Assembly (NCBI GenBank): GCA_963668695.2
Contig: CAXXLQ010000004.1
Coordinates: 3,648,001-3,712,000 of the forward strand
Length of the DNA: 64,000 nt
Direction of reading: 5' to 3'
Source of the DNA: Vicinamibacteria bacterium
GTDB taxonomy: Bacteria > Acidobacteriota > Vicinamibacteria > Marinacidobacterales > Marinacidobacteraceae
Position numbers and translations under genes: made by a program. This document shows, piece after piece, positions 1 through 64,000 of the stretch. The notes under the pieces are model-generated. The model did no database searches and had not been told where the DNA came from. It saw nothing but the letters and a program-made list of their open reading frames with translations. Positions within the stretch are counted from its first letter, which is position 1. Every line of letters begins with the position of its first letter.

Positions 1-86
1 CCGTGCGACGCGCCACCGGGAAACCGGTGATCCTCGCCCGGCGGGCGCTGGCGGAGGCGGTGGGCCGGCTGGCGGCGGGCAGCTGA
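1..86 (+). CDS. 3' end of an upstream gene, possibly AroM family
   Basis: Frame 3 reads VRRATGKPVILARRALAEAVGRLAAGS* (TGA 84-86). It resembles AroM C-termini, and AroM genes often neighbour OPT and peptidase genes. Partial. Confidence 0.45.
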   Translation, partial: VRRATGKPVILARRALAEAVGRLAAGS

Positions 87-116
87 CGAATTCGCGCCTC
101 GGCCTCCCGGATGGCT

Positions 117-300
117 ACTAGTAGCAGTAACACCATCGGACCCGGTGAACTAGTAGCAGTAACACCGTCGGACCCAGTGAACTAGTAGCAGTAACGCCCT
201 CTGCTGGACTGCTACTAGTAGCAGCAGCGCTGTCAGACCCGATGAACTAGTAGCAGTAGCACGGTCTGGCGGACTGCTACTAGTAGCAACGACACGGTCA
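117..300. repeat. Six-unit 32-33 bp tandem array with ACTAGTAGCA core
   Basis: Core starts at 117, 149, 181, 214, 246 and 279. Two units carry the perfect palindrome TGCTACTAGTAGCA. Confidence 0.9.
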
Positions 301-618
301 GCCCGGGAACCCTGAAGTCATCAACTTCGCGGAAAGAAGGCTCATCAGCGGGACGCAGGGTTCGCCAACGCGCGGGCGATGCCGGCCCCCCACCGGAGAG
401 GACTGGCCGGATGGTGGCGTTCCCTTGCCTGCGGCACCATCATGCCGGCCGGAGGTCGGAGTTCCGCAAGAACACAATCGGATGTCAGCCGACCTTGTGT
501 CTGTCCGGGCTTGCGTCCGTCCAAGCTCCGGATGGCCCAACTGGCCGACGGGCCGGCCCAGCAACCGGATGGCTTGCGGAAAGGCCATCATGCCTTACTT
601 CCGTACGGAGATCCCGCC

Positions 619-870
619 GTGGCCATCACGTTGACACTTACCCCCAACGGGCAGATCACCCTGCGCAAGGAAGTGCGCGAACACCTGGGAACGAGGCAGG
701 GCGACAAGGTGGACGTGGACCTGCTGCCGGACGGGCAGGTCCTGCTCCGGGCGAAGCCCCGAAAGCCGATCTCGAGCGTTTTCGGCATGTTGGCGGAACC
801 GGGAACGCGCCGGCGCTCCATTGAGGAACTGAACGAGGCTGCGGCCGCGGGATGGGCGCGTGAGGAGTGA
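619..870 (+). CDS. AbrB/MazE/SpoVT-type antitoxin
   Basis: GTG start after GGAG; LTPNGQITLRKEVREHLG...GDKVDV swapped-hairpin motif; GTGA overlap with a PIN gene. Confidence 0.85.
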   Translation: MAITLTLTPNGQITLRKEVREHLGTRQGDKVDVDLLPDGQVLLRAKPRKPISSVFGMLAEPGTRRRSIEELNEAAAAGWAREE

Positions 871-956
871 AGATCACTGCCGATACCAACCTCCTGCTGC
901 GCGCGACCGTGCAGGACGACCCGGCGCAGGCCCGCCTCGCAGAGGCTCTGGCGTGA
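867..956 (+). pseudogene. vapC: Truncated VapC/PIN toxin (29 aa)
   Basis: MKITADTNLLLRATVQDDPAQARLAEALA*: a typical PIN N-terminus (DTN) followed by an early stop. No PIN continuation is visible. Confidence 0.8.
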
Positions 957-1033
957 ACTGCCCGGTGGGGTAGATGCCGAGAGGTGCACTATCCCGGCAC
1001 TGGGAAGTACGCCGCCTCGCCCCGCTGCGCGGG

Positions 1034-1165
1034 GCGGTGCCGGGCCCCACCGGGAGAACTGCCCAGAGGTCGGCGTTCCAAGCCGTCCCCGCGATTCTCC
1101 TCAAACAGCGATGCGCGGTTTCGCTGGGCTTCGCCCAGCGGTGCCGGTCTGAAGACCGGCGTTCC
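1034..1165 (+). repeat. Two REP-like hairpins (GCCGGTCTGAAGACCGGCGTTCC family); the first carries a micro-insertion
   Basis: GCGGTGCCGG...GTCGGCGTTCC with CCCCACCGGGAGAACTG at 1045-1061; an intact GCCGGTCTGAAGACCGGCGTTCC ends at ~1165. Confidence 0.75.
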
Positions 1166-1309
1166 CGTACCTGCGTCCCGTGCACCCGGTCGGCGATGGG
1201 CCCGCCCGCTGCGCTGCGCGCCGCGGTGCCGGTGTGAACACTGGTGTTCCCTTCACGGATACGATGGGAAGACCCAACCACCACCCCGCCACTCACGAGG
1301 AAAGAAGTC

Positions 1310-3316
1310 ATGCGTCTCGCTCGCCGCCACCCGTTCACCTCCGCGCTGGCCGCCGCGCTGCTCACCGGGGTCGCGGCCGCCCCCGCCGCGGGACAGCCCG
1401 CCGTACTGGAGTCCTTCCGTGCCCAGATCGCGCTGAAGTCGGCAGGCAGCCCCCGAATCTCGCCCGAGGGCAGGTTGATCGCGTATTCGGTGACCACGAC
1501 GGAATGGGAGGCCAACCGGTTCGACCGGGAGATCTGGCTGGCTCCACCGGACGGCGAGCCCTTCCAGCTCACCCGCACCGAAGCCGGGAGCAGCACCGGG
1601 CACCGCTGGTCTCCGGACGGGTCCCGCCTCGGCTTCCTCGCGGACCGCGGTGACGGCGAGCAGATCTACCTCATCCCCCCGGAGGGCGGCGAGGCCGAGC
1701 GGCTCACTTCGCACGACGGCGGCATCAGGTCGTTCCGCTTTTCGCCCGACGGTGGCCAGATCGCGTTCGCGGCCACCGACCCCGCTCCCGACGACTTCGA
1801 GGGGCGCGAGGAAAGCTACGGCGACTACGCCGTCGAAGACGCGGACTTCCGCATGTCCCACCTCTGGGTGACCGAGGTGCGAGCGGGAGCCGAGCCCCGC
1901 CGCCTGACCGGGGGAGACGGCTTCACGGTCGGATCGTTCGATTGGTCGCCGGACGGTCGCGAGATCGCGTTCGACCACACGCCCACGCCCCAGGTCAACT
2001 CGTCTCGACAGGCGGACATCTCGGTCGTCGAGGTGGCCACGGGAACGGTTCGGACGCTGGTCGCGGATCCCGCCCGCGAGCGCGGACCCATGTGGTCGCC
2101 GGACGGTGCGCGCATCCTCTTCACCACCTCGGCGGACGCGAACCCTTACTACGGAAACACCGAACTCGCGGTCATCCCGGCAGCAGGCGGCGAATCCCGC
2201 GTTCTGACCGCCGGTTTCGACGAAAACCCGTCCCCGCTGGCGTGGAACGACGCCGGCGTCTTCTTCGTCGCTTCGCAGCGCACCGCGCGCCACCTGTTCG
2301 TGCTGGACCCCGAATCGGGCGAAGTGACCCTCGAGTTGGACACCCCCGAGATGATCATGGCGGCGGACGTCTCGAGCGACGGCTCCACGCTGGCGATCCA
2401 GGGCGAGGACCGCACCACCGTCGCCGAGATCTACCGCAAGCCGCGCGGCGCCGGCGCGCCGGAGCGGGTCACCGACATGACCGCCCAGGTCGCCGGCTGG
2501 GGTGATCTGGGCAGCCGTGAAGTGGTGCGGTGGGAGAGCGAGGACGGCGCCGAGATCGAGGGGGTGCTCATGAAACCTCCCGGCTACGACCCCGGCCGCA
2601 CCTACCCGCTGATGGTGGTCATCCACGGAGGGCCGACCGGCACCTCCAGGCCGCAACTGGTCGGCGGCTACGTCTACCCCGTCCTCGAATGGCTGAAGAA
2701 GGGGGCCGTCGTGATGATGCCCAACTACCGCGGCTCGGCGGGCTACGGCGCCGAGTTCCGCGCGCTCAACGTGCGCAACCTCGGCGTCGGCGACGCGTGG
2801 GACGTTCTCTCCGGGGTCGAGGCCCTGGTGGAGCGGGGCGTCGCGGATCCGACCCGCGTCGCGGCGATGGGCTGGAGCCAGGGCGGCTACATCTCCGCCT
2901 TCCTCACCACCAGCAGCGACCGCTTCCGCGCGATCTCGGTGGGCGCCGGCATCTCCAACTGGATGACCTACTACGTGAACACCGACATCCACGCCTTCAC
3001 CCGCGAGTACCTGAAGGCGACCCCCTGGGACGACCCCGAGATCTACGCCAAGACCTCACCCATGACCTACATCAAGCAGGCCAGCACCCCGACGCTGATC
3101 CAGCATGGCGAGTTCGACGCCCGCGTCCCGACACCCAACGCCTACGAGCTGTACCAGGGACTCCAGGATGTCGGGGCCGAAACCCAGCTCATCATCTACA
3201 AGGGCTTCGGCCACGGGATCACGAAGCCGCGCGAGCGGCTCGCCGCGATGGTGCACAACTGGGAGTGGTTCGCCCGCCACATCTGGGGGGAAGCGGTCGA
3301 TCCCACCAGCGAGTGA
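1310..3316 (+). CDS. S9 family prolyl oligopeptidase/dipeptidyl aminopeptidase, secreted
   Basis: Signal peptide, PD40 (WSPDG) propeller repeats, IHGGP, GWSQGG nucleophile, D..VP and GHG triad residues. ATG 1310 follows an AGGA ribosome-binding site. Confidence 0.93.
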   Translation: MRLARRHPFTSALAAALLTGVAAAPAAGQPAVLESFRAQIALKSAGSPRISPEGRLIAYSVTTTEWEANRFDREIWLAPPDGEPFQLTRTEAGSSTGHRWSPDGSRLGFLADRGDGEQIYLIPPEGGEAERLTSHDGGIRSFRFSPDGGQIAFAATDPAPDDFEGREESYGDYAVEDADFRMSHLWVTEVRAGAEPRRLTGGDGFTVGSFDWSPDGREIAFDHTPTPQVNSSRQADISVVEVATGTVRTLVADPARERGPMWSPDGARILFTTSADANPYYGNTELAVIPAAGGESRVLTAGFDENPSPLAWNDAGVFFVASQRTARHLFVLDPESGEVTLELDTPEMIMAADVSSDGSTLAIQGEDRTTVAEIYRKPRGAGAPERVTDMTAQVAGWGDLGSREVVRWESEDGAEIEGVLMKPPGYDPGRTYPLMVVIHGGPTGTSRPQLVGGYVYPVLEWLKKGAVVMMPNYRGSAGYGAEFRALNVRNLGVGDAWDVLSGVEALVERGVADPTRVAAMGWSQGGYISAFLTTSSDRFRAISVGAGISNWMTYYVNTDIHAFTREYLKATPWDDPEIYAKTSPMTYIKQASTPTLIQHGEFDARVPTPNAYELYQGLQDVGAETQLIIYKGFGHGITKPRERLAAMVHNWEWFARHIWGEAVDPTSE

Positions 3317-3384
3317 GCGCGGCGCACTTCTAGCCGTCCCCGCGCTTTCTTCCGGTCGCGGTGGGCGTTTCGCCCCCTGTGGGG

Positions 3385-3431
3385 GCGATGCCGGTCTGAA
3401 GGCCCGCACCGGGAGAACTGGCCGGCGCTCC
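3385..3431 (+). repeat. REP-like hairpin interrupted by a 19-bp micro-insertion
   Basis: GATGCCGGTCTGAAGG[CCCGCACCGGGAGAACTGG]CCGGCGCTCC. Confidence 0.85.
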
Positions 3432-3451
3432 GGGCCCATACTTGGCGACGC

Positions 3452-5032
3452 ATGGCTGAGGTGAGCGGGAAGCGGCATCCGAGCCTGTTCGAGCCGGCGA
3501 CGCTGTTGTTCGGCGCGGCCCTCGCGCTGCTCGGCGCGGTGATCGGCATGGAGCTGCTGACCCGGGTCGGGATCACCCCGAACAGCTCGATCATCGCCGC
3601 CGTCATCGCCATCGCGGTGGGGCGGCTGCCGCTCGCGGTCACCCGCCGGTTCCGCAGCACCGCCCGGCAGAACCTGCTGCAGACGGTCATTTCGGCCGCC
3701 ACCTTCGGAGGCGCGAACGCCGTCCTCCTCCCGGCCGGGATGGTGTGGCTCTTCGGACGGCCGGATCTGGTCCCCGCGATGATCTTCGGGGCGGTACTGG
3801 GCGCGCTCCTCGACATCGCCATGCTCTACCGGCTCTTCGGCAGCCAGGCGTTTCCCGCGGAGGGCCTCTGGCCGTCGGGAATCGCCACCGCGGAATGCCT
3901 CCGGGCGGGAGACGAAGGCGGCAAGCGAGCGGCGCTCCTCGTCACCGGGGGGGCGCTCGGAGCGCTCGGCCGCCTCGCCGGGATACCGACCGACATCGTG
4001 GGGGTCTGCTGGATCGGAAACCAGGTGGCGCTCCTGATGTTCGGGCTCGGGCTCCTCGCCCGCGGCTACGCCCCCGAATTCCTCAGCGTGGACCTTGCCG
4101 CGATCCACGCGCCCCACGGGGTGATGATCGGCGCCGGCGCGGTCGCGCTCTGGCAGATGGGGCGTGCGGTGCGGGGAGCCAAAGCCTCCGACCCGGCGGC
4201 GCCAAACCAACCGCCCCGGGCCGGTCTCTCGACCTTCGCAACCGGCTACGCGGCCTTCGCGGGCGCCGCCGCGATCGTGGCCCTGCTCGCCGGGCTCGCC
4301 ACCGGGATGGGCGCCGCCGGAATCCTCGCCTTCAGCGCCTTCGCGGCGGCCGCGGCCCTCATTTCGGAACTGCTGGTGGGCGTCGCCGCGATGCATTCGG
4401 GCTGGTTCCCGGCGTTCGCCACTTCGCTCATCTTCCTGCTGCTCGGAATGCTGCTCGGGTTTCCGCCGCTCGCGCTGGTCGTTCTCGCCGGGTTCGCTTC
4501 GGCGACCGGACCCGCGTTCGCCGACATGGGCTACGACCTGAAGGCCGGCTGGATCCTGCGGGGCGAAGGCAAGGATCCGGACTACGAGCGGGCCGGGCGG
4601 CGAGCCCAGCGAAGCGCCGAGGTGTTCGGGCTGCTCGTCGCTTCCGGACTCGTCCTGATGACCTACACCGCCTACTTCGAGGCGGACCTCTTCCCGCCCT
4701 ACGACCGGGTGGCGGTCGCGACCATCGCCGCCGGCCAGAACCCCGACCTCGCAGGGCAGCTTGCGCTCTGGATGGTTCCCGGCGCGATCCTGCAGTTCCT
4801 CGGCGGACCGAAGCGGCAGATGGGGGTCCTCTTCGCGACCGGCCTCCTGATCGTGAACCCGGTGGCCGGCTGGACCGCCCTCGCCGCGCTCTTCGTCCGG
4901 CGCCTCGTGAGCTGGCGTACCGGAGACCGGTTCGACTCCCAGCGCTACATGCTGGCCGGAGGGCTCATCGCCGGCAGCGCCCTGATGAGCTTTTCGTCCG
5001 GGGTCGCCTCCGGGATGTTCAGCCGCCGGTGA
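3452..5032 (+). CDS. OPT/YSL-like oligopeptide transporter
   Basis: Polytopic membrane protein with GITPNSSII, QNLLQTVISAATFG and GPAFADMGYDLKAG motifs; lies next to a peptidase. Confidence 0.75.
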   Translation: MAEVSGKRHPSLFEPATLLFGAALALLGAVIGMELLTRVGITPNSSIIAAVIAIAVGRLPLAVTRRFRSTARQNLLQTVISAATFGGANAVLLPAGMVWLFGRPDLVPAMIFGAVLGALLDIAMLYRLFGSQAFPAEGLWPSGIATAECLRAGDEGGKRAALLVTGGALGALGRLAGIPTDIVGVCWIGNQVALLMFGLGLLARGYAPEFLSVDLAAIHAPHGVMIGAGAVALWQMGRAVRGAKASDPAAPNQPPRAGLSTFATGYAAFAGAAAIVALLAGLATGMGAAGILAFSAFAAAAALISELLVGVAAMHSGWFPAFATSLIFLLLGMLLGFPPLALVVLAGFASATGPAFADMGYDLKAGWILRGEGKDPDYERAGRRAQRSAEVFGLLVASGLVLMTYTAYFEADLFPPYDRVAVATIAAGQNPDLAGQLALWMVPGAILQFLGGPKRQMGVLFATGLLIVNPVAGWTALAALFVRRLVSWRTGDRFDSQRYMLAGGLIAGSALMSFSSGVASGMFSRR

Positions 5033-5065
5033 CGGGGCGGTTAACAGGGCGGTTAACAGGGCGGT
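5032..5065. repeat. 12-bp tandem repeat (ACAGGGCGGTTA, about 3 units)
   Basis: gacggggcggttaacagggcggttaacagggcggta. Confidence 0.8.
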
Positions 5066-5077
5066 ACCATCCTCGGG

Positions 5078-5944
5078 ATGTCCCGAGGCGGCCTGCGCGC
5101 GGGCGCCGGACTGGCCGCGCTCGCTTTCCTGAACCTTTCAGGGTGCGGCGAGGGCCAGCAGAACGAAGGTCCGCGCCCCCTGGTGGTGGCAGCCGACGTG
5201 GGCTTCGCCCCGCACGCGATGATGGCGCCGAACGGCGAGCTGGAAGGCTTCAACGTGGATCTCGCGCGGGAGATCGCGGCCCGGCTCGGCCGGCCGGGCT
5301 TCGAGATCGTCGACTCCGAGTGGTCGTCCATCTTCTCGGGGCTCTACGCGAAGAAGTTCGAGTTCGTGATCGCCCCCACCACGATCACCGAGGGGCGGGC
5401 CCGGCGCGTGCTGCTCACCGAGGGCTATCTGGACACCGACCCGGTCTTTCTCCGCCGCAACGATGACCCCGAGCTGACCGACCTCGCCCAGCTCCAGGGA
5501 CAGTCGATCGCGGTGAACAACGGCTCGGCCTACGACCTCTGGGCGACCGACAACTACGAAGCGCTCGGCTTCGAGGTGCTGCGCTACGGAAAGAACGCGG
5601 ACGCGGTGCAGGCGGTGCTTTCGGGGCGGGCGTTCGCCAACCTGGTGGGCGAGTCGGTCGCCATGTGGGCCATCCGCCAGAACGCCGGGGTGCGGGCCGA
5701 CTACCGCATCCGGGCCGAAACCGCCTTCGCCGCAGCGTTCCGGAACGACGACGTCGCGTTCCGCAACGAGGTCGAGACCATTCTCGAGTGCATGAAGGCG
5801 GACGGGACGATCGCGCGGATCCACCGCGAATGGCTGGGTACCGATCCGGCGCCCGGCTCGGCCGCGGTGACTCCCTATCCCGGATTCGGGCCGCCGGGGC
5901 TCCCCGGATTCATGGCGACCCCGGACCGGAAGCCCTGCGAGTAG
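5078..5944 (+). CDS. Polar amino-acid ABC transporter substrate-binding lipoprotein
   Basis: Lipobox LSGC; GFNVDLA and TITEGR motifs of SBP family 3. Confidence 0.9.
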   Translation: MSRGGLRAGAGLAALAFLNLSGCGEGQQNEGPRPLVVAADVGFAPHAMMAPNGELEGFNVDLAREIAARLGRPGFEIVDSEWSSIFSGLYAKKFEFVIAPTTITEGRARRVLLTEGYLDTDPVFLRRNDDPELTDLAQLQGQSIAVNNGSAYDLWATDNYEALGFEVLRYGKNADAVQAVLSGRAFANLVGESVAMWAIRQNAGVRADYRIRAETAFAAAFRNDDVAFRNEVETILECMKADGTIARIHREWLGTDPAPGSAAVTPYPGFGPPGLPGFMATPDRKPCE

Positions 5945-5950
5945 CACCTC

Positions 5951-6724
5951 GTGGGCGAAGTCGCGCGAGCGCCGGGCGACTTCGCCCACGGGGTGCTCAA
6001 TCCGGTTCTCGAGCTCCGGGGGGTCGGGAAGACCTTCGCCGGCATCCCTGCCCTCCGGGACATCCACCTCGCGGTCGGCGACTCGGAACTCGTGGCGCTC
6101 ATCGGGCCCTCGGGTTCGGGGAAGAGCACCCTGCTCCGCTGCTGCAACCGGCTCGCCGAGCCCGACGCCGGCGAGGTCTTCTTCGAAGGCCGTCCGGTCC
6201 CGGCGGCGGGCAGCGAACTCGCGTCCGTGCGAAGGCGCATGGGCATGGTCTTCCAGGCGTTCAACCTCTACCCGCACCTGACCGCGCTCCAAAACGCCGC
6301 GCTCGCTCCGCGCCGCGCGGCAGGGCTCACCCAGAGCGACGCCGAGGCGGCCGCCCGGGAGGCGCTCGAACGCGTGGGGCTCGGGGACCGGACCGGCGCC
6401 ATGCCCGACGAACTCTCGGGCGGCCAGCAGCAGCGGGTCGCTATCGCGCGGGCGCTGGCGCTCCGTCCCCACATCCTGCTGCTCGACGAGCCCACGAGCG
6501 CCCTCGACCCCGAACTCGTGGGCAGCGTGCTCCGGGTGATCCGGTCGCTCAAGGAGGACGGGGTCGCGATGCTGATCGCCACCCACGAGATCAGCTTCGC
6601 CCGGGAGGCCGCCGACCGGATCGCCTTCCTCGCCGACGGGCGGATCCTCGAGATCGGCCCGCCGGAGGAAATCCTCGACCAGCCGAAGAGCGAACGGCTC
6701 CAGAGCTTCCTGAGCCGGCTTTAA
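5951..6724 (+). CDS. Polar amino-acid ABC transporter ATPase (GlnQ-like)
   Basis: GPSGSGKS, LSGGQQQRVAIARAL, DEPTSALDPE. Confidence 0.95.
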   Translation: MGEVARAPGDFAHGVLNPVLELRGVGKTFAGIPALRDIHLAVGDSELVALIGPSGSGKSTLLRCCNRLAEPDAGEVFFEGRPVPAAGSELASVRRRMGMVFQAFNLYPHLTALQNAALAPRRAAGLTQSDAEAAAREALERVGLGDRTGAMPDELSGGQQQRVAIARALALRPHILLLDEPTSALDPELVGSVLRVIRSLKEDGVAMLIATHEISFAREAADRIAFLADGRILEIGPPEEILDQPKSERLQSFLSRL

Positions 6725-6939
6725 CAACCTGTGATGAAACCCGAGCGGCCCAGTTCTCCCGGTGGGGGCTCGGCCGGCGATCCATCCCGGCTGAACCACT
6801 GCGCTTCGCTCCGTTCTGCGTTGCGTTTCGGTCGCAATACACCCGGGCCAGTTCTCCCGGTGGGGGCTCCTCCCTCACGCGCCTTGTCAGCCGGGCGCCT
6901 CGCCGGCCTCGGCGCTCACCCGGGTTCCACCACAGGCTG
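6725..6939 (-). mobile_element. ~180-bp structured MITE-like element, copy A, with 2 micro-insertions
   Basis: Ends CAACCTGTGATGAAACCC / GGGTTCCACCACAGGCTG; flanks TTAA / TTGA; micro-insertions at 6750-6768 and 6848-6866. For all copies, the strand given is the G-U-compatible folding strand. Confidence 0.9.
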
Positions 6940-6956
6940 TTGAGGCGCTTCCAGCG

Positions 6957-7625
6957 ATGCGGATCTTCTTCGACCCGGAGGTCCTCGCCGCCGCCTGGCC
7001 GGGCATCCGTTCGGGGCTCGGGGTAACGCTCGGGCTGGCGCTCTCCTCGATCACCGCCGGAGTCGCGCTCGGGCTGCTGCTCGCGACGATGCGGGCCCTC
7101 CTCCGGGGGGCGCCGCTCCGCCCCATCAGCGGCCTGATCGCCGCCTACGCCGACATCTTCCGGGCCATGCCGCCGCTCGTCCTGCTGGTGGTCCTCTACT
7201 TCGCCGCGCCGTTCGCCGGGATCGAGCTGAGTGGGTTCATGGCGTCCTTCGTGGCGCTCGGGCTCGTGCTCGGCGCTTCCGCCGAAGAGATCTTCTGGGC
7301 CGGGATCACCTCGGTGAACCGGGGCCAGTGGGAGGCCGCGCTCTCCACCGGCCTGAGCCGCGGCACCGTGCTCCGCCAGGTGGTCCTGCCGCAGGCGCTT
7401 CGGCTCACGATCCCCCCGCTCACCAACCGGGCGATCGCCACCGGCAAGAACACCGCGCTCGCTTCGGTGGTGGCGGTGCCCGAGGTACTGAACCAGGCCG
7501 CGAGCATCCAGGCGCAGACCGCGAGTCCGGCGCCGCTCCTGCTCGCCGCGGGGGTCTATGTGGCCCTCTTCCTGCCCCTGGTCCGCGTGGGGCGCTGGCT
7601 GGAGACCCGCTTCCCCACCCGCTGA
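6957..7625 (+). CDS. Amino-acid ABC transporter permease
   Basis: FRAMPPLV, GQWEAALSTGL (EAA loop), KNTAL. Confidence 0.92.
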   Translation: MRIFFDPEVLAAAWPGIRSGLGVTLGLALSSITAGVALGLLLATMRALLRGAPLRPISGLIAAYADIFRAMPPLVLLVVLYFAAPFAGIELSGFMASFVALGLVLGASAEEIFWAGITSVNRGQWEAALSTGLSRGTVLRQVVLPQALRLTIPPLTNRAIATGKNTALASVVAVPEVLNQAASIQAQTASPAPLLLAAGVYVALFLPLVRVGRWLETRFPTR

Positions 7626-7631
7626 GCCGCC

Positions 7632-8303
7632 GTGTCCGAGTTCTTCCAGACCTTCCTGAACCTCGAGGTCATGGCGGAGAGCTCCGGGCTCTTGCTGCGC
7701 GGACTGGTCGTGACCCTGGAGGCGTGTCTCATCGTGGTCCCCGGGGGGCTCTTCTTCGGGGCGGCGCTCGCCCTCTCCCACACGCTCGCCCCCGCGTCAG
7801 CGACCCGGATCCTCTCTTGGGGAGTCGATCTCGTGCGCGCCTTCCCGCCGCTGGTGCTGCTGGTGCTGGTCGTCCACGGCCTCCCCTTCCTGGGGTTCGA
7901 ACCGCCGCCGCTCCTCGGCGTCGGGATCGCGCTCACTATCAACACCTCGACCTACTACGGAGAGATCCTGCGGGCCGGCATCGAGAGCATCGAGCCGACC
8001 CAGTGGGAGGCGGCGCGCTCCACCGGCCTCGGAACCGCCGCCACCCTCCGCTACGTGGTGCTTCCCCAGGGAATCCGGAACGTGCTCCCCGACCTCGCGG
8101 GAAACACCCTGGAAGCCGTGAAGCTGACCTCGCTGGCCAGCGTAGTGGCGCTCCCCGACCTGCTGCGGATGGCGCGGGTGGCGCAGGGGGTCCACTTCAA
8201 CCCGTCGCCGCTGATCCTCGCCGCGCTCCTGTATCTCGCGATCCTCTGGCCGCTCGTCCGGCTGGTGCGGCGCCTTGGGGGCCGGGCGGTGCTGCCGGCC
8301 TAG
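7632..8303 (+). CDS. Amino-acid ABC transporter permease
   Basis: EILRAGIESI, QWEAARSTGL, KLTSLAS. Confidence 0.92.
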   Translation: MSEFFQTFLNLEVMAESSGLLLRGLVVTLEACLIVVPGGLFFGAALALSHTLAPASATRILSWGVDLVRAFPPLVLLVLVVHGLPFLGFEPPPLLGVGIALTINTSTYYGEILRAGIESIEPTQWEAARSTGLGTAATLRYVVLPQGIRNVLPDLAGNTLEAVKLTSLASVVALPDLLRMARVAQGVHFNPSPLILAALLYLAILWPLVRLVRRLGGRAVLPA

Positions 8304-8402
8304 CGGATCAGTCCGGGCAGGTCGCCGAAGCGCACCAAGGGGAAATTACGACGGAATTCCGTCCCCGGGCGGCGGCGCCTGGGCCATGGGAGGCGTGCTA
8401 AG

Positions 8403-8666
8403 GTGAAAGTCATGGATGTCGACCCCCGCGAGGAACTTCAGCGCCTCGTCGCCCGGTTGCCGGAGCCCATCGTCCCCGCAGCGCTCCGTGCCGTCACGGA
8501 ATTGGCCGTCCAGCGCGATCCCTTCCTGGCCCACGTCCTGGCGGCCGAAGAGGACGATGAGGAGTTGAACGAAGTCGGACGGCGAATGCTGGCAGAGGCC
8601 CAGGACGATTCCCAGGCCGGAAAAACGCATTCCCTGGAGGAAGTGGAGCGGGAGCTGGGCCTTTGA
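8403..8666 (+). CDS. Antitoxin of a RelE-family TA pair
   Basis: Acidic 87-aa protein ending SLEEVERELGL; its TGA overlaps the TTG start of relE. Confidence 0.75.
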   Translation: MKVMDVDPREELQRLVARLPEPIVPAALRAVTELAVQRDPFLAHVLAAEEDDEELNEVGRRMLAEAQDDSQAGKTHSLEEVERELGL

Positions 8667-9100
8667 GGCCCACGCTCCGATTCACGAATCGCGCCCTCCG
8701 CGATCTCAAGCGTCTCGACGCACCAACCCACGCGCGGATCCTGGCGGGGATCAAGCAATACGTGGACTCTCCTCCTGCTAACAGCCTGTGGTGAAACCCA
8801 AGCGGCGTTCGAGCGGCGATCCATCCCGTCTGAACCACGCCGCTTTGCGGCGCTCTGCGTTGCGTTTCGGTCGAAATACACCCGGTATTCCTCCCTCACG
8901 CGCCTTGTCAGCCGGGCGCCTCGCCGCTCTCGGCGCTCACCCGGGTTCCACCACAGGCTGCTAAGGCAGTTCGGCTCAAGGGCGCCGGCGACACCTTACG
9001 TATCCGGATCGGCGACTGGCGAGTGTTGTTCGTTTTTCAGACGGTGGAGAACGTCGTCGAGATCCAACGGGTAGTGCATCGCTCTCAGGCGTATCGGTGA
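8663..9100 (+). pseudogene. relE: RelE/StbE toxin disrupted by MITE copy B
   Basis: Removing 8782-8964 restores ...RALRDLKRLDAP...PPAKAVRLKGAGDTLRIRIGDWRVLF...VVHRSQAYR*. The insertion introduces an in-frame TGA at 8792-8794. Confidence 0.9.
8782..8960 (-). mobile_element. MITE copy B (179-bp reference copy, exact CTAA target duplication)
   Basis: CTAA at 8778-8781 and 8961-8964; terminal inverted repeats CAGCCTGTGGTG...CACCACAGGCTG; no micro-insertion. Confidence 0.95.
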
Positions 9101-9133
9101 GCCGTGTGACCGGAGCTCGAGTTCCCAGGAGTC

Positions 9134-9390
9134 CGCGCTGTGACGGAACCCGCAGTCCAACCCGATCCCTTCCTGGCGATGCTGCTCAGCTGCTCCGGCC
9201 GACAACGAAGAGTTGAGCGACCGAGCGCGGCAAGCCATCCGGGAGGGAGACGCAGAGATTGACGCCGGCGGGGTTCACAGCACAGAAGACCTGGAACGGG
9301 AATTCGGACTCTGACGCGTTCCGTCGCCTGGTCCACCCGCGCCCGCCGTATGTCCCGACGGTTCTCCACGGGAGCGAGGCGTATCGCTGA
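9134..9390 (+). pseudogene. Second, decayed antitoxin-relE pair
   Basis: RAVTEPAVQPDPFLAM / frameshift / ADNEELSD...STEDLEREFGL* parallels the antitoxin at 8403. It is followed by a relE start (TRSVAWSTRARR) joined almost directly to a relE end (VLHGSEAYR*). Confidence 0.75.
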
Positions 9391-9441
9391 TCCGCGCGCG
9401 GCAACGACGCCATCCCGCCCGCGTGATGGGCGGCCCAGGTC

Positions 9442-10371
9442 TCAGTCCGGGAGGACCGGCGCGGTGCGCTCGGTGATCAGCCCGTAGTGCTCGGTCCGCC
9501 GGTGGCGGGCGAAGTCGAACACATGGCGCTTGAGATCCGCCCCGAGATCGAGGTCGCAGTCGGCAACGATCAGTTCGTCGCCCTCGCCCACCGATTCCGC
9601 GACGATCTCCCCATTCGGCGAAACGATCGCCGACCCCGCGATCAGGCGGTTGCCGTCCTCGACGCCGCACTTCGCCGCCGCCACCACCCAGGTGGCGTTC
9701 TGGTAAGCGCCGGCCTGGAGCGAGAGACGGTGGTGGAACATCCGGAGGTGCGCCGGCTCCCGGTGGTGGATGTTCACCTCCGGGGTGTTGTAGCCGAGCA
9801 GGATCATCTCGACGCCCTGAAGGCCCAACACGCGGTAGGTCTCCGGCCAGCGGCGGTCGTTGCAGATGCACATCCCGAACACCCCGCCGAAGGCGCGCCA
9901 CACCGGGAAACCCAGGTCCCCGACCTCGAAGTAACGCTTTTCGAGGTGCTGGAAAGGAGCCTCGGGCAGGTGTTCCGAGTGCCCGGGGAGATGGATCTTC
10001 CGGTACTTCGCGAGGATCTCGCCGCGGTCCACCAGGATCGCGGTATTGAAATGCCGGACCTGGTCCGCTTCGCGCACGAGTTCGGCGTACCCGAGATGGA
10101 ACCCCACGCCGAGCCGCCGCGAGGCATCGAACAGGGCCTGGGTTTCCGGCCCGGGCATCGCGGTCTCGAAGTAGATGTCCGCGGCCGACGCGTCCTCGAA
10201 GAAGGTGCGGGGAAAGAAGGTGGTCAGGGTGAGTTCCGGGAAGATGACAAGGCGGCAGCCTCCGGCGGTAGCCCGCTCGAGGAGGACCAGTAGCCGCTCG
10301 ACGACCTGCGCCCGCGTCTCGTCGGGTTGGATGCCGCCGACTTGGGCGGCGGCGACCTGGAGTGCGCGCAC
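9442..10371 (-). CDS. N-carbamoyl-D-amino acid amidohydrolase (nitrilase superfamily)
   Basis: FPELTLTTFFPR, YRKIHLPGH, QHLEKRYF and CICNDRRWPE supply the E-K-C triad. Confidence 0.92.
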   Translation of the reverse strand: MRALQVAAAQVGGIQPDETRAQVVERLLVLLERATAGGCRLVIFPELTLTTFFPRTFFEDASAADIYFETAMPGPETQALFDASRRLGVGFHLGYAELVREADQVRHFNTAILVDRGEILAKYRKIHLPGHSEHLPEAPFQHLEKRYFEVGDLGFPVWRAFGGVFGMCICNDRRWPETYRVLGLQGVEMILLGYNTPEVNIHHREPAHLRMFHHRLSLQAGAYQNATWVVAAAKCGVEDGNRLIAGSAIVSPNGEIVAESVGEGDELIVADCDLDLGADLKRHVFDFARHRRTEHYGLITERTAPVLPD

Positions 10372-10456
10372 GGAGCCCGGATTGTAGGAGCCGCCAACGA
10401 GGACGGAGCCGCCGGACCGGATCGCAGAGCAGATCGAGCGAGGGCGCCCGCCCTCT

Positions 10457-10864
10457 TCAGTGCTCGCTCGGCGATATCAGACGGACGGAGGGAAAGTAGG
10501 TGCGGAACCGGGAGCCATCGCGAGTGAGCAGGGTGATATCCGCCACTTCAGCATGGGCGCCGATGAAAAAATCAGGGAGCGGAGAGGATCGAACTCCGCC
10601 GGCTCGCCGGTAGCGGCGAAAGGCGCGTCCGGCCACGAACGCCGCCTCGTAGGGGAGGTTCAACCGCTCCAGCATGAGTTCTTCCAAGCCGGCGTCCAGG
10701 GAAGCGCGGTCCTCGAATCTGACGGAAATCTCCGCGTAAATGAGTGGATTGATTCCCACGGCACCGATGGCGAGTGCATCGCCAAGGGCCTGTTTCGACC
10801 AGCTACTCCACGCAGGGTCTTCGCCAAAGATGTCGAGCAGAACATTCGAGTCAGCGAGAACCAC
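10457..10864 (-). CDS. vapC: VapC/PIN toxin (apparently intact)
   Basis: DSNVL, YAE, PDFFIGAHA and LLTRD acidic residues are all present. Confidence 0.92.
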   Translation of the reverse strand: MVLADSNVLLDIFGEDPAWSSWSKQALGDALAIGAVGINPLIYAEISVRFEDRASLDAGLEELMLERLNLPYEAAFVAGRAFRRYRRAGGVRSSPLPDFFIGAHAEVADITLLTRDGSRFRTYFPSVRLISPSEH

Positions 10865-11095
10865 TCAGTCTTCCCCTCGGGTAAGCCGCATCACCTCGTC
10901 AGTAGAAAGCCCCCGGCCCGCTATCCCGGTGGCTCTCCGAATGCGTTCCTCGATGAGTTCGCGCTTGCTCAGCAACGGACGGATTACGGCCGCTCCGTCA
11001 GTCTCCTCGAAGCGGACCTCCGTCCCCGGAAGCAGCCCCAGCCGGCGTCGCAGACGCTGGGGAATGGTCACCTGGCCCTTGGTCGTGATCTTCAT
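10865..11095 (-). CDS. AbrB/MazE-type antitoxin
   Basis: MKITTKGQVTIPQRLRRRLGLLPGTEVRF. Confidence 0.92.
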   Translation of the reverse strand: MKITTKGQVTIPQRLRRRLGLLPGTEVRFEETDGAAVIRPLLSKRELIEERIRRATGIAGRGLSTDEVMRLTRGED

Positions 11096-11101
11096 GTCGA
11101 T

Positions 11102-11125
11102 AGTATGACTTTACAAAGTCTTACT
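11102..11125. promoter_or_regulatory. Putative TA autoregulatory operator (inverted repeat)
   Basis: AGTATGACTTT-AC-AAAGTCTTACT (1 mismatch) immediately upstream of the antitoxin start, in an AT-rich patch. Confidence 0.6.
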
Positions 11126-11270
11126 GGCAATATTCTTACATCCAAACTCGGAGGAGACTGGGGGGAGAACGTCCGCCCGCCCCCGGACTGCACCTTGCTT
11201 GGGTCGTCTTTTCACCCCTGGCGACCGCCGTCCAACGAGGCCGCGCCGGATCGCGTTCCATAATCGCGTG

Positions 11271-12932
11271 ATGCGTGCCTCGCCCTCCGCCCCGTTTCTG
11301 TTGGCAGTCCTGATCGCGGGCTGCAGTCCCACCGAGCCGCCGCCCGCCCGCCCCAACATCCTCGTCCTCATGGCCGACGATCTCGGCTACACCGACATCG
11401 GGGCCTTCGGCGGCGAGATCCGGACTCCGAACCTGGACGCGCTGGCCGCGTCGGGATTGCGGTTCACAAGCTTCTACACCGCCGCCACCTGCTCCCCGAC
11501 CCGCGCGATGCTGCTCTCCGGAGTGGATCATCACCGGGCCGGGCTCGGGGGCATGGCGAGCCTGATGGGGGACGACCTCGAGGGCCGGATCGGCTACGAG
11601 GGGTACCTGAACGAGCACGTCCTCCACCTGCCGGCGGTGCTGCGCAGCGCGGGGTACCACACTTCGATCGCCGGGAAGTGGCACCTCGGCCAGGCGGCGG
11701 ACCAGAGCCCCCCGACCCGCGGATTCGACCGCTCCTTCGTCCTCCTCACGGGGGCGGCCAGCCATTTCGAGGACGCCGCGCCCGTGGACACCCTCGACGA
11801 CATCCACTACCGGCGCGACGGAGAGATCGTTCCCGCGCTTCCGGAGGGCTTCTACTCGACCCGGGCCTATACCGACGAACTGATCGGCTACATCCGGGAG
11901 GCGGGCGAAGCGGGCCAGCCGTTCTTCGCCCTCGGGACGTACACCGCGCCGCACTGGCCGCTCCAGGTCCCCGACGAGTTCCTCGACCTCTACGCCGGCG
12001 CCTACGACGACGGCTGGGAGGAACTGGCCGGACGGCGCGTCGCCGGAGCGAAGCGGGCCGGCGTGATTCCGGAAGACGCGGTCCTCCCGCCGCTGCCCAA
12101 CTATTCCCGGCGCTGGGACGAACTGAGCGACGAAGAGCGCCGGGTCGAGGCCCGGAAGATGGAGCTCTACGCCGCCATGGTCGAACGGCTCGACCACCAC
12201 GTGGGCCGGCTGATCGCGGCGCTCCGCGAACTCGGGGAGTTCGACAACACCCTGATCGTCTTCTTCTCCGATAACGGCGCGGCCGGCGAGGACGTGAGCC
12301 GACTCGCCGACAACCAGACCTTCCTGCCCGAGCGCTTCGATCTCTCCTACGAGACCATGGGCCGCCTGAACTCGTTCGTGTACTACGGCCCCGAGTGGGC
12401 CAGCGCGGCGAGCGGCCCCTACCGCTACTTCAAGCAGTTCGTCCACGAGGGCGGCATTCGGGTGCCCGGCTTCGCGGTCGTTCCCCCAACCCTCGCCGAG
12501 CGGCTTCCGGGTGCCACGACCGGCGCCTTCGTTCACGTGACCGACCTGTTTCCCACCTTCCTCGAGCTCGCGGGGGCGGAAATGCCGGCCCCGGAGGACA
12601 AGATCCTGCCGGTCGGGCAGTCCATCGTTCCCCTGCTGCGCGGCGAAGTGGAGACGGTCCACCTCGAACCCACGGGCGGCTGGGAGATCTTCGGCCGCCG
12701 CGCGATCCGCAAGGGTCCGTGGAAGGCCGCCTGGCTGGCCCCGCCGCTCGGGAAGGGCGACTGGGCGCTCTACAACCTGGACGATGACCCGGGCGAGTTG
12801 ACAGACCTCGCCGGCGAGCGCCCGGAGGTGCTCACGGAACTCCTCGCCGCGTGGGACGACTATGTGGAGGAGAACGGAGTCATCGTGGTGGAGGAGGACC
12901 GGGCCTTCGGCCCGCCGCGACTCCAGCGTTGA
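11271..12932 (+). CDS. Arylsulfatase (Cys/formylglycine type), likely lipoprotein
   Basis: ADDLG, CSPTRAMLLSG, GKWHLG, SDNG; lipobox IAGC. Start uncertain (11268 or 11271). Confidence 0.93.
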   Translation: MRASPSAPFLLAVLIAGCSPTEPPPARPNILVLMADDLGYTDIGAFGGEIRTPNLDALAASGLRFTSFYTAATCSPTRAMLLSGVDHHRAGLGGMASLMGDDLEGRIGYEGYLNEHVLHLPAVLRSAGYHTSIAGKWHLGQAADQSPPTRGFDRSFVLLTGAASHFEDAAPVDTLDDIHYRRDGEIVPALPEGFYSTRAYTDELIGYIREAGEAGQPFFALGTYTAPHWPLQVPDEFLDLYAGAYDDGWEELAGRRVAGAKRAGVIPEDAVLPPLPNYSRRWDELSDEERRVEARKMELYAAMVERLDHHVGRLIAALRELGEFDNTLIVFFSDNGAAGEDVSRLADNQTFLPERFDLSYETMGRLNSFVYYGPEWASAASGPYRYFKQFVHEGGIRVPGFAVVPPTLAERLPGATTGAFVHVTDLFPTFLELAGAEMPAPEDKILPVGQSIVPLLRGEVETVHLEPTGGWEIFGRRAIRKGPWKAAWLAPPLGKGDWALYNLDDDPGELTDLAGERPEVLTELLAAWDDYVEENGVIVVEEDRAFGPPRLQR

Positions 12933-12965
12933 CGCATTCCGGCCAGGGGCCGGTCCGCCGGGTTC

Positions 12966-14435
12966 CTACTTCAGGAAGTCCTTCGCGCCGAACCGGCGGG
13001 CGAGCGCCACGGACCAGGAAGGACGCCCCAGCGGAGCGGCGGCGGCCGGCCGGTCCCGAACGATGAACCGGCCGCTTCCCGGCAGAGCGCGCGGCTGACC
13101 GTCCCGGACCACAACCTCGCCGCGCCGGAGCACGGTCTCCGGAAACCCCTTGATCTGGCGGCCCTCGTAGGGCGAATACCCGACGTGGTCGTGGAGATCC
13201 TCCCAGCGAATGTCCACCACCTGGTCGGGATTCCAGATCGCGAGGTCGGCGTCGCTTCCGGGCTGGATCGTTCCTTTTCTGGGATAGAGGCCGAAAAGCC
13301 GCGCGGGCGCTTCGCAACAGACGGCAACGAAGCGCTGGAGGCTGATCCGCGCCTTGCCGACGCCTTCCGAGAAGAGCAGCGGCATCCGTAGTTCGACCCC
13401 TGGCACCCCGTTGCAGATCTTCGGGAAGGGCGGCTCGGGACCGGCCGCCAGCTTCCCCTTGTCGTCGAATCTGTAGGGGGCGTGGTCCGAACTCACCACG
13501 TCGAAGGTTCCGTTCGCGATTCCCTCCCAGAGCGCCTCCTGGCACTCCTCGTCGCGGGGCGCCGGGCTACAGCAGAACTTGGCGCCCTCCATGCCTGGCT
13601 TGTCGAGGTCCTCCGCAGTGAGCAGGAGGTACTGGGGACAGGTCTCGGCGAACACCTTGAGCCCGCGCCGCCGGGCGGCCGCGATCTCTTCCGCGGCTTC
13701 TTTCGAGGAGACGTGGACGACGTAGAGGGGCGCGTCCACGAGTTCGGAGAGCTCGATGGCGCGTCCGGTGGCTTCGCTCTCGGCGAGCTTCGGGTGGCCG
13801 GCGGCGTGGAACTTCGGGGCCTTATGGCCTTGTCCGACGAGGCGCTCCGAGAGCCAGCCGATCATGTCGTGGTTCTCGGCGTGGACCATGGTGAGCGCGC
13901 CCATGCGCCGCGCCGCTTCCAGCACGTCGAGGAACTGGCGGTCATCCAGACGCACCAGGTCGTAGGTCATGTAGATCTTGAAGGAAACGACTCCTTCGTC
14001 CACGAGCTGCGGAATCTCCGTCTCGAGCGCCTGCGGCGTGGGGTCGGAGACGATCAGGTGGAACCCGTAGTCGGAAACCGCCTTCGGTCCCGCAGCCTCG
14101 TGGTAGGCGGCCACCACTTCCCGCGGCGACGCTCCCCGTCCCTGCACCGCGAAGGAGAGCACCGTCGTCGTCCCCCCGCACACCGCCGAGACCGTCCCCG
14201 AGTGGTAGTCGTCGGCGCACATCAATCCCATCGAGGACTTCTGCTCGATGTGGGTGTGCGCGTCCACCCCGCCGGGAATGACCAGCCGGCCCTTCGCGGA
14301 GATCTCTTCCTCTCCCGCGCCGAGTCCCGGCGCGACGGCCTGCACCACACCCCCCGAAATCCCGACGTCCGTGGACCGGACGCCGTCGGCGGTCACCACG
14401 GTCCCGCCGCGCACCACCGTTTCGAAATCAGGCAT
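12966..14435 (-). CDS. hydA: Dihydropyrimidinase/D-hydantoinase
   Basis: PGGVDAHTH, SFKIYMTY, HAEN, ETCPQYL, SDHAPY. Confidence 0.93.
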   Translation of the reverse strand: MPDFETVVRGGTVVTADGVRSTDVGISGGVVQAVAPGLGAGEEEISAKGRLVIPGGVDAHTHIEQKSSMGLMCADDYHSGTVSAVCGGTTTVLSFAVQGRGASPREVVAAYHEAAGPKAVSDYGFHLIVSDPTPQALETEIPQLVDEGVVSFKIYMTYDLVRLDDRQFLDVLEAARRMGALTMVHAENHDMIGWLSERLVGQGHKAPKFHAAGHPKLAESEATGRAIELSELVDAPLYVVHVSSKEAAEEIAAARRRGLKVFAETCPQYLLLTAEDLDKPGMEGAKFCCSPAPRDEECQEALWEGIANGTFDVVSSDHAPYRFDDKGKLAAGPEPPFPKICNGVPGVELRMPLLFSEGVGKARISLQRFVAVCCEAPARLFGLYPRKGTIQPGSDADLAIWNPDQVVDIRWEDLHDHVGYSPYEGRQIKGFPETVLRRGEVVVRDGQPRALPGSGRFIVRDRPAAAAPLGRPSWSVALARRFGAKDFLK

Positions 14436-14528
14436 CGGAAGCGCGCAATTCTAAAGGGGACCCGTCCGTTACCGTTGCCCGCTTCCCGGAACCGGCCAAG
14501 CGTGCGCCCGGGGAGGGAGTCTTGAGCG

Positions 14529-14832
14529 ATGAGCCCGCGGGAACTGGTGGAAGCCTTCTACTTCGAGGTCTGGAACCGGGCTGACGAGGACCGGGCCCGG
14601 GAGATCCTGCACGACTCCTTCCGCTTCCGGGGATCGCTGGGCGCCGAACGGATCGGACCCGACGGATTCATCGCCTACCTGCGGGACGTCCATCGCGCGC
14701 TCGGCGACTACCGCTGCATCATCGACGACCTCGTCGTGGAGGAGGATCGAGCCGCGGCGCGCATGCGCTTCACAGGCCGCCACCGGGACGTGTTCCAGGG
14801 CGTACCCGCCACCGGCCGGCAGATCACCTGGG
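14529..14832 (+). pseudogene. SnoaL-like ester cyclase, C-terminally truncated
   Basis: YFEVWN...RFTGRHRDVFQGVPATGRQITW, then an abrupt junction with antisense permease sequence. Confidence 0.7.
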
Positions 14833-15811
14833 GCCGCCACGATCAACGGGTCCCTGAGCGCCTGCAGCAACAAGCGCTGCGGCGTGGCGCCCACCGCCAC
14901 CCGCACGGCGAGTTCCTGCCGTTTGGTGAGCTCCAACGCCAGAAACAGGGCGCCGACGTTGACGATCGCCACGAGCATCACGAGAGCGCTCGCCGCCAGC
15001 AGCAGAAGAATGATGGGACGCACGTCGCCAAGCAGGTCGTCGTCGAAGGTCTCGGCCGACGCGGTCATGCCGCGCAGCGTCACGGGAAGCACCGCGAGGT
15101 CGCTCTGGAGGTAGTTCGTGAGTTCGGACGCGGACTGGTCGACCGTCGCGCCAGGCGCTAGACGGCCGACCAGGTACACATAGAAGTCTGGCGGGCCGGT
15201 TTCCGCGACGGGGCGGAACGGACGCGCCGTCGCCCACACCTCGGTCTGGGCTGGAAATCCGAAGCCACGAGGCATGACCGCGACAATCGCCGCCGCCTGC
15301 TCTCGAATTGTGAGCACGCGGCCGGCGCCGCGGCCACACTGTCATCTTCCGCCCGGATGGTGCGGCCAAGCAGGGGCGTGACGCCGAGCACGTTGAATAG
15401 ATTCCCGGTGACGAACGCGACCTTGAGGTTCACGCCCTCCCCTTGCTCGCGCACGGGGTGGGTGGCCGCACCGTGATAATCGACCCCGGCGACGGCGGAG
15501 AGCGTCTCCGGCGAGGCGTCCACGAATCCCTTGAACGCGGCGTAAGGGACCGGCACGCGCTGCGCTCCGACGGCCCGATCGACGCCCCACAGCACCGACA
15601 ATTGCCGTTGCTCATGCACGGGCAAAGGCCGCATGAGCACAGCATCGGCGATGCTGAACGTCGCGGCAGAGGCGCCAATACCGATCGCGAGGGTCGCCAC
15701 CGCGACGAGACTGAGGGTCGGCCGCTTCGCGGCCGTGCGTAGCGCACGCGCCAACTGGCGCCCAAGCTCACGCAGGTGATCGACCGATGTCGGGCCTGGA
15801 CTGGACGGCAT
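14833..15811 (-). pseudogene. ADOP/MacB-like ABC permease N-terminal fragment, frameshifted
   Basis: LAIGIGASAATFSIADAVLMRPLP, LGRT, VMPRGFGFP and ELAVRVAVGA are split over two frames near 15320, and the C-terminal half is absent. Confidence 0.85.
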
Positions 15812-15874
15812 CGTCAGATCCTCCGGTCGCTCCCGGGCATCTCCTCTGATCGCTGTGGATCGTGAGTTTCCCGC

Positions 15875-16363
15875 CTACTCCTTCACCACCCGTCCGAACA
15901 TGAACCCCCCGACCTCGCCGTGGTCCCAGGTGCCGGCGTAGCGGTCGCCGTCGAAGACGACGGTCGCGCCAAACTCGCTGCCCAGACCGGGGATCTCGAC
16001 GTCCACCAGCCGGATCATCGGCACGTTCCCGGCCCAGAGGATCGGAACCACCACCGGCAGGGTGACGTCCACGTCCCCGTAGGTGATCCGGGCATCGAAC
16101 CGCCACCGGGCGCCGTCCAGTTTCGTCACCCCCGCGATCTCGTAGCGGTCGCGGTAGACACCCTCCCGAGGTTCCGGCCAGGCCACGGTGAAGCTGCCGT
16201 CGAGGACAACATCGCGCATGCTTTCCTCGAAGACGCGCTCGCGCTCTTCGAGCGTCGCCTCCGGGGCGACCCGTCCCACTCCGATCCCCGAAGCGAGCCA
16301 GCCGGCGCCCCAGGCGAGAGCGAGCAGCGACACGAGCGCTGCAACCTTCAGGATGTTTCGCAT
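15875..16363 (-). CDS. Hypothetical exported/membrane-anchored protein
   Basis: GGAGG ribosome-binding site, N-terminal hydrophobic segment, C-terminal YAGTWDHG..GGFMFG. Confidence 0.75.
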   Translation of the reverse strand: MRNILKVAALVSLLALAWGAGWLASGIGVGRVAPEATLEERERVFEESMRDVVLDGSFTVAWPEPREGVYRDRYEIAGVTKLDGARWRFDARITYGDVDVTLPVVVPILWAGNVPMIRLVDVEIPGLGSEFGATVVFDGDRYAGTWDHGEVGGFMFGRVVKE

Positions 16364-16394
16364 GGACGAGCCTCCAGAACGGGGATGACGTTAG

Positions 16395-16681
16395 CAGCCG
16401 GTGGACAAAGTCACGCGGCATTCCCGAGCCAGAAGAGATGGGGGTCGGGTGCCCCCGTCCCCCGTCTCTTCCGCTCCGGGGTCTCCGCGGTGCTGGCGCC
16501 CCGCTCCGGAAGCGGCCGGCGATACATCCCGGCTGAAACGCGCCGCTTCGCGGCACTCGTCGTTGCGCTTCGGTCGAAATACACCCGGGCCAGTTCTCCC
16601 GGTGGGGGCTCCTCCCTCGCGCGCCTTGTCAGCCGGGCGCCTCGCCAGCCTCGGTGCTCACGCGACTTTGCCCACCGGCTG
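16395..16681 (-). mobile_element. MITE copy C with a ~90-bp extra insert and 1 micro-insertion
   Basis: Ends CAGCCGGTGGACAAAGTC / GACTTTGCCCACCGGCTG; flanks TTAG / CTAG; extra hairpin sequence at ~16424-16512; micro-insertion at 16590-16608. Confidence 0.88.
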
Positions 16682-16722
16682 CTAGCAGCAGCCCGGTGGG
16701 CGGCCGCTATCCTGTTTACGCG

Positions 16723-18069
16723 ATGAATTCCTCGGCTCCGGTGGCGGAAAACCTCGACCGGGCGCCTACTCCGGAAGACCAGGCTGCGGCCACTGCGCAT
16801 CTCCGTCGGGCGGAGAAAGAGGCGGCGCGATCGCGGCGAATCCCCGAGGGCGTGAGCGGCCGGGCGGTCGAATCAGCCGGGTTGGTGGGTTTCGGCACCA
16901 TGGGACGCGGGATCGCGCGCTCCTTCGCGGCGGCGGGGATCCCGGTGACGGTCTTCGAAGCGTCGGACGGAGCGTGGGCGCGGGGCGAAGCGGCCGTCGC
17001 GGGCAGCCTCTCACGAGCGGTGGGCAGAGGGAAGATCGAAACCGCAGAGGCGGAACGCCGGATGGCGCGGATCCGCCGGGCCGACAGGTTTGAGGACCTG
17101 GGCGGTGCCGACTTCTTCGTGGAGGCGGTGTTCGAGGAGATCGGCGTGAAACGCGACGTCTTCACGCGCCTCGACAAGGTCGCGAAACCGGAAGCGGTGC
17201 TCGCGACGAACACCTCCTCGCTCGACGTGAACGAAATCGCCGCCGCCACCCGGAGGCCCGAAGCCGTCGTTGGGACCCACTTCTTCAGCCCGGCGCACGT
17301 CATGCGTCTCCTGGAAGTGGTGGTGGGCGACGCGACCTCCGCCGCGACCCTCGCTACGGCAATGGAGCTCGGGGTGCGGCTCGGTAAGGCGCCGGTGCCG
17401 GTCGGGGTCTGCGACGGCTTCGTCGGGAACCGGATGCTCTACGCGTACCGCCGGCAGGCTGATCGGCTGCTGCTCGAGGGGGCACTCCCCGAGCAGGTGG
17501 ATCGCGCGCTCTGCGATTTCGGGTTCCGGATGGGGCCCTTCGCGGTCGCCGATCTGGCCGGCCTCGACATCGGCCGCGCAGTGCGCCTCCGGCTGGCTCG
17601 CGAGGCCGAATCCCGGGGCGAGCCGCCTCCCCCGCCGAACGTGGCGGACCGGCTCTGCGAGCGCGGCTGGTTGGGCCAGAAGACCGGCCGGGGGTTCTAC
17701 TCCTACCAACCCGGCGACCGGACTCCCCGCCCCGATCCGGAGGTGGCCGAGATCACGCGCCGGGAGTCCGCGGCACAGGGCTTCGAGCGCCGGGAGGTGG
17801 AGGCCCGCGAGATCCTCGAGCGCTGTCTCTTCGCGCTCGTGAACGAGGGCGCCCGGATCCTCGCCGAAGGGATCGCCGAGCGGGAGGGTGACGTGGACGT
17901 GGTCTGGACCCTCGGCTACGGGTTTCCACGGGACCGCGGCGGCCCCATGCACTGGGCGCGACGCCAGGTCGGATTGGACCGGGTCATCGGGTCGCTCGGG
18001 CGCCTCGCCGATGAGACGCGCGATCCGCAGCTCGCGCCGTCGGCGGGCTTGGCAGCGCTCGCCAGCTGA
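16723..18069 (+). CDS. 3-hydroxyacyl-CoA dehydrogenase (no enoyl-CoA hydratase domain)
   Basis: GFGTMGRGIA, EAVFE, TNTSSL, HFFSPA, GFVGNRM, DLAGLD. Confidence 0.9.
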   Translation: MNSSAPVAENLDRAPTPEDQAAATAHLRRAEKEAARSRRIPEGVSGRAVESAGLVGFGTMGRGIARSFAAAGIPVTVFEASDGAWARGEAAVAGSLSRAVGRGKIETAEAERRMARIRRADRFEDLGGADFFVEAVFEEIGVKRDVFTRLDKVAKPEAVLATNTSSLDVNEIAAATRRPEAVVGTHFFSPAHVMRLLEVVVGDATSAATLATAMELGVRLGKAPVPVGVCDGFVGNRMLYAYRRQADRLLLEGALPEQVDRALCDFGFRMGPFAVADLAGLDIGRAVRLRLAREAESRGEPPPPPNVADRLCERGWLGQKTGRGFYSYQPGDRTPRPDPEVAEITRRESAAQGFERREVEAREILERCLFALVNEGARILAEGIAEREGDVDVVWTLGYGFPRDRGGPMHWARRQVGLDRVIGSLGRLADETRDPQLAPSAGLAALAS

Positions 18070-18087
18070 TCCGGTGAGGCCGCTCGT

Positions 18088-18435
18088 TTATCCGATCTCT
18101 TCCCCGCCATCCGGGCCGTAGAAGATGACCCAGGCCTTGAACGAGTCCCCCAAGTCGAGGAATCGGTGCGGAACTCCGGCGGGGACGAAGAGGAAGTCCC
18201 CGGGCCGGAAGGGAACCGTCTCGTCTCCCATCCGAAACCGGCCCTCGCCCTCGAGGATCACGTAGCACTCGTCCCGCTCGTGGGGCTGCTGGGTGTCGGT
18301 GCCGACCGGGGCGTAGAGCCCCACTTCAAGCTGACCGCGCTCCAGCGCCACAAAGTAGCGGTCTTCGGGAAGTTGGGCGGTGCATTCCGCCGCGGAGAGC
18401 TTTCGGCATTCCGTTTGTCTCAAAATGGCGGTCAC
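18088..18435 (-). CDS. Cupin domain protein
   Basis: QQPHERDECYVI...GDFLFVPAGVPHRF; start uncertain. Confidence 0.85.
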   Translation of the reverse strand: MTAILRQTECRKLSAAECTAQLPEDRYFVALERGQLEVGLYAPVGTDTQQPHERDECYVILEGEGRFRMGDETVPFRPGDFLFVPAGVPHRFLDLGDSFKAWVIFYGPDGGEEIG

Positions 18436-20051
18436 GTCCCCAAGATCCTGCCGTTGATTTTTCCGCCGGCCCCTACCGCGAAGAGATTTCCATGGCTGAT
18501 CCCCTCTGCAGCGTCCGGAAAGAGCCGACCCAGAGCGGCCGATGGCACGTTACCCAGCTCCCTGGGTTCGAGCTTGTGCAGCCCGCCGCCGTAGACACGT
18601 CCTTCTCCGAGCAATGCATCGGGATCGATGTCGTTCAATGTCTGCCAAACCTTCCCCTGGAGGGTGACGTCGCATTCCATCGCCTTCGCGACGGCGGCAG
18701 TCGGGTAGAGCATCAAATACACATTCGCGGCCGTTGCCCGGGACCGATTCATGATGAAGCGAAACACCCGCCGGTCCCTCTTTCGTGCCCTCCCCAGGTA
18801 TGTGCATACGAACGGCGCGGCGGGGCGCGATTCCTGCGCATACCAGGGTGTCCGGTGACGGCAGATGTACCGGTCAGCCACACCGCGCTCCCGTCCCTCC
18901 TCCAGATACGTCCAGAGCGCGGGATGCCGCCGGCTGACCTCCTCGTAGGGAAGCCGACAGTCCAGAAGGAACAGCCGACGCGGAAGTCTCGGGTTTCCGT
19001 CGGAGTCGCACTGGACTTCGTCCTCCGCGAGATGACGCGGCCCTGGCAGTATCGGCAGAAACACCTGCCAGGGCAGCCCGCGGCGAGCGATCTCCTCCTC
19101 CGGCAGAATGAAGAAGCGGTTGTTCCCGGTCGCAAGTCCTCGCTTGACAGTGAAGAACCTGCGCAGAGTCGGCGCATCTTCGCACCCGTCCGCGCTCCAA
19201 GTCGGATATCTCGTCCACTTTCGCGCACCACGAAGCTCACTCGCCGGCACGGCTCGTTCAACGCCTGGCTCCAACAGGCTCCCGCCGTACGTCATCCGGA
19301 CGCCGTAGTCGTTCGACGGCGTCTCATTTCGAAACCACACCACTGACGACGACACCAACGCATCGCCGAACTGCACGTCGTTCGGATCGAACCTGTGTAT
19401 GTGCAGCAACGTCACCCGGTCAAGCAAATGCCGCTTCACCGCAGCGCCGTAGTTCACATCCATGAACTCGCTCGGAATGAGCCAGCCCGCCAGAGCCCCC
19501 GGCGCCATCCACCGATTGCTCAGCCCGAGGAAATAACAGTACAGGCCCGCAAGTCCACTGACGTCCATACCGCTCGCCTCCATCACCCGGGCCCTTAGAC
19601 GTCGCTTCTCTTCGATGTGCAGGTGGTGGTGCCGGACGTACGGCGGATTGCAGATCACCAGATCGAACGCGGCCGTTTTGGCCGGCGGCTGCGCCCGCGT
19701 GAAGTCCTCAAGTCGCAAGTCGAGCCCACTACGCCCCCAAAGCTCCACGGCGGGTACGCCGTAGTGCGGGTCAATCTCGTACCCGGCTGCTGCTCCGACG
19801 CGGCTCTCCGGAAAGACACTCCGAAAGGCCGAGTAGAAAGCTCCGGTGCCGACCGCAGGATCCAAGAACCGGACCTTCTCACCTCTGCCCCAGTTCGCCG
19901 CCGCGTACCTCAGGATGTCGCGCGCCAGCGCCGAGGGCGTCGCAAATTGCCCCATGGCGTTGCGTTCCGCCTGGGATTTCCTGCCGTCGAGAGTCTCTTG
20001 GAGTCCAAGACGCCGGGCTTCCAGCGCGGCCACGTTCGCTTCCGGAGCCAT
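18432..20051 (-). CDS. Amino (likely N6-adenine) DNA methyltransferase of an XamI-type R-M locus
   Basis: GQFATP, LDPAVGTG (motif I), ICNPPY (motif IV), RGLATG, GRVYGGGLHKLEP; lower GC. The ATG at 20051 sits just after the REase stop. Confidence 0.88.
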   Translation of the reverse strand: MAPEANVAALEARRLGLQETLDGRKSQAERNAMGQFATPSALARDILRYAAANWGRGEKVRFLDPAVGTGAFYSAFRSVFPESRVGAAAGYEIDPHYGVPAVELWGRSGLDLRLEDFTRAQPPAKTAAFDLVICNPPYVRHHHLHIEEKRRLRARVMEASGMDVSGLAGLYCYFLGLSNRWMAPGALAGWLIPSEFMDVNYGAAVKRHLLDRVTLLHIHRFDPNDVQFGDALVSSSVVWFRNETPSNDYGVRMTYGGSLLEPGVERAVPASELRGARKWTRYPTWSADGCEDAPTLRRFFTVKRGLATGNNRFFILPEEEIARRGLPWQVFLPILPGPRHLAEDEVQCDSDGNPRLPRRLFLLDCRLPYEEVSRRHPALWTYLEEGRERGVADRYICRHRTPWYAQESRPAAPFVCTYLGRARKRDRRVFRFIMNRSRATAANVYLMLYPTAAVAKAMECDVTLQGKVWQTLNDIDPDALLGEGRVYGGGLHKLEPRELGNVPSAALGRLFPDAAEGISHGNLFAVGAGGKINGRILGT

Positions 20052-20052
20052 C

Positions 20053-20274
20053 CTACAACCCGAACTCCGCAAAGTCGGCGATGCGATGCTCCCAGACCCA
20101 GTCGATGCCTTCAGCCGCCTCGTAGCCGAGATATCCAGAGTCGAAGTATCCACAAAGGAATAGTACGAACCGCACATCTTTGCCGTAGGTCTTCCGTAGC
20201 TGGCCCACCTTCGTCGCCTCCTCCTTCCGCCGCTTGTTGACATTGGTGTAGTCGCCCGCCGATTTCGCAGCCAC
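20053..20274 (-). pseudogene. XamI-family restriction endonuclease, C-terminal remnant
   Basis: AKSAGDYTNVNKRRKEEA...LFLCGYFDSGYLGYEAAEGIDWVWEHR; most of the N-terminal part is missing. Confidence 0.8.
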
Positions 20275-20652
20275 TCACGTAGGATCCCAAAGTCTGGATA
20301 TCACAGGGAGTATCACTCACCCGGTTCGCTGCCGAGAGCACCCCGAAGGAGAAAACCCGCCGCGCTCGAACGACTATGGACGAATGTGTCCGAACGCAAC
20401 GGCTCGCTGTCGAGCCGCGCTTTTCGCCTCCCTTGCCGGGACCGGGCTTCTGATCTCGGCCTCGGGAGGCGGAGGTGCGCCGACCACCGCAGGGCCGCCC
20501 CCGGTCGCCCCGTCTCCGCCGGTCCGGCCTCCGCTGCCAGCCCCGCCAGCTGTCTTCGCGTAGCCGGTGGGCGGTAAGGAAGGCGTCGACTGGGCGATCA
20601 ACAACTATGTGGACCGTAACCCGGACGCGGGCTGCGAACGCGGCCCAGTGCC

Positions 20653-20973
20653 TCAGGCGCCAGGCAACCGGTACGGGACAGCCTTCCTTACTGCTGCGTC
20701 CACGGTCTCCGGGGTGAGCAGAACGGTTACCGATACCGTGAGCGCACCCGCAGCGGCGATGTTCAGGGAGAGCGCCGTCGCCGCCGTTTCGTCGGGACGG
20801 TCGGCGATCAGATAGAGGTCACAGTCGCCAAGGGCGTAGTAGAAACCTTCCAGGCTACCCCCGACGCCCTCGATGGTTTGACGCAGGGCCGCCTCCCGGC
20901 CGCTGCCGCCCTCGGCGAGCAGCCCCTTCAGGCCGGACTGCGTGTAGTTGGTTCGGAACATGTACTTGGCCAT
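20653..20973 (-). CDS. GYD domain protein
   Basis: MAKYMFRTNYTQSGLKGLL..GG..R...YYALGDCDLY; GGGGA ribosome-binding site. Confidence 0.85.
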   Translation of the reverse strand: MAKYMFRTNYTQSGLKGLLAEGGSGREAALRQTIEGVGGSLEGFYYALGDCDLYLIADRPDETAATALSLNIAAAGALTVSVTVLLTPETVDAAVRKAVPYRLPGA

Positions 20974-21169
20974 GCTGTCCCCTTTGCCAAAGGTGACGTG
21001 GTGTTGCGGTGGTGCAACGTAGCTATCTGGTGGCCGACTGCCGCAGGTCCTTTGCCCGAAAGGGCGGCGCGACCCAATTCCCTGATGGACGCTACCGCTA
21101 GTCTCGCGCACTGATCAAATTCCGCGCCCGGGAATACTGGTCAAGTGTGGGTCATGGCCCGGCGGGGCC

Positions 21170-22015
21170 CTACGGCGGTTCGGCCAGGAAGTCGCCAAGG
21201 GTCCACCAGTTCGCGGTGACCACCTGGCCGCCGGGCGCGCCGCCGGGCCCGTAGGCGAGCACCAGGTCGTAGATCTCACCCCGGTGTTCGAGCACCGCCG
21301 CCGAGAGGAAGATGGCGGGCGCCCCTTCGTTGAGCGTGGCGCAGCGCCCGGTCTGCCACGCCACTTGAAACAAGCTCGCCGCGCCGGGGAGGTTCCCCTC
21401 GAGAACGGCTTCGACCAGCGGGACGACGTCGTCGGTGGAGGCGCAGCCTACGGCTCCGGCAAGGCCGAGCGAGTCAACGGGGAACCGGTCCAGAACGGTG
21501 TCGAACACCAGGGATTCACCGGGGGAGTGACGCGCGAACACCCGGTGGTCACCGTCCGCCGGCAATTCGGGAACGCTCGCGTCGAGATCCGCGCCGCCAA
21601 TCTGGAGGGTGGCGCCCGCCGAGAACATCAACTCGCCCGCCGGCACGCTCACTCCGTCCCCGTCGTAGTCGCCCCGCCGAACCGCGTAGCGGAACTCCAG
21701 CCGGCCGGCTTCGCTGGCGGCAAGCGCAGCCGGTTCGCTGGCGAGCCCGAGATCGAAGATCAGGAAGACCTCGCCGGTCGTCTCCACCTCCTCGCCGCTT
21801 GTGACCAGGACGACGAAGACCAGTTCCTCGCCGTCGAGATACGTCCCGTTCGCCGCCGGCTCCGAGACGATCTCCACCCGGTCGATCAGCGCGCTCGCCC
21901 GATCACCCGGCTCCGGGCTCGTGGGGCTTCCATCGCCCTCCTCGCACGCGGAAAGCGCGACGAGCAGAAGAGCCGCCGCGACGGCCGCGACCGATCCGGC
22001 GACCCCGCTGCTCAC
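21170..22015 (-). CDS. Hypothetical lipoprotein with a beta-rich (Ig-like?) domain
   Basis: GTG start overlaps the putP stop; lipobox LSAC; GTYLDGE...LEFRYAVRRGDYDGDGVSV. Confidence 0.7.
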   Translation of the reverse strand: MSSGVAGSVAAVAAALLLVALSACEEGDGSPTSPEPGDRASALIDRVEIVSEPAANGTYLDGEELVFVVLVTSGEEVETTGEVFLIFDLGLASEPAALAASEAGRLEFRYAVRRGDYDGDGVSVPAGELMFSAGATLQIGGADLDASVPELPADGDHRVFARHSPGESLVFDTVLDRFPVDSLGLAGAVGCASTDDVVPLVEAVLEGNLPGAASLFQVAWQTGRCATLNEGAPAIFLSAAVLEHRGEIYDLVLAYGPGGAPGGQVVTANWWTLGDFLAEPP

Positions 22016-23541
22016 CGCTGCCGCGCCCAGCGCGCCGCCTCGTCGACCTGCCTCGCGCCTTCGGGATCCGGCCGGGTGAGGAGGCTCACCACGATGGCCG
22101 CGGCGAACCCCGCGGCAAACCCGACGACCATCTCGTAGAGCTCGAAGTACGCCGGCTTGCCCCAAAGGAACCACCCGACCGACGTCAGGAAGCCGACCAC
22201 CATTCCCGCGACCGCTCCCGGAAGCGTCATCCGGCGCCAGAAGACGCCGAGAATCGCGACCGGCGCAAAGGCGCAGCCGAGGCCCGACCACGAGAAGAGG
22301 ACGAAGAAGAAGATCATCCGTACCTCGGGGAGTGCGACTCCGATGGCGACCACTCCGAGCACCAGCGTGACCACCTTGCCGAAGCGGGCGAGGCGCGCCT
22401 CGTCGCGGGTCAGCCGGGCGATCGTTCCGCGAAGTCCCGGCGCCGCCGGGTCCCGATAGCGGGATCCGAGAATCTTCTCGAAGAAGTCCCGCACGACCGC
22501 CGACGAGGCGAGCAGCAGGACCGAGTCCGCGGTGGACATGATCGCCGCCAGCACCGCGGTCAGGAAGAGCCCGGTGACCACCGGGGGCATGAGGTCCGAG
22601 GCCAGGAGCGGCAGGATGCCCTCCGGATCGGCGATCTGGGGGTAGAGCACCCGCCCCGCCATTCCGGTGAGCACGGCCCCGAGATCGAACAGCACGATCA
22701 CGAAAGCGGCCATGAACCCGCCGTCCGAGAGGGTGCGCCGATCCTTCGAGGCCATGAACCGCACGAGGAGCTGCGGCGCTCCCAGGAAAGCGAGGCCGAT
22801 CCCCAGGTGGCTGACCACGTCGGCGATTCCCTGGCCGGACATTCCCGAAGCGCCGAGCGGCCGCAGGAGGCCGGGGTCGGCGCTCGCGAGCCGCTCCGCG
22901 AGGACGGAGAGGCCGCCGATCTCGTTGATCGCGACGATCGGCAGCGCCACCAGCGCCGCGGCCATCAACGTCGCCTGGATGAGATCGCTCCAGGCGACCG
23001 CCTTCAGACCGCCGAAGCTCGTATAGAACAGGATCACCACGGCCCCGAGAATCACTCCGATCTCGTAGGGGATTCCGAGGAACGACTCGAACGTCTTGCC
23101 GGAGCCGGTGAGCTGGGCCGCCATGTAGGTCCCGGCCATCACCATGATCACCACGGACCCGAGGATCCGCAGGATCTGCCGCCGGTCGCCGAAACGCATC
23201 TCCAGCCAGTCCGCCACCGTGATGGCGCGGTAACGGTCGGCAAGCGCCTTGAAGCGGGGGCCGATGAAGGTCCACGCGACCGCGGTGGCGAGCACCTCGC
23301 CGAAGACGATCCAGAGCGCGTTGACCCCGAGCAGGTACCCCATGCCGGTGAGACCGAGCAGGAGCCAGGCGCTCTCGCCGGTGCTCGCCGCCGAAAAGCC
23401 GACGACGGCCGCCGGGAGACGGCGCCCCGCGAGGTAATAGCCCTCGAGACTACCGGTGCTCCGGGAACTCCAGATGGCGAGCCCGAAGAGGATCGAGAGA
23501 TAACCGATGAGGACGGCCCAGAGGGGCCAGTTTTCAGCCAC
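22012..23541 (-). CDS. putP: Sodium/proline (SSS family) symporter
   Basis: YYLAGRRL, ESAWLLLGLTG, GGLKAVAWSD, LAAIMSTADS. Confidence 0.9.
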   Translation of the reverse strand: MAENWPLWAVLIGYLSILFGLAIWSSRSTGSLEGYYLAGRRLPAAVVGFSAASTGESAWLLLGLTGMGYLLGVNALWIVFGEVLATAVAWTFIGPRFKALADRYRAITVADWLEMRFGDRRQILRILGSVVIMVMAGTYMAAQLTGSGKTFESFLGIPYEIGVILGAVVILFYTSFGGLKAVAWSDLIQATLMAAALVALPIVAINEIGGLSVLAERLASADPGLLRPLGASGMSGQGIADVVSHLGIGLAFLGAPQLLVRFMASKDRRTLSDGGFMAAFVIVLFDLGAVLTGMAGRVLYPQIADPEGILPLLASDLMPPVVTGLFLTAVLAAIMSTADSVLLLASSAVVRDFFEKILGSRYRDPAAPGLRGTIARLTRDEARLARFGKVVTLVLGVVAIGVALPEVRMIFFFVLFSWSGLGCAFAPVAILGVFWRRMTLPGAVAGMVVGFLTSVGWFLWGKPAYFELYEMVVGFAAGFAAAIVVSLLTRPDPEGARQVDEAARWARQR

Positions 23542-23553
23542 GGCGCGTCTCGC

Positions 23554-23676
23554 TCAGCCCGAGTCGGACTCCCGGGAAGCGCGGCGGCCCTGGGCGGCGT
23601 TCCAGGCGGCGAGCACCATGCCGGGGAGCACCGCCGCGACAAGCAGCACCCAGGCGGTTAGCGGGAATCCCTTCAC
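23554..23676 (-). CDS. Small single-TM protein upstream of putP (40 aa)
   Basis: GGAGG ribosome-binding site plus GTG: MKGFPLTAWVLLVAAVLPGMVLAAWNAAQGRRASRESDSG. Confidence 0.6.
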   Translation of the reverse strand: MKGFPLTAWVLLVAAVLPGMVLAAWNAAQGRRASRESDSG

Positions 23677-23689
23677 CGGGCACCTCCGA

Positions 23690-23863
23690 GACGTCCCATG
23701 GCGGAGGCGAGGCGAACACCGAGACCGCTGAGGCGCCCGGCTGACAAGGCGCGTGAGGGAAGGAATACCAGAGGTATTGCGACCGAAGCGCAACGACGAG
23801 CGTAGCGGTTCAGCCGGGATGGATCGGCGGTCGAATGTCGTCTTGCTTTCGTCATGGGGCGTC
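23690..23863 (+). mobile_element. MITE copy D (divergent terminal stem)
   Basis: Same core (GGCGCCCGGCTGACAAGGCGCG...GCAACG...TCAGCCGGGATG) but ends GACGTCCCATGGCGG / TTCGTCATGGGGCGTC. Confidence 0.85.
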
Positions 23864-26800
23864 AGTTCGGGCGGATGGGCCGGTCGTCGGTGCGGTACAT
23901 GTCCTCGTTCAGCCAGGGGTATTCCCCGTAGGGCCGGGCGTCGGGCCACATCTCGTCGAGGGTGTTCCCGTCGTAGATCCGGCCGTCCTTGATCACCAGA
24001 TGGATGCCGGTGGTGGCGCGGATGTCCTCGAGCGGGTTCTCGTCGAGCACCAGAAGATCGGCGAGCTTGCCGTCCTCCACGGTCCCCAGTTCGTGCTCGA
24101 GCCCGAGGTAGGCCGCCCCCTGCCGGGTCGCAAGATCCAGGGCGCCGAGCGGTCCCATCGCCGCCTCGGCCATCCAGATCTCCCAGTGCGAGCCGATGCC
24201 GTGGTGCTGGCCGTGGCCGCCGATGGCCCCCGAACCGCCCTCGGCGATGATGTCGGCGAGCCCCTGGGCGAGCAGCGGGAAGCTGTAGTCGGTCTCGGGG
24301 CGCAGCGGACGGCGCCGGGTGTGCGGGATCAGCATCCGCCAGGGAAGCCAGCGCTGCTGCTTGGGATCCTGCCAGTTCGCCGTCTCCTGCCAGAAGTACT
24401 CCTCGTTCCAGGCGGACGGGCCGCCCACCACGAAGGTGATCGAATAGACGGTCTTCGTGCGCCCGAAGAACTTCGCGGCGTCCTCGTAGAGCGGGACGTA
24501 GGTGAGCGGGTGTTCCCAGCCGGTCTGGCCGTCCAGGATGAGGCCCACGTTGTAGATGAGGCTGCCGCCCTCGCCGGTCACCATGAGGTTCCGCTCGCGC
24601 GAGATCTCAGCGATCCACTGGCGCTGGTCGCGCCGGGGCTGCATGTAGGACTTGATCGCGGTGGCGCCCCAGGAAGTGAGCCGCTCGACGTTGTTCTCGG
24701 CGTCCTCGTAGCTCTGGATGTCGTTCTGGCGCGAGCCGTCGCCGTTGTACATGGGATCGCCGGTGCTGAACATCCGCGGCCCGACCATCTCGCCGGCCTC
24801 GACGAGTTCGGCCGCCGAAAAGACGTTCTGGGACCACTGCGAGTTGTCGAGCGTGGTGGTCATCCCGTACGCCAGGTAGACCGCCGCTTCCCAGTTGCGG
24901 CGGGGGAGCACGCCGGTGTGATCCCGGTGGTGGTGGGCGTGCATGTCGATGAACCCCGGGATGATCGTCTTGCCCGAGACGTTCACCACCCGGTCCTGCT
25001 CGGTCCAGACGCAGTCCCCGACGCAGACGATCCGGCCGTCCGAGATCCGGACGACGCCCTCTTCGATGGTTCCCTGATCACCAAGGGTGACGATGCGGGC
25101 CCCAGTCAGGACCGCGCCTCCCTTCGCGCGCTGGCGCGGCAGTTCGAGGCTCACCTCGTGGTGGGTCGTCTCGTCGGCGTCGGGGTCGTAGGTGGTGATC
25201 CGCGGCCCGCTGCCCAGATAGAGCAGTCCGTCCGGGGTCCAGCGGGGGAACATGCCCCCGTCCCGGGTCACCGTCCGGATCGGCAGCGACGCCTTCCGGC
25301 GCTCGATGTGCGGAGCTTCCGCGCCGGCGCCCGGCCAGGGGAGCGCGGTGAGATACACGTTGTCTCCCTCGGCGAAGGCGACCCAGCGCCCGTCCGGGGA
25401 GGGAGCGGCCTCGTCGGCGAAGGGGAAGGTGAGGTGGACCCGGCGGTCGGATCCATCGGGCTTCACCGAGACCAGCCGGGTGACGTCCTGGCGGTAGCCG
25501 TCGCGTTCCCAACTGTCCTGCTCGGGGAAGAACAGGCGGCCGTCGGGGCCGAAGGACGGCGCCACGATCTGCCGGCGCGGCATCAGGGGCCGACCCGCGT
25601 TGTACGGGCGGAGCGTCTTCGTGATGACGGTGGCCGGCCCGCCGGCGGCAGGAATGCTGACGAGGTCGTAGCGGAGGTTCTGCGACCAGGATCGGCCGCG
25701 GGCGGGAGCGCCGGTGCCGCGCGCCGCGACGATCGCGCTCCCGTCCGGCGTCCAGACCGGATGGATGTACTCCGAGGAGGTGTCGGTGAGGCGGGTGGGA
25801 GCGCCGCCTCCCCGGGAACCTTCAGGAGGTGTCCCTCCGTGTCGTCCCAGGAGGTGTAGGCGACGAACGCTCCGTCGGGCGAAAACGCCGGCGACAGCTC
25901 GTAGGCCGGGTCATCGCCTTCCACCAAGCGCTCGGGAGTTCCGTCCGGAAGCGCCATCCGGTAGAGCCGGCCGGCGGCGTGGAAGACCGCTACCGAGCCG
26001 TCCGGGGAAACGGCCGGCCAGCGGATCATCCGCGCCCGGAAGGTGTCGCCGGAAATATCGAACTTCGCGCGGGCCTGTTCGGAGACCCGGCGGCGCACTT
26101 CAGCGACGAACGGCACTTCCTCGGTGTCCCCGCTGGCGGCGTCCACCCGGACGATCCGGCCGCCGCGCAGCACGTAGAGCGCCGCGCTGTCGGGGGTCCA
26201 GGAGTAGCCGGGGAGGACGCGTTCCGTTTTCATCCCCTCGGCGAGGTCCGTCTCGATGGGGTCGGCCAGCAGGCGTTCGCCGCCCGTCGCCAGATCCCGG
26301 AGAAAGAGCGCCGTGCGCGGCCCGAACCGGTGGCCCTTGAAGGAGATCGTGCCGCCGGGGATCCGGCGGGCGAAGGCGAGCCAGCGGCCGTCCGGAGAGG
26401 GCTCCGGGGCGATGGCGCCCCCGCTCGATCCCTGGTACTGCTGCTGGGATTGGCCCTCGGTTACGTCGTAGACCTTGCCGGTCTCCAGGTCGAGTTCCCG
26501 GATCTGCATCGCCCCCCGGACCAGATCGCGCTCGGAAGACGGGGCGAAGTGGAAGTAGAGGCTCCCGTTCGCCGACGGCGCGGGCCAACCGGCGCGCGGG
26601 TAGTCACTCCCGACGAGTTCGACGCCGCTCCCGCCCTCGGGGTGGAACAGGTAGAGCCCGGAACGGCGCGGCTGGCTGAGCGTGAAACTCCGGGCCACGA
26701 TCCCCTGCCCGTTCGGCAACCAGGCCGGGGTGGCGACCCTCGCGTTGGGGTCCTGGTGGACCGGGCGCGGGTTGCCGCCGTCCGCATCCATGAGCCAGAG

Positions 26801-27184
26801 GTTCGACTGTCCGCCCCGGTCGGAGACGAAGGCGATCGTCGCGCCGTCGGGCGACCAGCGCGGGTGGTAGTTCATTGCCACCCCGCTGTCCTGGGTCAGG
26901 CACTCCGCCTGCCCGCCCGCGATGGGCATCCGGTAGATGTGGCCGAGCAGGTCGAAGACGAGCGCGTTGCCGTCCGGAGACACGTCGAGGGACATGAAGG
27001 TGCCCTCCGAGGTCTCGAAGACGAGGTCGTAGGCGTCGCCACGGGCGAGCGTGGTGTCCCATCCCGAATCGTCGGTGCGGCCGCCCTTCTGGGCGGCGGC
27101 GCCGGAAGCCACTAGGCACAGGGCGGCAAGAACCGCAAGGCTTCGGGAGCGGAGTGGAAGGGGCGCGGGCGAGGCGTTTCTCAT
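23862..27184 (-). pseudogene. TolB/PD40-propeller plus amidohydrolase protein with one frameshift near 25812
   Basis: Signal peptide and SPDG repeats; KVPG continues as GGAPTRLTDTSSEYIHPVWTPDG in another frame that joins PGFIDMHAH...GKLADLLVL. Could be a sequencing error in a G-run. Confidence 0.8.
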
Positions 27185-27292
27185 GAAGTCTCCTTCGGGT
27201 GAACCGGGCCGCATAATAACGGCGCTCATGGCCACCCCTTGCACGCCTAGCGATGGGGATGAAGGCGTCCGGGAGACCGGAGGAAGCCGGCG

Positions 27293-28240
27293 ATGACGAT
27301 CCAGCCGCCCCGCTGGTCGGACGCGGTGGCGGCCGCGGAGCGGCTCCGGCGGGTGTTTCCGCCGAGTCCGCTGCTCCGCGCCACCCCGGACCTGGCGGCA
27401 GAACTCCTGCTCAAGGCGGACACGCTCTTGCCCTCGGGGTCGTTCAAGGTGCGCGGGATCTGGGACGCGGTATCGCAACTGAGCCCGGAGGCGGTGGCGC
27501 CCGGACTCTCCACCGTGAGCGCCGGGAACACGGCGCTCGCACTCGCCTGGGCGGCGCGCCGGCGGGGGGTCACCGCCCGCTCGCTGCTGCCCGAGACGGT
27601 GCCCACCGCGAAAGTCGAAGCGTTCCGCGCCGCCGGGGGCGAACCGCGCCTCGTCCCGGTGCCCGAGCTCTTCCGGTTCCTGAAAGAGAGCCTGTGGGAA
27701 CGGGAGCCCTACGCCTTCGTCCACCCGTGGATCGACCCTGCGGTGCACCGGGGGCACGCGAGCCTTGCGGTCGAACTCCTGGAGGCGGCGCCCGACGTCG
27801 AATCGGTGTTCATTCCGGTCGGTGGAGGCGGGCTGCTCACCGGAGTGGCCGGCGCGCTCAAGGATCGCCGACCGGAGATCCGCATCTTCGCGGTCGAGCC
27901 CGCCGGCTGCGCCGCCCTCCATCACAGCCTGGAGGCCGGCCGCGCGGTGGCGGCCCCCTGCGAAACGGTGTGCGACGGGGCGGCGGTCCCCTACCTCACC
28001 GAGGAGCTCTACCCCGCCCTCGCGGGCCTCGTGGACCGGACCGTGCTGGTGCCGGACGAGGAGACCCTCGCCACCTCGCGGGACCTCCTTCTCAACCAGA
28101 AAATCCTCACGGAACCCTCCGGCGCGCTCGCGACCGCCGGCGCGCGGATGGTGCCGGCCGGAGAGCGCGGTCTGAGCGTGGCCATCCTCACCGGCGCCAG
28201 CGTCGGCGCGGCGGGGATCCAGCGGCTGCTGGATCTCTGA
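27293..28240 (+). CDS. PLP-dependent serine/threonine dehydratase family protein
   Basis: SGSFKVRG (PLP lysine), SAGN, PVGGGGL, EPSGA. Confidence 0.9.
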   Translation: MTIQPPRWSDAVAAAERLRRVFPPSPLLRATPDLAAELLLKADTLLPSGSFKVRGIWDAVSQLSPEAVAPGLSTVSAGNTALALAWAARRRGVTARSLLPETVPTAKVEAFRAAGGEPRLVPVPELFRFLKESLWEREPYAFVHPWIDPAVHRGHASLAVELLEAAPDVESVFIPVGGGGLLTGVAGALKDRRPEIRIFAVEPAGCAALHHSLEAGRAVAAPCETVCDGAAVPYLTEELYPALAGLVDRTVLVPDEETLATSRDLLLNQKILTEPSGALATAGARMVPAGERGLSVAILTGASVGAAGIQRLLDL

Positions 28241-28246
28241 ACGCCG
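27904..28246 (+). repeat. Left copy of the 343-bp direct repeat flanking the R-M cassette
   Basis: Matches 31326-31668 (offset 3422) with about 8 substitutions. Confidence 0.92.
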
Positions 28247-28389
28247 TTCAGGCCCTGCGTAACTGCGACACGGAGCCGTCAGCCAGTCGCATGACACCGC
28301 CGGCCAGGGAACGCTGGCCTCTGGTCGGCACCGCCCGCCGGAGGCGGGCGAAACTGCGAATAGCCGACCCGCGTGGTGGCGCGCGACAG

Positions 28390-28419
28390 CGGGAGCGCCG
28401 GTCTCCAGACCGGCATCGC
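28390..28419 (-). repeat. REP-like hairpin
   Basis: GGGAGCGCCGGTCTCCAGACCGGCATCGC, the reverse complement of the family consensus. Confidence 0.75.
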
Positions 28420-28732
28420 TGCCCGCCAGGGCAGCGAAACGCAGATCGCCCTCCTGCACTACGTCCCGGCCGGACAGCACGCTGCCGTCACCGATTCACT
28501 TCAGTTCAGAGATTCCCGCTCGATCAAATGGTTCTCCGGTGGGCGGGCCCCTGTTAGATTCCGCAGCAGGTGACCGCACCCCACCCCACCGGCCAGGGTT
28601 CTCGGCGTGACCGTGCGAGCTAGGCCACAAGCCCCCCCGGCAGGACTGGTCGAACGAACCGGCGAGGGGAATACGCCGCCGAGGGAGGCAGTGACGGTTT
28701 CCGTCGTATCCGCGCGCCAAGCTTCGGGAACC

Positions 28733-30238
28733 ATGCCCAAGAGCCCCGAAGCCCGCCAGCCGGATCCCTACCCCCCCTCCGTACCGCACGGATCTCTGCC
28801 CACCTCAGCCCGTTCGCACCCGGGCTCTATGGTGAGTGCCTCGGTGCCGGCGACAGCGCTCAGTCCAGGGATCCGGCGACCCACCGGGGTCAGGCAGCCC
28901 GGCCAACGCACGCTGTTCGGGGAGACCCGCCTCCCCTCACAATCTCGACCCGGATCGGGGTTTCTCGATCCGGCCTTCGCGTCCAACAAGACCCAGCCGG
29001 TACATCGCTGGGTTCCGTGGATCGCGGGATTCTCGAAACAGTTTGTAGCGGATGCGTTAGACCGCTTCCTACCTACCAAAGGCCGGGTGCTCGATCCGTT
29101 TTCCGGAGTCGGGACAACCCTGCTGGAGGCCGTTTTGGCCGGTCACGACGCCGTGGGCTTCGAGATCAACCCCTACGCCGCATTCGCTTGCCGGACAAAA
29201 CTAGAGGCCTTCACAGCCGACCCGAAGTGCCTCAGAGATCTGGCCAACCAGTTTGTGAGATTCCATGAGCGGAATCAGCATCGGACTCCAAAATCCACGC
29301 CTCCTGCCGGCTTCCGAACCCGGGAAGCGTTTTACAACCCCAAGATCCTCCACAAGGTCCTGTTATCTCTGGACTTCATTGAGGAGATCGCGGATTCACA
29401 GGCCCGGGATCTTTGCCGACTCGCCTTCGCCGCCACGATGGTCTCTTACTCGAACTACTCCTACGAGCCCAGCCTCGGACGGAAGGCGGCGGTCGGCAGA
29501 GTTGCGGCCACTGAATTCCCCGTCGATCAGGCCATCGCAAGCCGGCTTGTGGAAATGTCGGCCGACATCTGCTGGTTTCGTGAACGACAGGGGAATCGGC
29601 GCCCCCGAAGGCGCGTCGTGCTGGACTCGTTCTTCAGCGCCTATCGCCGAGTGTCCGAGGAGTCGGTGGACCTCGTCGTCACATCGCCCCCCTACCTGAA
29701 CAACTACCACTACAACCGCAATACGAGACCCCAGCTCTACTGGCTAGGACTGGTGGAGTCCACTCGAGAGCTGAAGGAAATCGAGCAGCGAAACTTCGGG
29801 AAATTCTGGCAGACCGTCCGCGAGCAGCCGAACGTGGAGCTTGATCCGGACATCACCGATCCAGAGATCATCGACACCCTTGAGGAATTGCGCTCCAAGA
29901 CTCCAGAGAAGGGCACGTACGGCGGGCGGGGTTGGGCCAACTACGCTACGACCTACTTCAACGACTGCCTGCGTTTCGCCCGCGGGGCCCACTGGTGCCT
30001 GAGGCCCGGAGCCTCAGCGCTCGTGGTTATCGGGAACAGCATTCTGCAGGGGGTCCCCATCCCCACGGATCAATTCCTGGCCCGTATCGCCGCAGTAGCG
30101 GGTCTCGAAACCGTCGACATCCACATTCCGCGCAACACGCGAGTCGGCAACAGCATCATCAACTCCGAGGTGCGGGTTGGAGCGGCCAACAAACGAAACC
30201 GGCTCTACGAAGCCGTCGTGGAGCTCAGAAAGCCGTGA
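28733..30238 (+). CDS. Amino-DNA methyltransferase, probably N4-cytosine, alpha class
   Basis: HRWVPWIAGFS, DPFSGVGTT (motif I) preceding TSPPY (motif IV); start uncertain (28607, 28733 or 28829). Confidence 0.85.
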   Translation: MPKSPEARQPDPYPPSVPHGSLPTSARSHPGSMVSASVPATALSPGIRRPTGVRQPGQRTLFGETRLPSQSRPGSGFLDPAFASNKTQPVHRWVPWIAGFSKQFVADALDRFLPTKGRVLDPFSGVGTTLLEAVLAGHDAVGFEINPYAAFACRTKLEAFTADPKCLRDLANQFVRFHERNQHRTPKSTPPAGFRTREAFYNPKILHKVLLSLDFIEEIADSQARDLCRLAFAATMVSYSNYSYEPSLGRKAAVGRVAATEFPVDQAIASRLVEMSADICWFRERQGNRRPRRRVVLDSFFSAYRRVSEESVDLVVTSPPYLNNYHYNRNTRPQLYWLGLVESTRELKEIEQRNFGKFWQTVREQPNVELDPDITDPEIIDTLEELRSKTPEKGTYGGRGWANYATTYFNDCLRFARGAHWCLRPGASALVVIGNSILQGVPIPTDQFLARIAAVAGLETVDIHIPRNTRVGNSIINSEVRVGAANKRNRLYEAVVELRKP

Positions 30239-30280
30239 CCGGCGCATTGTGTTGAGGCCCTGGAGGAGCCCATTTCCGGA

Positions 30281-31135
30281 ATGTCCAGCAAACCCAGCCC
30301 CGCCCTGGAACTAAAGGGTGCGCTTGCTAGACTGAGGAATGAAGTCTCATCCCTCGATGCCGCCAGCCGAGGGCAGATCAGCGACCCAGCTCGCCGCGCC
30401 GCGGAAAAGGAACTGGCCGGCGTCATCGCCCGCGCCGAGAAGCTTCAACGACGATTGGATCCGACTGCTCACCCAGCCTTCGTACTCGACCCGGGGAAGC
30501 CGACCGTTGTCGCCCGTCTGATCGCACTTGTTCTGCTGGCACAGCTTAGAGTCCCTCTAGCAGACACGCAGAAGTCTTACGGCTCTGGGATTTACGCGCT
30601 CTACTATCGTGGGCCCTTCGTGCATTACGCGCCGATCAGCGGATCCGAGACACCGATCTACGTCGGCAAAGCAGAACCGGAGAGGCCAACCGCTGAGACC
30701 CCGGCGAGTCAAGGCATCCGCTTGTCTCGACGCCTGCAGGACCATAAGGGAACCATTCAGGCCGTCGAGTCCGAAGGCACGCTGTTGCTCGCCGATTTCG
30801 AACAGCGATCCCTTGTAATTCAGAGCGGTTGGCAATCCGCAGCCGAGGAGTACCTCATCGGGCTCTTCGGCCCAATCTGGAACAAGGAAACCAAGATCTG
30901 TTATGGCTTCGGCAAGCACGGTGATGCCGCGGAGACGCGGGCCAACAAGCGTTCCCCGTGGGACACTCTTCATCCTGGGCGCCGTTGGGCACATCATGCC
31001 AAGCTCTCGGACGCGCACCCCCAACACGAGATCGTCGAGGGCCTCCGGCAACACTTCCACAATACTCGCGTTTATCAGAACCTAGCCGAGATCGTGGACA
31101 TCTTCATGGGCGACTTCCGACAGTTCAAGCCTTAA
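30281..31135 (+). CDS. Eco29kI-family GIY-YIG restriction endonuclease
   Basis: GIYALYY...PIYVGKA, RL..H, E.YLI..F.PIWN, GFGKH, SPWDTLHPGRRWA. Confidence 0.9.
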   Translation: MSSKPSPALELKGALARLRNEVSSLDAASRGQISDPARRAAEKELAGVIARAEKLQRRLDPTAHPAFVLDPGKPTVVARLIALVLLAQLRVPLADTQKSYGSGIYALYYRGPFVHYAPISGSETPIYVGKAEPERPTAETPASQGIRLSRRLQDHKGTIQAVESEGTLLLADFEQRSLVIQSGWQSAAEEYLIGLFGPIWNKETKICYGFGKHGDAAETRANKRSPWDTLHPGRRWAHHAKLSDAHPQHEIVEGLRQHFHNTRVYQNLAEIVDIFMGDFRQFKP

Positions 31136-31314
31136 CAGCCTGTGGCAAAACCCACGCGGCGTTCGCCCGGCGATGCATCCCCGCTGAACCACTCCGCTTC
31201 GCTCCGTTCTGCGTTGCGTTTCGGTCGCAATACACTCGGTATTCCTCCCTCACGCGCCTTGTCAGCCGGGCGCCTCACCAGGCTCGGCGCTCACGTGGGT
31301 TTCACCACAGGCTG
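31136..31314 (-). mobile_element. MITE copy E (exact TTAA duplication)
   Basis: TTAA at 31132-31135 (includes the REase stop) and 31315-31318; 179 bp; no micro-insertion. Confidence 0.93.
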
Positions 31315-31325
31315 TTAAGCGCAAA

Positions 31326-31668
31326 CGGCTGCGCCGCCCTCCATCACAGCCTGGAGGCCGGCCGCGCGGTGGCGGCCCCCTGCGAAACGGTGTGCGACGG
31401 GGCGGCGGTCCCCTACCTCACCGAGGAGCTCTACCCCGCCCTCGCGGGCCTCGTGGACCGGACCGTGCTGGTGCCGGACGAAGAGACCCTCGCCACCTCA
31501 CGGGACCTCCTTCTCAGCCAGAAAATCCTCACGGAACCCTCCGGCGCGCTGGCGACCGCCGGGGCCCGGATGGTGCCGGCCGGAGAGCGCGGTCTGAGCG
31601 TGGCCATCCTCACCGGCGCCAGCGTCGGCGCGGCGGGAATCCAGCGACTGCTGGATCTCTGAACGCCG
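31326..31668 (+). pseudogene. Duplicated 3' third of the dehydratase gene (right direct repeat)
   Basis: GCAALHHSLEAG...GIQRLLDL* with no start. Confidence 0.92.
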
Positions 31669-31698
31669 GCCCTCCCGGCCGAACCTCCAGACTCAAAC

Positions 31699-32088
31699 CT
31701 ACTGGGGAGACAGGACCAAAAAGCCGGCCGCGGCCGCCGCGGCGAGGAGTCGCTGGTCGTAGGCGCAAAAAGCATCGAGCCCCGCAAGCGAAAGCGCCGT
31801 CGCGAGATGAAGGGAGCCGAGGCTCCGCAATCCGACCGGCTCCGCGGTCGCCGCGGCTTCCAGGATCGGTTCGTCCATCGCGACCAGTCCGATCCGGTCC
31901 ATGAGTTCCTCGGCGTAGCGCACCGCGTCGGCGGTCGCGCCCGTCCGCCGGAGCGCCCTCAGGACTTCGACGCGCGCCAGCGCGCTCGACACCCATTCCG
32001 GATCGTCCGCCAACTCGCGGCGGAGCGCCGCCGATTCGGGCTCCGGGACCACCAGCTTGACGATCGCCGAAGCGTCCAGATAGACCAT
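31699..32088 (-). CDS. vapC: VapC/PIN toxin with a possible active-site substitution
   Basis: MVYLDASAIVK, ARVEV, YDQRL; LRSLGSLHLATA where the family usually has LRxLDAxHLATA. Confidence 0.85.
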   Translation of the reverse strand: MVYLDASAIVKLVVPEPESAALRRELADDPEWVSSALARVEVLRALRRTGATADAVRYAEELMDRIGLVAMDEPILEAAATAEPVGLRSLGSLHLATALSLAGLDAFCAYDQRLLAAAAAAGFLVLSPQ

Positions 32089-32110
32089 GGGTTGTGCTCG
32101 CTGGCGCGGC

Positions 32111-32404
32111 TCAGAGCCGGTCGGCGCGATCTCCGAGCAGGGCTTCACTGAGCGCGGTGGTCGGCTTGCCGACTGGCGCCGGAAGGTCAAGCGGGTTGCT
32201 CTGCGGAGGGCGCGCGCGGCCTTCGGCAACCAGCCGCTCCAGCGGCGAAAGGGAGCCGGGCAGCGGCAACAGCAGGGCCACCGGAGTCCCGCGGTCCGTC
32301 ACTTCGAAACGCTCCCCCCGGTCGATGCGACGCAAATAGACGCTCAGGTTCTGGCGAAGTTCGCGGACGCCGACCCTGGTCGTCGCCGCCGGGGGATCCG
32401 GCAT
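32111..32404 (-). CDS. Phd/YefM family antitoxin
   Basis: VGVRELRQNLSVYLRRI..GE.FEVTDRGTPVA. Confidence 0.92.
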   Translation of the reverse strand: MPDPPAATTRVGVRELRQNLSVYLRRIDRGERFEVTDRGTPVALLLPLPGSLSPLERLVAEGRARPPQSNPLDLPAPVGKPTTALSEALLGDRADRL

Positions 32405-32563
32405 TGACGCACAACGTAGCACACTTCTTGTCCAGCACGTTGCCCGGACTTCGGCGCGATGTCCGTGACGCGGGGTTTGGACGCTGCCGACTACGATTCC
32501 CGACGTAACAGGGCGGCACGCGACCCGGACGGCAATCGGGACAGTCCACCGCCAGGAGCACTC

Positions 32564-33376
32564 ATGGGTTTTTGGGGCACGCTAATCGGAGGCACGCTCG
32601 GGTGGACCTTCGGCGGGCCGCTCGGGGCGATGCTGGGCGCCGCGATCGGGTCGAACCTGTCGGGCGGGGCACGCACCGAGGCCTGGTCCGGCGGCCGGCC
32701 GGGCATGCCTCCGCCGGCGCCTCCGCACGCGGGCAGCGCCGAACAGCGCCGGGTGGCGTTCTTTGTCGCCACCTTCGGGGTGATGGGCCACATCGCCAAC
32801 GCGGACGGCCATGTGAGCGAGGAAGAAGCTCAACTCGCCCGCGACGTCATGACCGGACTCGGGCTCGATGCCCAGGACCGGAACCTCGCGGGCCGGCTCT
32901 TCAACGAAGGGAAGTCACCGCGCTTCGCGCTCGACGACGCCCTCGCGCAGCTCGTCCAGGTGGCCGGCCGGCGCCGGAACCTGCTCCGCGCCTTCGTGGA
33001 GATCCAGTTCAAGGCCGCTTGGGCCGACGGCAGCGTCCACCCTGAAGAACGCCGGATCCTGGACCACATCGGGGCGCTCCTCGGTTTCTCCCGCGCCGAG
33101 ATGGCGCAGATGGAACGGGTCGCGACGGCCGGCATGGCGCCCCGGCGAGCCAGCCCGGAGGAGAAGCTCAAGGAGGCTTACGGGGTGCTGGGCGCGGAGC
33201 GTTCCGCCGGCGACAACGAAATCCGCTCCACCTATCGCCGGCTCATGCGGCAGCATCATCCCGACCGCCTCGCGGCGCAGGGGCTCCCCGAGGAAATGAA
33301 GGGAGAAGCCACCCGGCGCACGCAGCAAATCCAGAAGGCCTACCAGACGATCCAGGAAGCGCGGCGCGCCGCCTGA
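32564..33376 (+). CDS. djlA: Co-chaperone DjlA
   Basis: N-terminal GG.LG..GGPLGA TM segment, TerB-like ADGHVS/ADGSVH, C-terminal J domain with HHPD and LPEEM. Confidence 0.92.
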
Positions 33377-33442
33377 GGGGGGTGGGAGCCGGCGTCCCGC
33401 CGTCCCCGACTGGGTCGGGGCAATAGGCGTGGATGAGGGCGT

Positions 33443-33510
33443 GAGTTTCGCGGCCTCCGGCCGCGATGCTGGCCAGTTCTCCCGGTGGGGGCCTGAAGAC
33501 CGGCGCTCCT
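33443..33510 (+). repeat. Extended REP with a 19-bp micro-insertion (near-identical to 41092-41159)
   Basis: GAGTTTCGCGGCCT(C/G)CGGCCGCGATGCTGG[CCAGTTCTCCCGGTGGGGG]CCTGAAGACCGGCGCTCCT. Confidence 0.88.
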
Positions 33511-33565
33511 GTTCCCCGGTGTACTTCAGGAAAAGACGGCGTACTACCGAGCGCGAAAAAAGAAC

Positions 33566-33800
33566 TGGCAGCGAACCTCCGGTTCGCTGCCCGCCTGACC
33601 GGGGGGAAAGTGTGAAAGGGGGGCTCGCCCCCCTTTCACAAAAAGGCAACCTTGAATCGGAACTCGCCGAAACGCGCGCCAGTGCGCGAGGGAGTTTCGA
33701 TTCCGGCGCGAAGCGCCGGGCGGTTCGGGAGCGGGGCGCCTCCTCTACCGAAGAACAGCGCCGCTCTGGTCGCGACGTCGGGGCGCCCCGCTCCCGGACC
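33566..33800. terminator. Cluster of strong hairpins between convergent djlA and hppA
   Basis: GGCAGCGAACC-TCC-GGTTCGCTGCC; TGTGAAAGGGGG...CCCCCTTTCACA followed by an A-run (a T-run on the minus strand, so a likely hppA terminator); CGGGAGCGGGGCGCC...GGCGCCCCGCTCCCG. Confidence 0.55.
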
Positions 33801-33802
33801 GC

Positions 33803-35845
<2,043 letters not shown>

Positions 35846-36369
35846 GGGCAGGATCTCCAGTTGGTGAAAGGGCCGGTTCCCAGCTTCTTGCCGGGTACCC
35901 GGGGCCCAGCCTGAGGCGGGCGCCGCGCGCGGGCGCTGCTCCAGAGCGTTACGGCCGGAGCGGTTGGCTTGCAGGACCGCCGGAAACAAGGCGGAAGGAC
36001 AGGCGAGAACTCCTCGCGACAAATCCTCGCGACGACTCCTCGCAACGGGGCCGGAAAGCCCCCTCCGAACCCGCTTTCCCACAGTGCCGGAAGGCCGCAA
36101 TTCTACCAAAGGGCACGACCCCAGGCCGCGCAGAACCGCCCAGCAAAATCTCGCGGCGCGAAGCGCCGCCGGGGAGGGGCGTGGGGAGGGGTGTCCCCTC
36201 TCCACAGAAAGCGATTGCGCATCGCGCAGCGATGCGCAATCGTCCCGCGGAGAAAGCGCCCCGTTAAAAACCGCAGCGGCTCCGCGGTCTCTATCGCCGG
36301 GACACACGAGGCCCTTTCTCCGCGGAGACTGGTAGACTCGCGCGCCGGCGCGCGGCCAGAACTCTCTCT

Positions 36370-37206
36370 TTGCAATTCCCTTGCGGTGTCCGGATCCCGA
36401 TCCGCAACCTCGCCGGTCCGCTGGCTATCAGCCTCCTGCTGGGCGTCTCCGCTTCCGCCGAAGAACTCCGCTATCCGGTTGACGTGGCGGTCGGGCCCGG
36501 AGGCGAGATTTACGTCGCCGATATCGAGGCCGCAGCCCTTCTCCGCTGGAGCGGCGCCGGGTTCGAGGTGGTTGCGCAAGGCGAAGGGCTGCCCAGGACT
36601 CCCCTCTTCGGAATCCGGCACATCGTTCCGGAGGGCGACGGAGCGGTCCTGGCCAGCGATCCCGCCACCATGGCGCTCTACCGGATCACCGTCGCCGGCG
36701 AGATCACGGCCATCGCCGACGACGCGGGATTCGTGACGCCCTGGGGGATCGCGGTCGATCCCTCCGGCGGCATCCTCGCGGTGGACCGCGTAACCCAGCG
36801 CCTCCGCCGGGTGGGAAGCGACTCCATCGAGGATCTCGCCACGATCCGGGCGCCACGGGCCATCCTCGCCGGAAGCGACGGCTCCCTGCACGTGCTCACC
36901 GATCGCAACGTGCTGCGCATGGAGGACGGCGACGCGCACCCGCTCGTGCAGTCGCCGCCGTTCGAATTCCCCCACGACTTCGTGCGGGCCCCCGACGGGG
37001 GATTCTTCGTGACCGACGGCTACGCCCGCTGCATCTGGAAGGTCAGTCCGGACGGGCGGGTCTCGGTACACGCCAAGGGCGAACCGCTCATAAGTCCCCA
37101 GGGCATCGCGCTGGACAAAAACGGCGATCTGCTGGTTGCCGATGCCCACGCGCGGACCATTTTTCGAATCTCCGGAGACGGGCAGATCCTCCCGCTGGGC
37201 GAGTAA
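36370..37206 (+). CDS. Secreted NHL-repeat beta-propeller protein
   Basis: Signal-like segment; [30 protein letters not shown] repeats; start uncertain. Confidence 0.8.
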
Positions 37207-37229
37207 CAACGAAGCAACTAACAGCGAAG

Positions 37230-37417
37230 CAACCTGTGAACAAAGTCACGCGGCGTTCGACCGGCGATGCATCCCGGCTGAATCGCGACGCTCTCAGTTC
37301 CGATTCGATCGGAATACACCGGGTATTCCTCCCGAATCGCGCCTTGTCAGCCGGGCGCCTCACCGCCAGTTCTCCCGGTGGGGGCCTCGGCGCTCACGTC
37401 ACTTTGTCCACCGGCTG
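37230..37417 (-). mobile_element. MITE copy F with 1 micro-insertion
   Basis: Ends CAACCTGTGAACAAAGTC / CACTTTGTCCACCGGCTG; micro-insertion at 37366-37384; a 15-bp tandem duplication (TAACARCGAAGCAAC) at its left edge. Confidence 0.88.
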
Positions 37418-37440
37418 CTACCGCCGGAAAGGAATGCAAC

Positions 37441-38796
37441 ATGTCTGACGAGCGCGGAAGCTGGGGTTCTCGCCCCGGTTTCATCCTGGCCGCCACCGGT
37501 TCCGCGGTGGGGCTGGGCAACATCTGGGGCTTTCCGACCCAGGTGGGTCAGGGCGGCGGCGCTGCCTTCGTTCTGATCTACCTGATTGCGGTCGTCTTCA
37601 TCTGCGCGCCGATTCTGCTCGGGGAGATCCTGATCGGCCGCTACGCTCAGTTAGGTCCGGCCGGGGCCGTTCGACGGATCTCGCCGAGCGGTCCCTGGTG
37701 GGTCATCGGGCTGCTGGCGGTCGCCGCCGGGACCTTCATCCTGTCGTTCTACGCGGTCATCGCCGGCTGGACCCTGCAGTACCTCTTGCTGGCGGTAAGG
37801 GATGGCCTCGCCTCCGACGCCAAAGGATCCGCGGCCCTCTTCACGGCGCTCGCCGCTGACTCGACCCGGAACGTCCTCTTCACCGGGCTGTTCCTCGCCC
37901 TCACCGCCTGGTGCGTGAACCGCGGCGTCCGCCGCGGCATCGAGGCGGCGTCGCGCTTGATGATGCCCCTGCTCTTCGTTCTGCTGGTGGTCCTCGCCAT
38001 CCGCGCGGTGACCCTGCCGGGGGCCGCCGAAGGACTCGCCTACTACCTGCGCCCCGACCTCTCCCAGGCGCTGAATCCCGAAATCATCGGAGCCGCGGTG
38101 GGCCAGGCGTTCTTCTCGCTGAGCCTCGGGATGGGAGCCCTCATCACCTACGGCAGCTACCTGCACCGCTCGCACCAGGTGCGGTCGGCTTCGATGGCCA
38201 TCGTCGCCATCGATACCTGCATCGCCCTGCTGGCCGGATTCATCATCTTCCCCGCCGGCTTTTCCATCGCCGGCTTCGACCCCACCGCCGGCGGGCCCGG
38301 ACTCATCTTCGCGGTCCTGCCCCAGCTCTTCGCGACCCTGCCGGGAGGGCTGCTGTTCGGGGCCGCGTTCTTCCTGCTCCTCTCGGTGGCCGCCTTCACC
38401 TCAACGATCTCGTTGCTCGAGGTACCGGTCGCACACGCTATCGACCAGTGGCGCTGGCCACGCCGCAAGGCCGTGCTGGCAGTCAGCGCCTTCACCTTCG
38501 CCTTTTCCATCCCCTCGGTGCTCTCTTTCAGCGGTTCGGGGTTCTTTTCGGATCTTCCCGCTGTCGGCGGCACCTTCTTCAACCTGATGGTGAGCGTGTG
38601 GAACGAAGGGGCGCTTCCGATCGGCGGGATGCTGATCAGCCTCTTCATCGGCTGGAAGTGGGGCTCCCGGTTCGCCGGTGACGAACTCCGGCGCGACGGT
38701 CCCGGATTCCCGAGCCCGGCGCTGTGGGGCTTTTTGATCCGCTTCGTCTCGCCGGCGGCCATCTTCCTGCTGATCGTCTTCCGCTTCGTCGGCTGA
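37441..38796 (+). CDS. NSS/SNF family sodium-dependent transporter
   Basis: GSAVGLGNIW.FP, GGGAAF, QAFFSLSLGMG, YGSY. Confidence 0.95.
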   Translation: MSDERGSWGSRPGFILAATGSAVGLGNIWGFPTQVGQGGGAAFVLIYLIAVVFICAPILLGEILIGRYAQLGPAGAVRRISPSGPWWVIGLLAVAAGTFILSFYAVIAGWTLQYLLLAVRDGLASDAKGSAALFTALAADSTRNVLFTGLFLALTAWCVNRGVRRGIEAASRLMMPLLFVLLVVLAIRAVTLPGAAEGLAYYLRPDLSQALNPEIIGAAVGQAFFSLSLGMGALITYGSYLHRSHQVRSASMAIVAIDTCIALLAGFIIFPAGFSIAGFDPTAGGPGLIFAVLPQLFATLPGGLLFGAAFFLLLSVAAFTSTISLLEVPVAHAIDQWRWPRRKAVLAVSAFTFAFSIPSVLSFSGSGFFSDLPAVGGTFFNLMVSVWNEGALPIGGMLISLFIGWKWGSRFAGDELRRDGPGFPSPALWGFLIRFVSPAAIFLLIVFRFVG

Positions 38797-38818
38797 CGTC
38801 TCTTACCAAGGAAACACC

Positions 38819-40207
38819 ATGAGCGAATTCATTGCCTGGGCGTCGAACGCCATCTACCAGTGGTACGCCCTGCCCCTCCTGTTGGTCGCCTGCGGGCTCT
38901 ACCTGACCATCCGGACCGGCTTCGTCCAGATCCGCGGATTCGGCGACGGACTCCGGCGGGTGGTCTCCGGGATGTCCCACGACCAGAAGGGCGCCGAAGG
39001 GGAGATCACCCCCTTCCAGGCGCTTTCGACCGCCCTGGCGTCCACGGTGGGGAACGGCAACATCGGCGGCGTCGCGACGGCCATCCTGATAGGGGGTCCG
39101 GGCGCCATCTTCTGGATGTGGATCACCGCGGTCTTCGGCATGGCCACCAAGTACGCCGAGGCCGTGCTCGGCGTCACCTACCGGGTGAGGAAGGAGTCCG
39201 GCGCCTTCGCGAGCGGCCCGATGTACTACATCGTGGCCGGCATCCGCCACGCCGGGATCGCCAAGGTGCTCGCGATCATGTTTTGCGTCTTCGGGGCGGC
39301 TACGGCACTCCTGGGCACGGGGAACATGGCCCAGTCGAACACCATCGTCCGGACGTTCGTGGAAGCGGCCTCCGGCTTCGGGTGGGAGGTCTCGCCCTGG
39401 GTTCCGGGGCTCATCATCACCGGAGCGGTGGGCGCCGTCCTGCTCGGGGGAATCCACCGGATCGCCTCGGTGGCCGAGAAGCTGGTTCCCGCAATGCTGG
39501 TCATCTACCTCGGCATGTCCCTCACCTACATGGCCATGAACATCACGGCATTGCCCGGGGTCTTCGCGTTGATCTTTGAACACGCCTTCTCACCGCACGC
39601 GGCGGCCGGCGGGTTCCTGGGCGTTACCGTCCGACAGGCAATCGCGGCCGGGATCAGCCGGGGCGTGCTCTCGAACGAGGCCGGACTCGGCAGCGCCCCG
39701 ATCGCCCACGGGATCGCGCAGGTGAAGCACCCCTCGGACCAGGGTCTCGTCGGAGTCTTCGAAGTCTTCATCGACACCATCGTGGTGTGCAGCATGACCG
39801 CGTTCGCGGTGCTTTCTTCGGGCATGTGGATGGACGCGGGGTACCAGAGCGCAAGTGGCGACCTCACGGCCGCCGCCTTCTCCGTGTCGATCCCGTTCGC
39901 CCCGGTGGTGATCGCGATCTCGTCGTTCCTGTTCGGCTTCTCGACGATCATCGGCTGGTACTACTACGGGGAGACCTGCTGGGAGTACATGTTCGGCCAG
40001 AAGGGCATCGTCCCCTACCGGGTGATCTACGTCGCGCTCCTCCTCGTCGGCGGCCTCGTCACGGTCGAGACGGTCTGGAACATCGGGACCCTGCTCAACG
40101 GGTTCATGGCCTTCCCCAACCTCATCGGGCTGCTGTTCCTCGGTGGCGTGGTCGCCAAGAAAACCAAGGAGTACTACAAAGCCGAGAAAAGCGGCAGATC
40201 GAGGTGA
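38819..40207 (+). CDS. Alanine/glycine:cation symporter (AGCS)
   Basis: STVGNGNIGGVA, GGPGAIFWMW, SNEAGLGSAP, FIDTIVVC. Confidence 0.95.
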   Translation: MSEFIAWASNAIYQWYALPLLLVACGLYLTIRTGFVQIRGFGDGLRRVVSGMSHDQKGAEGEITPFQALSTALASTVGNGNIGGVATAILIGGPGAIFWMWITAVFGMATKYAEAVLGVTYRVRKESGAFASGPMYYIVAGIRHAGIAKVLAIMFCVFGAATALLGTGNMAQSNTIVRTFVEAASGFGWEVSPWVPGLIITGAVGAVLLGGIHRIASVAEKLVPAMLVIYLGMSLTYMAMNITALPGVFALIFEHAFSPHAAAGGFLGVTVRQAIAAGISRGVLSNEAGLGSAPIAHGIAQVKHPSDQGLVGVFEVFIDTIVVCSMTAFAVLSSGMWMDAGYQSASGDLTAAAFSVSIPFAPVVIAISSFLFGFSTIIGWYYYGETCWEYMFGQKGIVPYRVIYVALLLVGGLVTVETVWNIGTLLNGFMAFPNLIGLLFLGGVVAKKTKEYYKAEKSGRSR

Positions 40208-40238
40208 CGCCGGCGGTCGCCCGTTCGCGCCGCGTTAA

Positions 40239-40413
40239 CAGCCGGTGGTGGAACCCGGGTGAGCGCCGAGAGCGGGGAGGCGCCCGGCTGACAAGGCGCG
40301 TGAGGGAGGAATACCGGGTGTATTTGGACCGAAACGCAACGCCGAGCGCCGCAAAGCGGCGCGGTTCAGCCGGGATGCATCGCCGCTTGAACGCCGCCTG
40401 GGTTTCACCACAG
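40239..40413 (+). mobile_element. MITE copy G, right end clipped
   Basis: TTAA then CAGCCGGTGGTGGAACCC...TTTCACCACAG; the last ~4 bp are replaced by a gene fragment. Confidence 0.9.
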
Positions 40414-41043
40414 ATCAGCCCGTCGTTCGGGGTCGCCCTCACGCAGACGCTCCAGATGCCCGGGATCTCGGGACTTCCGAACAACTGTCTGCTCCTGGAG
40501 TTCGATAGTCAGCGGCCCGAGGAAATCGGCGAAACCGTCGAGGGAGCCCGGATCGCGGTGGACACCGGGTTCAACGCCCTCATCCTGCGTTCCACGAGGC
40601 ACCGCTTCGGCTACCGCTCGTCCATCCATCTCTGGCTGACCGAGGACAACTTCGACAACGCGCCGCTGATGTTGCTGCTCGCCTACATCATCGTGGGACA
40701 CCCGGAATGGAAGCGGGCGGAAATCCAGCTCTTCGACTGCTCCGACCTCAGTTCCACCGAGCATCAGACCCACGACCTCTCGCGACTGCTCTCGCAAGAG
40801 CGCCTGCCCATCTCGGCGCAGAACCGGACGACGATCGGCTACCAGAACGGCGAGGAGCTCGAACGCGAGGTGGCGAGGAGGTCCTCGAGAGCCGACCTGG
40901 TGATCACCGGTATCCCGCCCGCAACCCTGCGAAGCGATGCGGCGGCGGCGGCGCTACGGCGCTACGAGTCCACCAACGACGTGCTCTTCGTCAGCGGGGT
41001 CGAGCGAATCTCCCTCGCCGACAGCGGAGCGCGCGGAAAGTAG
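40411..41043 (+). pseudogene. C-terminal fragment of an amino-acid permease/cation-chloride cotransporter-like protein
   Basis: QMPGISGLPNN..LLEF, IHLWL, NAPLMLLLAYIIVGHPEWK.AEI, RLPIS..N; no start and no TM domain. Confidence 0.7.
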
Positions 41044-41091
41044 GTCCGCCGTCCCCGGCTGGGTCCGGGAGGTGAGGGCGGGTGGGTACGG

Positions 41092-41159
41092 GAGTTTCGC
41101 GGCCTGCGGCCGCGATGCTGGCCAGTTCTCCCGGTGGGGGCCTGAAGACCGGCGCTCCT
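41092..41159 (+). repeat. Extended REP with a 19-bp micro-insertion
   Basis: One mismatch relative to 33443-33510; micro-insertion at 41122-41140. Confidence 0.88.
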
Positions 41160-41564
41160 TTACTTCCAGACCGACAGCAGGATCGCCTGACCCAGCAGCG
41201 CCACCAGGTTGTAGCCGACGCTCAGAGCCGCGAGGCCGGTCTTCCGCTGTTCAAAGGCCACCGATTGGTGCGTCACCGGAATCACGAAGGCGATCACCGC
41301 CACGAGCGCGGCGTGCACTCCGTGGAGCGGACCGCTGAACCCGTCGAGCAGCACCGCGAGTCCGAAAGCGGAGGCGATGGCGAACAGGAACGAGACGCCG
41401 TAGGTCTTCAGCGGATTGAAGCCCGCGGCGATGGCCTCTTCGGTGGTTTCCATGAGCACCAGCCAGCGCTTCCCGAAGATCGGCCCGTACCAGAGGGCGC
41501 CCACGATCATCGGCACGATGCCCGCGACGACAATAGCCAAATAGTTGAGGTCCGGCACATGCAT
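41160..41564 (-). CDS. DUF1761-like membrane protein
   Basis: LNYLAIVVA...GALWYGPIFGKRW. Confidence 0.8.
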   Translation of the reverse strand: MHVPDLNYLAIVVAGIVPMIVGALWYGPIFGKRWLVLMETTEEAIAAGFNPLKTYGVSFLFAIASAFGLAVLLDGFSGPLHGVHAALVAVIAFVIPVTHQSVAFEQRKTGLAALSVGYNLVALLGQAILLSVWK

Positions 41565-41588
41565 GGTTCTTGATTCCCTTCGGGGCCC

Positions 41589-42962
41589 CTATCGGGATCG
41601 CCCGTTGTCCGAATCGGCGCCGGAAGCGCTGATCCCTGCCTTTTCGAGCTCCCAGAGCACCGCATCGGCGAATTCGTCGAGCGTTGGCAGCCTCCGCCCA
41701 TTGATGAAGAGCGTCGGAGTACCGGTGACTCCGAGCCGCATGGCCTCGGCGATGTCCGCCTGAAGCGCCGCTTCGGCCTGAGGCTCGGCCATGCAGGCCC
41801 GAAAGGCGGCTTCGTCGAGTCCGGCGCCCGCCGCGATCCGGACCACGTCGTCGACCTCGGGGCCGCCGGGCGGCGCCCGATAGACGGCGTCGTGATATTC
41901 CCAGAAGCCGCCCAGGAGATTCGCGCACGATCCGCCCCGCGCCACGTTGCAGGCGCCGGGGTGCATCACCTGCGGGAGATTCGCGGAACAGGTCGAATCG
42001 AGCGGGTAGCTCCGGTAGTAGAGCGCCACGTGAGGGCCGGTCGGGCCCTCGGCGTACTGATCGAAGGCCAGCGCGAAACGCCGGCAGGACGGGCAGAGGA
42101 AGTCCGAAAACGTGACGATCTTGACCGGCGCTCCGGGGTCACCCTTCACCGGGACCCCGTCGAGAGACACCTCCTGCACCCGCTGCTGACGGAACGAGGG
42201 ATTCCTCCATTGCGGCAGGAATCCGGCGCCCTGGGGGGACAGCCGGGAGGCCCGGGCGATGTCCTTCAGCTCGGCGGGCAACTCGGCGGGCAGCTCTTCC
42301 GAAGCCGCCGAACGAACGCCCAGAATCGAGAGGTCCACCGAGGTCGCGGCCCGGTCGCTGAGACCGTCGTTGATCACGAGTACTGCGGCGGCGACGAGTC
42401 CGGCGGCGAGCCAGAACGCCCGGACGGCGAATCGCTCGACCGCGAACTGCGGGTCGCGCTCGGCCGGACGCGCCGGCTCCCCCGGCGCCCGCCGCCGGGC
42501 CGGCAACAGGAACCAGAAGGCCGCGCCGTTTGCCCCGTACGTCCAGATGCAGAGAGAACAGAAGCTTCCGATCGCGAACGCCTGGACGCCGAACAGGAAG
42601 AGATCCACCACGAGCGCCAGGGTCACGAGGCCCAGCGCCAGCCGACCGGGCCGACTGGAGAGCGGAGCTTTCCCGAGCAGGGCGAGCGCCAGCAGAAATC
42701 CAAGGGACACGAAGAACGCGAGCCCCACCGCGGCCAGCGGGACAGCCCCCACCGTGGACCAGGTGCTCGCCGCTACCTCCTCGCAGCCCGAATTCGTGGG
42801 GTCGCAGGCCGCCGCCGCGAGCGCGCCCGCGTCGAGCCCGTGATGGCGAAGGAGTAGTACGCCCGAAACAATCGCCCCGAAGAGGGCGGCGGCAAACGTC
42901 AGCCCGAGGCGAACGGCGTCCGTTGCGCGGGTGCCAACCATGGAAGCCGGGAGTTTATCCAT
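41589..42962 (-). CDS. VKOR-domain plus DsbA/thioredoxin fusion
   Basis: C...GCEEV..S.WS, CSLC in the TM region; FSDFLCPSC, YPLD..C, GTPTLFING. Confidence 0.88.
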   Translation of the reverse strand: MDKLPASMVGTRATDAVRLGLTFAAALFGAIVSGVLLLRHHGLDAGALAAAACDPTNSGCEEVAASTWSTVGAVPLAAVGLAFFVSLGFLLALALLGKAPLSSRPGRLALGLVTLALVVDLFLFGVQAFAIGSFCSLCIWTYGANGAAFWFLLPARRRAPGEPARPAERDPQFAVERFAVRAFWLAAGLVAAAVLVINDGLSDRAATSVDLSILGVRSAASEELPAELPAELKDIARASRLSPQGAGFLPQWRNPSFRQQRVQEVSLDGVPVKGDPGAPVKIVTFSDFLCPSCRRFALAFDQYAEGPTGPHVALYYRSYPLDSTCSANLPQVMHPGACNVARGGSCANLLGGFWEYHDAVYRAPPGGPEVDDVVRIAAGAGLDEAAFRACMAEPQAEAALQADIAEAMRLGVTGTPTLFINGRRLPTLDEFADAVLWELEKAGISASGADSDNGRSR

Positions 42963-43623
42963 CCTTCGGCGACCGTCCGTAACCCAAGGCGTAGGGGGGC
43001 GCCTCGATCCCTTGCCTGAGATCCGGCGCCGGCTCCGGCGGACCGAAAGTCGTGTTCACGGGAACCAGCCCGGCCCAATAGGGGAGTGCGAGGTCCTCGT
43101 CGTCATCCATGGGAGGCCCGGTCCGAAGCTTGGCGGTGGCCTCCTCGATGGGTATCGAAGCGACCAGGGTCGCTTTGAGTTCGATGTCGTTTGTCGGCCG
43201 GGCATCCCCGTGACGTCCGGGGACCAGACGACTGAGCAATACGTCGAGGGCGCGCCGTTTCTCGCTTTCCCCGGCCACCTCCGCGGTCCGCCCGAGCACC
43301 ACTACCGAGCGGTAGTTCATGGAGTGGTGGAAGTAGGACCGTGCGAGGACGAGAGCGTCCAGGAGAGTCACGGTGACGGCCGCCTCGACACCCGCGGCGA
43401 GAAGACGCATCAGCCGGCTCGCCGACGATCCGTGGAGCAACACGCGATCTCCGTCCCGCGCATAGCCCATCGGAATCACGAAAGGAGAGCCCTCGTGGAC
43501 GAACCCCACGTGCGCCACGATGCCCTCGTCGAGGATGGCGTCGATGACCGCCTGATCGTGCGAACCCCGAACGGGCAGCCGCCGGACGCGGCTGCGGGGC
43601 GTCACCCGGATGTCGGAACTCAT
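42955..43623 (-). CDS. Pyridoxamine 5'-phosphate oxidase-like flavin-binding protein
   Basis: LHGSSASRL, LVLARS.FHHSMNYRSVV. Confidence 0.9.
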   Translation of the reverse strand: MSSDIRVTPRSRVRRLPVRGSHDQAVIDAILDEGIVAHVGFVHEGSPFVIPMGYARDGDRVLLHGSSASRLMRLLAAGVEAAVTVTLLDALVLARSYFHHSMNYRSVVVLGRTAEVAGESEKRRALDVLLSRLVPGRHGDARPTNDIELKATLVASIPIEEATAKLRTGPPMDDDEDLALPYWAGLVPVNTTFGPPEPAPDLRQGIEAPPYALGYGRSPKDG

Positions 43624-43638
43624 TCTTTCTCCCTCGAA

Positions 43639-44275
43639 CGGCCCGTGAACAAAGTCAGGCGGCCCAGTCCTCCCGGAGGAGGCCCCGGCGTTCACGCGCC
43701 CGGCTGACAAGGCGCGTGAGGGAGGAATACCTGGTGTATTTCGACCGAAACGCAACGATGAGCGGCGCGAAGCGACGCGGTGAACAGCCGGTGGTGGAAC
43801 CCACGTGAGCGCCGAGGTTGGCCAGTTCTCCCGGTGGGGGCGAGGCCCAGCTCTCCCGGTGGGGCCAGTCCTCCCGGTGGGGGCCCGGCTGACAAGGCGC
43901 GTGAGGGAGGAATACCGCGTGTATTCCGACCGAAACGCAACGATCGAGCGGCGCGAAGCGACGCGGTGAACAGCCGGTGGTGGAACCCACGTGAGCGCCG
44001 AGGTTGGCCAGTTCTCCCGGTGGGGGCGAGGCCCAGTTCTCCCGGTGGGGCCAGTCCTCCCGGTGGGGGCCCGGCTGACAAGGCGCGTGAGGGAGGAATA
44101 CCGCGTGTATTCCGACCGAAACGCAACGATGAGCGGCGCGAAGCGACGCGGTTCAGCCGGGATGGATCGCCGGCCGAGCCCCCACCGGGAGAACTGGGCC
44201 GCGTGGGTTTCATCACCGGTTGTTTGGCCGGGATGGATCGCCGGCCGAACGCCGCCTGGGTTTCACCACCGGCTG
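43639..44275 (+). mobile_element. MITE locus H: outer copy interrupted by a partly tandem-duplicated inner copy, 8 micro-insertions
   Basis: Outer copy 43639-43781 plus 44226-44275; inner copy 43785-44222 with a 186-bp duplication (units at 43780 and 43966). Confidence 0.88.
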
Positions 44276-45406
44276 CTACACGTCACTGCGCAGGGAAAGC
44301 CTGCTCCGCAGCGTCTCCATGGTGACCACGCCAACGAAACGGCGGGCGTCGAGGACTGCCAGGGAACGCCGGCCCCCGGCAAAGAGATTCACCGCCCGGA
44401 TGGCCGCGTCCTCCGGGGCCAGAGTAGTGACCAGAATGTCGGTGCGCATGAGGTCGCCCGCAGTGAGCTGCTGCAATTCGTCGGACGACCGGCGATGCAG
44501 ATCCTCGACACGGACCGCACCCACGAGGTCCGCCTCGTCGAGCACCGGTATCTCGGTGTGCGGCGTTGCGAGCGCTACCAGTTCGATGCCGGAAACATGC
44601 CTCGGGACGGCGAGGATCCGGTAGTCGAGCAGGTGGGCCGCGGTTACCCCTTCAAGCGTCTTGGCGAGCCAGACCTGGCGTGTCACCTCGCGTGACGTCC
44701 GCCGCAAATGGAGCCCGATCAAGACAAACCAGCCGCCGAGCACCAGACGCACGGCGCCTCCCGCCGGCCCGCTGCCGCCAAAGAGCGCCAGCACCCCGAA
44801 TGCGACCATCAGAAGTCCGAAAGTGCCGCCGGTAGCCGCAACGGCCCGGGTAGCGGCCAGGGGCCGGTCCCAGACAATCCAAAGCGCGGCTCGCAGGATC
44901 CGGCCGCCATCCAGGGGAACGGCCGGAACCAGGTTGAAGGCCAGCAGCAGGCCGTTGATCAGCGCCAGGTTGTCCGCCACCGCGACAACCGAAGCCGGCG
45001 CCGCCGCGCCCAGTTGAGCGACCGCGAGAAACACCACCAGCAGAACCAGCGTCGCGAAAGGACCCGCAACGGCGATCCGAAGTTCGGCCCCCGCGCCGCC
45101 CGGATGCCCTTCCAGTTCGGTGGCCCCGCCGAACACCTTGAGAGTAATCCCGGACACCTTCTGCCCCGTTCGCGCCGCGACGGCGGCGTGGGCCAGCTCG
45201 TGGATCAGGACGGACCCGAGAATCAGCACGCTGGTCACCACTCCCAGTGCGGCGGCGCCCGCCGCCGAGACTCCGGGAACACCCCGGAAATAGAGAACCG
45301 CGAAGAGCGCCGATACGACGCTCGCGGTCAGCAACCAGGAAGAGTGGATCCGCACCGGAAAGGGCAGCCAGGGCCGGCGGGCTGTCCGCCGTCGCGGTCC
45401 GGTCAC
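44276..45406 (-). CDS. Site-2 protease (M50) with CBS-like C-terminus
   Basis: HELAH, IAVAGP, FNLVPAVPLDGGRILRA. Confidence 0.92.
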   Translation of the reverse strand: MTGPRRRTARRPWLPFPVRIHSSWLLTASVVSALFAVLYFRGVPGVSAAGAAALGVVTSVLILGSVLIHELAHAAVAARTGQKVSGITLKVFGGATELEGHPGGAGAELRIAVAGPFATLVLLVVFLAVAQLGAAAPASVVAVADNLALINGLLLAFNLVPAVPLDGGRILRAALWIVWDRPLAATRAVAATGGTFGLLMVAFGVLALFGGSGPAGGAVRLVLGGWFVLIGLHLRRTSREVTRQVWLAKTLEGVTAAHLLDYRILAVPRHVSGIELVALATPHTEIPVLDEADLVGAVRVEDLHRRSSDELQQLTAGDLMRTDILVTTLAPEDAAIRAVNLFAGGRRSLAVLDARRFVGVVTMETLRSRLSLRSDV

Positions 45407-46908
45407 GGGTCCCTGCCCCCGGCTTCGGGCGCCGCTTCCTGGCCGCCACGCGACAGGATGAGCAACCGGTCTCCCGGACCGAGTTGATCATCGAGCCAGC
45501 CCCGATTGAGGAATTCCACCGCGCCCGGCGGGCCGTCGATTCTTCCCTCCGCGGCGAGACGGTCCAGGGCGTCGCGTACCGATCCGCTCCCGCCCACGGC
45601 CAGCGCGGTGATCCGGAACGGCCCCGGTACCGGGGTATCCCACAAGCGGTCGGCGCTCCCGAGCACCTCCAGAAAAAGAGCCTCGCAGGCGTCGAAGCGG
45701 CGGCGAGCACAATCGAGACTCACTTCGACAAGAGACGCTCTCGATCGAAACAGCGCGAGGAGGCCAGCGGGCTCTCCCCCGAGAGTCCCGGAGGCCGAAT
45801 CCGCCGGGAGGCTCGGCGCCCCCTCGCACAAACCCGCGGCAGCCGCCGGATTCTCCCCGGCCCGTTCCCTCGGCCCCTCGCTCGCCAGGGGCTGAACCCG
45901 ACTCCGGACGGCGGTGAACCCGCGGACCCGAAACGCCTCGACGAACGTCGCCTCCGCGCCGTGGCAATCCGCGGTCCTCCAGAGATGGGCCGCCAGGGCC
46001 GCGAGATGGGCCCGGTGGGCAGCCACCCCGGCGGCATCAACCCCGGCGGCATCAACCCCGGCGGCATCAACCCCTGTCGCGCTCGGCTGGGTAAGGCCCT
46101 GGGTTACCGGAATCTCCCGCACGGTCAGCCGCAGAGGTTCTCCCTTGCGGCTCGCGCGAAAAACCCCGCGCCCCACCGGCTCGAACGAGCTCTCGTCAGG
46201 CAGCGAGAGCCGGAAATCCGCCTGCGGCAGGAGCAGGCCCGACCCGTCCGCAACCCCGAACTCGGCGGGCTCCCCGAAGAGCAACCCATCGAGAAGATCG
46301 AACCAGCGGTCCCGACTCGTATCCGGGGCGGCAGCTTCGTCCGTTGGGCGTTCCGGATCGGGCTCCAGCGGCAGCACCAGCGGGAGCGGCTGCTCGACCA
46401 GGTTCCCCGCTGATGGGGACCGGAAGGCGCCGCTCGCAAAGGTTGCCGCGGCCGACCCGAACAGTTCGACGAGCGCCGGCTCGCCCGGCAAGGCGGCAAG
46501 CGCCCCCCGGGAAACGAAGACCGTCCGGTCGGCGAAGAGGAAGGCCTCCGGCTTCGCATCATCGAGGACGAGAAAGCGCCAGCCATCGTGGAGGGTCGTC
46601 TCCTCCCGGGCACCGGCGGCCAGCAGCGGGGCCTCCGCTATGGCCTCGAGACCGATCTCGGAAATGCGGGCGGCGAGCTCAGGGTCCCGAACGAGCGGCC
46701 GATGACCCTCGAATGCACCGCGGGCGCGCTCGGCGGCATGAATTGCCGCCGCGTCCGGCGGCATGGCGATGGGCGCCGACGTTGCCGCACAGCCCGCGGC
46801 AGCGAGGCTACCGAAAAACGCGAGAACCGAACGGAGGCTTAACAGCCTGTGTTGGAACCCGCGTGAGCGCCGAGGTCGGCGACGAAACGATTTGTGGGCG
46901 CGGGACAC
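45403..46908 (-). CDS. Divergent M48-peptidase-like lipoprotein lacking HEXXH
   Basis: LAAAGC lipobox; WRFLVLD..PEAF....VFVSRG.L, LDGLLFGE, C-terminal LN....L.PGDRL; (GVDAA)3 repeat at 46025-46074; start uncertain. Confidence 0.55.
   Translation of the reverse strand: MSRAHKSFRRRPRRSRGFQHRLLSLRSVLAFFGSLAAAGCAATSAPIAMPPDAAAIHAAERARGAFEGHRPLVRDPELAARISEIGLEAIAEAPLLAAGAREETTLHDGWRFLVLDDAKPEAFLFADRTVFVSRGALAALPGEPALVELFGSAAATFASGAFRSPSAGNLVEQPLPLVLPLEPDPERPTDEAAAPDTSRDRWFDLLDGLLFGEPAEFGVADGSGLLLPQADFRLSLPDESSFEPVGRGVFRASRKGEPLRLTVREIPVTQGLTQPSATGVDAAGVDAAGVDAAGVAAHRAHLAALAAHLWRTADCHGAEATFVEAFRVRGFTAVRSRVQPLASEGPRERAGENPAAAAGLCEGAPSLPADSASGTLGGEPAGLLALFRSRASLVEVSLDCARRRFDACEALFLEVLGSADRLWDTPVPGPFRITALAVGGSGSVRDALDRLAAEGRIDGPPGAVEFLNRGWLDDQLGPGDRLLILSRGGQEAAPEAGGRDP
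46843..46882 (+). mobile_element. MITE remnant I (one end only)
   Basis: TTAA plus CAGCCTGTGTTGGAACCCGCGTGAGCGCCGAGGTCGGCGA. Confidence 0.8.
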
Positions 46909-46942
46909 GAATTCCGCGCCGCGGCGGTGACCGGAGGACCGG

Positions 46943-47200
46943 TCAGAGGTAGTAGTTCGTGTTGATGTCGCGGTAGTCCGCCCACTCATCCGGCAACTCT
47001 TCGTCGGGGAAGATGGCCGTCACCGGGCAGGCGGGCTCGCAAGCGCCGCAGTCGATGCACGTGTCGGGGTCGATGTAGAGCTGGGTGGCCTGCTCGAAGC
47101 CGTCCTCATCACTTGTGGGGTGGATGCAATCCACCGGACAAACATCCACGCAGGCAGTATCTTTGGTCCCGATACAGGGCTCAGCGATCCAGTAAGACAT
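46943..47200 (-). CDS. Dicluster (7Fe-type) ferredoxin
   Basis: CIGTKDTACVDVCPVDCIH and CIDCGACEPACP. Confidence 0.95.
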   Translation of the reverse strand: MSYWIAEPCIGTKDTACVDVCPVDCIHPTSDEDGFEQATQLYIDPDTCIDCGACEPACPVTAIFPDEELPDEWADYRDINTNYYL

Positions 47201-47262
47201 CGTAGGAAGCTGCCTCCTCAGACAGGCGCGAGAAGAATGTTTTCAGGGTGCCGGCCCCGGGA

Positions 47263-48756
47263 TCAGCCAAGTTCGAGAAGTCTCTGCGAGTACTCGGTGA
47301 CCCGATCCAAGGCACCCCAGAATAGTAGTCCAAAAAGGTTCGGCACCACCAGCACGACGAGCAGGCCGAGATCGAGCCGGCTGAAGACCAGCGGCGGTGT
47401 CGGTCCGGATTCCGGATCGATCACCATGGTCCGAAGAACCTTCACGTAGTAAAAGGCGGCCACCGCGGTGTTCAACACCCCGATGACCGCGAGCCAGCCA
47501 AGCCCGGCGTTGATCACCGCCGCGAACACGTACCACTTGGCCAGGAAGCCCGCGAAGGGAGGGATGCCCATCAGCGAGAACAGGAAGATTCCCATGGCGA
47601 CGGTCAGGAGCGGGGAGCGCTTCCAGAAGCCGGCATAGCTGCTGATCTCGAAGCTCCCGGTCACCCGGTGGGCGAGGATGACCACCAGGAAGGCTCCGAG
47701 ATTCATGAACAGGTAGATCGCGAGGTAGGCGACGATGGCCTGCACCCCTTCCACCGACAGCACGCACGCCGCCATCAACATGGTGCCCGCGTGGGCGATC
47801 GACGAATACGCGAGCAGCCGTTTCACGTTCGTCTGGAGCAGGGCCGCGACGTTGCCGAGGGTCATGGTGATGACCGCGAGGATCATCAGCAGCAACTGCC
47901 AGTCGGCGCCGCCCACCGGGGCAATCGCTCCCCCACCGGCCGGCTCGCCCATCCCGAGATAGAAGAAGCGAATGAGGATCGCGAAGCCGGCGGCCTTCGG
48001 GCCGACGGACAGGAAGGCGGTGACGGGCGTGGGGGCCCCGGTATACACGTCGGGACACCAGAAGTGGAACGGCGCGGCAGCGATCTTGAAGCCGATCCCG
48101 GCGGCGACCAGGATCACCACGAGCATGAGTCCCGGCCCGAAAGCACCTTCGGCGAGAGCGGCGCGCACCTCGTAGAGATCGAGGGTGCCGGTCATGCCGT
48201 AGAGAAGCGAGAGGCCGAACAGCATGGACCCCGTCGAGACCGCTCCGAACAGGATGTATTTGAGCGAAGCCTCGTTCGAGAGCCGATCCGAACTCAGGTA
48301 ACCCACCATGAGGTAGGAAGCCACGGAGACCGTCTCGAGCGAGAGGTAGATCATCACGAGGTTGACCGAGCCGGCCATCCACATGAGCGCCGCGGTGACG
48401 GTGATCAGCAGCGCGAGCATCTCGCCCATGCGAACTCCTTCGAGTTCACGGGACCGAACGCTCAGCAGCAGTACGACGATGGAAGCGATAACGAACACCA
48501 CCCGGAGCACCCGGAGCAGGCCATCGTCGGCGATCATCGACGCGAAGAGCGACTGGCTCTCGCCCGCCCCGAGGGCGGCCCATGACGCCACGAGGGCGGC
48601 GCCGAGACCCACCAGCGTGATGCCGGTGAGGAGATTTCGCCCCTCCTGGATCGGGCGCCGCTGGGTGACCAGGTCCGCCACGATCACGAGCGCGAGCGTC
48701 CCCATCAGGATCAGTTCGGGAACGAACCGGGAGAGGCTCTGAACCGCGTTTTCCAT
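47263..48756 (-). CDS. nuoN: NADH-quinone oxidoreductase subunit N
   Basis: EASLKY, GFKIAAAPFHFWCPDVY.GAP, KRLLAYSSIAH. Confidence 0.95.
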   Translation of the reverse strand: MENAVQSLSRFVPELILMGTLALVIVADLVTQRRPIQEGRNLLTGITLVGLGAALVASWAALGAGESQSLFASMIADDGLLRVLRVVFVIASIVVLLLSVRSRELEGVRMGEMLALLITVTAALMWMAGSVNLVMIYLSLETVSVASYLMVGYLSSDRLSNEASLKYILFGAVSTGSMLFGLSLLYGMTGTLDLYEVRAALAEGAFGPGLMLVVILVAAGIGFKIAAAPFHFWCPDVYTGAPTPVTAFLSVGPKAAGFAILIRFFYLGMGEPAGGGAIAPVGGADWQLLLMILAVITMTLGNVAALLQTNVKRLLAYSSIAHAGTMLMAACVLSVEGVQAIVAYLAIYLFMNLGAFLVVILAHRVTGSFEISSYAGFWKRSPLLTVAMGIFLFSLMGIPPFAGFLAKWYVFAAVINAGLGWLAVIGVLNTAVAAFYYVKVLRTMVIDPESGPTPPLVFSRLDLGLLVVLVVPNLFGLLFWGALDRVTEYSQRLLELG

Positions 48757-48759
48757 CAG

Positions 48760-48992
48760 TAGCTCGTGGATGAAATGGCGTGAGCGCCGAGGTCGGTGAG
48801 GCGCCCGGCTGACAAGGCGCGCGAGGGAGGAGCCCCCACCGGGAGCACTGGCCCCGGCGTATTCCGACCGCAGCGGAACGATGAACGGAGCGAAGCGCCA
48901 GTTCTCCCGGTGGGGGGGCGGTTCAGCCGGAATGCATCGCCGGCCGAACGCCCACCGGGAGAACTGGGCCGCGTCATTTCATTCACGGGCTG
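48760..48992 (+). mobile_element. MITE copy J with 3 micro-insertions
   Basis: Ends TAGCTCGTGGATGAAATG / CATTTCATTCACGGGCTG; micro-insertions at 48833-48851, 48898-48916 and 48951-48967. Confidence 0.9.
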
Positions 48993-48997
48993 CTCCT

Positions 48998-49303
48998 CTA
49001 TCCCTTCAGCTCCGCCGCGTCGTCAAGGTTCACGTGCTTCACGACCCGGTAGAGCGACATCACGATCGCCAGCGCGACCGCCGCTTCGCAGGCGGCGATG
49101 ACGATCACCAGCAGCGCGAAGACCTGACCACCGAGCGCCCCCTCGACGAACCGCGAGAAGGCGACCAGATTGATGTTCGCGGAGTTGAAGATCAACTCGA
49201 TGGACATCAAAACGTTGACGGCGTTTCGCCGGGTGAGGACCCCGAAGACGCCGAGCGAGAAGAGCGCCGCCGAGATGTAGAGGTAGTGCTCGAGAGGGAT
49301 CAC
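48998..49303 (-). CDS. nuoK: NADH-quinone oxidoreductase subunit K
   Basis: RRNAVNVLMSIEL, AACEAAVALA. Confidence 0.95.
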   Translation of the reverse strand: MIPLEHYLYISAALFSLGVFGVLTRRNAVNVLMSIELIFNSANINLVAFSRFVEGALGGQVFALLVIVIAACEAAVALAIVMSLYRVVKHVNLDDAAELKG

Positions 49304-49307
49304 TTAG

Positions 49308-49495
49308 CGGTCCGTGGACGGGGTCAGGTGAGCGCCGAGACCGGTGAGGCCCAGTTCTCCCGGTGGGGGTCCGGCTGACAAGGCGCGATTTGGGAGGAAT
49401 ACCGAGCGTATTCCGACCGAATCGGAACGAAGAGCGTAGCGGTTCAGCCGGGATGCATCGCCGGTCGAACGCCGGCTGACCCCGTTCACGGGCCG
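49308..49495 (+). mobile_element. MITE copy K with 1 micro-insertion; contains the nuoJ stop codon
   Basis: Ends CGGTCCGTGGACGGGGTCAG / CTGACCCCGTTCACGGGCCG; micro-insertion at 49351-49369. Confidence 0.9.
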
Positions 49496-49998
49496 CTCCC
49501 CCTCCGGCGGCGGACCAGCATCGCCGCGCCCATGAGCGCGATCAGCAACAGGACCGACGCGATTTCGAAGGGGAGCAGGTAGTCGCCCACCAGCAGCCTT
49601 CCGATGGACTCGCTCGTCGGTCCCAGATCGCCCGAGTTCATGGCGCCCCAGTCCACCGAATTGATGATCCACACCAGCAGCGCGAAGACGAGCCCCGCGG
49701 ACAGCGCCCCCGGGACGACCTGAATCGTTCCGGAACTGATGTTCAGGTTGTAGATCCGGTTCGTCAGCATCACGCCGAAGAGCAGCAGGGTGAGGATGCC
49801 GCCGACGTAGATGAGCACCTGCGCGCCGGCGAGGAAGTCAGCGCCGAGATAGACGTAGAAGACGGCTATCCCGAAGAACGCCGCGACCAGCGCGAACGCG
49901 GAGTGCACGAGGTTCTTCCCGAGGACCACGTAGAGCGCGGACCCGAGCACGAGCGCAGCGACCCCGTAGAAGATCGCCGCCGCCGCCATGGATTCCAT
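49486..49998 (-). CDS. nuoJ: NADH-quinone oxidoreductase subunit J
   Basis: QVLIYVGGI, YLLPFEIASVLLL. Confidence 0.95.
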   Translation of the reverse strand: MESMAAAAIFYGVAALVLGSALYVVLGKNLVHSAFALVAAFFGIAVFYVYLGADFLAGAQVLIYVGGILTLLLFGVMLTNRIYNLNISSGTIQVVPGALSAGLVFALLVWIINSVDWGAMNSGDLGPTSESIGRLLVGDYLLPFEIASVLLLIALMGAAMLVRRRRGSGP

Positions 49999-50013
49999 CG
50001 TCTTCCTGCTCTC

Positions 50014-50544
50014 TCAGGCGCGAGCGGCTCCTGCCGGTGGAGTAGCGGGCTCGATCGTCCTCGGCTCTTTCGCGAACCGGTAGAGCAGATCACCCTTGGT
50101 CTTGCCGCCGAACTCGTAGTTCGGCGTCATCAGGATGCAGTCCGTCGGGCACGGGAAGACGCAGAGCTGGCAGTAGCAGCACAGCGACATGTCGATGTCG
50201 AACTTCACCACCGTCTGCTTGATGGCCGTCCCGTCGGCCGCGAAGATCTTCGGTGCGTCCCGCGACCGCTTCTCGTTGTCGATGTGGATGCAGTCCACCG
50301 GGCAGGCGCGTTCGCACTGCTTGCAGCCGATGCAGTCCTCGATCTTCACGTGGAGCCGCATCCGCGACCGCTCCATCAACGACTCCTTCGGGATGTCGAG
50401 CGGAGACCGCCAGCGCTCCTCGGGAAGCTCGTCGCCGGTGTACTGCTGGGTCACCGAACGCGTGAACAGGTGCCGGAAGGTCACACTCATACCGATCAGC
50501 ACGGTGCTGACTGCTTCCCAAAGGTCCACAAAATAGCGCTTCAT
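50014..50544 (-). CDS. nuoI: NADH-quinone oxidoreductase subunit I
   Basis: [12 protein letters not shown] and [12 protein letters not shown]. Confidence 0.93.
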
Positions 50545-50569
50545 ATCCTTTTCCCCTCCGGGGCCTTCC

Positions 50570-51721
50570 TCACGACAGACCCTTGATAACAGCCGTCACG
50601 ACCAGCAGAAAGAAAGAGATCGGGATCACGTACTTCCAGCAGATCCCCATCAGCTGATCCACGCGGAGGCGGGGCAAGGTCCAGCGGAGCCACATCTGAA
50701 CCACCACCAGCCCGAATCCCTTGAGGAAGAACAGCAGTGGGTTGGAGCCGAACGGGCCGATCCAACCGCCGAGAAAGAGCAGCGCCGCCAACATCGAAAC
50801 CAGCAGCATGTTTCCGTATTCGGCGAGAAAGAAGAACGCGAAACGCATCCCGCTGTACTCGGTATGGAATCCGGCCACCAGCTCCGATTCCGCTTCCGGG
50901 ATGTCGAAGGGCGTGCGGTTCGTCTCGGCGAGTCCGCAGATGAAGAACAGCACGAAGGCGATCAGATTCAGCGGGAAGAGCTGGAAGATCAGCCAGTCGC
51001 CGACGCCGAGGAAACCTCCCGCCTGGGCGGCCACGATGTCGGGGAGGTGGAGGCTACCGACCTGGGCTACGACCACCAGAACCAGGATCGCGGTCGGGAT
51101 CTCGTAGCTGACCATCTGGGCCGCGGCCCGCATGCCTCCGTAGAGCGCGTACTTGTTGTTCGAGCCCCAGCCGGCCATCAGCACCGCGAGCGCGCCCAGC
51201 GAAGTAATCGCGATGAAGTAGAGGACCCCGATGTTCAGGTTCGATACCGCGAGCACCACCCCGTCTTCGCGGACCCCCCAGGGAACGACCGTGAAGGCCG
51301 CGAACGCGCTCGCCACCGCGAGAACCGGAGCCAGCCCGAAGAGAACCCGGTCGGCGTCGCGGGGAACGAGGTCCTCCTTGAAGAGCAGCTTCAAGCCGTC
51401 GGCGAAGCTCTGGAGCAGCCCGTGCCACCCCACCCGCATGGGACCGAGCCGATCCTGGATGTGGGCCGCGACCTTCCGCTCGAGCCAGATCGAATAGATC
51501 GGGTTGAGCGCGAGGATGCCCACGAAACCCGCGGTGCCGAGAAGCACGACCACGAGGTGCTGCAGACCGGCCGGCACGAAATCCCCGACCAGTTCCGAAA
51601 CCATCGCGGCCAGCATCGGAAGCGCCGCGATCGTGCCGAGCACCACGAACACCAGCACGATCGGGATCAACGTGAGCGGCCCCATGAGCCGCATCTCGAT
51701 CTGGCGGAACCGGGTGATCAC
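50570..51721 (-). CDS. nuoH: NADH-quinone oxidoreductase subunit H
   Basis: [30 protein letters not shown]. Confidence 0.95.
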
Positions 51722-52935
51722 CGGTCGATCTCTCCGAGGACGATGTCCAGACTGCCGATGATCGCGATGATGTCGGCGATCATCTCGCCGCGGGTGATCT
51801 CGTGGAAGAGCCCCATCACGACGAAGCAGGGGGAGCGGCCCTTCACCCGGTAGGGGATGGGCTTCTTGTTTTCGGCAACGATGTAGAACGCGAGTTCGCC
51901 CCGGGGCGCCTCACTGCGGCAGTAGGCCTCCCCGGCCGCCGGCCGGATGAACCGCGGCACGTTCTCGTGGACGTCGCCCTCCGCAGGCAGCCGGTCGAGG
52001 GCCTGGCGCACGATCTTCACGCTCTCGTACATCTCCCGGACCCGCACGAAGTACCGGTCCCAGCAGGAACCGATGGGTCCGTGCTGGCCGGTTGCGGTGA
52101 TGACGTCGAAGTCGTATGCCTCATACCCCAGATAGGGGTCGTCCCGCCGGAGGTCCCAGGAGATCCCCGAGCCCCGGAGGTTCGGCCCCGAGAGGGCGTA
52201 GTCCCTCGCCATCTCGGGCGTGATGATGCCGACATCGGCGGTGCGGCGAATGAAGATCTTGTTGTGGCTGAGGAGGCTGTCCACCTCGTCGAGCACCGGG
52301 ACGAACTCATCGAGGAAGCGCCGGCTCTTGTCGATCCAGCCCTCGGGCAGATCGTGGGAAACGCCGCCAACCCAGTTGTAGTTGTAGAGCAGCCGGGCGC
52401 CGCAGAGCCATTCGAAAAGATCGAGGATCCGCTCGCGTTGCTGGAAGCAGAGCAGGAAGGGCGTGTAGGCGCCGATGTCCATCCCGTAGGTGCCCATCGC
52501 CAGCAGATGGCTCGCGATCCGCTGCAGTTCGGCGGTGATCACCCGGATCCCGGCGACCCGCTCCCCTACCCCGATGCCAATCAGCTTCTCCACGGTGAGC
52601 GCGTAGGCCAGGCTGTTCGTCATCGAGCCGACGTAGTCCATCCGGTCGGTGAAGGGGATGACGCCCTGATAGTCGATGTTCTCGGCGTGCTTTTCGAAGT
52701 TGCGGTGGAGGTAGCCGATGTGCGGCCGCGCGTCCTTGACGATCTCGCCGTCGGTCTTCAGTTCTACTCGCAGCACCCCGTGTGTCGAGGGGTGTTGCGG
52801 CCCCATGTTGAGGATCATTTCGTCCTCTTCGAGGTCCTCGGGGGAGAAGGCGTAGGAGTTGTCCGGCGGCAGTTCCTGGTCGTAGAGGGTGACGAGCGGG
52901 GCCCCGTCGAAGGGAGAACGATGCTCTGCCATCAC
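51718..52935 (-). CDS. nuoD: NADH-quinone oxidoreductase subunit D
   Basis: NMGPQHPSTHGVLR, GYLHR, EAPRGE, GEIDR. Confidence 0.96.
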   Translation of the reverse strand: MMAEHRSPFDGAPLVTLYDQELPPDNSYAFSPEDLEEDEMILNMGPQHPSTHGVLRVELKTDGEIVKDARPHIGYLHRNFEKHAENIDYQGVIPFTDRMDYVGSMTNSLAYALTVEKLIGIGVGERVAGIRVITAELQRIASHLLAMGTYGMDIGAYTPFLLCFQQRERILDLFEWLCGARLLYNYNWVGGVSHDLPEGWIDKSRRFLDEFVPVLDEVDSLLSHNKIFIRRTADVGIITPEMARDYALSGPNLRGSGISWDLRRDDPYLGYEAYDFDVITATGQHGPIGSCWDRYFVRVREMYESVKIVRQALDRLPAEGDVHENVPRFIRPAAGEAYCRSEAPRGELAFYIVAENKKPIPYRVKGRSPCFVVMGLFHEITRGEMIADIIAIIGSLDIVLGEIDR

Positions 52936-52987
52936 GGGACCCGCTTCGGGAGTTTCACTGCCCTGTCGGGCAGCGATGCCGGCCTAG

Positions 52988-53202
52988 CAGCCTGTGGTGA
53001 AACCCAGGCGGCGTTCGAGCGGCGATGCATCCCGGCTGAACCGCCCCCCCACCGGGAGAACTGGCGCTTTGCGGCGCTCTGCGTTGCGTTTCGGTCGAAA
53101 TACACCAGGTATTCCTCCCTCACGCGCCTTGTCAGCCGGACCCCCACCGGGAGAACTGGGCCTCGCCGCTCTCGGCGCTCACCCGGGTTCCACCACAGGC
53201 TG
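52988..53202 (-). mobile_element. MITE copy L, inserted in the loop of a REP, with 2 micro-insertions
   Basis: GATGCCGGC-CTAG[element]CTAA-AGGCCGGCGTTCC; micro-insertions at 53046-53064 and 53141-53159. Confidence 0.92.
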
Positions 53203-53245
53203 CTAAAGGCCGGCGTTCCTACTTCGCTCATTGCGCCTGCGCCAC

Positions 53246-53797
53246 TCAGTCGAACGGGCCCACGCCCGTCATCTGACCGCCTTCGGCGCGGTCGGTCATC
53301 TGCCGCCCCGGCTTCACCGGGATCTTGTGCCAGGTCTCCGGCCACTCCCAGTCGCGGAGCAACGGGTGCCCGGGCCAGTCGGCCGGCAGCAGGATGCGCC
53401 GCAGGTCGCTGTGTCCATCGAAGCGGACACCGAAAAGGTCGTATGTCTCCCGCTCATGCCAGTTCGCGGCCTTCCACACCGTCTCCAGCGTGGGGAGACT
53501 CGCTCCCGCGCGTTCCACCCGGACCTTCAGCACGATCCAGTGCTTTTTCGTCAGCGAGGTGAGGTGATAGACCACCTCGATCGCCGGCGGATCGTCACCG
53601 GGCCAGTCCACACCCGAAACACAGTGGAGCGTGTCGAACTCGAGTTCCCCATCGCCCTTGAGAAACTCCGCGGCCCCCACCAGCTTGTCGCCGGCAAGGC
53701 GGATCCACGGATCTTTCGCTTCGGAATCGGACTCGAACGAACCCTCCGCGAGGCCAAGCTGAGCGACGAGCCGTTCGATGATCTCGGCACCGCTCAC
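53246..53797 (-). CDS. nuoC: NADH-quinone oxidoreductase subunit C
   Basis: [22 protein letters not shown]...W.GHPL. Confidence 0.95.
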
Positions 53798-54345
53798 CCG
53801 GCCATCTCCGCGGGCTGGCGCCCGGACGCCGCCACCACTCGACCCTCGCGCGGGTCATCGAGGATCGACCTCTCCCGGATCCGGTCCTGGAGCGCCATGA
53901 TCCCGTAGAGCAGGGCCTCCGGCCGGGGCGGACAACCCGGCACGTAGACGTCCACCGGGATGATCTGGTCCACGCCCTTCACCACGTGATAGCCGTACTG
54001 CCAGTAGGGCCCGCCGTTGTTGGCGCAACTGCCCATCGAGATCACGTACTTGGGCTCCGGCATCTGGTCGTAAAGCGTCTTGATGCGGATCGCCATCTTG
54101 TGGGTGACGGTGCCGGCGACGATCATGCAATCGGACTGCCGGGGGGTCGCCCGCGGGATCAGTCCGAGGCGGTCCCAGTCGAACCGGCTCGCTCCGGTCG
54201 CCATCATCTCGATGGCGCAACAGGCGAGACCGAAGGTCATCGGCCAGATCGCCGACAGCCGCGCCCAGTTGACGACGGCGCTCACCGTGGTGAGCGCGAT
54301 GTTGTCCCTGCCCAGGCTCTTGCCGAGGGCGCCGATCAGATCCAC
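53794..54345 (-). CDS. nuoB: NADH-quinone oxidoreductase subunit B
   Basis: [24 protein letters not shown]. Confidence 0.96.
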
Positions 54346-54448
54346 ATCAACTCCCGGTGCGAGCTACTGGAAAAGCCTCGGAAGCCATCCGATCCGCGAG
54401 GTGACATCCGGTTCCCTGAGAGCGCCCCACCGATCAACGCCGCAACCT

Positions 54449-54877
54449 TCAGGCAGCCGCTTCCGAAGAGGAAGCTGTCTTCGCTACGGGACGGGCCTTG
54501 AGAGCGCGCCGATCCTCTTCCCGAACCCATTCGAGATCGCCCTTCACCCATACGTCCGCGAGCCCGAGGACGAGCATGCCGATGAAGATGAGCCCCGCGA
54601 TCAAGGCTCCGGGGCCGAGGTCAAGATAGACCAGCGCCCAGGGAAGCAGCATGACCGCTTCCACGTCGAAAATGAGAAACACCAGGGCGAAGACGTAGAA
54701 CCGGATGTTGAACTGGACGCCCCAGGGAGTCCCCACCGGATTCTCGCCGCACTCGTAGGGCTGCGACTTGCTGCTGAGCGGCAGCGAGGGGCGGACCAGC
54801 GACGAGGCGAAGAGGGTGACGGTCACGAAGAGCACGCCAACTACGATCGCAACCAGTGGTCCCAGGTATTCGCCCAT
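54449..54877 (-). CDS. nuoA: NADH-quinone oxidoreductase subunit A
   Basis: YECGE, FLIFDVE, KGDLEW. Confidence 0.95.
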   Translation of the reverse strand: MGEYLGPLVAIVVGVLFVTVTLFASSLVRPSLPLSSKSQPYECGENPVGTPWGVQFNIRFYVFALVFLIFDVEAVMLLPWALVYLDLGPGALIAGLIFIGMLVLGLADVWVKGDLEWVREEDRRALKARPVAKTASSSEAAA

Positions 54878-55018
54878 CGAAATTCTAAGAACCGCCGCCT
54901 CGGCAACCCGGGCCGCGGAACGCACAGAATTCTATCGGGCGGCCCGACAATGGTAAAGAGCAAACGTCCGGGAAGACACCTCCCGAGAAGCCTGCCGTCC
55001 CCGCCCTCGCCTGCCGCC

Positions 55019-55732
55019 GTGATCTCGATCGTAATCCCGACACTCGACTCCGCAAGAACCGTGGGCGACGCCGTCCGCTCGGCTCCCCGGGGCGCGGAGG
55101 TGATCGTGGTGGACGGGGGCAGCCGCGACGACACCGCGGGAGAGGCGGAGCGCGCCGGAGCGCGGGTCATGGTTTCGTCGCGGGGCCGCGCCACCCAGAT
55201 GAATGCCGGAGCCCGCGCCGCCGGCGGGGAGGTCCTGGTGTTCCTCCACGCCGACTGCCGGCTACCCGAGGACGGGGTCGGACAGATCCGGAGCGTGCTT
55301 GCCCGCCCCGGGGTTATCGGCGGCTGGTTTCCGCAGCGGATCGAGGCCGCCGGAGCTCTGCTCCGGCTGGGAGCCCGTGGGTCGAACGGGCGGGCGCGCT
55401 GGCTTCAGCTTCCGTACGGGGACCAGGCGATTTTCACCCGGCGGGACGTCTTCCAGCAGGTCGGGGAATTTCCCGAGGACCCGATCATGGAGGACGCCGG
55501 CCTCGCGCGCCGTCTGCGGGGCGTCGGCCGCCTCGAGCCGGCGGCATCCGCCGTGACCACCGGACCCGAGCACTGGCAGCGGCTGGGGCCGGTGCTGACC
55601 GCCCTCCTCGACTACCTGACGCTGGGTGCGTGGCTGATCGGTGTTCCTCCCGAGTGGATCGCACGGGTGTATTTCCCGCTCCAACGGGGGTCTAGGGGCC
55701 GGAGTCCCCATCGAACAAAACCGGATTCCTGA
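55019..55732 (+). CDS. GT2 glycosyltransferase (TIGR04283-like)
   Basis: ISIVIPTL, VVDGGSRD, GRA.QMNAGA, FLHAD, PYGDQ, MED. Confidence 0.88.
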   Translation: MISIVIPTLDSARTVGDAVRSAPRGAEVIVVDGGSRDDTAGEAERAGARVMVSSRGRATQMNAGARAAGGEVLVFLHADCRLPEDGVGQIRSVLARPGVIGGWFPQRIEAAGALLRLGARGSNGRARWLQLPYGDQAIFTRRDVFQQVGEFPEDPIMEDAGLARRLRGVGRLEPAASAVTTGPEHWQRLGPVLTALLDYLTLGAWLIGVPPEWIARVYFPLQRGSRGRSPHRTKPDS

Positions 55733-55793
55733 ATCGCGCCTGACGCCGGCTGCCTTTCGCACCGGCGGTTTCGGCCTGTCTATACTGGTAGAA

Positions 55794-56009
55794 CAGCCTA
55801 TGGTGAAACCCAGACGGCGTTCGGCCAGCGATCCATCCCGGCTGAACCGCGTCGCTTCGCTCCGCTCATCGTTGCGTTTCGGTCGCAATACACTCGGTAT
55901 TCCTCCCTCACGCGCCTTGTCAGCCGGACCCCCACCGGGAGAACTGGGCCTCGCCCCCACCGGGAGAACTGGCCGGCCTCGGCGCTCACCCGGGTTCCAC
56001 CACAGGCTG
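55794..56009 (-). mobile_element. MITE copy M with 2 micro-insertions
   Basis: Ends CAGCCTATGGTGAAACCC / GGGTTCCACCACAGGCTG-TTAA; micro-insertions at 55929-55947 and 55954-55972. Confidence 0.92.
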
Positions 56010-56017
56010 TTAAAGCG

Positions 56018-56368
56018 ATGAGGCATATCGGGTCGATGCACCGGAAACCGCTCGCCGCCGCGGTACTCGCCGTGGTACTGGCGTTCGCGGTCGTTTGCCC
56101 GCTGATGGCGGCGCCCGGAGTTCCGGCAGACCAGGGGTGCCACAGCAGTTCGGAGCCGGCTCCGGGCGAAGAACGCGCCAGCGTGTGCTGTTCCTCGGTC
56201 ACGGTTCCCAAGCTGCTTGCGCCCGGCCCGGGACTGGTGGCGGCTCTGCCCGCCTCCTTCGAGGCCGCGCCGGACATTCCGAGGTGGAACCACCAATCGG
56301 ATGGTCCCCTTCCCTTCCGGAAGCCGAAGCCGCCTCTCTTCGTCCAGCACGCCGCACTGCTGATCTGA
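56018..56368 (+). CDS. Small Cys/His-containing exported protein upstream of the cus operon
   Basis: Signal-like N-terminus, CH and CC motifs, Pro-rich C-terminus KPKPPLFVQHAALLI. Confidence 0.65.
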   Translation: MRHIGSMHRKPLAAAVLAVVLAFAVVCPLMAAPGVPADQGCHSSSEPAPGEERASVCCSSVTVPKLLAPGPGLVAALPASFEAAPDIPRWNHQSDGPLPFRKPKPPLFVQHAALLI

Positions 56369-56611
56369 GTTCCCGTCGTCCGAACGTTCGGTCCCGCTGA
56401 GCCGAGCGTCGCCGGAACGGGCCCACGCATCGCGCGCGGCGCCCCGTACCGCGCGGCCCCGGCCAGTTCTCCTGACGATCGGCGGCCTCCGCGTTGAAAA
56501 AGTAAACGCGGGGCGGTTCTCCGGGCGCATCGCAAGCCCGGCGACCCGTCAGAACTCCGTGCCGAAAGGCCCGATCTGACGCGCCCTCTGCTGGCGATAC
56601 CCCCACTCACC

Positions 56612-57937
56612 GTGCCTTTATCACGATCCCTCGCCGTAGCCGCTGTGCTGGCGGCGCGCCTGGCAGCCGCCGAAGGAGTCCAGCCGGATTCCCGGCCCGA
56701 TGCGTACGCCGCGGAACCGGACCTCCGAAGCTGCCTGGACAGCGCCATCGAGCACAACCCCGCCCTGCTGGCTTCCCAAGCCAGGTACCAGGCCGCACGG
56801 CAGCGCGTTCCCCAGGTAACTGCGCTGCCGGACCCGACGCTCAACGTCAGCCAGGCGCTCCGTAGCGTGGAAACGCGCGTCGGGTCCCAGACGGGCGGGA
56901 TCACCCTGACCCAGGCGCTTCCCTGGTTCGGCACTCGCGATCTCCGCGGCCGGGTCGCGGTCTCGGAGGCGGACGCCCAGTACCGCCTCCACCAGGCCGA
57001 GGAGCGCGAGGTCATCGCCCGCGTCAAACGGACTTTCTATGACATCGCGTACCTGGACGCCGTTCTTCGGCTCTCGGACGAGGAGCAGTTGCTGCTCGAC
57101 CACTACGAAACGCTGGCGAGTGCGCGCTATTCGACCGGCCAGGGTCTCCAGCACGCGGTCATCCGGCTGCAGGCGGAGCTGACGCGGGTCAGCGACCGCC
57201 AGTGGCAACTCGAGCGGCAGCGCCGGATCCTCGCCGTGAACCTGAACACGCTGTGTGGCCGGCCCCCGGACACCCCGGTACCTCCCGTCCCTTCGCTCGA
57301 GAGGCCCCCGGCGACCCTGGACCGGGAGCAACTCCTGGATCTGGGAGAGCGGTACCGGCAGGAACTCCTCGCGGCGGCGGCCCTCATCGAAGCCAGCGAA
57401 GAAGCCGTGGAGTTGGCCGGGATGAGCTTCCGGCCCCGCTTCACCGCGAGCTTGGCGGTGATGAACGTGGCCGGGCGTGATCCCCTCGGAGGTTTCGGGC
57501 CGCTTCCTCCGGACGAGGGCAAGAACTCGGTCAGCGTTTCCCTGGGCGTGTCGCTGCCGGTCTGGAAGGACAGCTACCGCGCCGGACTCGAAGAGGCCCG
57601 GTACCAGCTCACGGCGAATCGGCGCCGTCTCGAGGATGCGCAACAGAGCATGGCGAACACCGTGCACGAGACGCTGATCCGCATCGAAACGCTCGACGAA
57701 CAGATCGAGCTGCTGGACACCGTGCTGATTCCCCAGAGCGAAGAGGCGCTTCGCGCGACGGAGACCGCCTACGAGACAGTCCAGGTCGGCGTGTTGGATC
57801 TGCTCGACAGCGAGCGGGTCCAGCTCGACGTCCTGAAGATGCGCGCGCGTTACCTCTCCGATTTCCTCATCGCGCTGGCAGATCTCGAAAGGGGCATCGG
57901 CACCCGCGTTCCTCTCCGCGACCCGAGGACATCATGA
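56612..57937 (+). CDS. TolC/CusC-type outer-membrane efflux protein
   Basis: A..HNP.L, LPDP, Q.LPWFG, coiled-coil repeats; first gene of the RND operon. Confidence 0.88.
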   Translation: MPLSRSLAVAAVLAARLAAAEGVQPDSRPDAYAAEPDLRSCLDSAIEHNPALLASQARYQAARQRVPQVTALPDPTLNVSQALRSVETRVGSQTGGITLTQALPWFGTRDLRGRVAVSEADAQYRLHQAEEREVIARVKRTFYDIAYLDAVLRLSDEEQLLLDHYETLASARYSTGQGLQHAVIRLQAELTRVSDRQWQLERQRRILAVNLNTLCGRPPDTPVPPVPSLERPPATLDREQLLDLGERYRQELLAAAALIEASEEAVELAGMSFRPRFTASLAVMNVAGRDPLGGFGPLPPDEGKNSVSVSLGVSLPVWKDSYRAGLEEARYQLTANRRRLEDAQQSMANTVHETLIRIETLDEQIELLDTVLIPQSEEALRATETAYETVQVGVLDLLDSERVQLDVLKMRARYLSDFLIALADLERGIGTRVPLRDPRTS

Positions 57938-59397
57938 ATCGGGCTCTGGCAATCGGCGCCGGCAGCTTCCTCGCCGGGGTAGGGATCGCCGCTCTTTTGG
58001 TGTTCGGGCTTGGCGGCTGGGAGTGGCCGCCCCCCTTCCTGGCGGTCCAGGACGCCGGCGAAGGTGCCGGATCGGACGACCCGCCCGCAAAGGCTGAACG
58101 GGAGATCCTCTACTGGAGGGCCCCCATGGACCCGAACTTCATTTCGGACCGGCCGGGCAAATCCTCCATGGGCATGGATCTCGTCCCGGTGTACGCGGAC
58201 GAAGCAGAGAGCCAGCCGGAGGGCACGGTGCGCATCGACCCGACCTTCGTACAACGCATCGGGGTCCGGACGGCGGCCGTCGAGCGTCGCGACATCGCGC
58301 AGACCATCCACACCGTCGGCACCATTGCCCACAACGACAAGCAGATCGCCTGGGTGAACACCAAGATCGACGGCTGGATCGAGAACATTGCGGTGAACTA
58401 TCTCGGGGAGACGGTCGAGAAGGGCCAGGTTCTCTTCGACATCTACAGCCCGCAACTGGTCACCACCCAGACCGACTACCTCAACGCGGTGCGCTATGCC
58501 AAGCGGCTCGACGCCTCGCAGTACCCCGACGTCGCCGCCAGGGCGCAGTCGCTGGTCGCATCGGCACGCGCCCGGCTCCGCCACTGGGACATCACAGACG
58601 AACAGATCGAAACGCTCGAGCGGGAGGAGACGCCGCGGCGCACGCTCTCGGTGGTCTCCCCGGTAGCCGGGGTGGTCGTCCAAAAGATGGACGCGGCGCT
58701 GGACGGCATGTACGTCCGGCCGGGAATGAATCTCTACAAGCTGGCGGACCTGACCACCATCTGGGTGGACGTCGAGATCTTCGAGCACCAGGTGGAAGCC
58801 ATGCGGATCGGCCAGCGGGCCGAGGTGGAGCTGCCCTACGTGCCGGGACGGCCCTACACGGGATTCGTCCGCTACCTCTACCCGCATTTCAACCAGGAAA
58901 CCCGCACGATGACGGTGTCCATCGAGCTCGCGAATCCGGACCTGACCTTGCGCGCGGGGATGTACGCGAACGTCACCTTCGATGTCCCGGTGGCCGGGAA
59001 CGCCCTCGCCGTGCCCGAAGAAGCGGTGATCCGGAGCGGCACCCGGAACCTCGTCGTCCTCGAGCTTTCACCGGGCCTGTTTCGCGTAGCGGAGGTCACG
59101 CTCGGAGCGGGAGCCGACGGGTTCCGGGAGGTGCGCGAGGGGATCTCCGAGGGAGACAAGGTCGTGGTCTCGGCGCAGTTCCTGATCGATTCCGAGAGCA
59201 ACCTCACCCAGGCGATCAGGGCTCTTACGCGGGAATCCGAAGCGCGGGAATCCGAAGCGCGGGAATCCGAAGCGCGGGAATCCGAAGCGCCGGAACCCGA
59301 AGCGCCGGAACCCGAAGCGCGGGAATCCGAAGCGCGGGAATCCGAAGCGCCGGAACCCGAAGCGCCAACCCACGACCTGTCGCATCAGCACCACTGA
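57934..59397 (+). CDS. cusB: CusB-type periplasmic adaptor of heavy-metal RND efflux
   Basis: YWRAPMDP...[25 protein letters not shown]; repeat tail ending in HQHH. Confidence 0.9.
59230..59364 (+). repeat. In-frame 15-bp VNTR, 9 units ([10 protein letters not shown])
   Basis: CGGGAATCCGAAGCG x4, CCGGAACCCGAAGCG x2, then x2 and x1. Confidence 0.92.
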
Positions 59398-59403
59398 CCG
59401 CTC

Positions 59404-62400
59404 ATGGAAGAAACACCCCGCGGCGCACCGCCGACGCTGGACGGGCGAGAACCGCGCCAACCGGACGCGAAGCAACCGATGCTCGCAAGAACCATCGAAT
59501 GGTCGCTTCGGAACCGCCTGTTCGTCCTCGTGGCCACCATCTTCCTCGCGGTGGGCGGATTCCAGGCGCTCCGCGCAACGCCCCTCGACGCATTGCCCGA
59601 TCTGTCGGATGTCCAGGTGATCATCTTCACCGACTATCCGGGACAGGCGCCGCAGGTGGTGGAGGACCAGGTCACCTACCCGATCACCACCCAGATGCTC
59701 GCGGTTCCCTACGCCCAGGTGGTGCGCGGCTATTCGTTCTTCGGGTTTTCGTTCGTCTATGTGATTTTCGAGGACGGCACCGACCTCTACTGGGCGCGGA
59801 GCCGCGTTCTCGAGTACCTCAACTACGTCAGCGGGAGGCTGCCGGAGGGAGTCACTCCCACGCTCGGTCCCGACGCCAGCGGCGTTGGGTGGGCGTACAT
59901 GTACGCGCTGCGCTCCGAGGACAAGGACCTCGCCGAACTGCGGTCGCTCCAGGACTGGTTCCTCAAGTACGAACTCACCGCGGTGCCGGGAGTCTCCGAG
60001 GTAGCGAGCGTCGGCGGGTTCGTGCGGCAGTACCAGATCACCGTGGATCCGAACCGGCTACGCGCCTACAACATATCCCTCTCGCGAATTCGCGACGCCG
60101 TCCGGCGCAGTAACAGCGACGTGGGTGGAGGGGTGTTCGAGACGGCGGAGACCGAGTTCATGGTGCGGGGGGAGGGGTACATCACGGGGCTCGACGACGT
60201 CCGCAGCATCGCACTCGGGGTGGACGCATCCGGTACCCCGGTCACGGTGCAGGACGTTGCGACCGTGCAGTTCGGCCCGGAGATCCGGCGCGGCCTTGCC
60301 GAGCTGAACGGCGAGGGGGAAGTGGTCGGCGCCATCGTGGTCGTGCGGTCCGGCGAAAACGTGCACGAGGTGGTAACCCGGGTCAAGGCGCGGCTCGACG
60401 AACTGCGGCCCGGACTCCCGGCAGGAGTCGAGATCGTCCCGGTCTATGACCGGACGGTCCTGATCGAGAATTCCGTCGCCACCCTCCAGCGGAAGCTGCT
60501 CGAAGAAATGGCGATCGTCGCGCTGGTGTGCGCGGTGTTCCTGCTGCACCTGCGCTCCGCACTGGTCGCGGTCCTCACCTTGCCGCTCGCGGTGCTCATG
60601 GCCTTCATCGTGATGTACGTGCAGGGAGTCGGCGCCAACATCATGTCGCTCGGCGGCATCGCGATCGCCATCGGCGCCATGGTCGACGCGGCAATCGTGA
60701 TCGTCGAGAACGCCCACCGCCACCTCGAGCGCGACCGGGGCCGGATTCCCCACTGGCGGATCATCGCCCGCGCGTCCACCGAGGTGGGGCCGACTCTGTT
60801 CTTCGCGCTGCTGGTGATCACGATCTCCTTCGCGCCCATCTTCGCGCTGGAAGCACAGGAAGGCCGGCTCTTCCGGCCGCTCGCGTTCACCAAGACGTAC
60901 GCGATGGCCGCCGCCGCGCTGCTCTCCGTGACCGTGGTGCCGGTCCTCGCCGGGTACTGGATCCGCGGGCGCATCCGGCCGGCTCGCGACAATCCGATCA
61001 CCCGTGCCCTCATGGCGCTCTACCGGCCCCTGCTCCGGCGGGTCCTGGCGTGGCGCTGGGCCGTGCTCGCGCTGACCATCGCGGCGGCCGGCGTTACGGC
61101 GGTTCCCGCGTTGCGACTCGGCTCGGAGTTCATGCCGCCGCTCTGGGAAGGCGACCTGCTCTACATGCCGACCACCCTGCCCGGGGTTTCCATCACCAAG
61201 GCCCGCGAGATCCTCCAGGAGACGGACCAGATTCTCACGACCTTCCCCGAAGTGGAGCTGGTCTTCGGCAAGGTGGGCCGGGCCGAGACCGCGACGGATC
61301 CGGCGCCCCTGAGCATGATCGAAACGACGATCCTGCTGAAGCCGGAGGACGAGTGGCGGTCCGGGATGACCCCGGACCGGCTGATCGCGGAAATGGACGA
61401 CGCCATCCGCTTTCCGGGCCTGACGAACGCGTGGACCATGCCCATCAAGACCCGGATCGACATGTTGTCCACCGGCATCAAGACCCCGGTGGGGATCAAG
61501 CTCTCCGGCCCCGACCTCGCGGTCCTCGAAGAACTCGGCAGCCGGGTCGAAGCCGTGGTACGCGACGTACCCGGAACCCGGTCGGCCTACTCGGAGCGCG
61601 TCATGGGCGGCAACTACCTGAACTTCAAGATCCGGCGGGACGCCATCGCGCGCTACGGGCTGACGGTCGGGGACGTCCAGGACGTCATCCAGTCGGCGAT
61701 CGGCGGAATGAACATCACGACTACGGTGGAGGGGCTCGAGCGCTACCCCGTGAACCTCCGCTACCGCCGCGACCTTCGCGACAGCCCTGCCGATTTCGGA
61801 GACATCCTGGTCCAGACGCCGACGAAACAGCAGATTCCGCTTGCGTTTTTGGCGGACATGTCGTTCGTCAAGGGACCACCCGTCATCAAGAGCGAACAGT
61901 CGCGCCCGAATGCCTGGATCTATGTGGACATCGAGGACGTGGACATCGGGACCTACGTCGAGAACGCCCAGGCGGCGGTCGCCGCAGGCGTGGACATTCC
62001 CACCGGCTACAGCCTGCGGTGGAGCGGGCAATACGAGTTCATGCTGCGCGCCCGCAAACGCATGGAGATCATGATCCCGCTCACCCTGCTGCTGATCCTG
62101 CTGACCATCCAGATGAGCACCCGGTCGTTGCCCAGGACCCTGATCGTGGTTTCGGCGGTGCCGCTCTCGTTGATCGGCACCTTCTGGCTCCTCTACGCGC
62201 TCGACTACAACCTGAGCATCGCGGTCGGGGTGGGGATCATCGCGCTCGCCGGACTGAGCGCCGAGACCGGGGTCGTGATGCTGCTGTATCTGGACCGGGC
62301 CTGCGAAGAGGCCGGAACGGAGGGGCGCCTGACCAACCGCGCCGAACTGAGCGCGGCGGTTTTCGATGGAGCCGTCCGCCGGGTGCGGCCGGTCGCCATG

Positions 62401-62610
62401 CTGACCGCCACCACCGCGCTGGGCCTCCTGCCCATCATGTGGAGCACCGGCGCCGGATCCGACGTGATGAAGCGGATCGCCGCCCCCATGGTGGGCGGGG
62501 TGGTCACCGCGGCGCTGGTGGCGCTGGTGGTGTTTCCCGCGATCTACTTCATCTGGCGGGGATGGGGGTTGCCGCGGGCGGAAGATGGCGCCCTGGCGCC
62601 CGTGGAGTAA
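59404..62610 (+). CDS. cusA: CusA/SilA Cu(I)/Ag(I) RND efflux pump
   Basis: LDALPDLSDVQVII, YWARSRVLEYL, EFMPPL.EGDLLYMP, RIDMLSTG, MKRIAAPMVGG. Confidence 0.95.
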   Translation: MEETPRGAPPTLDGREPRQPDAKQPMLARTIEWSLRNRLFVLVATIFLAVGGFQALRATPLDALPDLSDVQVIIFTDYPGQAPQVVEDQVTYPITTQMLAVPYAQVVRGYSFFGFSFVYVIFEDGTDLYWARSRVLEYLNYVSGRLPEGVTPTLGPDASGVGWAYMYALRSEDKDLAELRSLQDWFLKYELTAVPGVSEVASVGGFVRQYQITVDPNRLRAYNISLSRIRDAVRRSNSDVGGGVFETAETEFMVRGEGYITGLDDVRSIALGVDASGTPVTVQDVATVQFGPEIRRGLAELNGEGEVVGAIVVVRSGENVHEVVTRVKARLDELRPGLPAGVEIVPVYDRTVLIENSVATLQRKLLEEMAIVALVCAVFLLHLRSALVAVLTLPLAVLMAFIVMYVQGVGANIMSLGGIAIAIGAMVDAAIVIVENAHRHLERDRGRIPHWRIIARASTEVGPTLFFALLVITISFAPIFALEAQEGRLFRPLAFTKTYAMAAAALLSVTVVPVLAGYWIRGRIRPARDNPITRALMALYRPLLRRVLAWRWAVLALTIAAAGVTAVPALRLGSEFMPPLWEGDLLYMPTTLPGVSITKAREILQETDQILTTFPEVELVFGKVGRAETATDPAPLSMIETTILLKPEDEWRSGMTPDRLIAEMDDAIRFPGLTNAWTMPIKTRIDMLSTGIKTPVGIKLSGPDLAVLEELGSRVEAVVRDVPGTRSAYSERVMGGNYLNFKIRRDAIARYGLTVGDVQDVIQSAIGGMNITTTVEGLERYPVNLRYRRDLRDSPADFGDILVQTPTKQQIPLAFLADMSFVKGPPVIKSEQSRPNAWIYVDIEDVDIGTYVENAQAAVAAGVDIPTGYSLRWSGQYEFMLRARKRMEIMIPLTLLLILLTIQMSTRSLPRTLIVVSAVPLSLIGTFWLLYALDYNLSIAVGVGIIALAGLSAETGVVMLLYLDRACEEAGTEGRLTNRAELSAAVFDGAVRRVRPVAMLTATTALGLLPIMWSTGAGSDVMKRIAAPMVGGVVTAALVALVVFPAIYFIWRGWGLPRAEDGALAPVE

Positions 62611-62627
62611 CGGCTCGGTGCCGTTAA

Positions 62628-62770
62628 CAGCCGGTGGTGAAACCCAGGCGGCGTTCGAGCGGCGATGCATCCCGGCTGAACCGCGCCGCTTTGCGGCGCT
62701 CGGCGTTGCGTTTCGGTCGAAATACACTCGGGCCAGTTCTCGTCACTCACCCGGGTTCCACCACAGGCTG
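62628..62770 (-). mobile_element. MITE copy N, internally deleted at a micro-insertion
   Basis: Flanks TTAA / TTGA; the core stops at ACTCGGG-CCAGTTCTC and jumps to CTCACCCGGGTTCC. Confidence 0.88.
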
Positions 62771-63628
62771 TTGAGCGGAACCTCCACCCGGCGCCGCGGC
62801 AGTGGCTGAAGAAGCAGGCAGCGCGAGCAGCCCGATCCCGGCGAGCACGGCGAGATCGACAAACAGGAGCGGCGCGAATGGCGGCGCTCCGTGCACGAAG
62901 GCCTCGAAGGGCCGCCCGCCGATGGCGCTGATTCCGGCGTCGAGGTGCAGCCAGAACCCGAGGAGTCCGACTCCAACCTGGAGCAGCAGAGTCAGACCCG
63001 CCAGACGCACGAGTCCCGCCGCCGGCGTCCGCCGCAACCCGACGAGGACCAGGCTCGATACCGCGAGCGCGGCCGCGACGACCGGGATCCACTCGGTCCA
63101 GTACGAAAAGCCGTTCTGCTCGTGGTCAAGGAGCGAGAGCAGGAAGTTGCCCCCGAATCCGCCGGCCGCGAACAGCGTCACCCGCTGGCCCCAACCGAAA
63201 TCGTCGACCGCTTCCCGGAACAAGCCGGTCCGGTTCACCAGTAGCAAGAACCCGATCCCGGCGTAGGCGAGCGGCGCCACGAACGGCGCCGCGTACACCA
63301 ATCCTTCGAGCGCGAAGCGGCGAAAGAAGGCGCTCTCGGGGTGCAGGATCGTGCCCCAGATCCCCACCCCGACCGACAGCGCCCCGATAGCTCCCCCAGC
63401 CCACCGCAGAGCGGGGGCACCGGGCCCGCGCCCGGTCGCGAGCAGCCCGAAGAGAACGAGACCACCGGCCAGCGAGAACCAGAGGGGGAGCCATTCCACG
63501 GGTTCGCGGAACGAGTTCACCGAGTGGGCCAAGAAGATGTCCACCGCCAGAAACAGCAGGTTCCCAGCGAGGAAGATCTCGAGCAGCAGGCGCCGGCGGT
63601 GGCGCAGTTTCGAGAGGGACGGGCTCAC
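62747..63628 (-). CDS. Hypothetical membrane protein with an internal duplication
   Basis: Two repeats of H..N.F....EW.P...G..LH......APxxAPL; the C-terminus and stop codon come from MITE N. Confidence 0.75.
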   Translation of the reverse strand: MSPSLSKLRHRRRLLLEIFLAGNLLFLAVDIFLAHSVNSFREPVEWLPLWFSLAGGLVLFGLLATGRGPGAPALRWAGGAIGALSVGVGIWGTILHPESAFFRRFALEGLVYAAPFVAPLAYAGIGFLLLVNRTGLFREAVDDFGWGQRVTLFAAGGFGGNFLLSLLDHEQNGFSYWTEWIPVVAAALAVSSLVLVGLRRTPAAGLVRLAGLTLLLQVGVGLLGFWLHLDAGISAIGGRPFEAFVHGAPPFAPLLFVDLAVLAGIGLLALPASSATAAAPGGGSAQQPVVEPG

Positions 63629-63680
63629 CGCGCCACCGGGACCATTTGGGGGAATCGTGGGCGGGAGGGCGCGACCCCGG

Positions 63681-64000
63681 TCACTCCCGGGAAAGTGCCG
63701 CGATCCGCTCCTCGATCTCGCTGAGCCGGTTCATCAGGTCGTAGGTCCCGTGCCACTGCACGAAGTCGGCGCCGTCCATGAACGCGCCGTGTTTCACCGT
63801 TCGACCGGCGTAGTGCCAGGCATCGAAGAAAAGGAAATCGAGCGGCTCGTCAAACGGCGCGTCGGTCAGCAGCCCGGCTTCTTCGACCTCGGCCATGCGC
63901 TCCATCAGCGCCGCCACCCGTTCGTTCGTAGCATCCACCACTCTTTCCGCCTCGGCGCAGAACTGCTTGATCTGGCTCTCCGCGTGGCACTTGAGGCAAA
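63681..64000 (-). CDS. C-terminus of a (multi)heme c cytochrome, HAO/octaheme-like
   Basis: CLKCH heme-binding motif at the window edge; WHYAGR..KHGAFMDGADFVQWHG. Partial. Confidence 0.7.
   Translation of the reverse strand, partial: CLKCHAESQIKQFCAEAERVVDATNERVAALMERMAEVEEAGLLTDAPFDEPLDFLFFDAWHYAGRTVKHGAFMDGADFVQWHGTYDLMNRLSEIEERIAALSRE

Follow-up and report, generated by a model that had tools for sequence, protein, structure and literature searches.

A fixed 18-nt unit inserted in other repeats of a sponge-associated acidobacterium: a probable very small non-autonomous mobile DNA element

How does a fixed oligomer of only 18 nt come to lie, again and again, inside other repeats of a bacterial genome? 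The question was raised by an earlier note on a stretch of 64,000 nucleotides (the window) from a Vicinamibacteria bacterium, a sponge-associated acidobacterium that carries roughly 1,500 insertions of the unit in other repeats. A search of the window for the unit, CCAGTTCTCCCGGTGGGG, at up to 2 mismatches yielded 23 matches, compared with a mean of 0.01 and a maximum of 1 in shuffled sequences; further copies (43664, about 386, and 62733) are more decayed or truncated. Every window coordinate listed earlier was recovered within +/-1, and the uninterrupted MITEs and intact REP that the note had described as empty sites were present as claimed. Unit copies and empty targets in the window are as follows.

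386 to 404, minus strand: REP-like hairpin holding a degenerate 19-nt unit that has an indel (read directly)
1045 to 1062, minus strand: unit with 1 mismatch in REP-B, GGAACGCCGACCTCTGG[unit] (sequence match)
1143 to 1165, plus strand: intact REP hairpin GGTGCCGGTCTGAAGACCGGCGTTCC, an empty target (fold z -2.65)
3404 to 3421, minus strand: REP with the unit in its right arm, versus the left arm in the G001 orthologue (match and orthologue comparison)
6729 to 6954, plus strand: MITE filled at two sites, S1 (6750-6767) and S2 (6848-6865), both empty in the orthologous MITE of G001
8779 to 8966, plus strand: empty MITE, the reference copy, with terminal inverted repeats TAACAGCCTGTGGTGAAACCC / GGGTTCCACCACAGGCTGCTAA
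16590 to 16607, plus strand: unit at MITE site S2
31133 to 31320, plus strand: empty MITE
33473 to 33490, plus strand: REP whose left arm holds the unit, GCGATGCTGG[unit]GCCTGAAGACCGGCG
37366 to 37383, plus strand: unit in a MITE at the minor site CACCG^GCCTCGG
40236 to 40420, minus strand: empty MITE, opposite in orientation to the reference
41122 to 41139, plus strand: REP with the unit in its left arm; the G001 and G008 orthologues have it inverted in the right arm
43664 to 43681, plus strand: decayed unit with 3 mismatches
43822 to 43882, plus strand: single MITE with three units, one at S4 (43822) and a head-to-tail dimer at S3 (43847, 43865)
44008 to 44068, plus strand: tandem MITE copy with the identical three-unit layout (S4 and S3 dimer)
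44180 to 44197, minus strand: unit at MITE site S1
48760 to 49000, minus strand: MITE with units at S2 (48834-48851), S5 (48898-48915) and S1 (48950-48967); the G008 orthologue lacks the S2 unit, and those of G001 and G004 have one extra unit
49351 to 49368, plus strand: unit at MITE site S3, a monomer, followed by GT
53047 to 53064, minus strand: unit at MITE site S5
53142 to 53159, minus strand: unit at MITE site S3
55930 to 55972, minus strand: one MITE with units at S3 (55930) and S4 (55955), 7 nt apart
62733 to 62741, plus strand: site S2 of an internally deleted MITE, holding a unit truncated to its first 9 nt

The genome-wide and sister-genome count proposed in the earlier note was carried out. 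The 4.1 Mb genome contains 1,288 exact copies, or about one per 2.6 kb, and 0 copies of the reversed control; another 278 copies differ by one mismatch, including 156 of a single variant, T6->C. The most frequent 16-mer of the genome derives from the unit (1,325 occurrences, versus 531 for the MITE core). Pairwise identity was 0.973 among units versus 0.868 among the MITE backbones carrying them, a divergence approximately fivefold lower than that of the hosts. Of 24 Vicinamibacteria MAGs from the family, 20 carry the unit, versus 0 of 16 genomes from two sister families; the exact 18 nt is conserved across five genera, and copy numbers among congeners range from 0-8 up to 1,288. The canonical and T6->C variants each recur at many sites in many species, and both are carried by low-copy species as well. 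An adapter, primer or assembly artefact is refuted as far as contigs allow and is given next to no credence, since the unit-bearing family genomes come from different assemblies, the MAG records from several projects, and a further 88 stretches from other metagenome assemblies. Furthermore, contigs of runs from at least four studies contain the window region, with repeat bins 100-400x deeper than unique sequence.

The cassette is approximately 20 nt, (G)CCAGTTCTCCCGGTGGGGGC, and its targets are a 190-nt MITE, REP-like hairpins and the unit itself, at short G/C-rich motifs and most often directly after CCGG. Each insertion replaces 1-3 target bases (TAT becomes G[unit]GC, GT becomes [unit]GC, T becomes [unit]GC) and adds a net 18 or 19 nt, the lengths given earlier. 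These lengths are supported by the dominance of junction classes (0,0) and (0,1) in "empty-site" alignments, whose 264,469 and 38,295 HSPs are paralogue alignments and not insertion events. No target duplication was present in the allelic and orthologous filled/empty pairs, where 1-3 bases were replaced instead. The unit ends, CCAGTT... and ...GGTGGGGGC, are not reverse complements, confirming the earlier reading that terminal inverted repeats are absent. Paralogous empty sites exist for 1,488 of 1,565 copies, and 1,017 of the 1,565 occupy five hot sites of one MITE. Flank contexts numbered 109, including 67 singletons; among 105 contexts the +1 base is G in 87 and the +2 base C in 73, while the two preceding bases are G in 75-77. 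The head-to-tail dimer of the earlier note is one of a class, with 54 spacing-0 pairs on contig C4. Its suggestion of free orientation did not hold, as each site contains the unit in a fixed orientation only. In G018, nested unit-in-unit insertions occur at CCCGG^TG, and other genera carry the identical unit in related MITEs and REPs but at other sites. The unit is not palindromic (fold z 0.10 and 0.63), and unit plus flanks folds no better than shuffles.

The earlier note had seen no full copy within a protein gene. This is essentially borne out: crude CDS calls span 81% of the genome and include 37 of the 1,288 exact copies. At up to 1 mismatch, 45 copies lie in such calls, and 40 of these belong to MITE or REP context clusters of at least five members; the calls are therefore probably spurious ORFs over repeats. 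Could the unit be kept by selection as a functional site (protein-binding, an uptake-type signal, an RNA stem former), its spread reflecting function and not mobility? The conservation across genera and the density would fit, as would the arrangement of pairs, since 245 convergent versus 2 divergent pairs lie within 45 nt and inverted pairs are predicted to form perfect 18-bp stems in MITE transcripts. Function creates no insertions, however, so a mechanism is still required; the range of copy number among congeners is hard to fit with an essential site, and the unit is nearly absent from coding DNA although its sequence, as read, is free of stop codons in all frames. DNA uptake sequences are spread through coding and non-coding DNA, unlike the 37 of 1,288 copies here. 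Selection of this kind is considered quite improbable as the explanation.

Comparison of orthologous and allelic repeats revealed differences in filled state. In the window MITE at 6729, two filled sites are both empty in the G001 orthologue; in another orthologous MITE two sites vary among G000, G001, G004 and G008, and two orthologous REPs hold the unit in opposite arms around an unchanged loop. Haplotig pairs (280 kb, 97.6-99.7% identical) contain four loci with clean filled/empty or monomer/dimer alleles. Among 357 MITEs, 30 of the 32 possible five-site patterns were seen, with all four combinations at 10 of 10 site pairs. On the MITE backbone tree the filled state is nearly random, with 105/30/111/91/90 changes compared to shuffled means of 115/37/118/101/98 (in these unrooted data gain and loss look alike), while ten held-out backbone SNPs required 3-56 changes versus 59-111 when shuffled. 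Across the same 357 copies, the flank change TAT to G[18]GC noted earlier is real and fully coupled to insertion: r2 with the filled state is 0.94-1.0 at the 1-3 junction bases and at most 0.10 beyond 3-7 nt outward. The polymorphic block is thus sharp-edged, and units appear anew, and vary, at orthologous repeats across species and strain haplotypes. These findings support the proposal that the 18-mers entered repeats already in place, through a process that has a sequence and site specificity of its own, and are not passive passengers.

The main competing explanation requires no dedicated mobility: a few ancient insertions would have been multiplied by MITE and REP transposition and shuffled by ectopic conversion or loop repair. 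It draws on the concentration of copies at the five hot sites and on the S3 dimer subfamily with a T6->C second unit, whose approximately 140 copies stem from MITE subfamily amplification. Most window MITEs are missing from orthologous loci, and therefore the MITE itself was recently active. Furthermore, divergence from the G001 orthologue is greater in the MITE at 6729 than in its flanks, the junction bases accompany the unit, and in one haplotig pair two adjacent tandem MITEs switched state together, which resembles conversion. Yet linkage is gone 3-7 nt from the unit while backbone SNPs are strongly tree-structured, such that conversion tracts would need to be about 25 nt and always exact. 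The unit also resides, with no flanking homology, in unrelated hosts (several REP subfamilies, the MITE, itself and the longer P elements described below), occupies different sites in other genera, and is far less diverged than its hosts. On balance this explanation is judged unlikely, and we favor a mobile unit.

The earlier note had also proposed looking for the 18-mer split around a larger element. Such elements, termed P, do exist: they are 148-378 nt long, open with bases 1-6 of the unit and close with its final 12 bases (+GC). Contig C4 contains 13 complete copies, with flanks identical to unit sites S1, S2, REP-A and REP-B, and P is present in 15 of 15 genomes of the genus. The expectation of a coding element was not borne out, as P is non-coding, with a 10-bp stem near its right end (z -0.75), and no autonomous P-like copy was found in G000, the sampled relatives or the metagenome loci. 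P itself harbors unit insertions internally. Searches of G018, G019, G023 and G016, all of which bear units, detected no P-type right end, so units can exist without P. P might be no more than a unit that another insertion has interrupted; alternatively, the unit could be an ends-only derivative of a P-like element, or P a unit with acquired internal cargo.

Which enzyme might move the unit? The earlier note postulated a dedicated enzyme that places a fixed oligomer into hairpins; a specific insertion process is supported, whereas neither reverse-transcribed addition nor the footprint of a known IS is. Addition from an RNA template by a reverse transcriptase or telomerase-like enzyme would account for the fixed sequence, for the variable loss of 1-3 target bases with G-run junctions suggestive of microhomology, and for partial units, 36 of which retain the 3' part versus 6 the 5' part (P right ends and internally deleted units make up many of the 36). 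Against it, PF00078 matched in one of 5 searched high-copy genomes, with no match in G000, G004, G008 and G018; none of the singletons looked like a master copy at a conserved, unique locus; and no Rfam family was detected in the window or in P. Such templated addition is therefore very unlikely. Y1_Tnp had no match in G000 (2 candidates scored), G004 and G015, at a genome completeness of 92%, and PF04986, the Y2 transposase of IS91-type rolling-circle elements, had none in 5 genomes, nor in control genomes.

For the enzyme of the mobile unit, the leading candidate is a DEDD bridge recombinase of the IS110 type that would use a dedicated guide RNA, an assignment that is tentative and itself rather doubtful. 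Every one of the 7 contiguous family assemblies holding at least 45 units carries an IS110-type gene; G019, with 36 exact units, gave no IS110 match. Like IS110/IS1111 and bridge-RNA (IS621) elements, the unit has no inverted ends, causes no duplication and enters short targets, REP hairpins among them, in a fixed orientation. Unlike them, it undergoes no conservative exchange at a shared core, and the loss of 1-3 target bases is at odds with IS110-type conservative site-specific recombination. The resident IS110 element is not supported as the unit's source: it runs from TATACC to GAAGGTC and targets GGAGGTC^CGGCG in a REP, ends and a target unrelated to those of the unit. Across G000, G004, G008 and G018, IS110 copies begin TATA(C/A)C and end GAAGGTC. 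Prefix and suffix counts gave no hint of units split mid-sequence, which speaks against a known-IS footprint. Neither a guide RNA for the unit nor an enzyme tied to it was found in these searches.

The earlier note knew of no described element of this kind, but this is wrong: SDR4-6 of Nostoc are close analogues. The closest known elements are the cyanobacterial small dispersed repeats (SDR) of Nostoc punctiforme and relatives. SDRs are reportedly near-identical, nested in MITEs and in each other, and free of target duplication. Their usual description, 20-27 nt with many near-identical dispersed copies, resembles the unit (18-20 nt), and insertion into conserved sequence, other repeats and itself, a hallmark of SDRs, is seen here too. 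SDR units are about 20 nt, highly repeated, thought to be mobile and with no known transposase (PMC5861425, PMC4390886, PMC2884548, PMC3116915), and SDR5 inserts between bases 3 and 4 of a short palindrome, GCGATCGC (PMC4390886); the unit here likewise inserts precisely, after CCGG. The differences are the host (Nostocaceae versus Acidobacteriota), an apparently unrelated sequence, length (21-27 versus 18-20 nt), the replacement of 1-3 target bases, and the longer elements bounded by unit halves.

Other systems are more distant. As in MITEs, the unit is non-autonomous, high in copy number and shares both termini and sites with a longer element (P); it differs in having no terminal inverted repeats or target duplication and is about 3-10x smaller than a usual MITE, and no autonomous parent was found, P being non-coding. 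Neisseria dRS3/NIME and E. coli BIME mosaics are intergenic arrays of ~20-nt modules and longer repeats, whose modules have dyad symmetry and are undocumented as cassettes at many positions in another repeat. IS200/IS605-derived PATEs are likewise a poor fit, as the unit forms no hairpin, the P stem is weak and Y1 was not matched. REP/REPIN repeats, which RAYT (Y1 HUH) transposases mobilize, are similarly short, extragenic, present in hundreds of copies and hairpin-associated (PMC3116915), but the unit is no palindrome, and the REPs here are its targets, not the unit itself.

Taken together, we consider the unit a probable non-autonomous mobile DNA element of very small size, an approximately 20-nt cassette of fixed orientation, presumably served by an enzyme acting in trans. 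Such an enzyme, encoded elsewhere, would recognize only the short termini, possibly via a nucleic-acid guide, and would copy and paste the cassette through a single-stranded or templated intermediate. An 18-bp duplex cannot circularize, and therefore any circle-based mechanism must be single-stranded. A recent preprint on IS110-type bridge recombination describes single-strand circle excision, a copy-and-paste model and recognition of the donor arm only (bioRxiv 10.64898/2026.08.31.748434), the last of which would allow very short ends. On this reading, the unit would be among the smallest mobile DNA elements seen.

Within the window, 23 matches to the 18-mer CCAGTTCTCCCGGTGGGG (the unit) or its reverse complement were found at up to two mismatches, against a mean of 0.01 in dinucleotide shuffles of the window. 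A further copy at 43664 carries three mismatches, and a degenerate copy near 386 and a truncated copy at 62733 lie outside this count. All copies reported in the earlier note were recovered, with offsets of at most one base. The window (65-71% G+C) gave no match at gathering score in an Rfam scan. The genome-wide count proposed in that note yielded 1,288 exact copies in the source genome (G000; 4.10 Mb in 4 contigs, C1-C4), with 278, 65, and 48 further copies at one, two, and three mismatches, respectively; a reversed-sequence control gave 0 matches at up to two mismatches. The dispersed 18-mer is confirmed. A variant with T6 changed to C represented 156 of the 278 one-mismatch copies. The unit occupies about 0.7% of the genome, and the commonest 16-mers of G000 are parts of it (1,325 occurrences, compared with 531 for the best word of the main host repeat).

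Crude gene calls, spanning 81% of the genome, contained only 37 of the 1,288 exact copies. At up to one mismatch, 45 copies fell within gene calls, 40 of which belong to host-repeat contexts with at least five members, so the ORFs over these 40 are probably spurious; the claim that no full copy lies inside a protein gene was thus largely upheld. Without its redundant part, C4 carries 1,487 units at up to two mismatches. No obvious strand bias was seen along the chromosome in 10 bins, a comparison that is uninformative because the host repeat sets unit orientation. On C4, a forward unit is followed by a reverse unit within 4-45 nt in 245 pairs (spacings 31, 38, and 34), and only 2 pairs are divergent; the convergent pairs form perfect 18-bp stems.

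Several other repeats, listed here as separate observations, were noticed.
Window 104-266: 3-4 copies of a ~32-65-nt repeat with CTAGTAGCAGTAACAC, of no relation to the unit
Window 27904-28203 and 31326-31625: 300-nt direct repeat (D5), 98% identity, 3.4 kb between
Window 59198-59381: CGCGGGAATCCGAAG-type tandem repeat with a 15-nt period, about 12 repeats, differing in copy number from the related genomes G001, G004, and G008 by 30-48 nt
C4:2,803,874-2,826,790 and C4:3,762,095-3,769,115: tandem repeats of ~351 nt in a 23-kb array, and an open frame of 2,473 aa built from repeated ~110-aa modules, which we take to be large repeat proteins of a kind known from sponge symbionts

Paralogues in which the two flanks are joined without the unit were found for 1,488 of the 1,565 copies with up to one mismatch. 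A single ~190-nt MITE, present in about 650 copies and bounded by terminal inverted repeats, hosts 1,017 of these 1,565 units at five hot sites (S1-S5), with orientation fixed at each, and units outside it lie mostly in several subfamilies of REP-like hairpins (REPs). Strict flank clustering resolved 109 contexts, 67 of them singletons. Across 105 contexts the unit is followed by G in 87 and then by C in 73, G predominates at both positions before it (75-77 of 105), and the most frequent left tetramers are CCGG (22), CGGC (15), and GCGG (10).

Junctions in empty and filled form
REP: CCGG-T-C becomes CCGG-[unit]GC-C, net +19
S1: GGC-GT-TCG becomes GGC-[unit]GC-TCG
S2: CCCGG-TAT-TCC becomes CCCGG-G[unit]GC-TCC
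Other genera: AT, AA or GA becomes [unit]GC

These changes define the working cassette as (G)CCAGTTCTCCCGGTGGGGGC, which replaces 1-3 mostly A/T-containing target bases. The replacement of TAT described previously was thereby located at S2, and the reported lack of a terminal inverted repeat was borne out, as the cassette has no inverted ends. No target duplication was present in the filled and empty comparisons. The unit and its flanking sequence gave no better folds than shuffled sequence (z 0.10 and 0.63); for the intact REP, folding was supported (z -2.65). CTGG instead of CCGG was observed left of the unit in two independent REP contexts of 28 and 25 copies (window 33463-33472, 41112-41121, and 1063-1072, and the REP-A' and REP-B contexts genome-wide). 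This junction creates the 8-bp palindrome CTGGCCAG and could represent deaminated methylated CCGG or a product of the insertion event.

Synteny of the window is intact with G001 (~94% identity), G004, and G008, which allowed filled and empty sites to be compared between orthologues. In the MITE at 6729-6954, S1 and S2 are filled in the window and the G001 orthologue has no units. The MITE at 48760-49000 has one site with a unit in G001 and G004 only, two further sites with a unit in all compared genomes, and S2, which is occupied in the window and G001 and empty in G008. The REPs at 3404 and 41122 carry the unit inverted in the opposite arm in G001 or G008, and simple inversion of these REPs is ruled out because the loop is unchanged. 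The MITE itself looks recently active: most of the following window copies are missing at the orthologous loci of G001, G004, and G008, where 3-15 nt separate the alignments on either side. No autonomous partner of the MITE was seen.

MITE copies in the window
6729-6954
16500-16690
37227-37425
43690-44270
48760-49000
49330-49480
52985-53205
55791-55980

About 300 kb of G000 is present twice at 97.6-99.7% identity, involving C1, C3, and both ends of C4 (C4:9,354-148,038 and C4:3,783,325-3,913,787). This duplication represents either strain haplotigs or unresolved overlap, and probably explains the 9.3% "contamination" of the assembly. Over 279,967 aligned bases containing 89 and 94 units, four loci had clean unit alleles in otherwise identical flanks: filled or empty at S3 (twice), filled or empty at S2 in two adjacent MITEs, and monomer or dimer at S3. 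A fifth candidate (C1:44541) was not confirmed on closer comparison.

Among 357 near-full-length MITEs, 30 of the 32 five-site presence/absence patterns occurred, and all four combinations were present for each site pair. State changes of the unit were then counted on a MITE backbone tree constructed without junction columns.

State changes on the backbone tree, followed by the shuffled mean
S1: 105; 115
S2: 111; 118
S3: 91; 101
S4: 90; 98
S5: 30; 37

Ten held-out backbone SNPs required 3-56 changes, compared with 59-111 when shuffled; the tree therefore has power, and unit state is almost independent of it. The filled state is linked to 1-3 junction bases (r2 0.94-1.0 at S1 and S2), and polymorphisms from 3-7 nt outward have r2 of at most 0.10 with it. 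Pairwise identity was 0.973 for units and 0.868 for MITE backbones. The comparisons of orthologues, haplotigs, site patterns, tree, linkage, and identity all count as evidence for independent movement of the unit. Some of the copy number is nevertheless passive, as in an S3 dimer subfamily of about 140 copies in which the second unit is always the T6-to-C variant.

Of 24 other genomes from the family Marinacidobacteraceae, 20 carried the exact unit, among them all 15 of the genus (5 to 631 copies each); none of 16 genomes of two sister families did. These tallies count one genome flagged as unpublished (G033). By record title, the hosts are Vicinamibacteria or "Ca. Marinacidobacterium" MAGs. 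Four single matches in unrelated taxa are about the estimated chance level for the 596 Gb searched. The 20-mer occurred in 88 stretches of other metagenome assemblies, and the region was recovered in contigs from sequencing runs of several studies, sponge metagenomes and RNA libraries among them; these Logan contigs break at every MITE, so that missing cover of a part is uninformative. An adapter or assembly artefact, one of the objections raised in the earlier note, is ruled out at the level of contigs by this recurrence across genomes, assemblies, and studies. In four genomes of other genera (G016, G018, G019, and G020) the exact unit lies in related MITEs and in other REPs, at sites unused in G000. 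Nesting of unit within unit at CCCGG^TG, up to three deep and with the predicted GC-GGG-GC tails, was found in G018. Both the canonical and the T6-to-C forms are present in low-copy congeners, mostly at CGCCGG^ of REPs.

Partial units keeping the 3' part led to a longer repeat (P) ending in GACCCGATCATGRGGGTTTCTCCCGGTGGGG (28 genome matches at up to three mismatches), the left partner of which begins with CCAGTTGCTGTGAAAATGCAG (21 matches). The 13 complete P elements on C4 measure 148-378 nt (modal ~227) and occupy the unit sites S1, S2, REP-A, and REP-B with the same junctions, trailing GC included. The unit equals the first 6 and last 12 bases of P, with a TT overlap at the join, and no common intermediates between 18 and 148 nt were found. 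P contains a REP, itself often unit-bearing. A split of the 18-mer around a larger element, which the earlier note proposed to look for, was thus seen in P, bounded by the 6- and 12-base parts; a split in mid-unit around a larger IS was rejected, as prefix and suffix counts fall smoothly; the true split point, after base 6, was revealed by the partial copies.

BLAST recovered P from all 15 genomes of the genus and from none of the 25 other genomes searched, and P-type right ends were not found in the unit-bearing G016, G018, G019, and G023. The window contains no P copy. P matched no Rfam family (a sub-threshold sRNA match only, 21 bits against 40, at four P loci), and RNAalifold on five copies gave one compensatory pair of 59, lending no support for a structured RNA. 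An autonomous P parent was sought and not found: the right-end pattern had 0 matches in metagenome contigs, and ORFs beside P-type left ends at two metagenome loci comprised a permease and unassigned ORFs, without a transposase. In ten metagenome loci (L201, L207, L212, L240, L242, L248, L249, L252, L264, and L268), the contig terminates 80-150 nt from an outward-facing P-type left end, as would be expected if short-read assemblies break inside a multi-copy element starting there. The unit may derive from a P-like element of which it retains the ends alone, or P may be a unit that acquired, or was interrupted by, other DNA; the termini are the constant part under both readings.

Candidate enzymes were compared across the genomes. 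Reverse transcriptase (PF00078) was found in only one of five high-copy genomes (G001), which argues against the templated addition suggested in the earlier note. Y1 HUH transposases had no match in G000, G004, and G015 and weak partial matches elsewhere, TnpB had no match over the cut-off, Cas1 was patchy among the genomes searched, and a Y2 search gave zero matches, with the control genomes likewise silent. None of these five recurs across the high-copy genomes as a driver. Cas1 genes are intact in G008 and G018, and two weak adjacent Cas1 fragments lie at C4:3,284,095-3,284,739 in one 300-aa frame (E ~1e-5). No multi-copy IS was present among 14 inspected long repeats of G000 (at least 600 nt): each is an array of tandem repeats or of MITEs, or a gene for a repeat protein, and no transposase is among them.

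An IS110-type DEDD gene was present in all five high-copy genomes. Across 13 contiguous family assemblies it occurred in all seven with at least 45 units, and G010 (6 units) had two matches; G019 (36 units), G020 (1 unit), and the three assemblies without units had none. This co-occurrence is a lead and not a test, because the genomes are related to one another and IS110 is frequent in the unit-free sister families as well. G000 has a single IS110-family element (C4:482,099-483,880) and G004 and G008 have at least seven copies each (loci L142-L149); DEDD transposases of this type are 428-442 aa. The target is GGAGGTC^CGGCG of one REP type in G000, G004, and G008 and GGAGCGCC^ in G018, and one G004 copy is inserted in a REP already carrying a unit. 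The ends of the resident IS110, TATA(C/A)C...GAAGGTC, are unrelated to those of the unit, which speaks against this element as its source.

To our knowledge, the one earlier description of mobile DNA of about 20 nt comes from heterocystous cyanobacteria, and its mechanism has been without an answer since 2008. The small dispersed repeats (SDR) of Nostocaceae, compared by description only, are the nearest likeness to the unit. According to one citing paper (PMC4390886), SDR5 enters the palindrome GCGATCGC exactly after its third base, between bases 3 and 4; the earlier statement that no described element resembles the unit accordingly does not stand. A text-level, not sequence-level, search of the print literature found nothing on the unit or "Marinacidobacterium". 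The best reading of the unit is that of a very small SDR-like element, mobilised in trans, for which a cassette, a target rule, and relatives are defined; its enzyme and strand-transfer chemistry are inferred. It is a second, unrelated ~20-nt case, and its hosts are an uncultured family of acidobacteria with links to sponge metagenomes.

A guide-based recombinase, of the bridge-RNA/IS110 type or another, might copy and paste the 20-nt cassette, with about 6 + 12 bases sufficing and P as cargo or guide relatives, a reading we consider rather improbable. For IS621, a 2026 preprint reports excision mainly as a single-stranded circle, copy-and-paste movement, and a need for donor-arm recognition alone (bioRxiv 10.64898/2026.08.31.748434); a very short donor would therefore be thinkable by analogy. 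The loss of target bases at unit sites is, however, inconsistent with conservative recombination. Were the guide-based reading true, no smaller active mobile DNA would be known, and the system would be a natural writer that places one fixed, short tag behind CCGG-type motifs of hairpin DNA.

For the SDR-like element, the evidence is unusually clean, comprising strain alleles, sharp edges, a target rule, two heritable variants, and longer same-ended elements. Near-complete genomes with 0 to about 1,300 copies make an enzyme search practical, by phyletic profiling and reconstitution. If termini alone suffice, the system would set a lower size limit for transposable DNA, and it shows a route by which repeats can remodel hairpin-forming intergenic elements.

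Follow-up and report, generated by a model that had tools for sequence, protein, structure and literature searches.

The window, that is, the whole stretch of 64,000 nucleotides of a Vicinamibacteria genome that was analysed here, carries a short repeat whose terminal arms differ from copy to copy. We asked what is conserved in this repeat and in what form it moves. According to the original prediction, a core is shared by 14 loci, and the ~180-bp element is conserved as a single-stranded structure on the strand reading CAAGGCG...GCAACG (the core strand) rather than as fixed terminal repeats, working as a folded RNA or ssDNA rod and making 4-bp duplications.

The window contains 14 matches to the 22-nt core GGCGCCCGGCTGACAAGGCGCG with up to three mismatches, as against 0.01 expected from shuffles. 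The cores themselves were therefore counted correctly, but they are spread over 12 loci, with three of them in one nested or tandem array. With at most one mismatch, we find 642 cores in the 4.1-Mb genome (616 on C4, 17 on C1 and 9 on C3). The element is a very abundant non-autonomous transposable element family (a MITE). While its basic copy, with 181 nt, is close to the predicted size, this size is not fixed: full elements measure 181-289 nt (elsewhere in the analysis ~181-290), and the spacing of the inner anchors is quantised in 18-nt steps, due to an optional 18-nt module found at fixed places in the element. The fold is a rod from end to end. A terminal stem P1 (~22 bp) is followed by a conserved, partly paired internal loop, by the helices P2 (8 bp) and P3 (9 bp) and by a branched core, likewise conserved, that forms two small hairpins. 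Hairpin 2 ends in a C-[G/A]NA-G triloop (columns 119-120), which we take to be a classic stable DNA mini-hairpin motif and so a lead towards DNA as the folded strand. The fold reaches out to the outermost base at either end of the element. Arm sequences vary among the copies yet remain complementary; the arm types quoted in the original prediction are all present, each of them self-complementary.

The window copies illustrate this variety. Complete basic copies lie at 8781..8961 (minus strand, 181 nt, TA on both sides; used in the arm analysis and for fold energies) and 31135..31315 (minus strand, flanks TTA|A...T|TAA; used in the arm analysis), and a third basic copy at 40238..40413 (plus strand) lacks, by its sequence, the final 5-6 nt of the right arm. 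Complete copies with modules are found on the minus strand at 6724..6940 (two 18-nt modules), 37229..37418 (arm type ACAAAGTG, a left-half 18-nt module), 52987..53203 (two modules, TA-flanked) and 55793..56010 (two left-half modules), and on the plus strand at 48759..48993 (arm type TAGCTCGTGGATGAAATG). Arm type CGGTCCGTGGACGGGGTC is seen in the complete copy at 49307..49496 (plus strand), and a divergent type (GACGTCCCATGG...) in the copy at 23690..23863 (plus strand), which has no TA flanks and the arms of which form 17 Watson-Crick and 5 G-T pairs. The complete, TA-flanked element at 16394..16682 (minus strand) has a hybrid interior, with the left half of the core joined to a different right half. 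The array at 43638..44276 (plus strand; family D11, 99% identity) has cores at 43695, 43880 and 44066, a period of 186 bp and two right halves at its end. Finally, there is a fragment of left arm and left loop only at 46842..46882 (plus strand; family D9) and, recognised by its sequence, a 145-nt internal-deletion derivative at 62627..62771 (minus strand), which retains both arms and the 3' core and has lost the 5' core.

The element is mobile, as had been predicted. In the sister genomes G001 and/or G004, where the flanks of the empty sites are ~93% identical, the orthologous sites at ~16500, 37300, 49400, 53100 and 55900 are empty, and the core-bearing portion of the array at 43700 is missing from G001. 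For example, the site of 16394..16682 reads ...T TA G... in both genomes and that of 37229..37418 reads ...C TA C... in G004; the copy at 49307..49496 is absent from both, with a junction that is not clean, and the copies at 52987..53203 and 55793..56010 are absent from G001. Furthermore, contigs from the runs X3 and X4 connect 52985 to 53206 and leave a single letter in the middle; this is the empty allele in a close strain. On the other hand, the copy at 6724..6940 is present at the orthologous site of G001 (in G004, where the site is not clean, the alignment is interrupted at this copy), and aligned blocks span the copies at 23690..23863 (both genomes) and 48759..48993 (G001).

The target duplication of this lineage consists of TA rather than of the predicted 4 bp: the element inserts at Y-TA-R sites. 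The flanks are laid out as YTA|R...Y|TAR, where only TA is duplicated and the inner R..Y belongs to the element, and all three clean empty sites can be explained by TA with no further change. A tally of the flank table has shown that the inner flank bases are complementary in 30 of 36 informative copies, with wobble in another 2, whereas the flanking 4-mers are identical in just 4 of the 36. In its inheritance, the inner R..Y pair follows the arm subfamily (p = 2e-6). In G018, a genome of another genus, the flanks do resemble 4-bp direct repeats, and the integration chemistry may therefore differ across the family.

Since the element brings its own purine..pyrimidine ends, insertion into TAA or TAG recreates the stop codon on either strand. 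For example, the terminal base of copy 6724..6940 forms with the flanking TA the TAA stop (6722-6724) of the gene at 5951-6724, and the last base of the array forms with TA the TAG stop of the minus-strand gene starting at 44276. Copies sit between genes and leave them intact, and many adjoin stop codons, i.e. the 3' ends of genes. Other small repeat families with different interiors have the same termini TA|R-CAGCCNGTGG, which suggests an end signal recognised by its sequence, of the kind that ordinary TIR elements have. Given this common motif and the constraint on the fold described below, conservation concerns two things at once, a short terminal sequence and a single-stranded structure.

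What is the evidence for a constraint on one strand? By eye, about 32 of 35 arm mismatches had been scored as G-T pairs on the core strand. In agreement with this, we counted 30 G-T pairs, no A-C pair and 2 other non-pairs in the outer 22 bp of 10 window copies, a count that omits four cores (the script took internal repeats for three of them and found no arms for one). Genome-wide, the 235 of 276 anchor-defined copies with an ungapped 21-bp arm have 4116 Watson-Crick, 584 G-T, 35 A-C and 200 other arm pairs. The bias is thus no artefact of counting by eye, and it does not become symmetric in the larger set. The A-C mismatches in these copies are scattered, with no more than 6 per position. 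The bias is also found in the internal helices (P2, P3 and the hairpins of the core): summed over all 62 consensus pairs, 75 distinct basic copies give 4121 Watson-Crick, 444 GU and 22 AC pairs, and 17 stem positions have G-U in at least 4 copies while none has A-C in at least 4. RNAalifold assigns -91.0 kcal/mol to the core strand and -40.2 to its complement. At the left end, positions 3, 9 and 10 are invariant and their right-end partners vary; for positions 1 and 4 the opposite is seen.

Two simple causes of this asymmetry could be rejected. A strand-biased mutation spectrum does not agree with the rare variants, which have no strand bias (C>U 16 vs G>A 22, A>G 6 vs U>C 7), nor with the common polymorphisms in unpaired columns (A/G 4, C/U 1). 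Local selection by orientation to genes does not agree with the GU:AC ratios, as the bias is the same in sense (112:8) and antisense (187:13) copies (145:1 in other contexts). On the core strand, transitions that leave G-T are inherited by whole subfamilies, and switches from AU to GC go via G-T; transitions that leave A-C are just scattered, rare decay. Private changes gave GU 17 vs AC 12 in one set and GU 6 vs AC 21 in another, both being small, threshold-dependent counts. As rare variants are unbiased and A-C pairs only scattered and rare, the constraint acts on those copies that found new copies.

The original prediction had also allowed for similar repeats in other bacteria. We find matches in 21 of 24 genomes of the family besides that of the window, and in other genera the same fold occurs with different arm sequences and a core identity of 82-87% between genera. 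In an alignment of 19 copies from four genomes, 96.2% of the cells in 54 pairs are paired and 21 pairs have changed on both sides; this pairing was reached by none of 500 shuffles, and slid controls were 34-44% paired. Summed over the pair table, the wobble is again one-sided (GU 93 vs AC 10). Since the bias is genome-wide, cross-genus, internal and neither mutational nor orientational, a single-stranded fold of one strand is its simplest cause.

That one strand has been kept able to form a long hairpin suggests that the element spreads via a single-stranded folded form. Our best reading, which we put forward tentatively, is that this MITE duplicates TA and moves as a fold-back of single-stranded DNA, formed by one particular strand. 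In a donor copy, that strand would fold back on itself, and the paired arms would offer one duplex-like end signal (CAGCCNGTGG) beside both termini. An enzyme supplied in trans could then cut the folded strand and insert it at TA, with the second strand synthesised after insertion. Founding copies would have to keep the rod on the core strand, and a few G-T pairs in a lineage may suffice to let just that strand fold well and so lock in the strand choice. As to the enzyme, the genome has no match to the HUH Y1 transposase (Y1_Tnp; RAYT or IS200-type) and nothing above threshold for TnpB, so no known enzyme of ssDNA transposition was found in it. Nor did the genome yield a matching autonomous element, which the original prediction had proposed to look for next to an HUH, DDE, IS110 or RT gene. 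Candidates for an enzyme that duplicates TA were seen just among the IS630-type DDE enzymes. Several points weigh against this reading: the lack of a matching enzyme, the unrelated ends of the resident IS630-like and DDE_Tnp_1 loci, the small share of family genomes with DDE_3, the 4-bp-like flanks of G018, the small counts on which the neutrality of private changes rests, and an orientation that shows no bias relative to replication once gene direction is controlled.

Of the predicted alternatives, RNA or ssDNA, we lean to ssDNA because there is no match to the reverse transcriptase RVT_1 in the genome, because the fold uses the extreme termini, because the core strand is mostly antisense to genes and because the asymmetry persists with DNA energy parameters (-56.2 kcal/mol for the core strand of copy 8781..8961 vs -48.0 for the complement). 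It is also possible, and not much less likely, that the same MITE has RNA as its folded strand, and that the rod is selected since transcripts containing it must fold, for example as a protector of mRNA 3' ends, a target of RNase III or RNase E, a small RNA or an RNA aiding its own mobilisation; only well-folding lineages would then be fixed after insertion. G-U tolerance and AU-GU-GC switching are the classic signature of an RNA helix, the RNA fold of copy 8781..8961 differs greatly between the core strand (-114.1 kcal/mol) and its complement (-89.4), and the position of many copies at gene 3' ends would suit such a role. Furthermore, according to PMC2229807 and PMC3184786, bacterial MITEs such as ERIC, Correia and bcr1 act as RNA structures within mRNAs into which they are co-transcribed. 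However, in 280 of 398 tandem contexts (70%) the flanking genes run opposite to the core strand, regardless of the direction of replication, so that read-through mRNA mostly bears the strand with A-C mismatches, and the bias is no different in sense copies. An internal promoter could not yield a transcript with the terminal bases that the fold needs. The 35 scattered A-C mismatches of resident copies speak against upkeep locus by locus, an RNA form would find no reverse transcriptase in this genome to turn it into new copies, and Rfam scans gave no family match.

The preferred DNA fold-back reading must also be weighed against an ordinary double-stranded TIR element, moved by a DDE enzyme, in which the bias comes from functionally unlike ends and shared ancestry. 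The end motif, the TA duplication and the Y-TA-R target are typical of IS630/Tc1-type elements, covariation of the arms alone is expected if one protein must fit both ends, and the copies cannot be counted as independent. The four genomes richest in first-look candidates (G000, G001, G004 and G008) all belong to the 5 of 15 in the genus that have DDE_3 hits, a comparison that is confounded by kinship. Across the family, DDE_3 is present in 7 of 28 genomes, and most genomes that carry the repeat are without it. In the window's own genome, the arm types match no conventional IS ends: those of the resident IS630-like elements (3 loci) and of 7 DDE_Tnp_1 loci are unrelated to the repeat. What makes this explanation improbable is that the bias extends to internal helices, which are not ends, that 17 separate positions are biased with zero counter-examples, and that other genera have the bias despite different arm sequences. 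In addition, the pattern at positions 1, 3, 4, 9 and 10 follows from one pairing rule, whereas differentiation of the ends needs a rule per position. A host-domesticated structural repeat, no longer mobile and kept as a protein-binding or chromosome-organisation site or a terminator, would fit the copy number, the core conserved across genera and the intergenic placement, but it is very improbable, given that presence varies at many loci among sister species and strains, that nested and truncated copies occur, that resident copies decay and that no conserved U-tract follows the rod.

How does the fold-back element compare with known systems? RUP of Streptococcus pneumoniae is small and non-coding, with terminal inverted repeats, TA insertion, many copies and presumed mobilisation in trans (PMC2229807), and Nezha is an entry in Table 1 of PMC3184786. 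Our element is like RUP and IS630/Tc1-mariner-type MITEs such as Nezha in its TA insertion, inverted ends, many copies and presumed trans mobilisation. The ends of RUP, as described, resemble IS630-Spn1, whereas the resident IS630-like elements of the present genome have ends unlike those of the repeat, and the available portions of both papers (PMC2229807, PMC3184786) do not report a strand-specific wobble rule or a conserved branched core for RUP or Nezha. ERIC-type copies are TA-flanked and bcr1 is reported to preserve its structure via compensatory changes (PMC3184786, PMC2229807). ERIC, Correia and bcr1 are rod-like MITEs as well, with TA flanks in the ERIC type; the Rfam scans, with no match, do not indicate a relationship. 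In our element, the strand that folds better mostly runs antisense to the genes next to it, and the constraint is visible in inherited changes, not in private ones.

IS200/IS605 elements (IS608, ISDra2) and their MITE-like derivatives are strand-specific ssDNA substrates, the hairpins of which tolerate non-canonical pairs. Their hairpins are separate and subterminal, their target is not duplicated, and their enzyme is the Y1 TnpA; ssDNA elements of the IS608 type have a strong lagging-strand orientation bias. Our element shares the strand-specific single-stranded substrate with non-canonical pairs. It differs in that its ends pair mutually, TA is duplicated, Y1 and TnpB are missing and no orientation bias relative to replication is seen once gene direction is controlled. 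REP/REPIN sequences, mobile repeats that go with RAYT transposases, are doublets of palindromes of roughly 20-40 nt, in which the hairpin is preserved over the exact sequence and movement as a single-stranded fold is presumed. While our element is one 180-290-nt rod with TA duplication and without a Y1_Tnp gene, it resembles the repeats treated in the REPIN and RAYT papers (PMC3116915, PMC2817692) in that the fold rather than the exact sequence is preserved, and in its presumed single-stranded movement.

The window has 14 matches to the 22-nt core on which the original prediction was based, whereas shuffled sequences would give 0.01. The element is 181 to 289 nt long, has no coding capacity and nearly always lies between genes. 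It is bounded by terminal inverted repeats, that is, by arms of 21-22 bp that start with R-CAGCCNGTGG. Along the core strand (the strand that reads CAAGGCG...GCAACG), the left half of a basic copy of 181 nt consists of the TA, the terminal purine, the arm P1 (~21 nt, starting with CAGCCNGTGG), GTGAGCGCCGAG, P2 (8 nt), GGCG and P3 (CCCGGCTGA). Then come two hairpins, the first being GGAATAC-N5-GTATT and the second having as its cap C-[G/A]NA-G, a GNA-type triloop; such triloops are a stable mini-hairpin motif of DNA, which is a lead only to a folded form made of DNA. The right half is made of P3', ATGSA, P2', CGAACGCCG, P1', the pyrimidine and the TA. The two "loops" are partly paired (GUG-A-GCG with CGCCGC), such that a small internal loop remains. 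In G019, a genome from another genus, pairing sequences take the place of this internal loop, which is thus not conserved as a motif.

The spacing of the inner anchors is quantised (128 + 18k nt). The steps of 18 nt are due to an 18-nt module (CCACCGGGAGAACTGG and neighbours), of which there are 1522 copies on the main contig C4, 1211 of them within 200 nt of a core. Inside the element the module is found at fixed places, with opposite orientations in the left and the right half; examples in the window are 6755-6775, 43810-43870 and 53140-53160. It occurs in other repeat families, too, including a second short family with the layout GATGCCGGTCTGAAGG-module-CCGGCGTTCCC. The idea of an in-frame peptide (an SD-like GGGAGG and then GTG) was dropped, since many copies differ in length by +1 nt.

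Several other repeats are present in the window. A 15-bp unit (CGCGGGAATCCGAAG or CGCCGGAACCCGAAG) is repeated head to tail about 12 times at 59198-59381, where the ORF 57934-59397 meets the ORF 59404-62610; the latter is a large transporter-like ORF, and its nearest named relatives are from uncultured Vicinamibacteria/Vicinamibacterales genomes. A 32/65-bp repeat with ACTAGTAGCAGTAACACC has at least three copies at 104-266. Finally, 300 bp are duplicated with 98% identity (27904-28203 and 31326-31625), and the second copy adjoins the element at 31135-31315.

Genome-wide, a 15-nt core with at most one mismatch was found 642 times in the four contigs (4.10 Mb), 330 times on the plus and 312 times on the minus strand, and a BLAST search of this genome with one copy of the element returned 2149 aligned pieces. 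The repeat was matched in all 15 genomes of the genus and in 21 of 24 of the family; in two other families of the same order, 8 of 16 genomes have weak matches. Full-length copies with identical architecture are present in the 400-800 kb that we took from each of three genomes, one of the same genus (G010) and two of other genera (G018 and G019). The identity of copies from different genera, 82-87%, is as high as between copies inside one genome. Contig C1 (144 kb) gave no match when searched against a plasmid collection, and a search of viral contigs with the 18-mer gave a single exact match, in an apparent coding sequence and without arms. C1 and the chromosome have stretches in common that carry identical repeat copies and flanks (C1 ~54416-57872 and C4 ~357891-361347; C1 ~3239-3741 and C4 ~307422-307822); they may be a duplication or a redundancy of the assembly, possibly related to the "contamination" figure of 9.3%. 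Our search for prior descriptions was limited to the core string, which had no match in the literature, and to the combined topics of Acidobacteria, sponges and miniature inverted repeats, where we saw no mention of the repeat.

The strand-specific wobble that had been noticed by eye was borne out by counting. Ten copies in the window have true arms, and in their outer 22 bp we found, on the core strand, 30 G-T, no A-C and 2 other mismatches. For the whole genome, the left loop, the core and the right loop together defined a set of 276 copies. Of these copies, 235 have an ungapped 21-bp arm, and their arm pairs comprise 4116 Watson-Crick, 584 G-T, 35 A-C and 200 other pairs. A set of 75 distinct basic copies has 62 consensus pairs, and over all of these the respective counts are 4121, 444 (GU), 22 (AC) and 61. 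When these 75 copies are tabulated, G-U is seen in at least four copies at 17 stem positions and A-C at none (sign test, ~1.5e-5, with positions treated as independent). At the pairs 16-172, 22-166 and 36-153, which switch between AU and GC, the third state is GU and never AC. RNAalifold assigns -91.0 kcal/mol to the core strand and -40.2 kcal/mol to its complement; one copy folded as RNA has -114.1 vs -89.4 kcal/mol, and folded as DNA -56.2 vs -48.0 kcal/mol.

We also aligned copies across genera (19 sequences: 6 from the window, 6 from G010, 6 from G019 and 1 from G018). The alignment has 54 consensus pairs with 96.2% of the cells paired, and 21 pairs are altered on both sides. None of 500 shuffles reached any of the five measures, and slid controls were 34-44% paired. 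Summed over the pairs, there are 93 GU vs 10 AC. Rfam, searched at gathering score, had no match in the whole window; for a single copy, the best match was a plant miRNA hairpin model with E = 0.37.

Could the G-T pairs come from a mutation process instead? A strand-biased mutation (C to T) was rejected as their source, because neither the rare variants nor the unpaired polymorphisms have such a bias. Among variants present in at most 2 of the 75 copies, C>U was counted 16 times vs 22 for G>A, and A>G 6 times vs 7 for U>C; where unpaired columns carry a common polymorphism, it is A/G in 4 columns and C/U in 1. Local selection according to orientation was rejected as well, since the excess of G-U over A-C holds in sense (112:8), antisense (187:13) and other contexts (145:1). 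A-C mismatches are only scattered and rare (at most 6 per position among the 235 copies); G-T states are common to tens to hundreds of copies. Note that the counts of "rare" pair types vary with the copy-number threshold, from GU 17 vs AC 12 to GU 6 vs AC 21, and that the threshold masks private G-T pairs wherever an inherited G-T is already present, which biases the second pair of counts against G-T. Because these counts are unstable, we relied on the symmetry of the base spectrum and on the way in which the A-C mismatches are scattered. We infer that the constraint acts on those copies that found new copies, and that near-neutral decay sets in thereafter.

The window, which is C4:3648001-3712000, has syntenic stretches in two sister genomes, G001 and G004 (~93% identity). 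The copies at ~16500, 37300, 49400, 53100 and 55900 and the array of nested or tandem copies at ~43700 (43638-44276) are missing there. In contigs of a close strain, from the metatranscriptome runs X3 and X4, position 52985 is joined to 53206 with one letter between them.

The original prediction had assumed duplications of 4 bp. For the genome under study we rejected this in favour of TA, based on the flanks, the inheritance of the inner pair and all three clean empty sites. The flanks are Y-T-A-R at both ends, and the flanking 4-mers are identical in 63 of 229 copies. In our own tally of 36 informative, non-palindromic copies, 30 have complementary bases next to the element (and 2 more a wobble there), and 4 have identical 4-mers. 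The inner pair depends on the arm subfamily, with A..T 50 vs G..C 19 in the ACCC type and 3 vs 20 in the AGTG type (p = 2e-6). The clean empty sites, T-TA-G, C-TA-C and C-T[A/G]-A, all fit a TA duplication without further change, whereas the 4-bp model requires one change at each of them; sites that are not clean (the G004 site of the copy at 6724-6940 and the sites of 49400, 55900 and the array) were left out of this reading. In this lineage the element is therefore R-CAGCC...GGCTG-Y, and TA is duplicated. The same repeat family in G018 (loci L184-L223) may duplicate 4 bp instead: perfect 4-bp direct repeats flank 5 of 8 copies (TATT, TTAT, CAAG, ACGT and CATG), and not all of these are centred on TA.

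The TA and the terminal purine of the element together give TAA or TAG, on either strand. According to our own rough gene finder, this triplet is the exact stop codon of a gene at 149 of 825 element ends, for example at 6722-6724 and 44276-44278 in the window. This suggests how the element can be harmless in a compact, GC-rich genome (~68% GC in the window): the TA of a stop codon is targeted, and the stop is rebuilt by the element's own end. Among 641 cores classified with rough gene calls, 398 lie between genes of the same direction, 131 between divergent and 104 between convergent genes, and 8 are inside a gene. For 280 of the 398 cores between genes of the same direction, the core strand runs antisense to them. 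We rejected replication as the cause of this orientation, since the antisense share is ~70% both for leading-strand genes (antisense:sense 167:69) and for lagging-strand genes (105:46), and convergent contexts are split 53:53 relative to replication; the bias thus follows transcription. Perhaps the better-folding strand, or its SD-like GGGAGG and then GTG, is more harmful within an mRNA. The four metatranscriptome runs consist of assembled contigs that carry no strand, ends or level and are broken by repeats, and their high summed depth over the elements reflects copy number only.

Our profile searches for transposases and related families covered PF13358, PF01609, PF13340, PF01797, PF00078 and PF07282. 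The genome has three IS630-like (DDE_3) loci, with transposases at C4:667052-668191 and C4:~3753705-3754925 among them, and seven DDE_Tnp_1 loci. At a marker-gene completeness of 91.7%, and with control genomes positive, Y1_Tnp (PF01797, RAYT/IS200-type) had 0 matches in it; DUF4096 (PF13340) and the reverse transcriptase RVT_1 (PF00078) had none, and TnpB (PF07282) had one sub-threshold match only. No IS630-like or DDE_Tnp_1 insertion sequence of this genome has ends like those of the element, which are TA-R-CAGCCNGTGG; the IS630-like ends are TA-GTGTGGTGTCC, TA-GTGTCGTGTCA and TA-GTAGAGCG. IS630-like relatives in the sister genomes all insert at CTAG and have ends unrelated to the element's. 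A longer autonomous copy, as envisaged by the original prediction, was found neither among the IS630-like and DDE_Tnp_1 ends nor among arm pairs 0.35-8 kb apart. Two arm-bounded stretches of 3 kb (C4:57119-60064 and C4:3830937-3833972) were discarded as candidates, since they represent a duplication of a gene region; an F420_oxidored domain is present in one ORF, a transposase domain in none. DDE_3 was found in 7 of 28 family genomes, compared with 21 of 24 for the repeat, and some single-contig genomes (e.g. G014 and G019) have the repeat and no match to DDE_3. The four genomes with the most repeat candidates at first look (G000, the genome studied here, with G001, G004 and G008) are all DDE_3-positive; as they are close kin, this is a hint at most.

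Other small repeat families with different interiors have the same termini, TA-R-CAGCCNGTGG, which argues for a sequence-specific end signal used by several non-autonomous families. One of them, a ~96-nt repeat (family B) with the same terminal motif, the arms CAGCCCGTGGRRAAAGCRCCCCGCAC and highly variable interiors, has ~24 paired copies genome-wide (e.g. C4:107129, 184765 and 2515657); as to the wobble rule, the interiors are too variable to orient these copies without using the wobble itself. We also noticed, outside the window, an intact IS630-like element (C4:667052-668191) with a transposase of 380 aa, which has 12 copies in G001. It occupies precisely the TA where two repeats meet (...GGCTGC TA [IS] TA GCAGCC...); repeats that abut in this way create CTAG, the target of this IS630-like element.

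In summary, the element is a MITE that duplicates TA, has a short end specific in sequence and is under a strand-specific structural constraint that acts on its propagation. As the transposition substrate we favour a fold-back of single-stranded DNA, for the following reasons: no reverse transcriptase was found in the genome, the fold depends on the outermost bases of the element, neighbouring mRNAs mostly carry the other strand, and the strand asymmetry persists under DNA energy parameters. On the other hand, no known single-stranded DNA transposase was found in the genome, and the orientation has no replication bias. A constraint at the RNA level on the folded core strand is thus a serious rival. 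A retroelement with an RNA intermediate would need a reverse transcriptase, for which PF00078 had no match in the genome. If transposition went through a DNA fold-back, the enzyme would act on the arms of a single folded strand, paired with each other, and the donor duplex would survive, which, we propose, would explain ~640 copies in 4 Mb. The choice of the strand would be locked in by the G-T pairs, the enzyme would be either a DDE transposase that works on hairpins or a protein unlike any transposase family known, and the 70% antisense share could stem from insertion close to stop codons, where transcription has opened the DNA. The complete proposal, that is, a TA-duplicating family with a strand-specific single-stranded DNA fold-back and a hairpin-acting DDE enzyme or a protein outside the known transposase families, is tentative, and we regard it as possible rather than probable.

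It is a long-standing puzzle how MITEs, which code for nothing, multiply to hundreds of copies. Izsvak and colleagues reportedly proposed a fold-back single-strand route for MITEs in 1999; to our knowledge, the sequence evidence for it has so far been thin. The present family is unusually clean material: its copies number in the hundreds and fall into several arm subfamilies, it has relatives in other genera and recent insertions, and its wobble rule points to one strand. If the enzyme is found, single-strand transposition outside the HUH families could be tested directly. If the RNA reading is true, a very large family of structured-RNA repeats would be added for the Acidobacteriota, from which, as far as we know, few RNA elements have been described.

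Finally, we compared the element with known systems. An integron attC site does not fit the arrangement: attC arrays have one orientation, lie beside intI and have cassette ORFs between the sites, whereas the copies here are dispersed on both strands (330/312) between ordinary genes. An element derived from IS200/IS605, or an omega-RNA, differs in that Y1 TnpA was not found, TnpB was sub-threshold only and a TA duplication is present, whereas such elements make no target duplication. With MITEs in general the element has in common that it is small, non-coding and intergenic, with terminal inverted repeats and a target duplication with empty sites; an autonomous relative was not found. It shares the TA duplication at an NTAN target with MITEs derived from IS630/Tc1-mariner, but its ends are unlike those of the resident DDE_3 elements, and DDE_3 is missing in many genomes that bear the repeat. 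It resembles RUP and other IS630-type MITEs in the target, and ERIC, Correia and bcr1 in the rod shape. Like REPINs it is kept as a hairpin, but the genome has no matching RAYT (Y1_Tnp) gene. We file the element as a kind of MITE that is set apart from RUP/IS630, from ERIC/Correia/bcr1 and from REPINs by its enzyme or by its ends.
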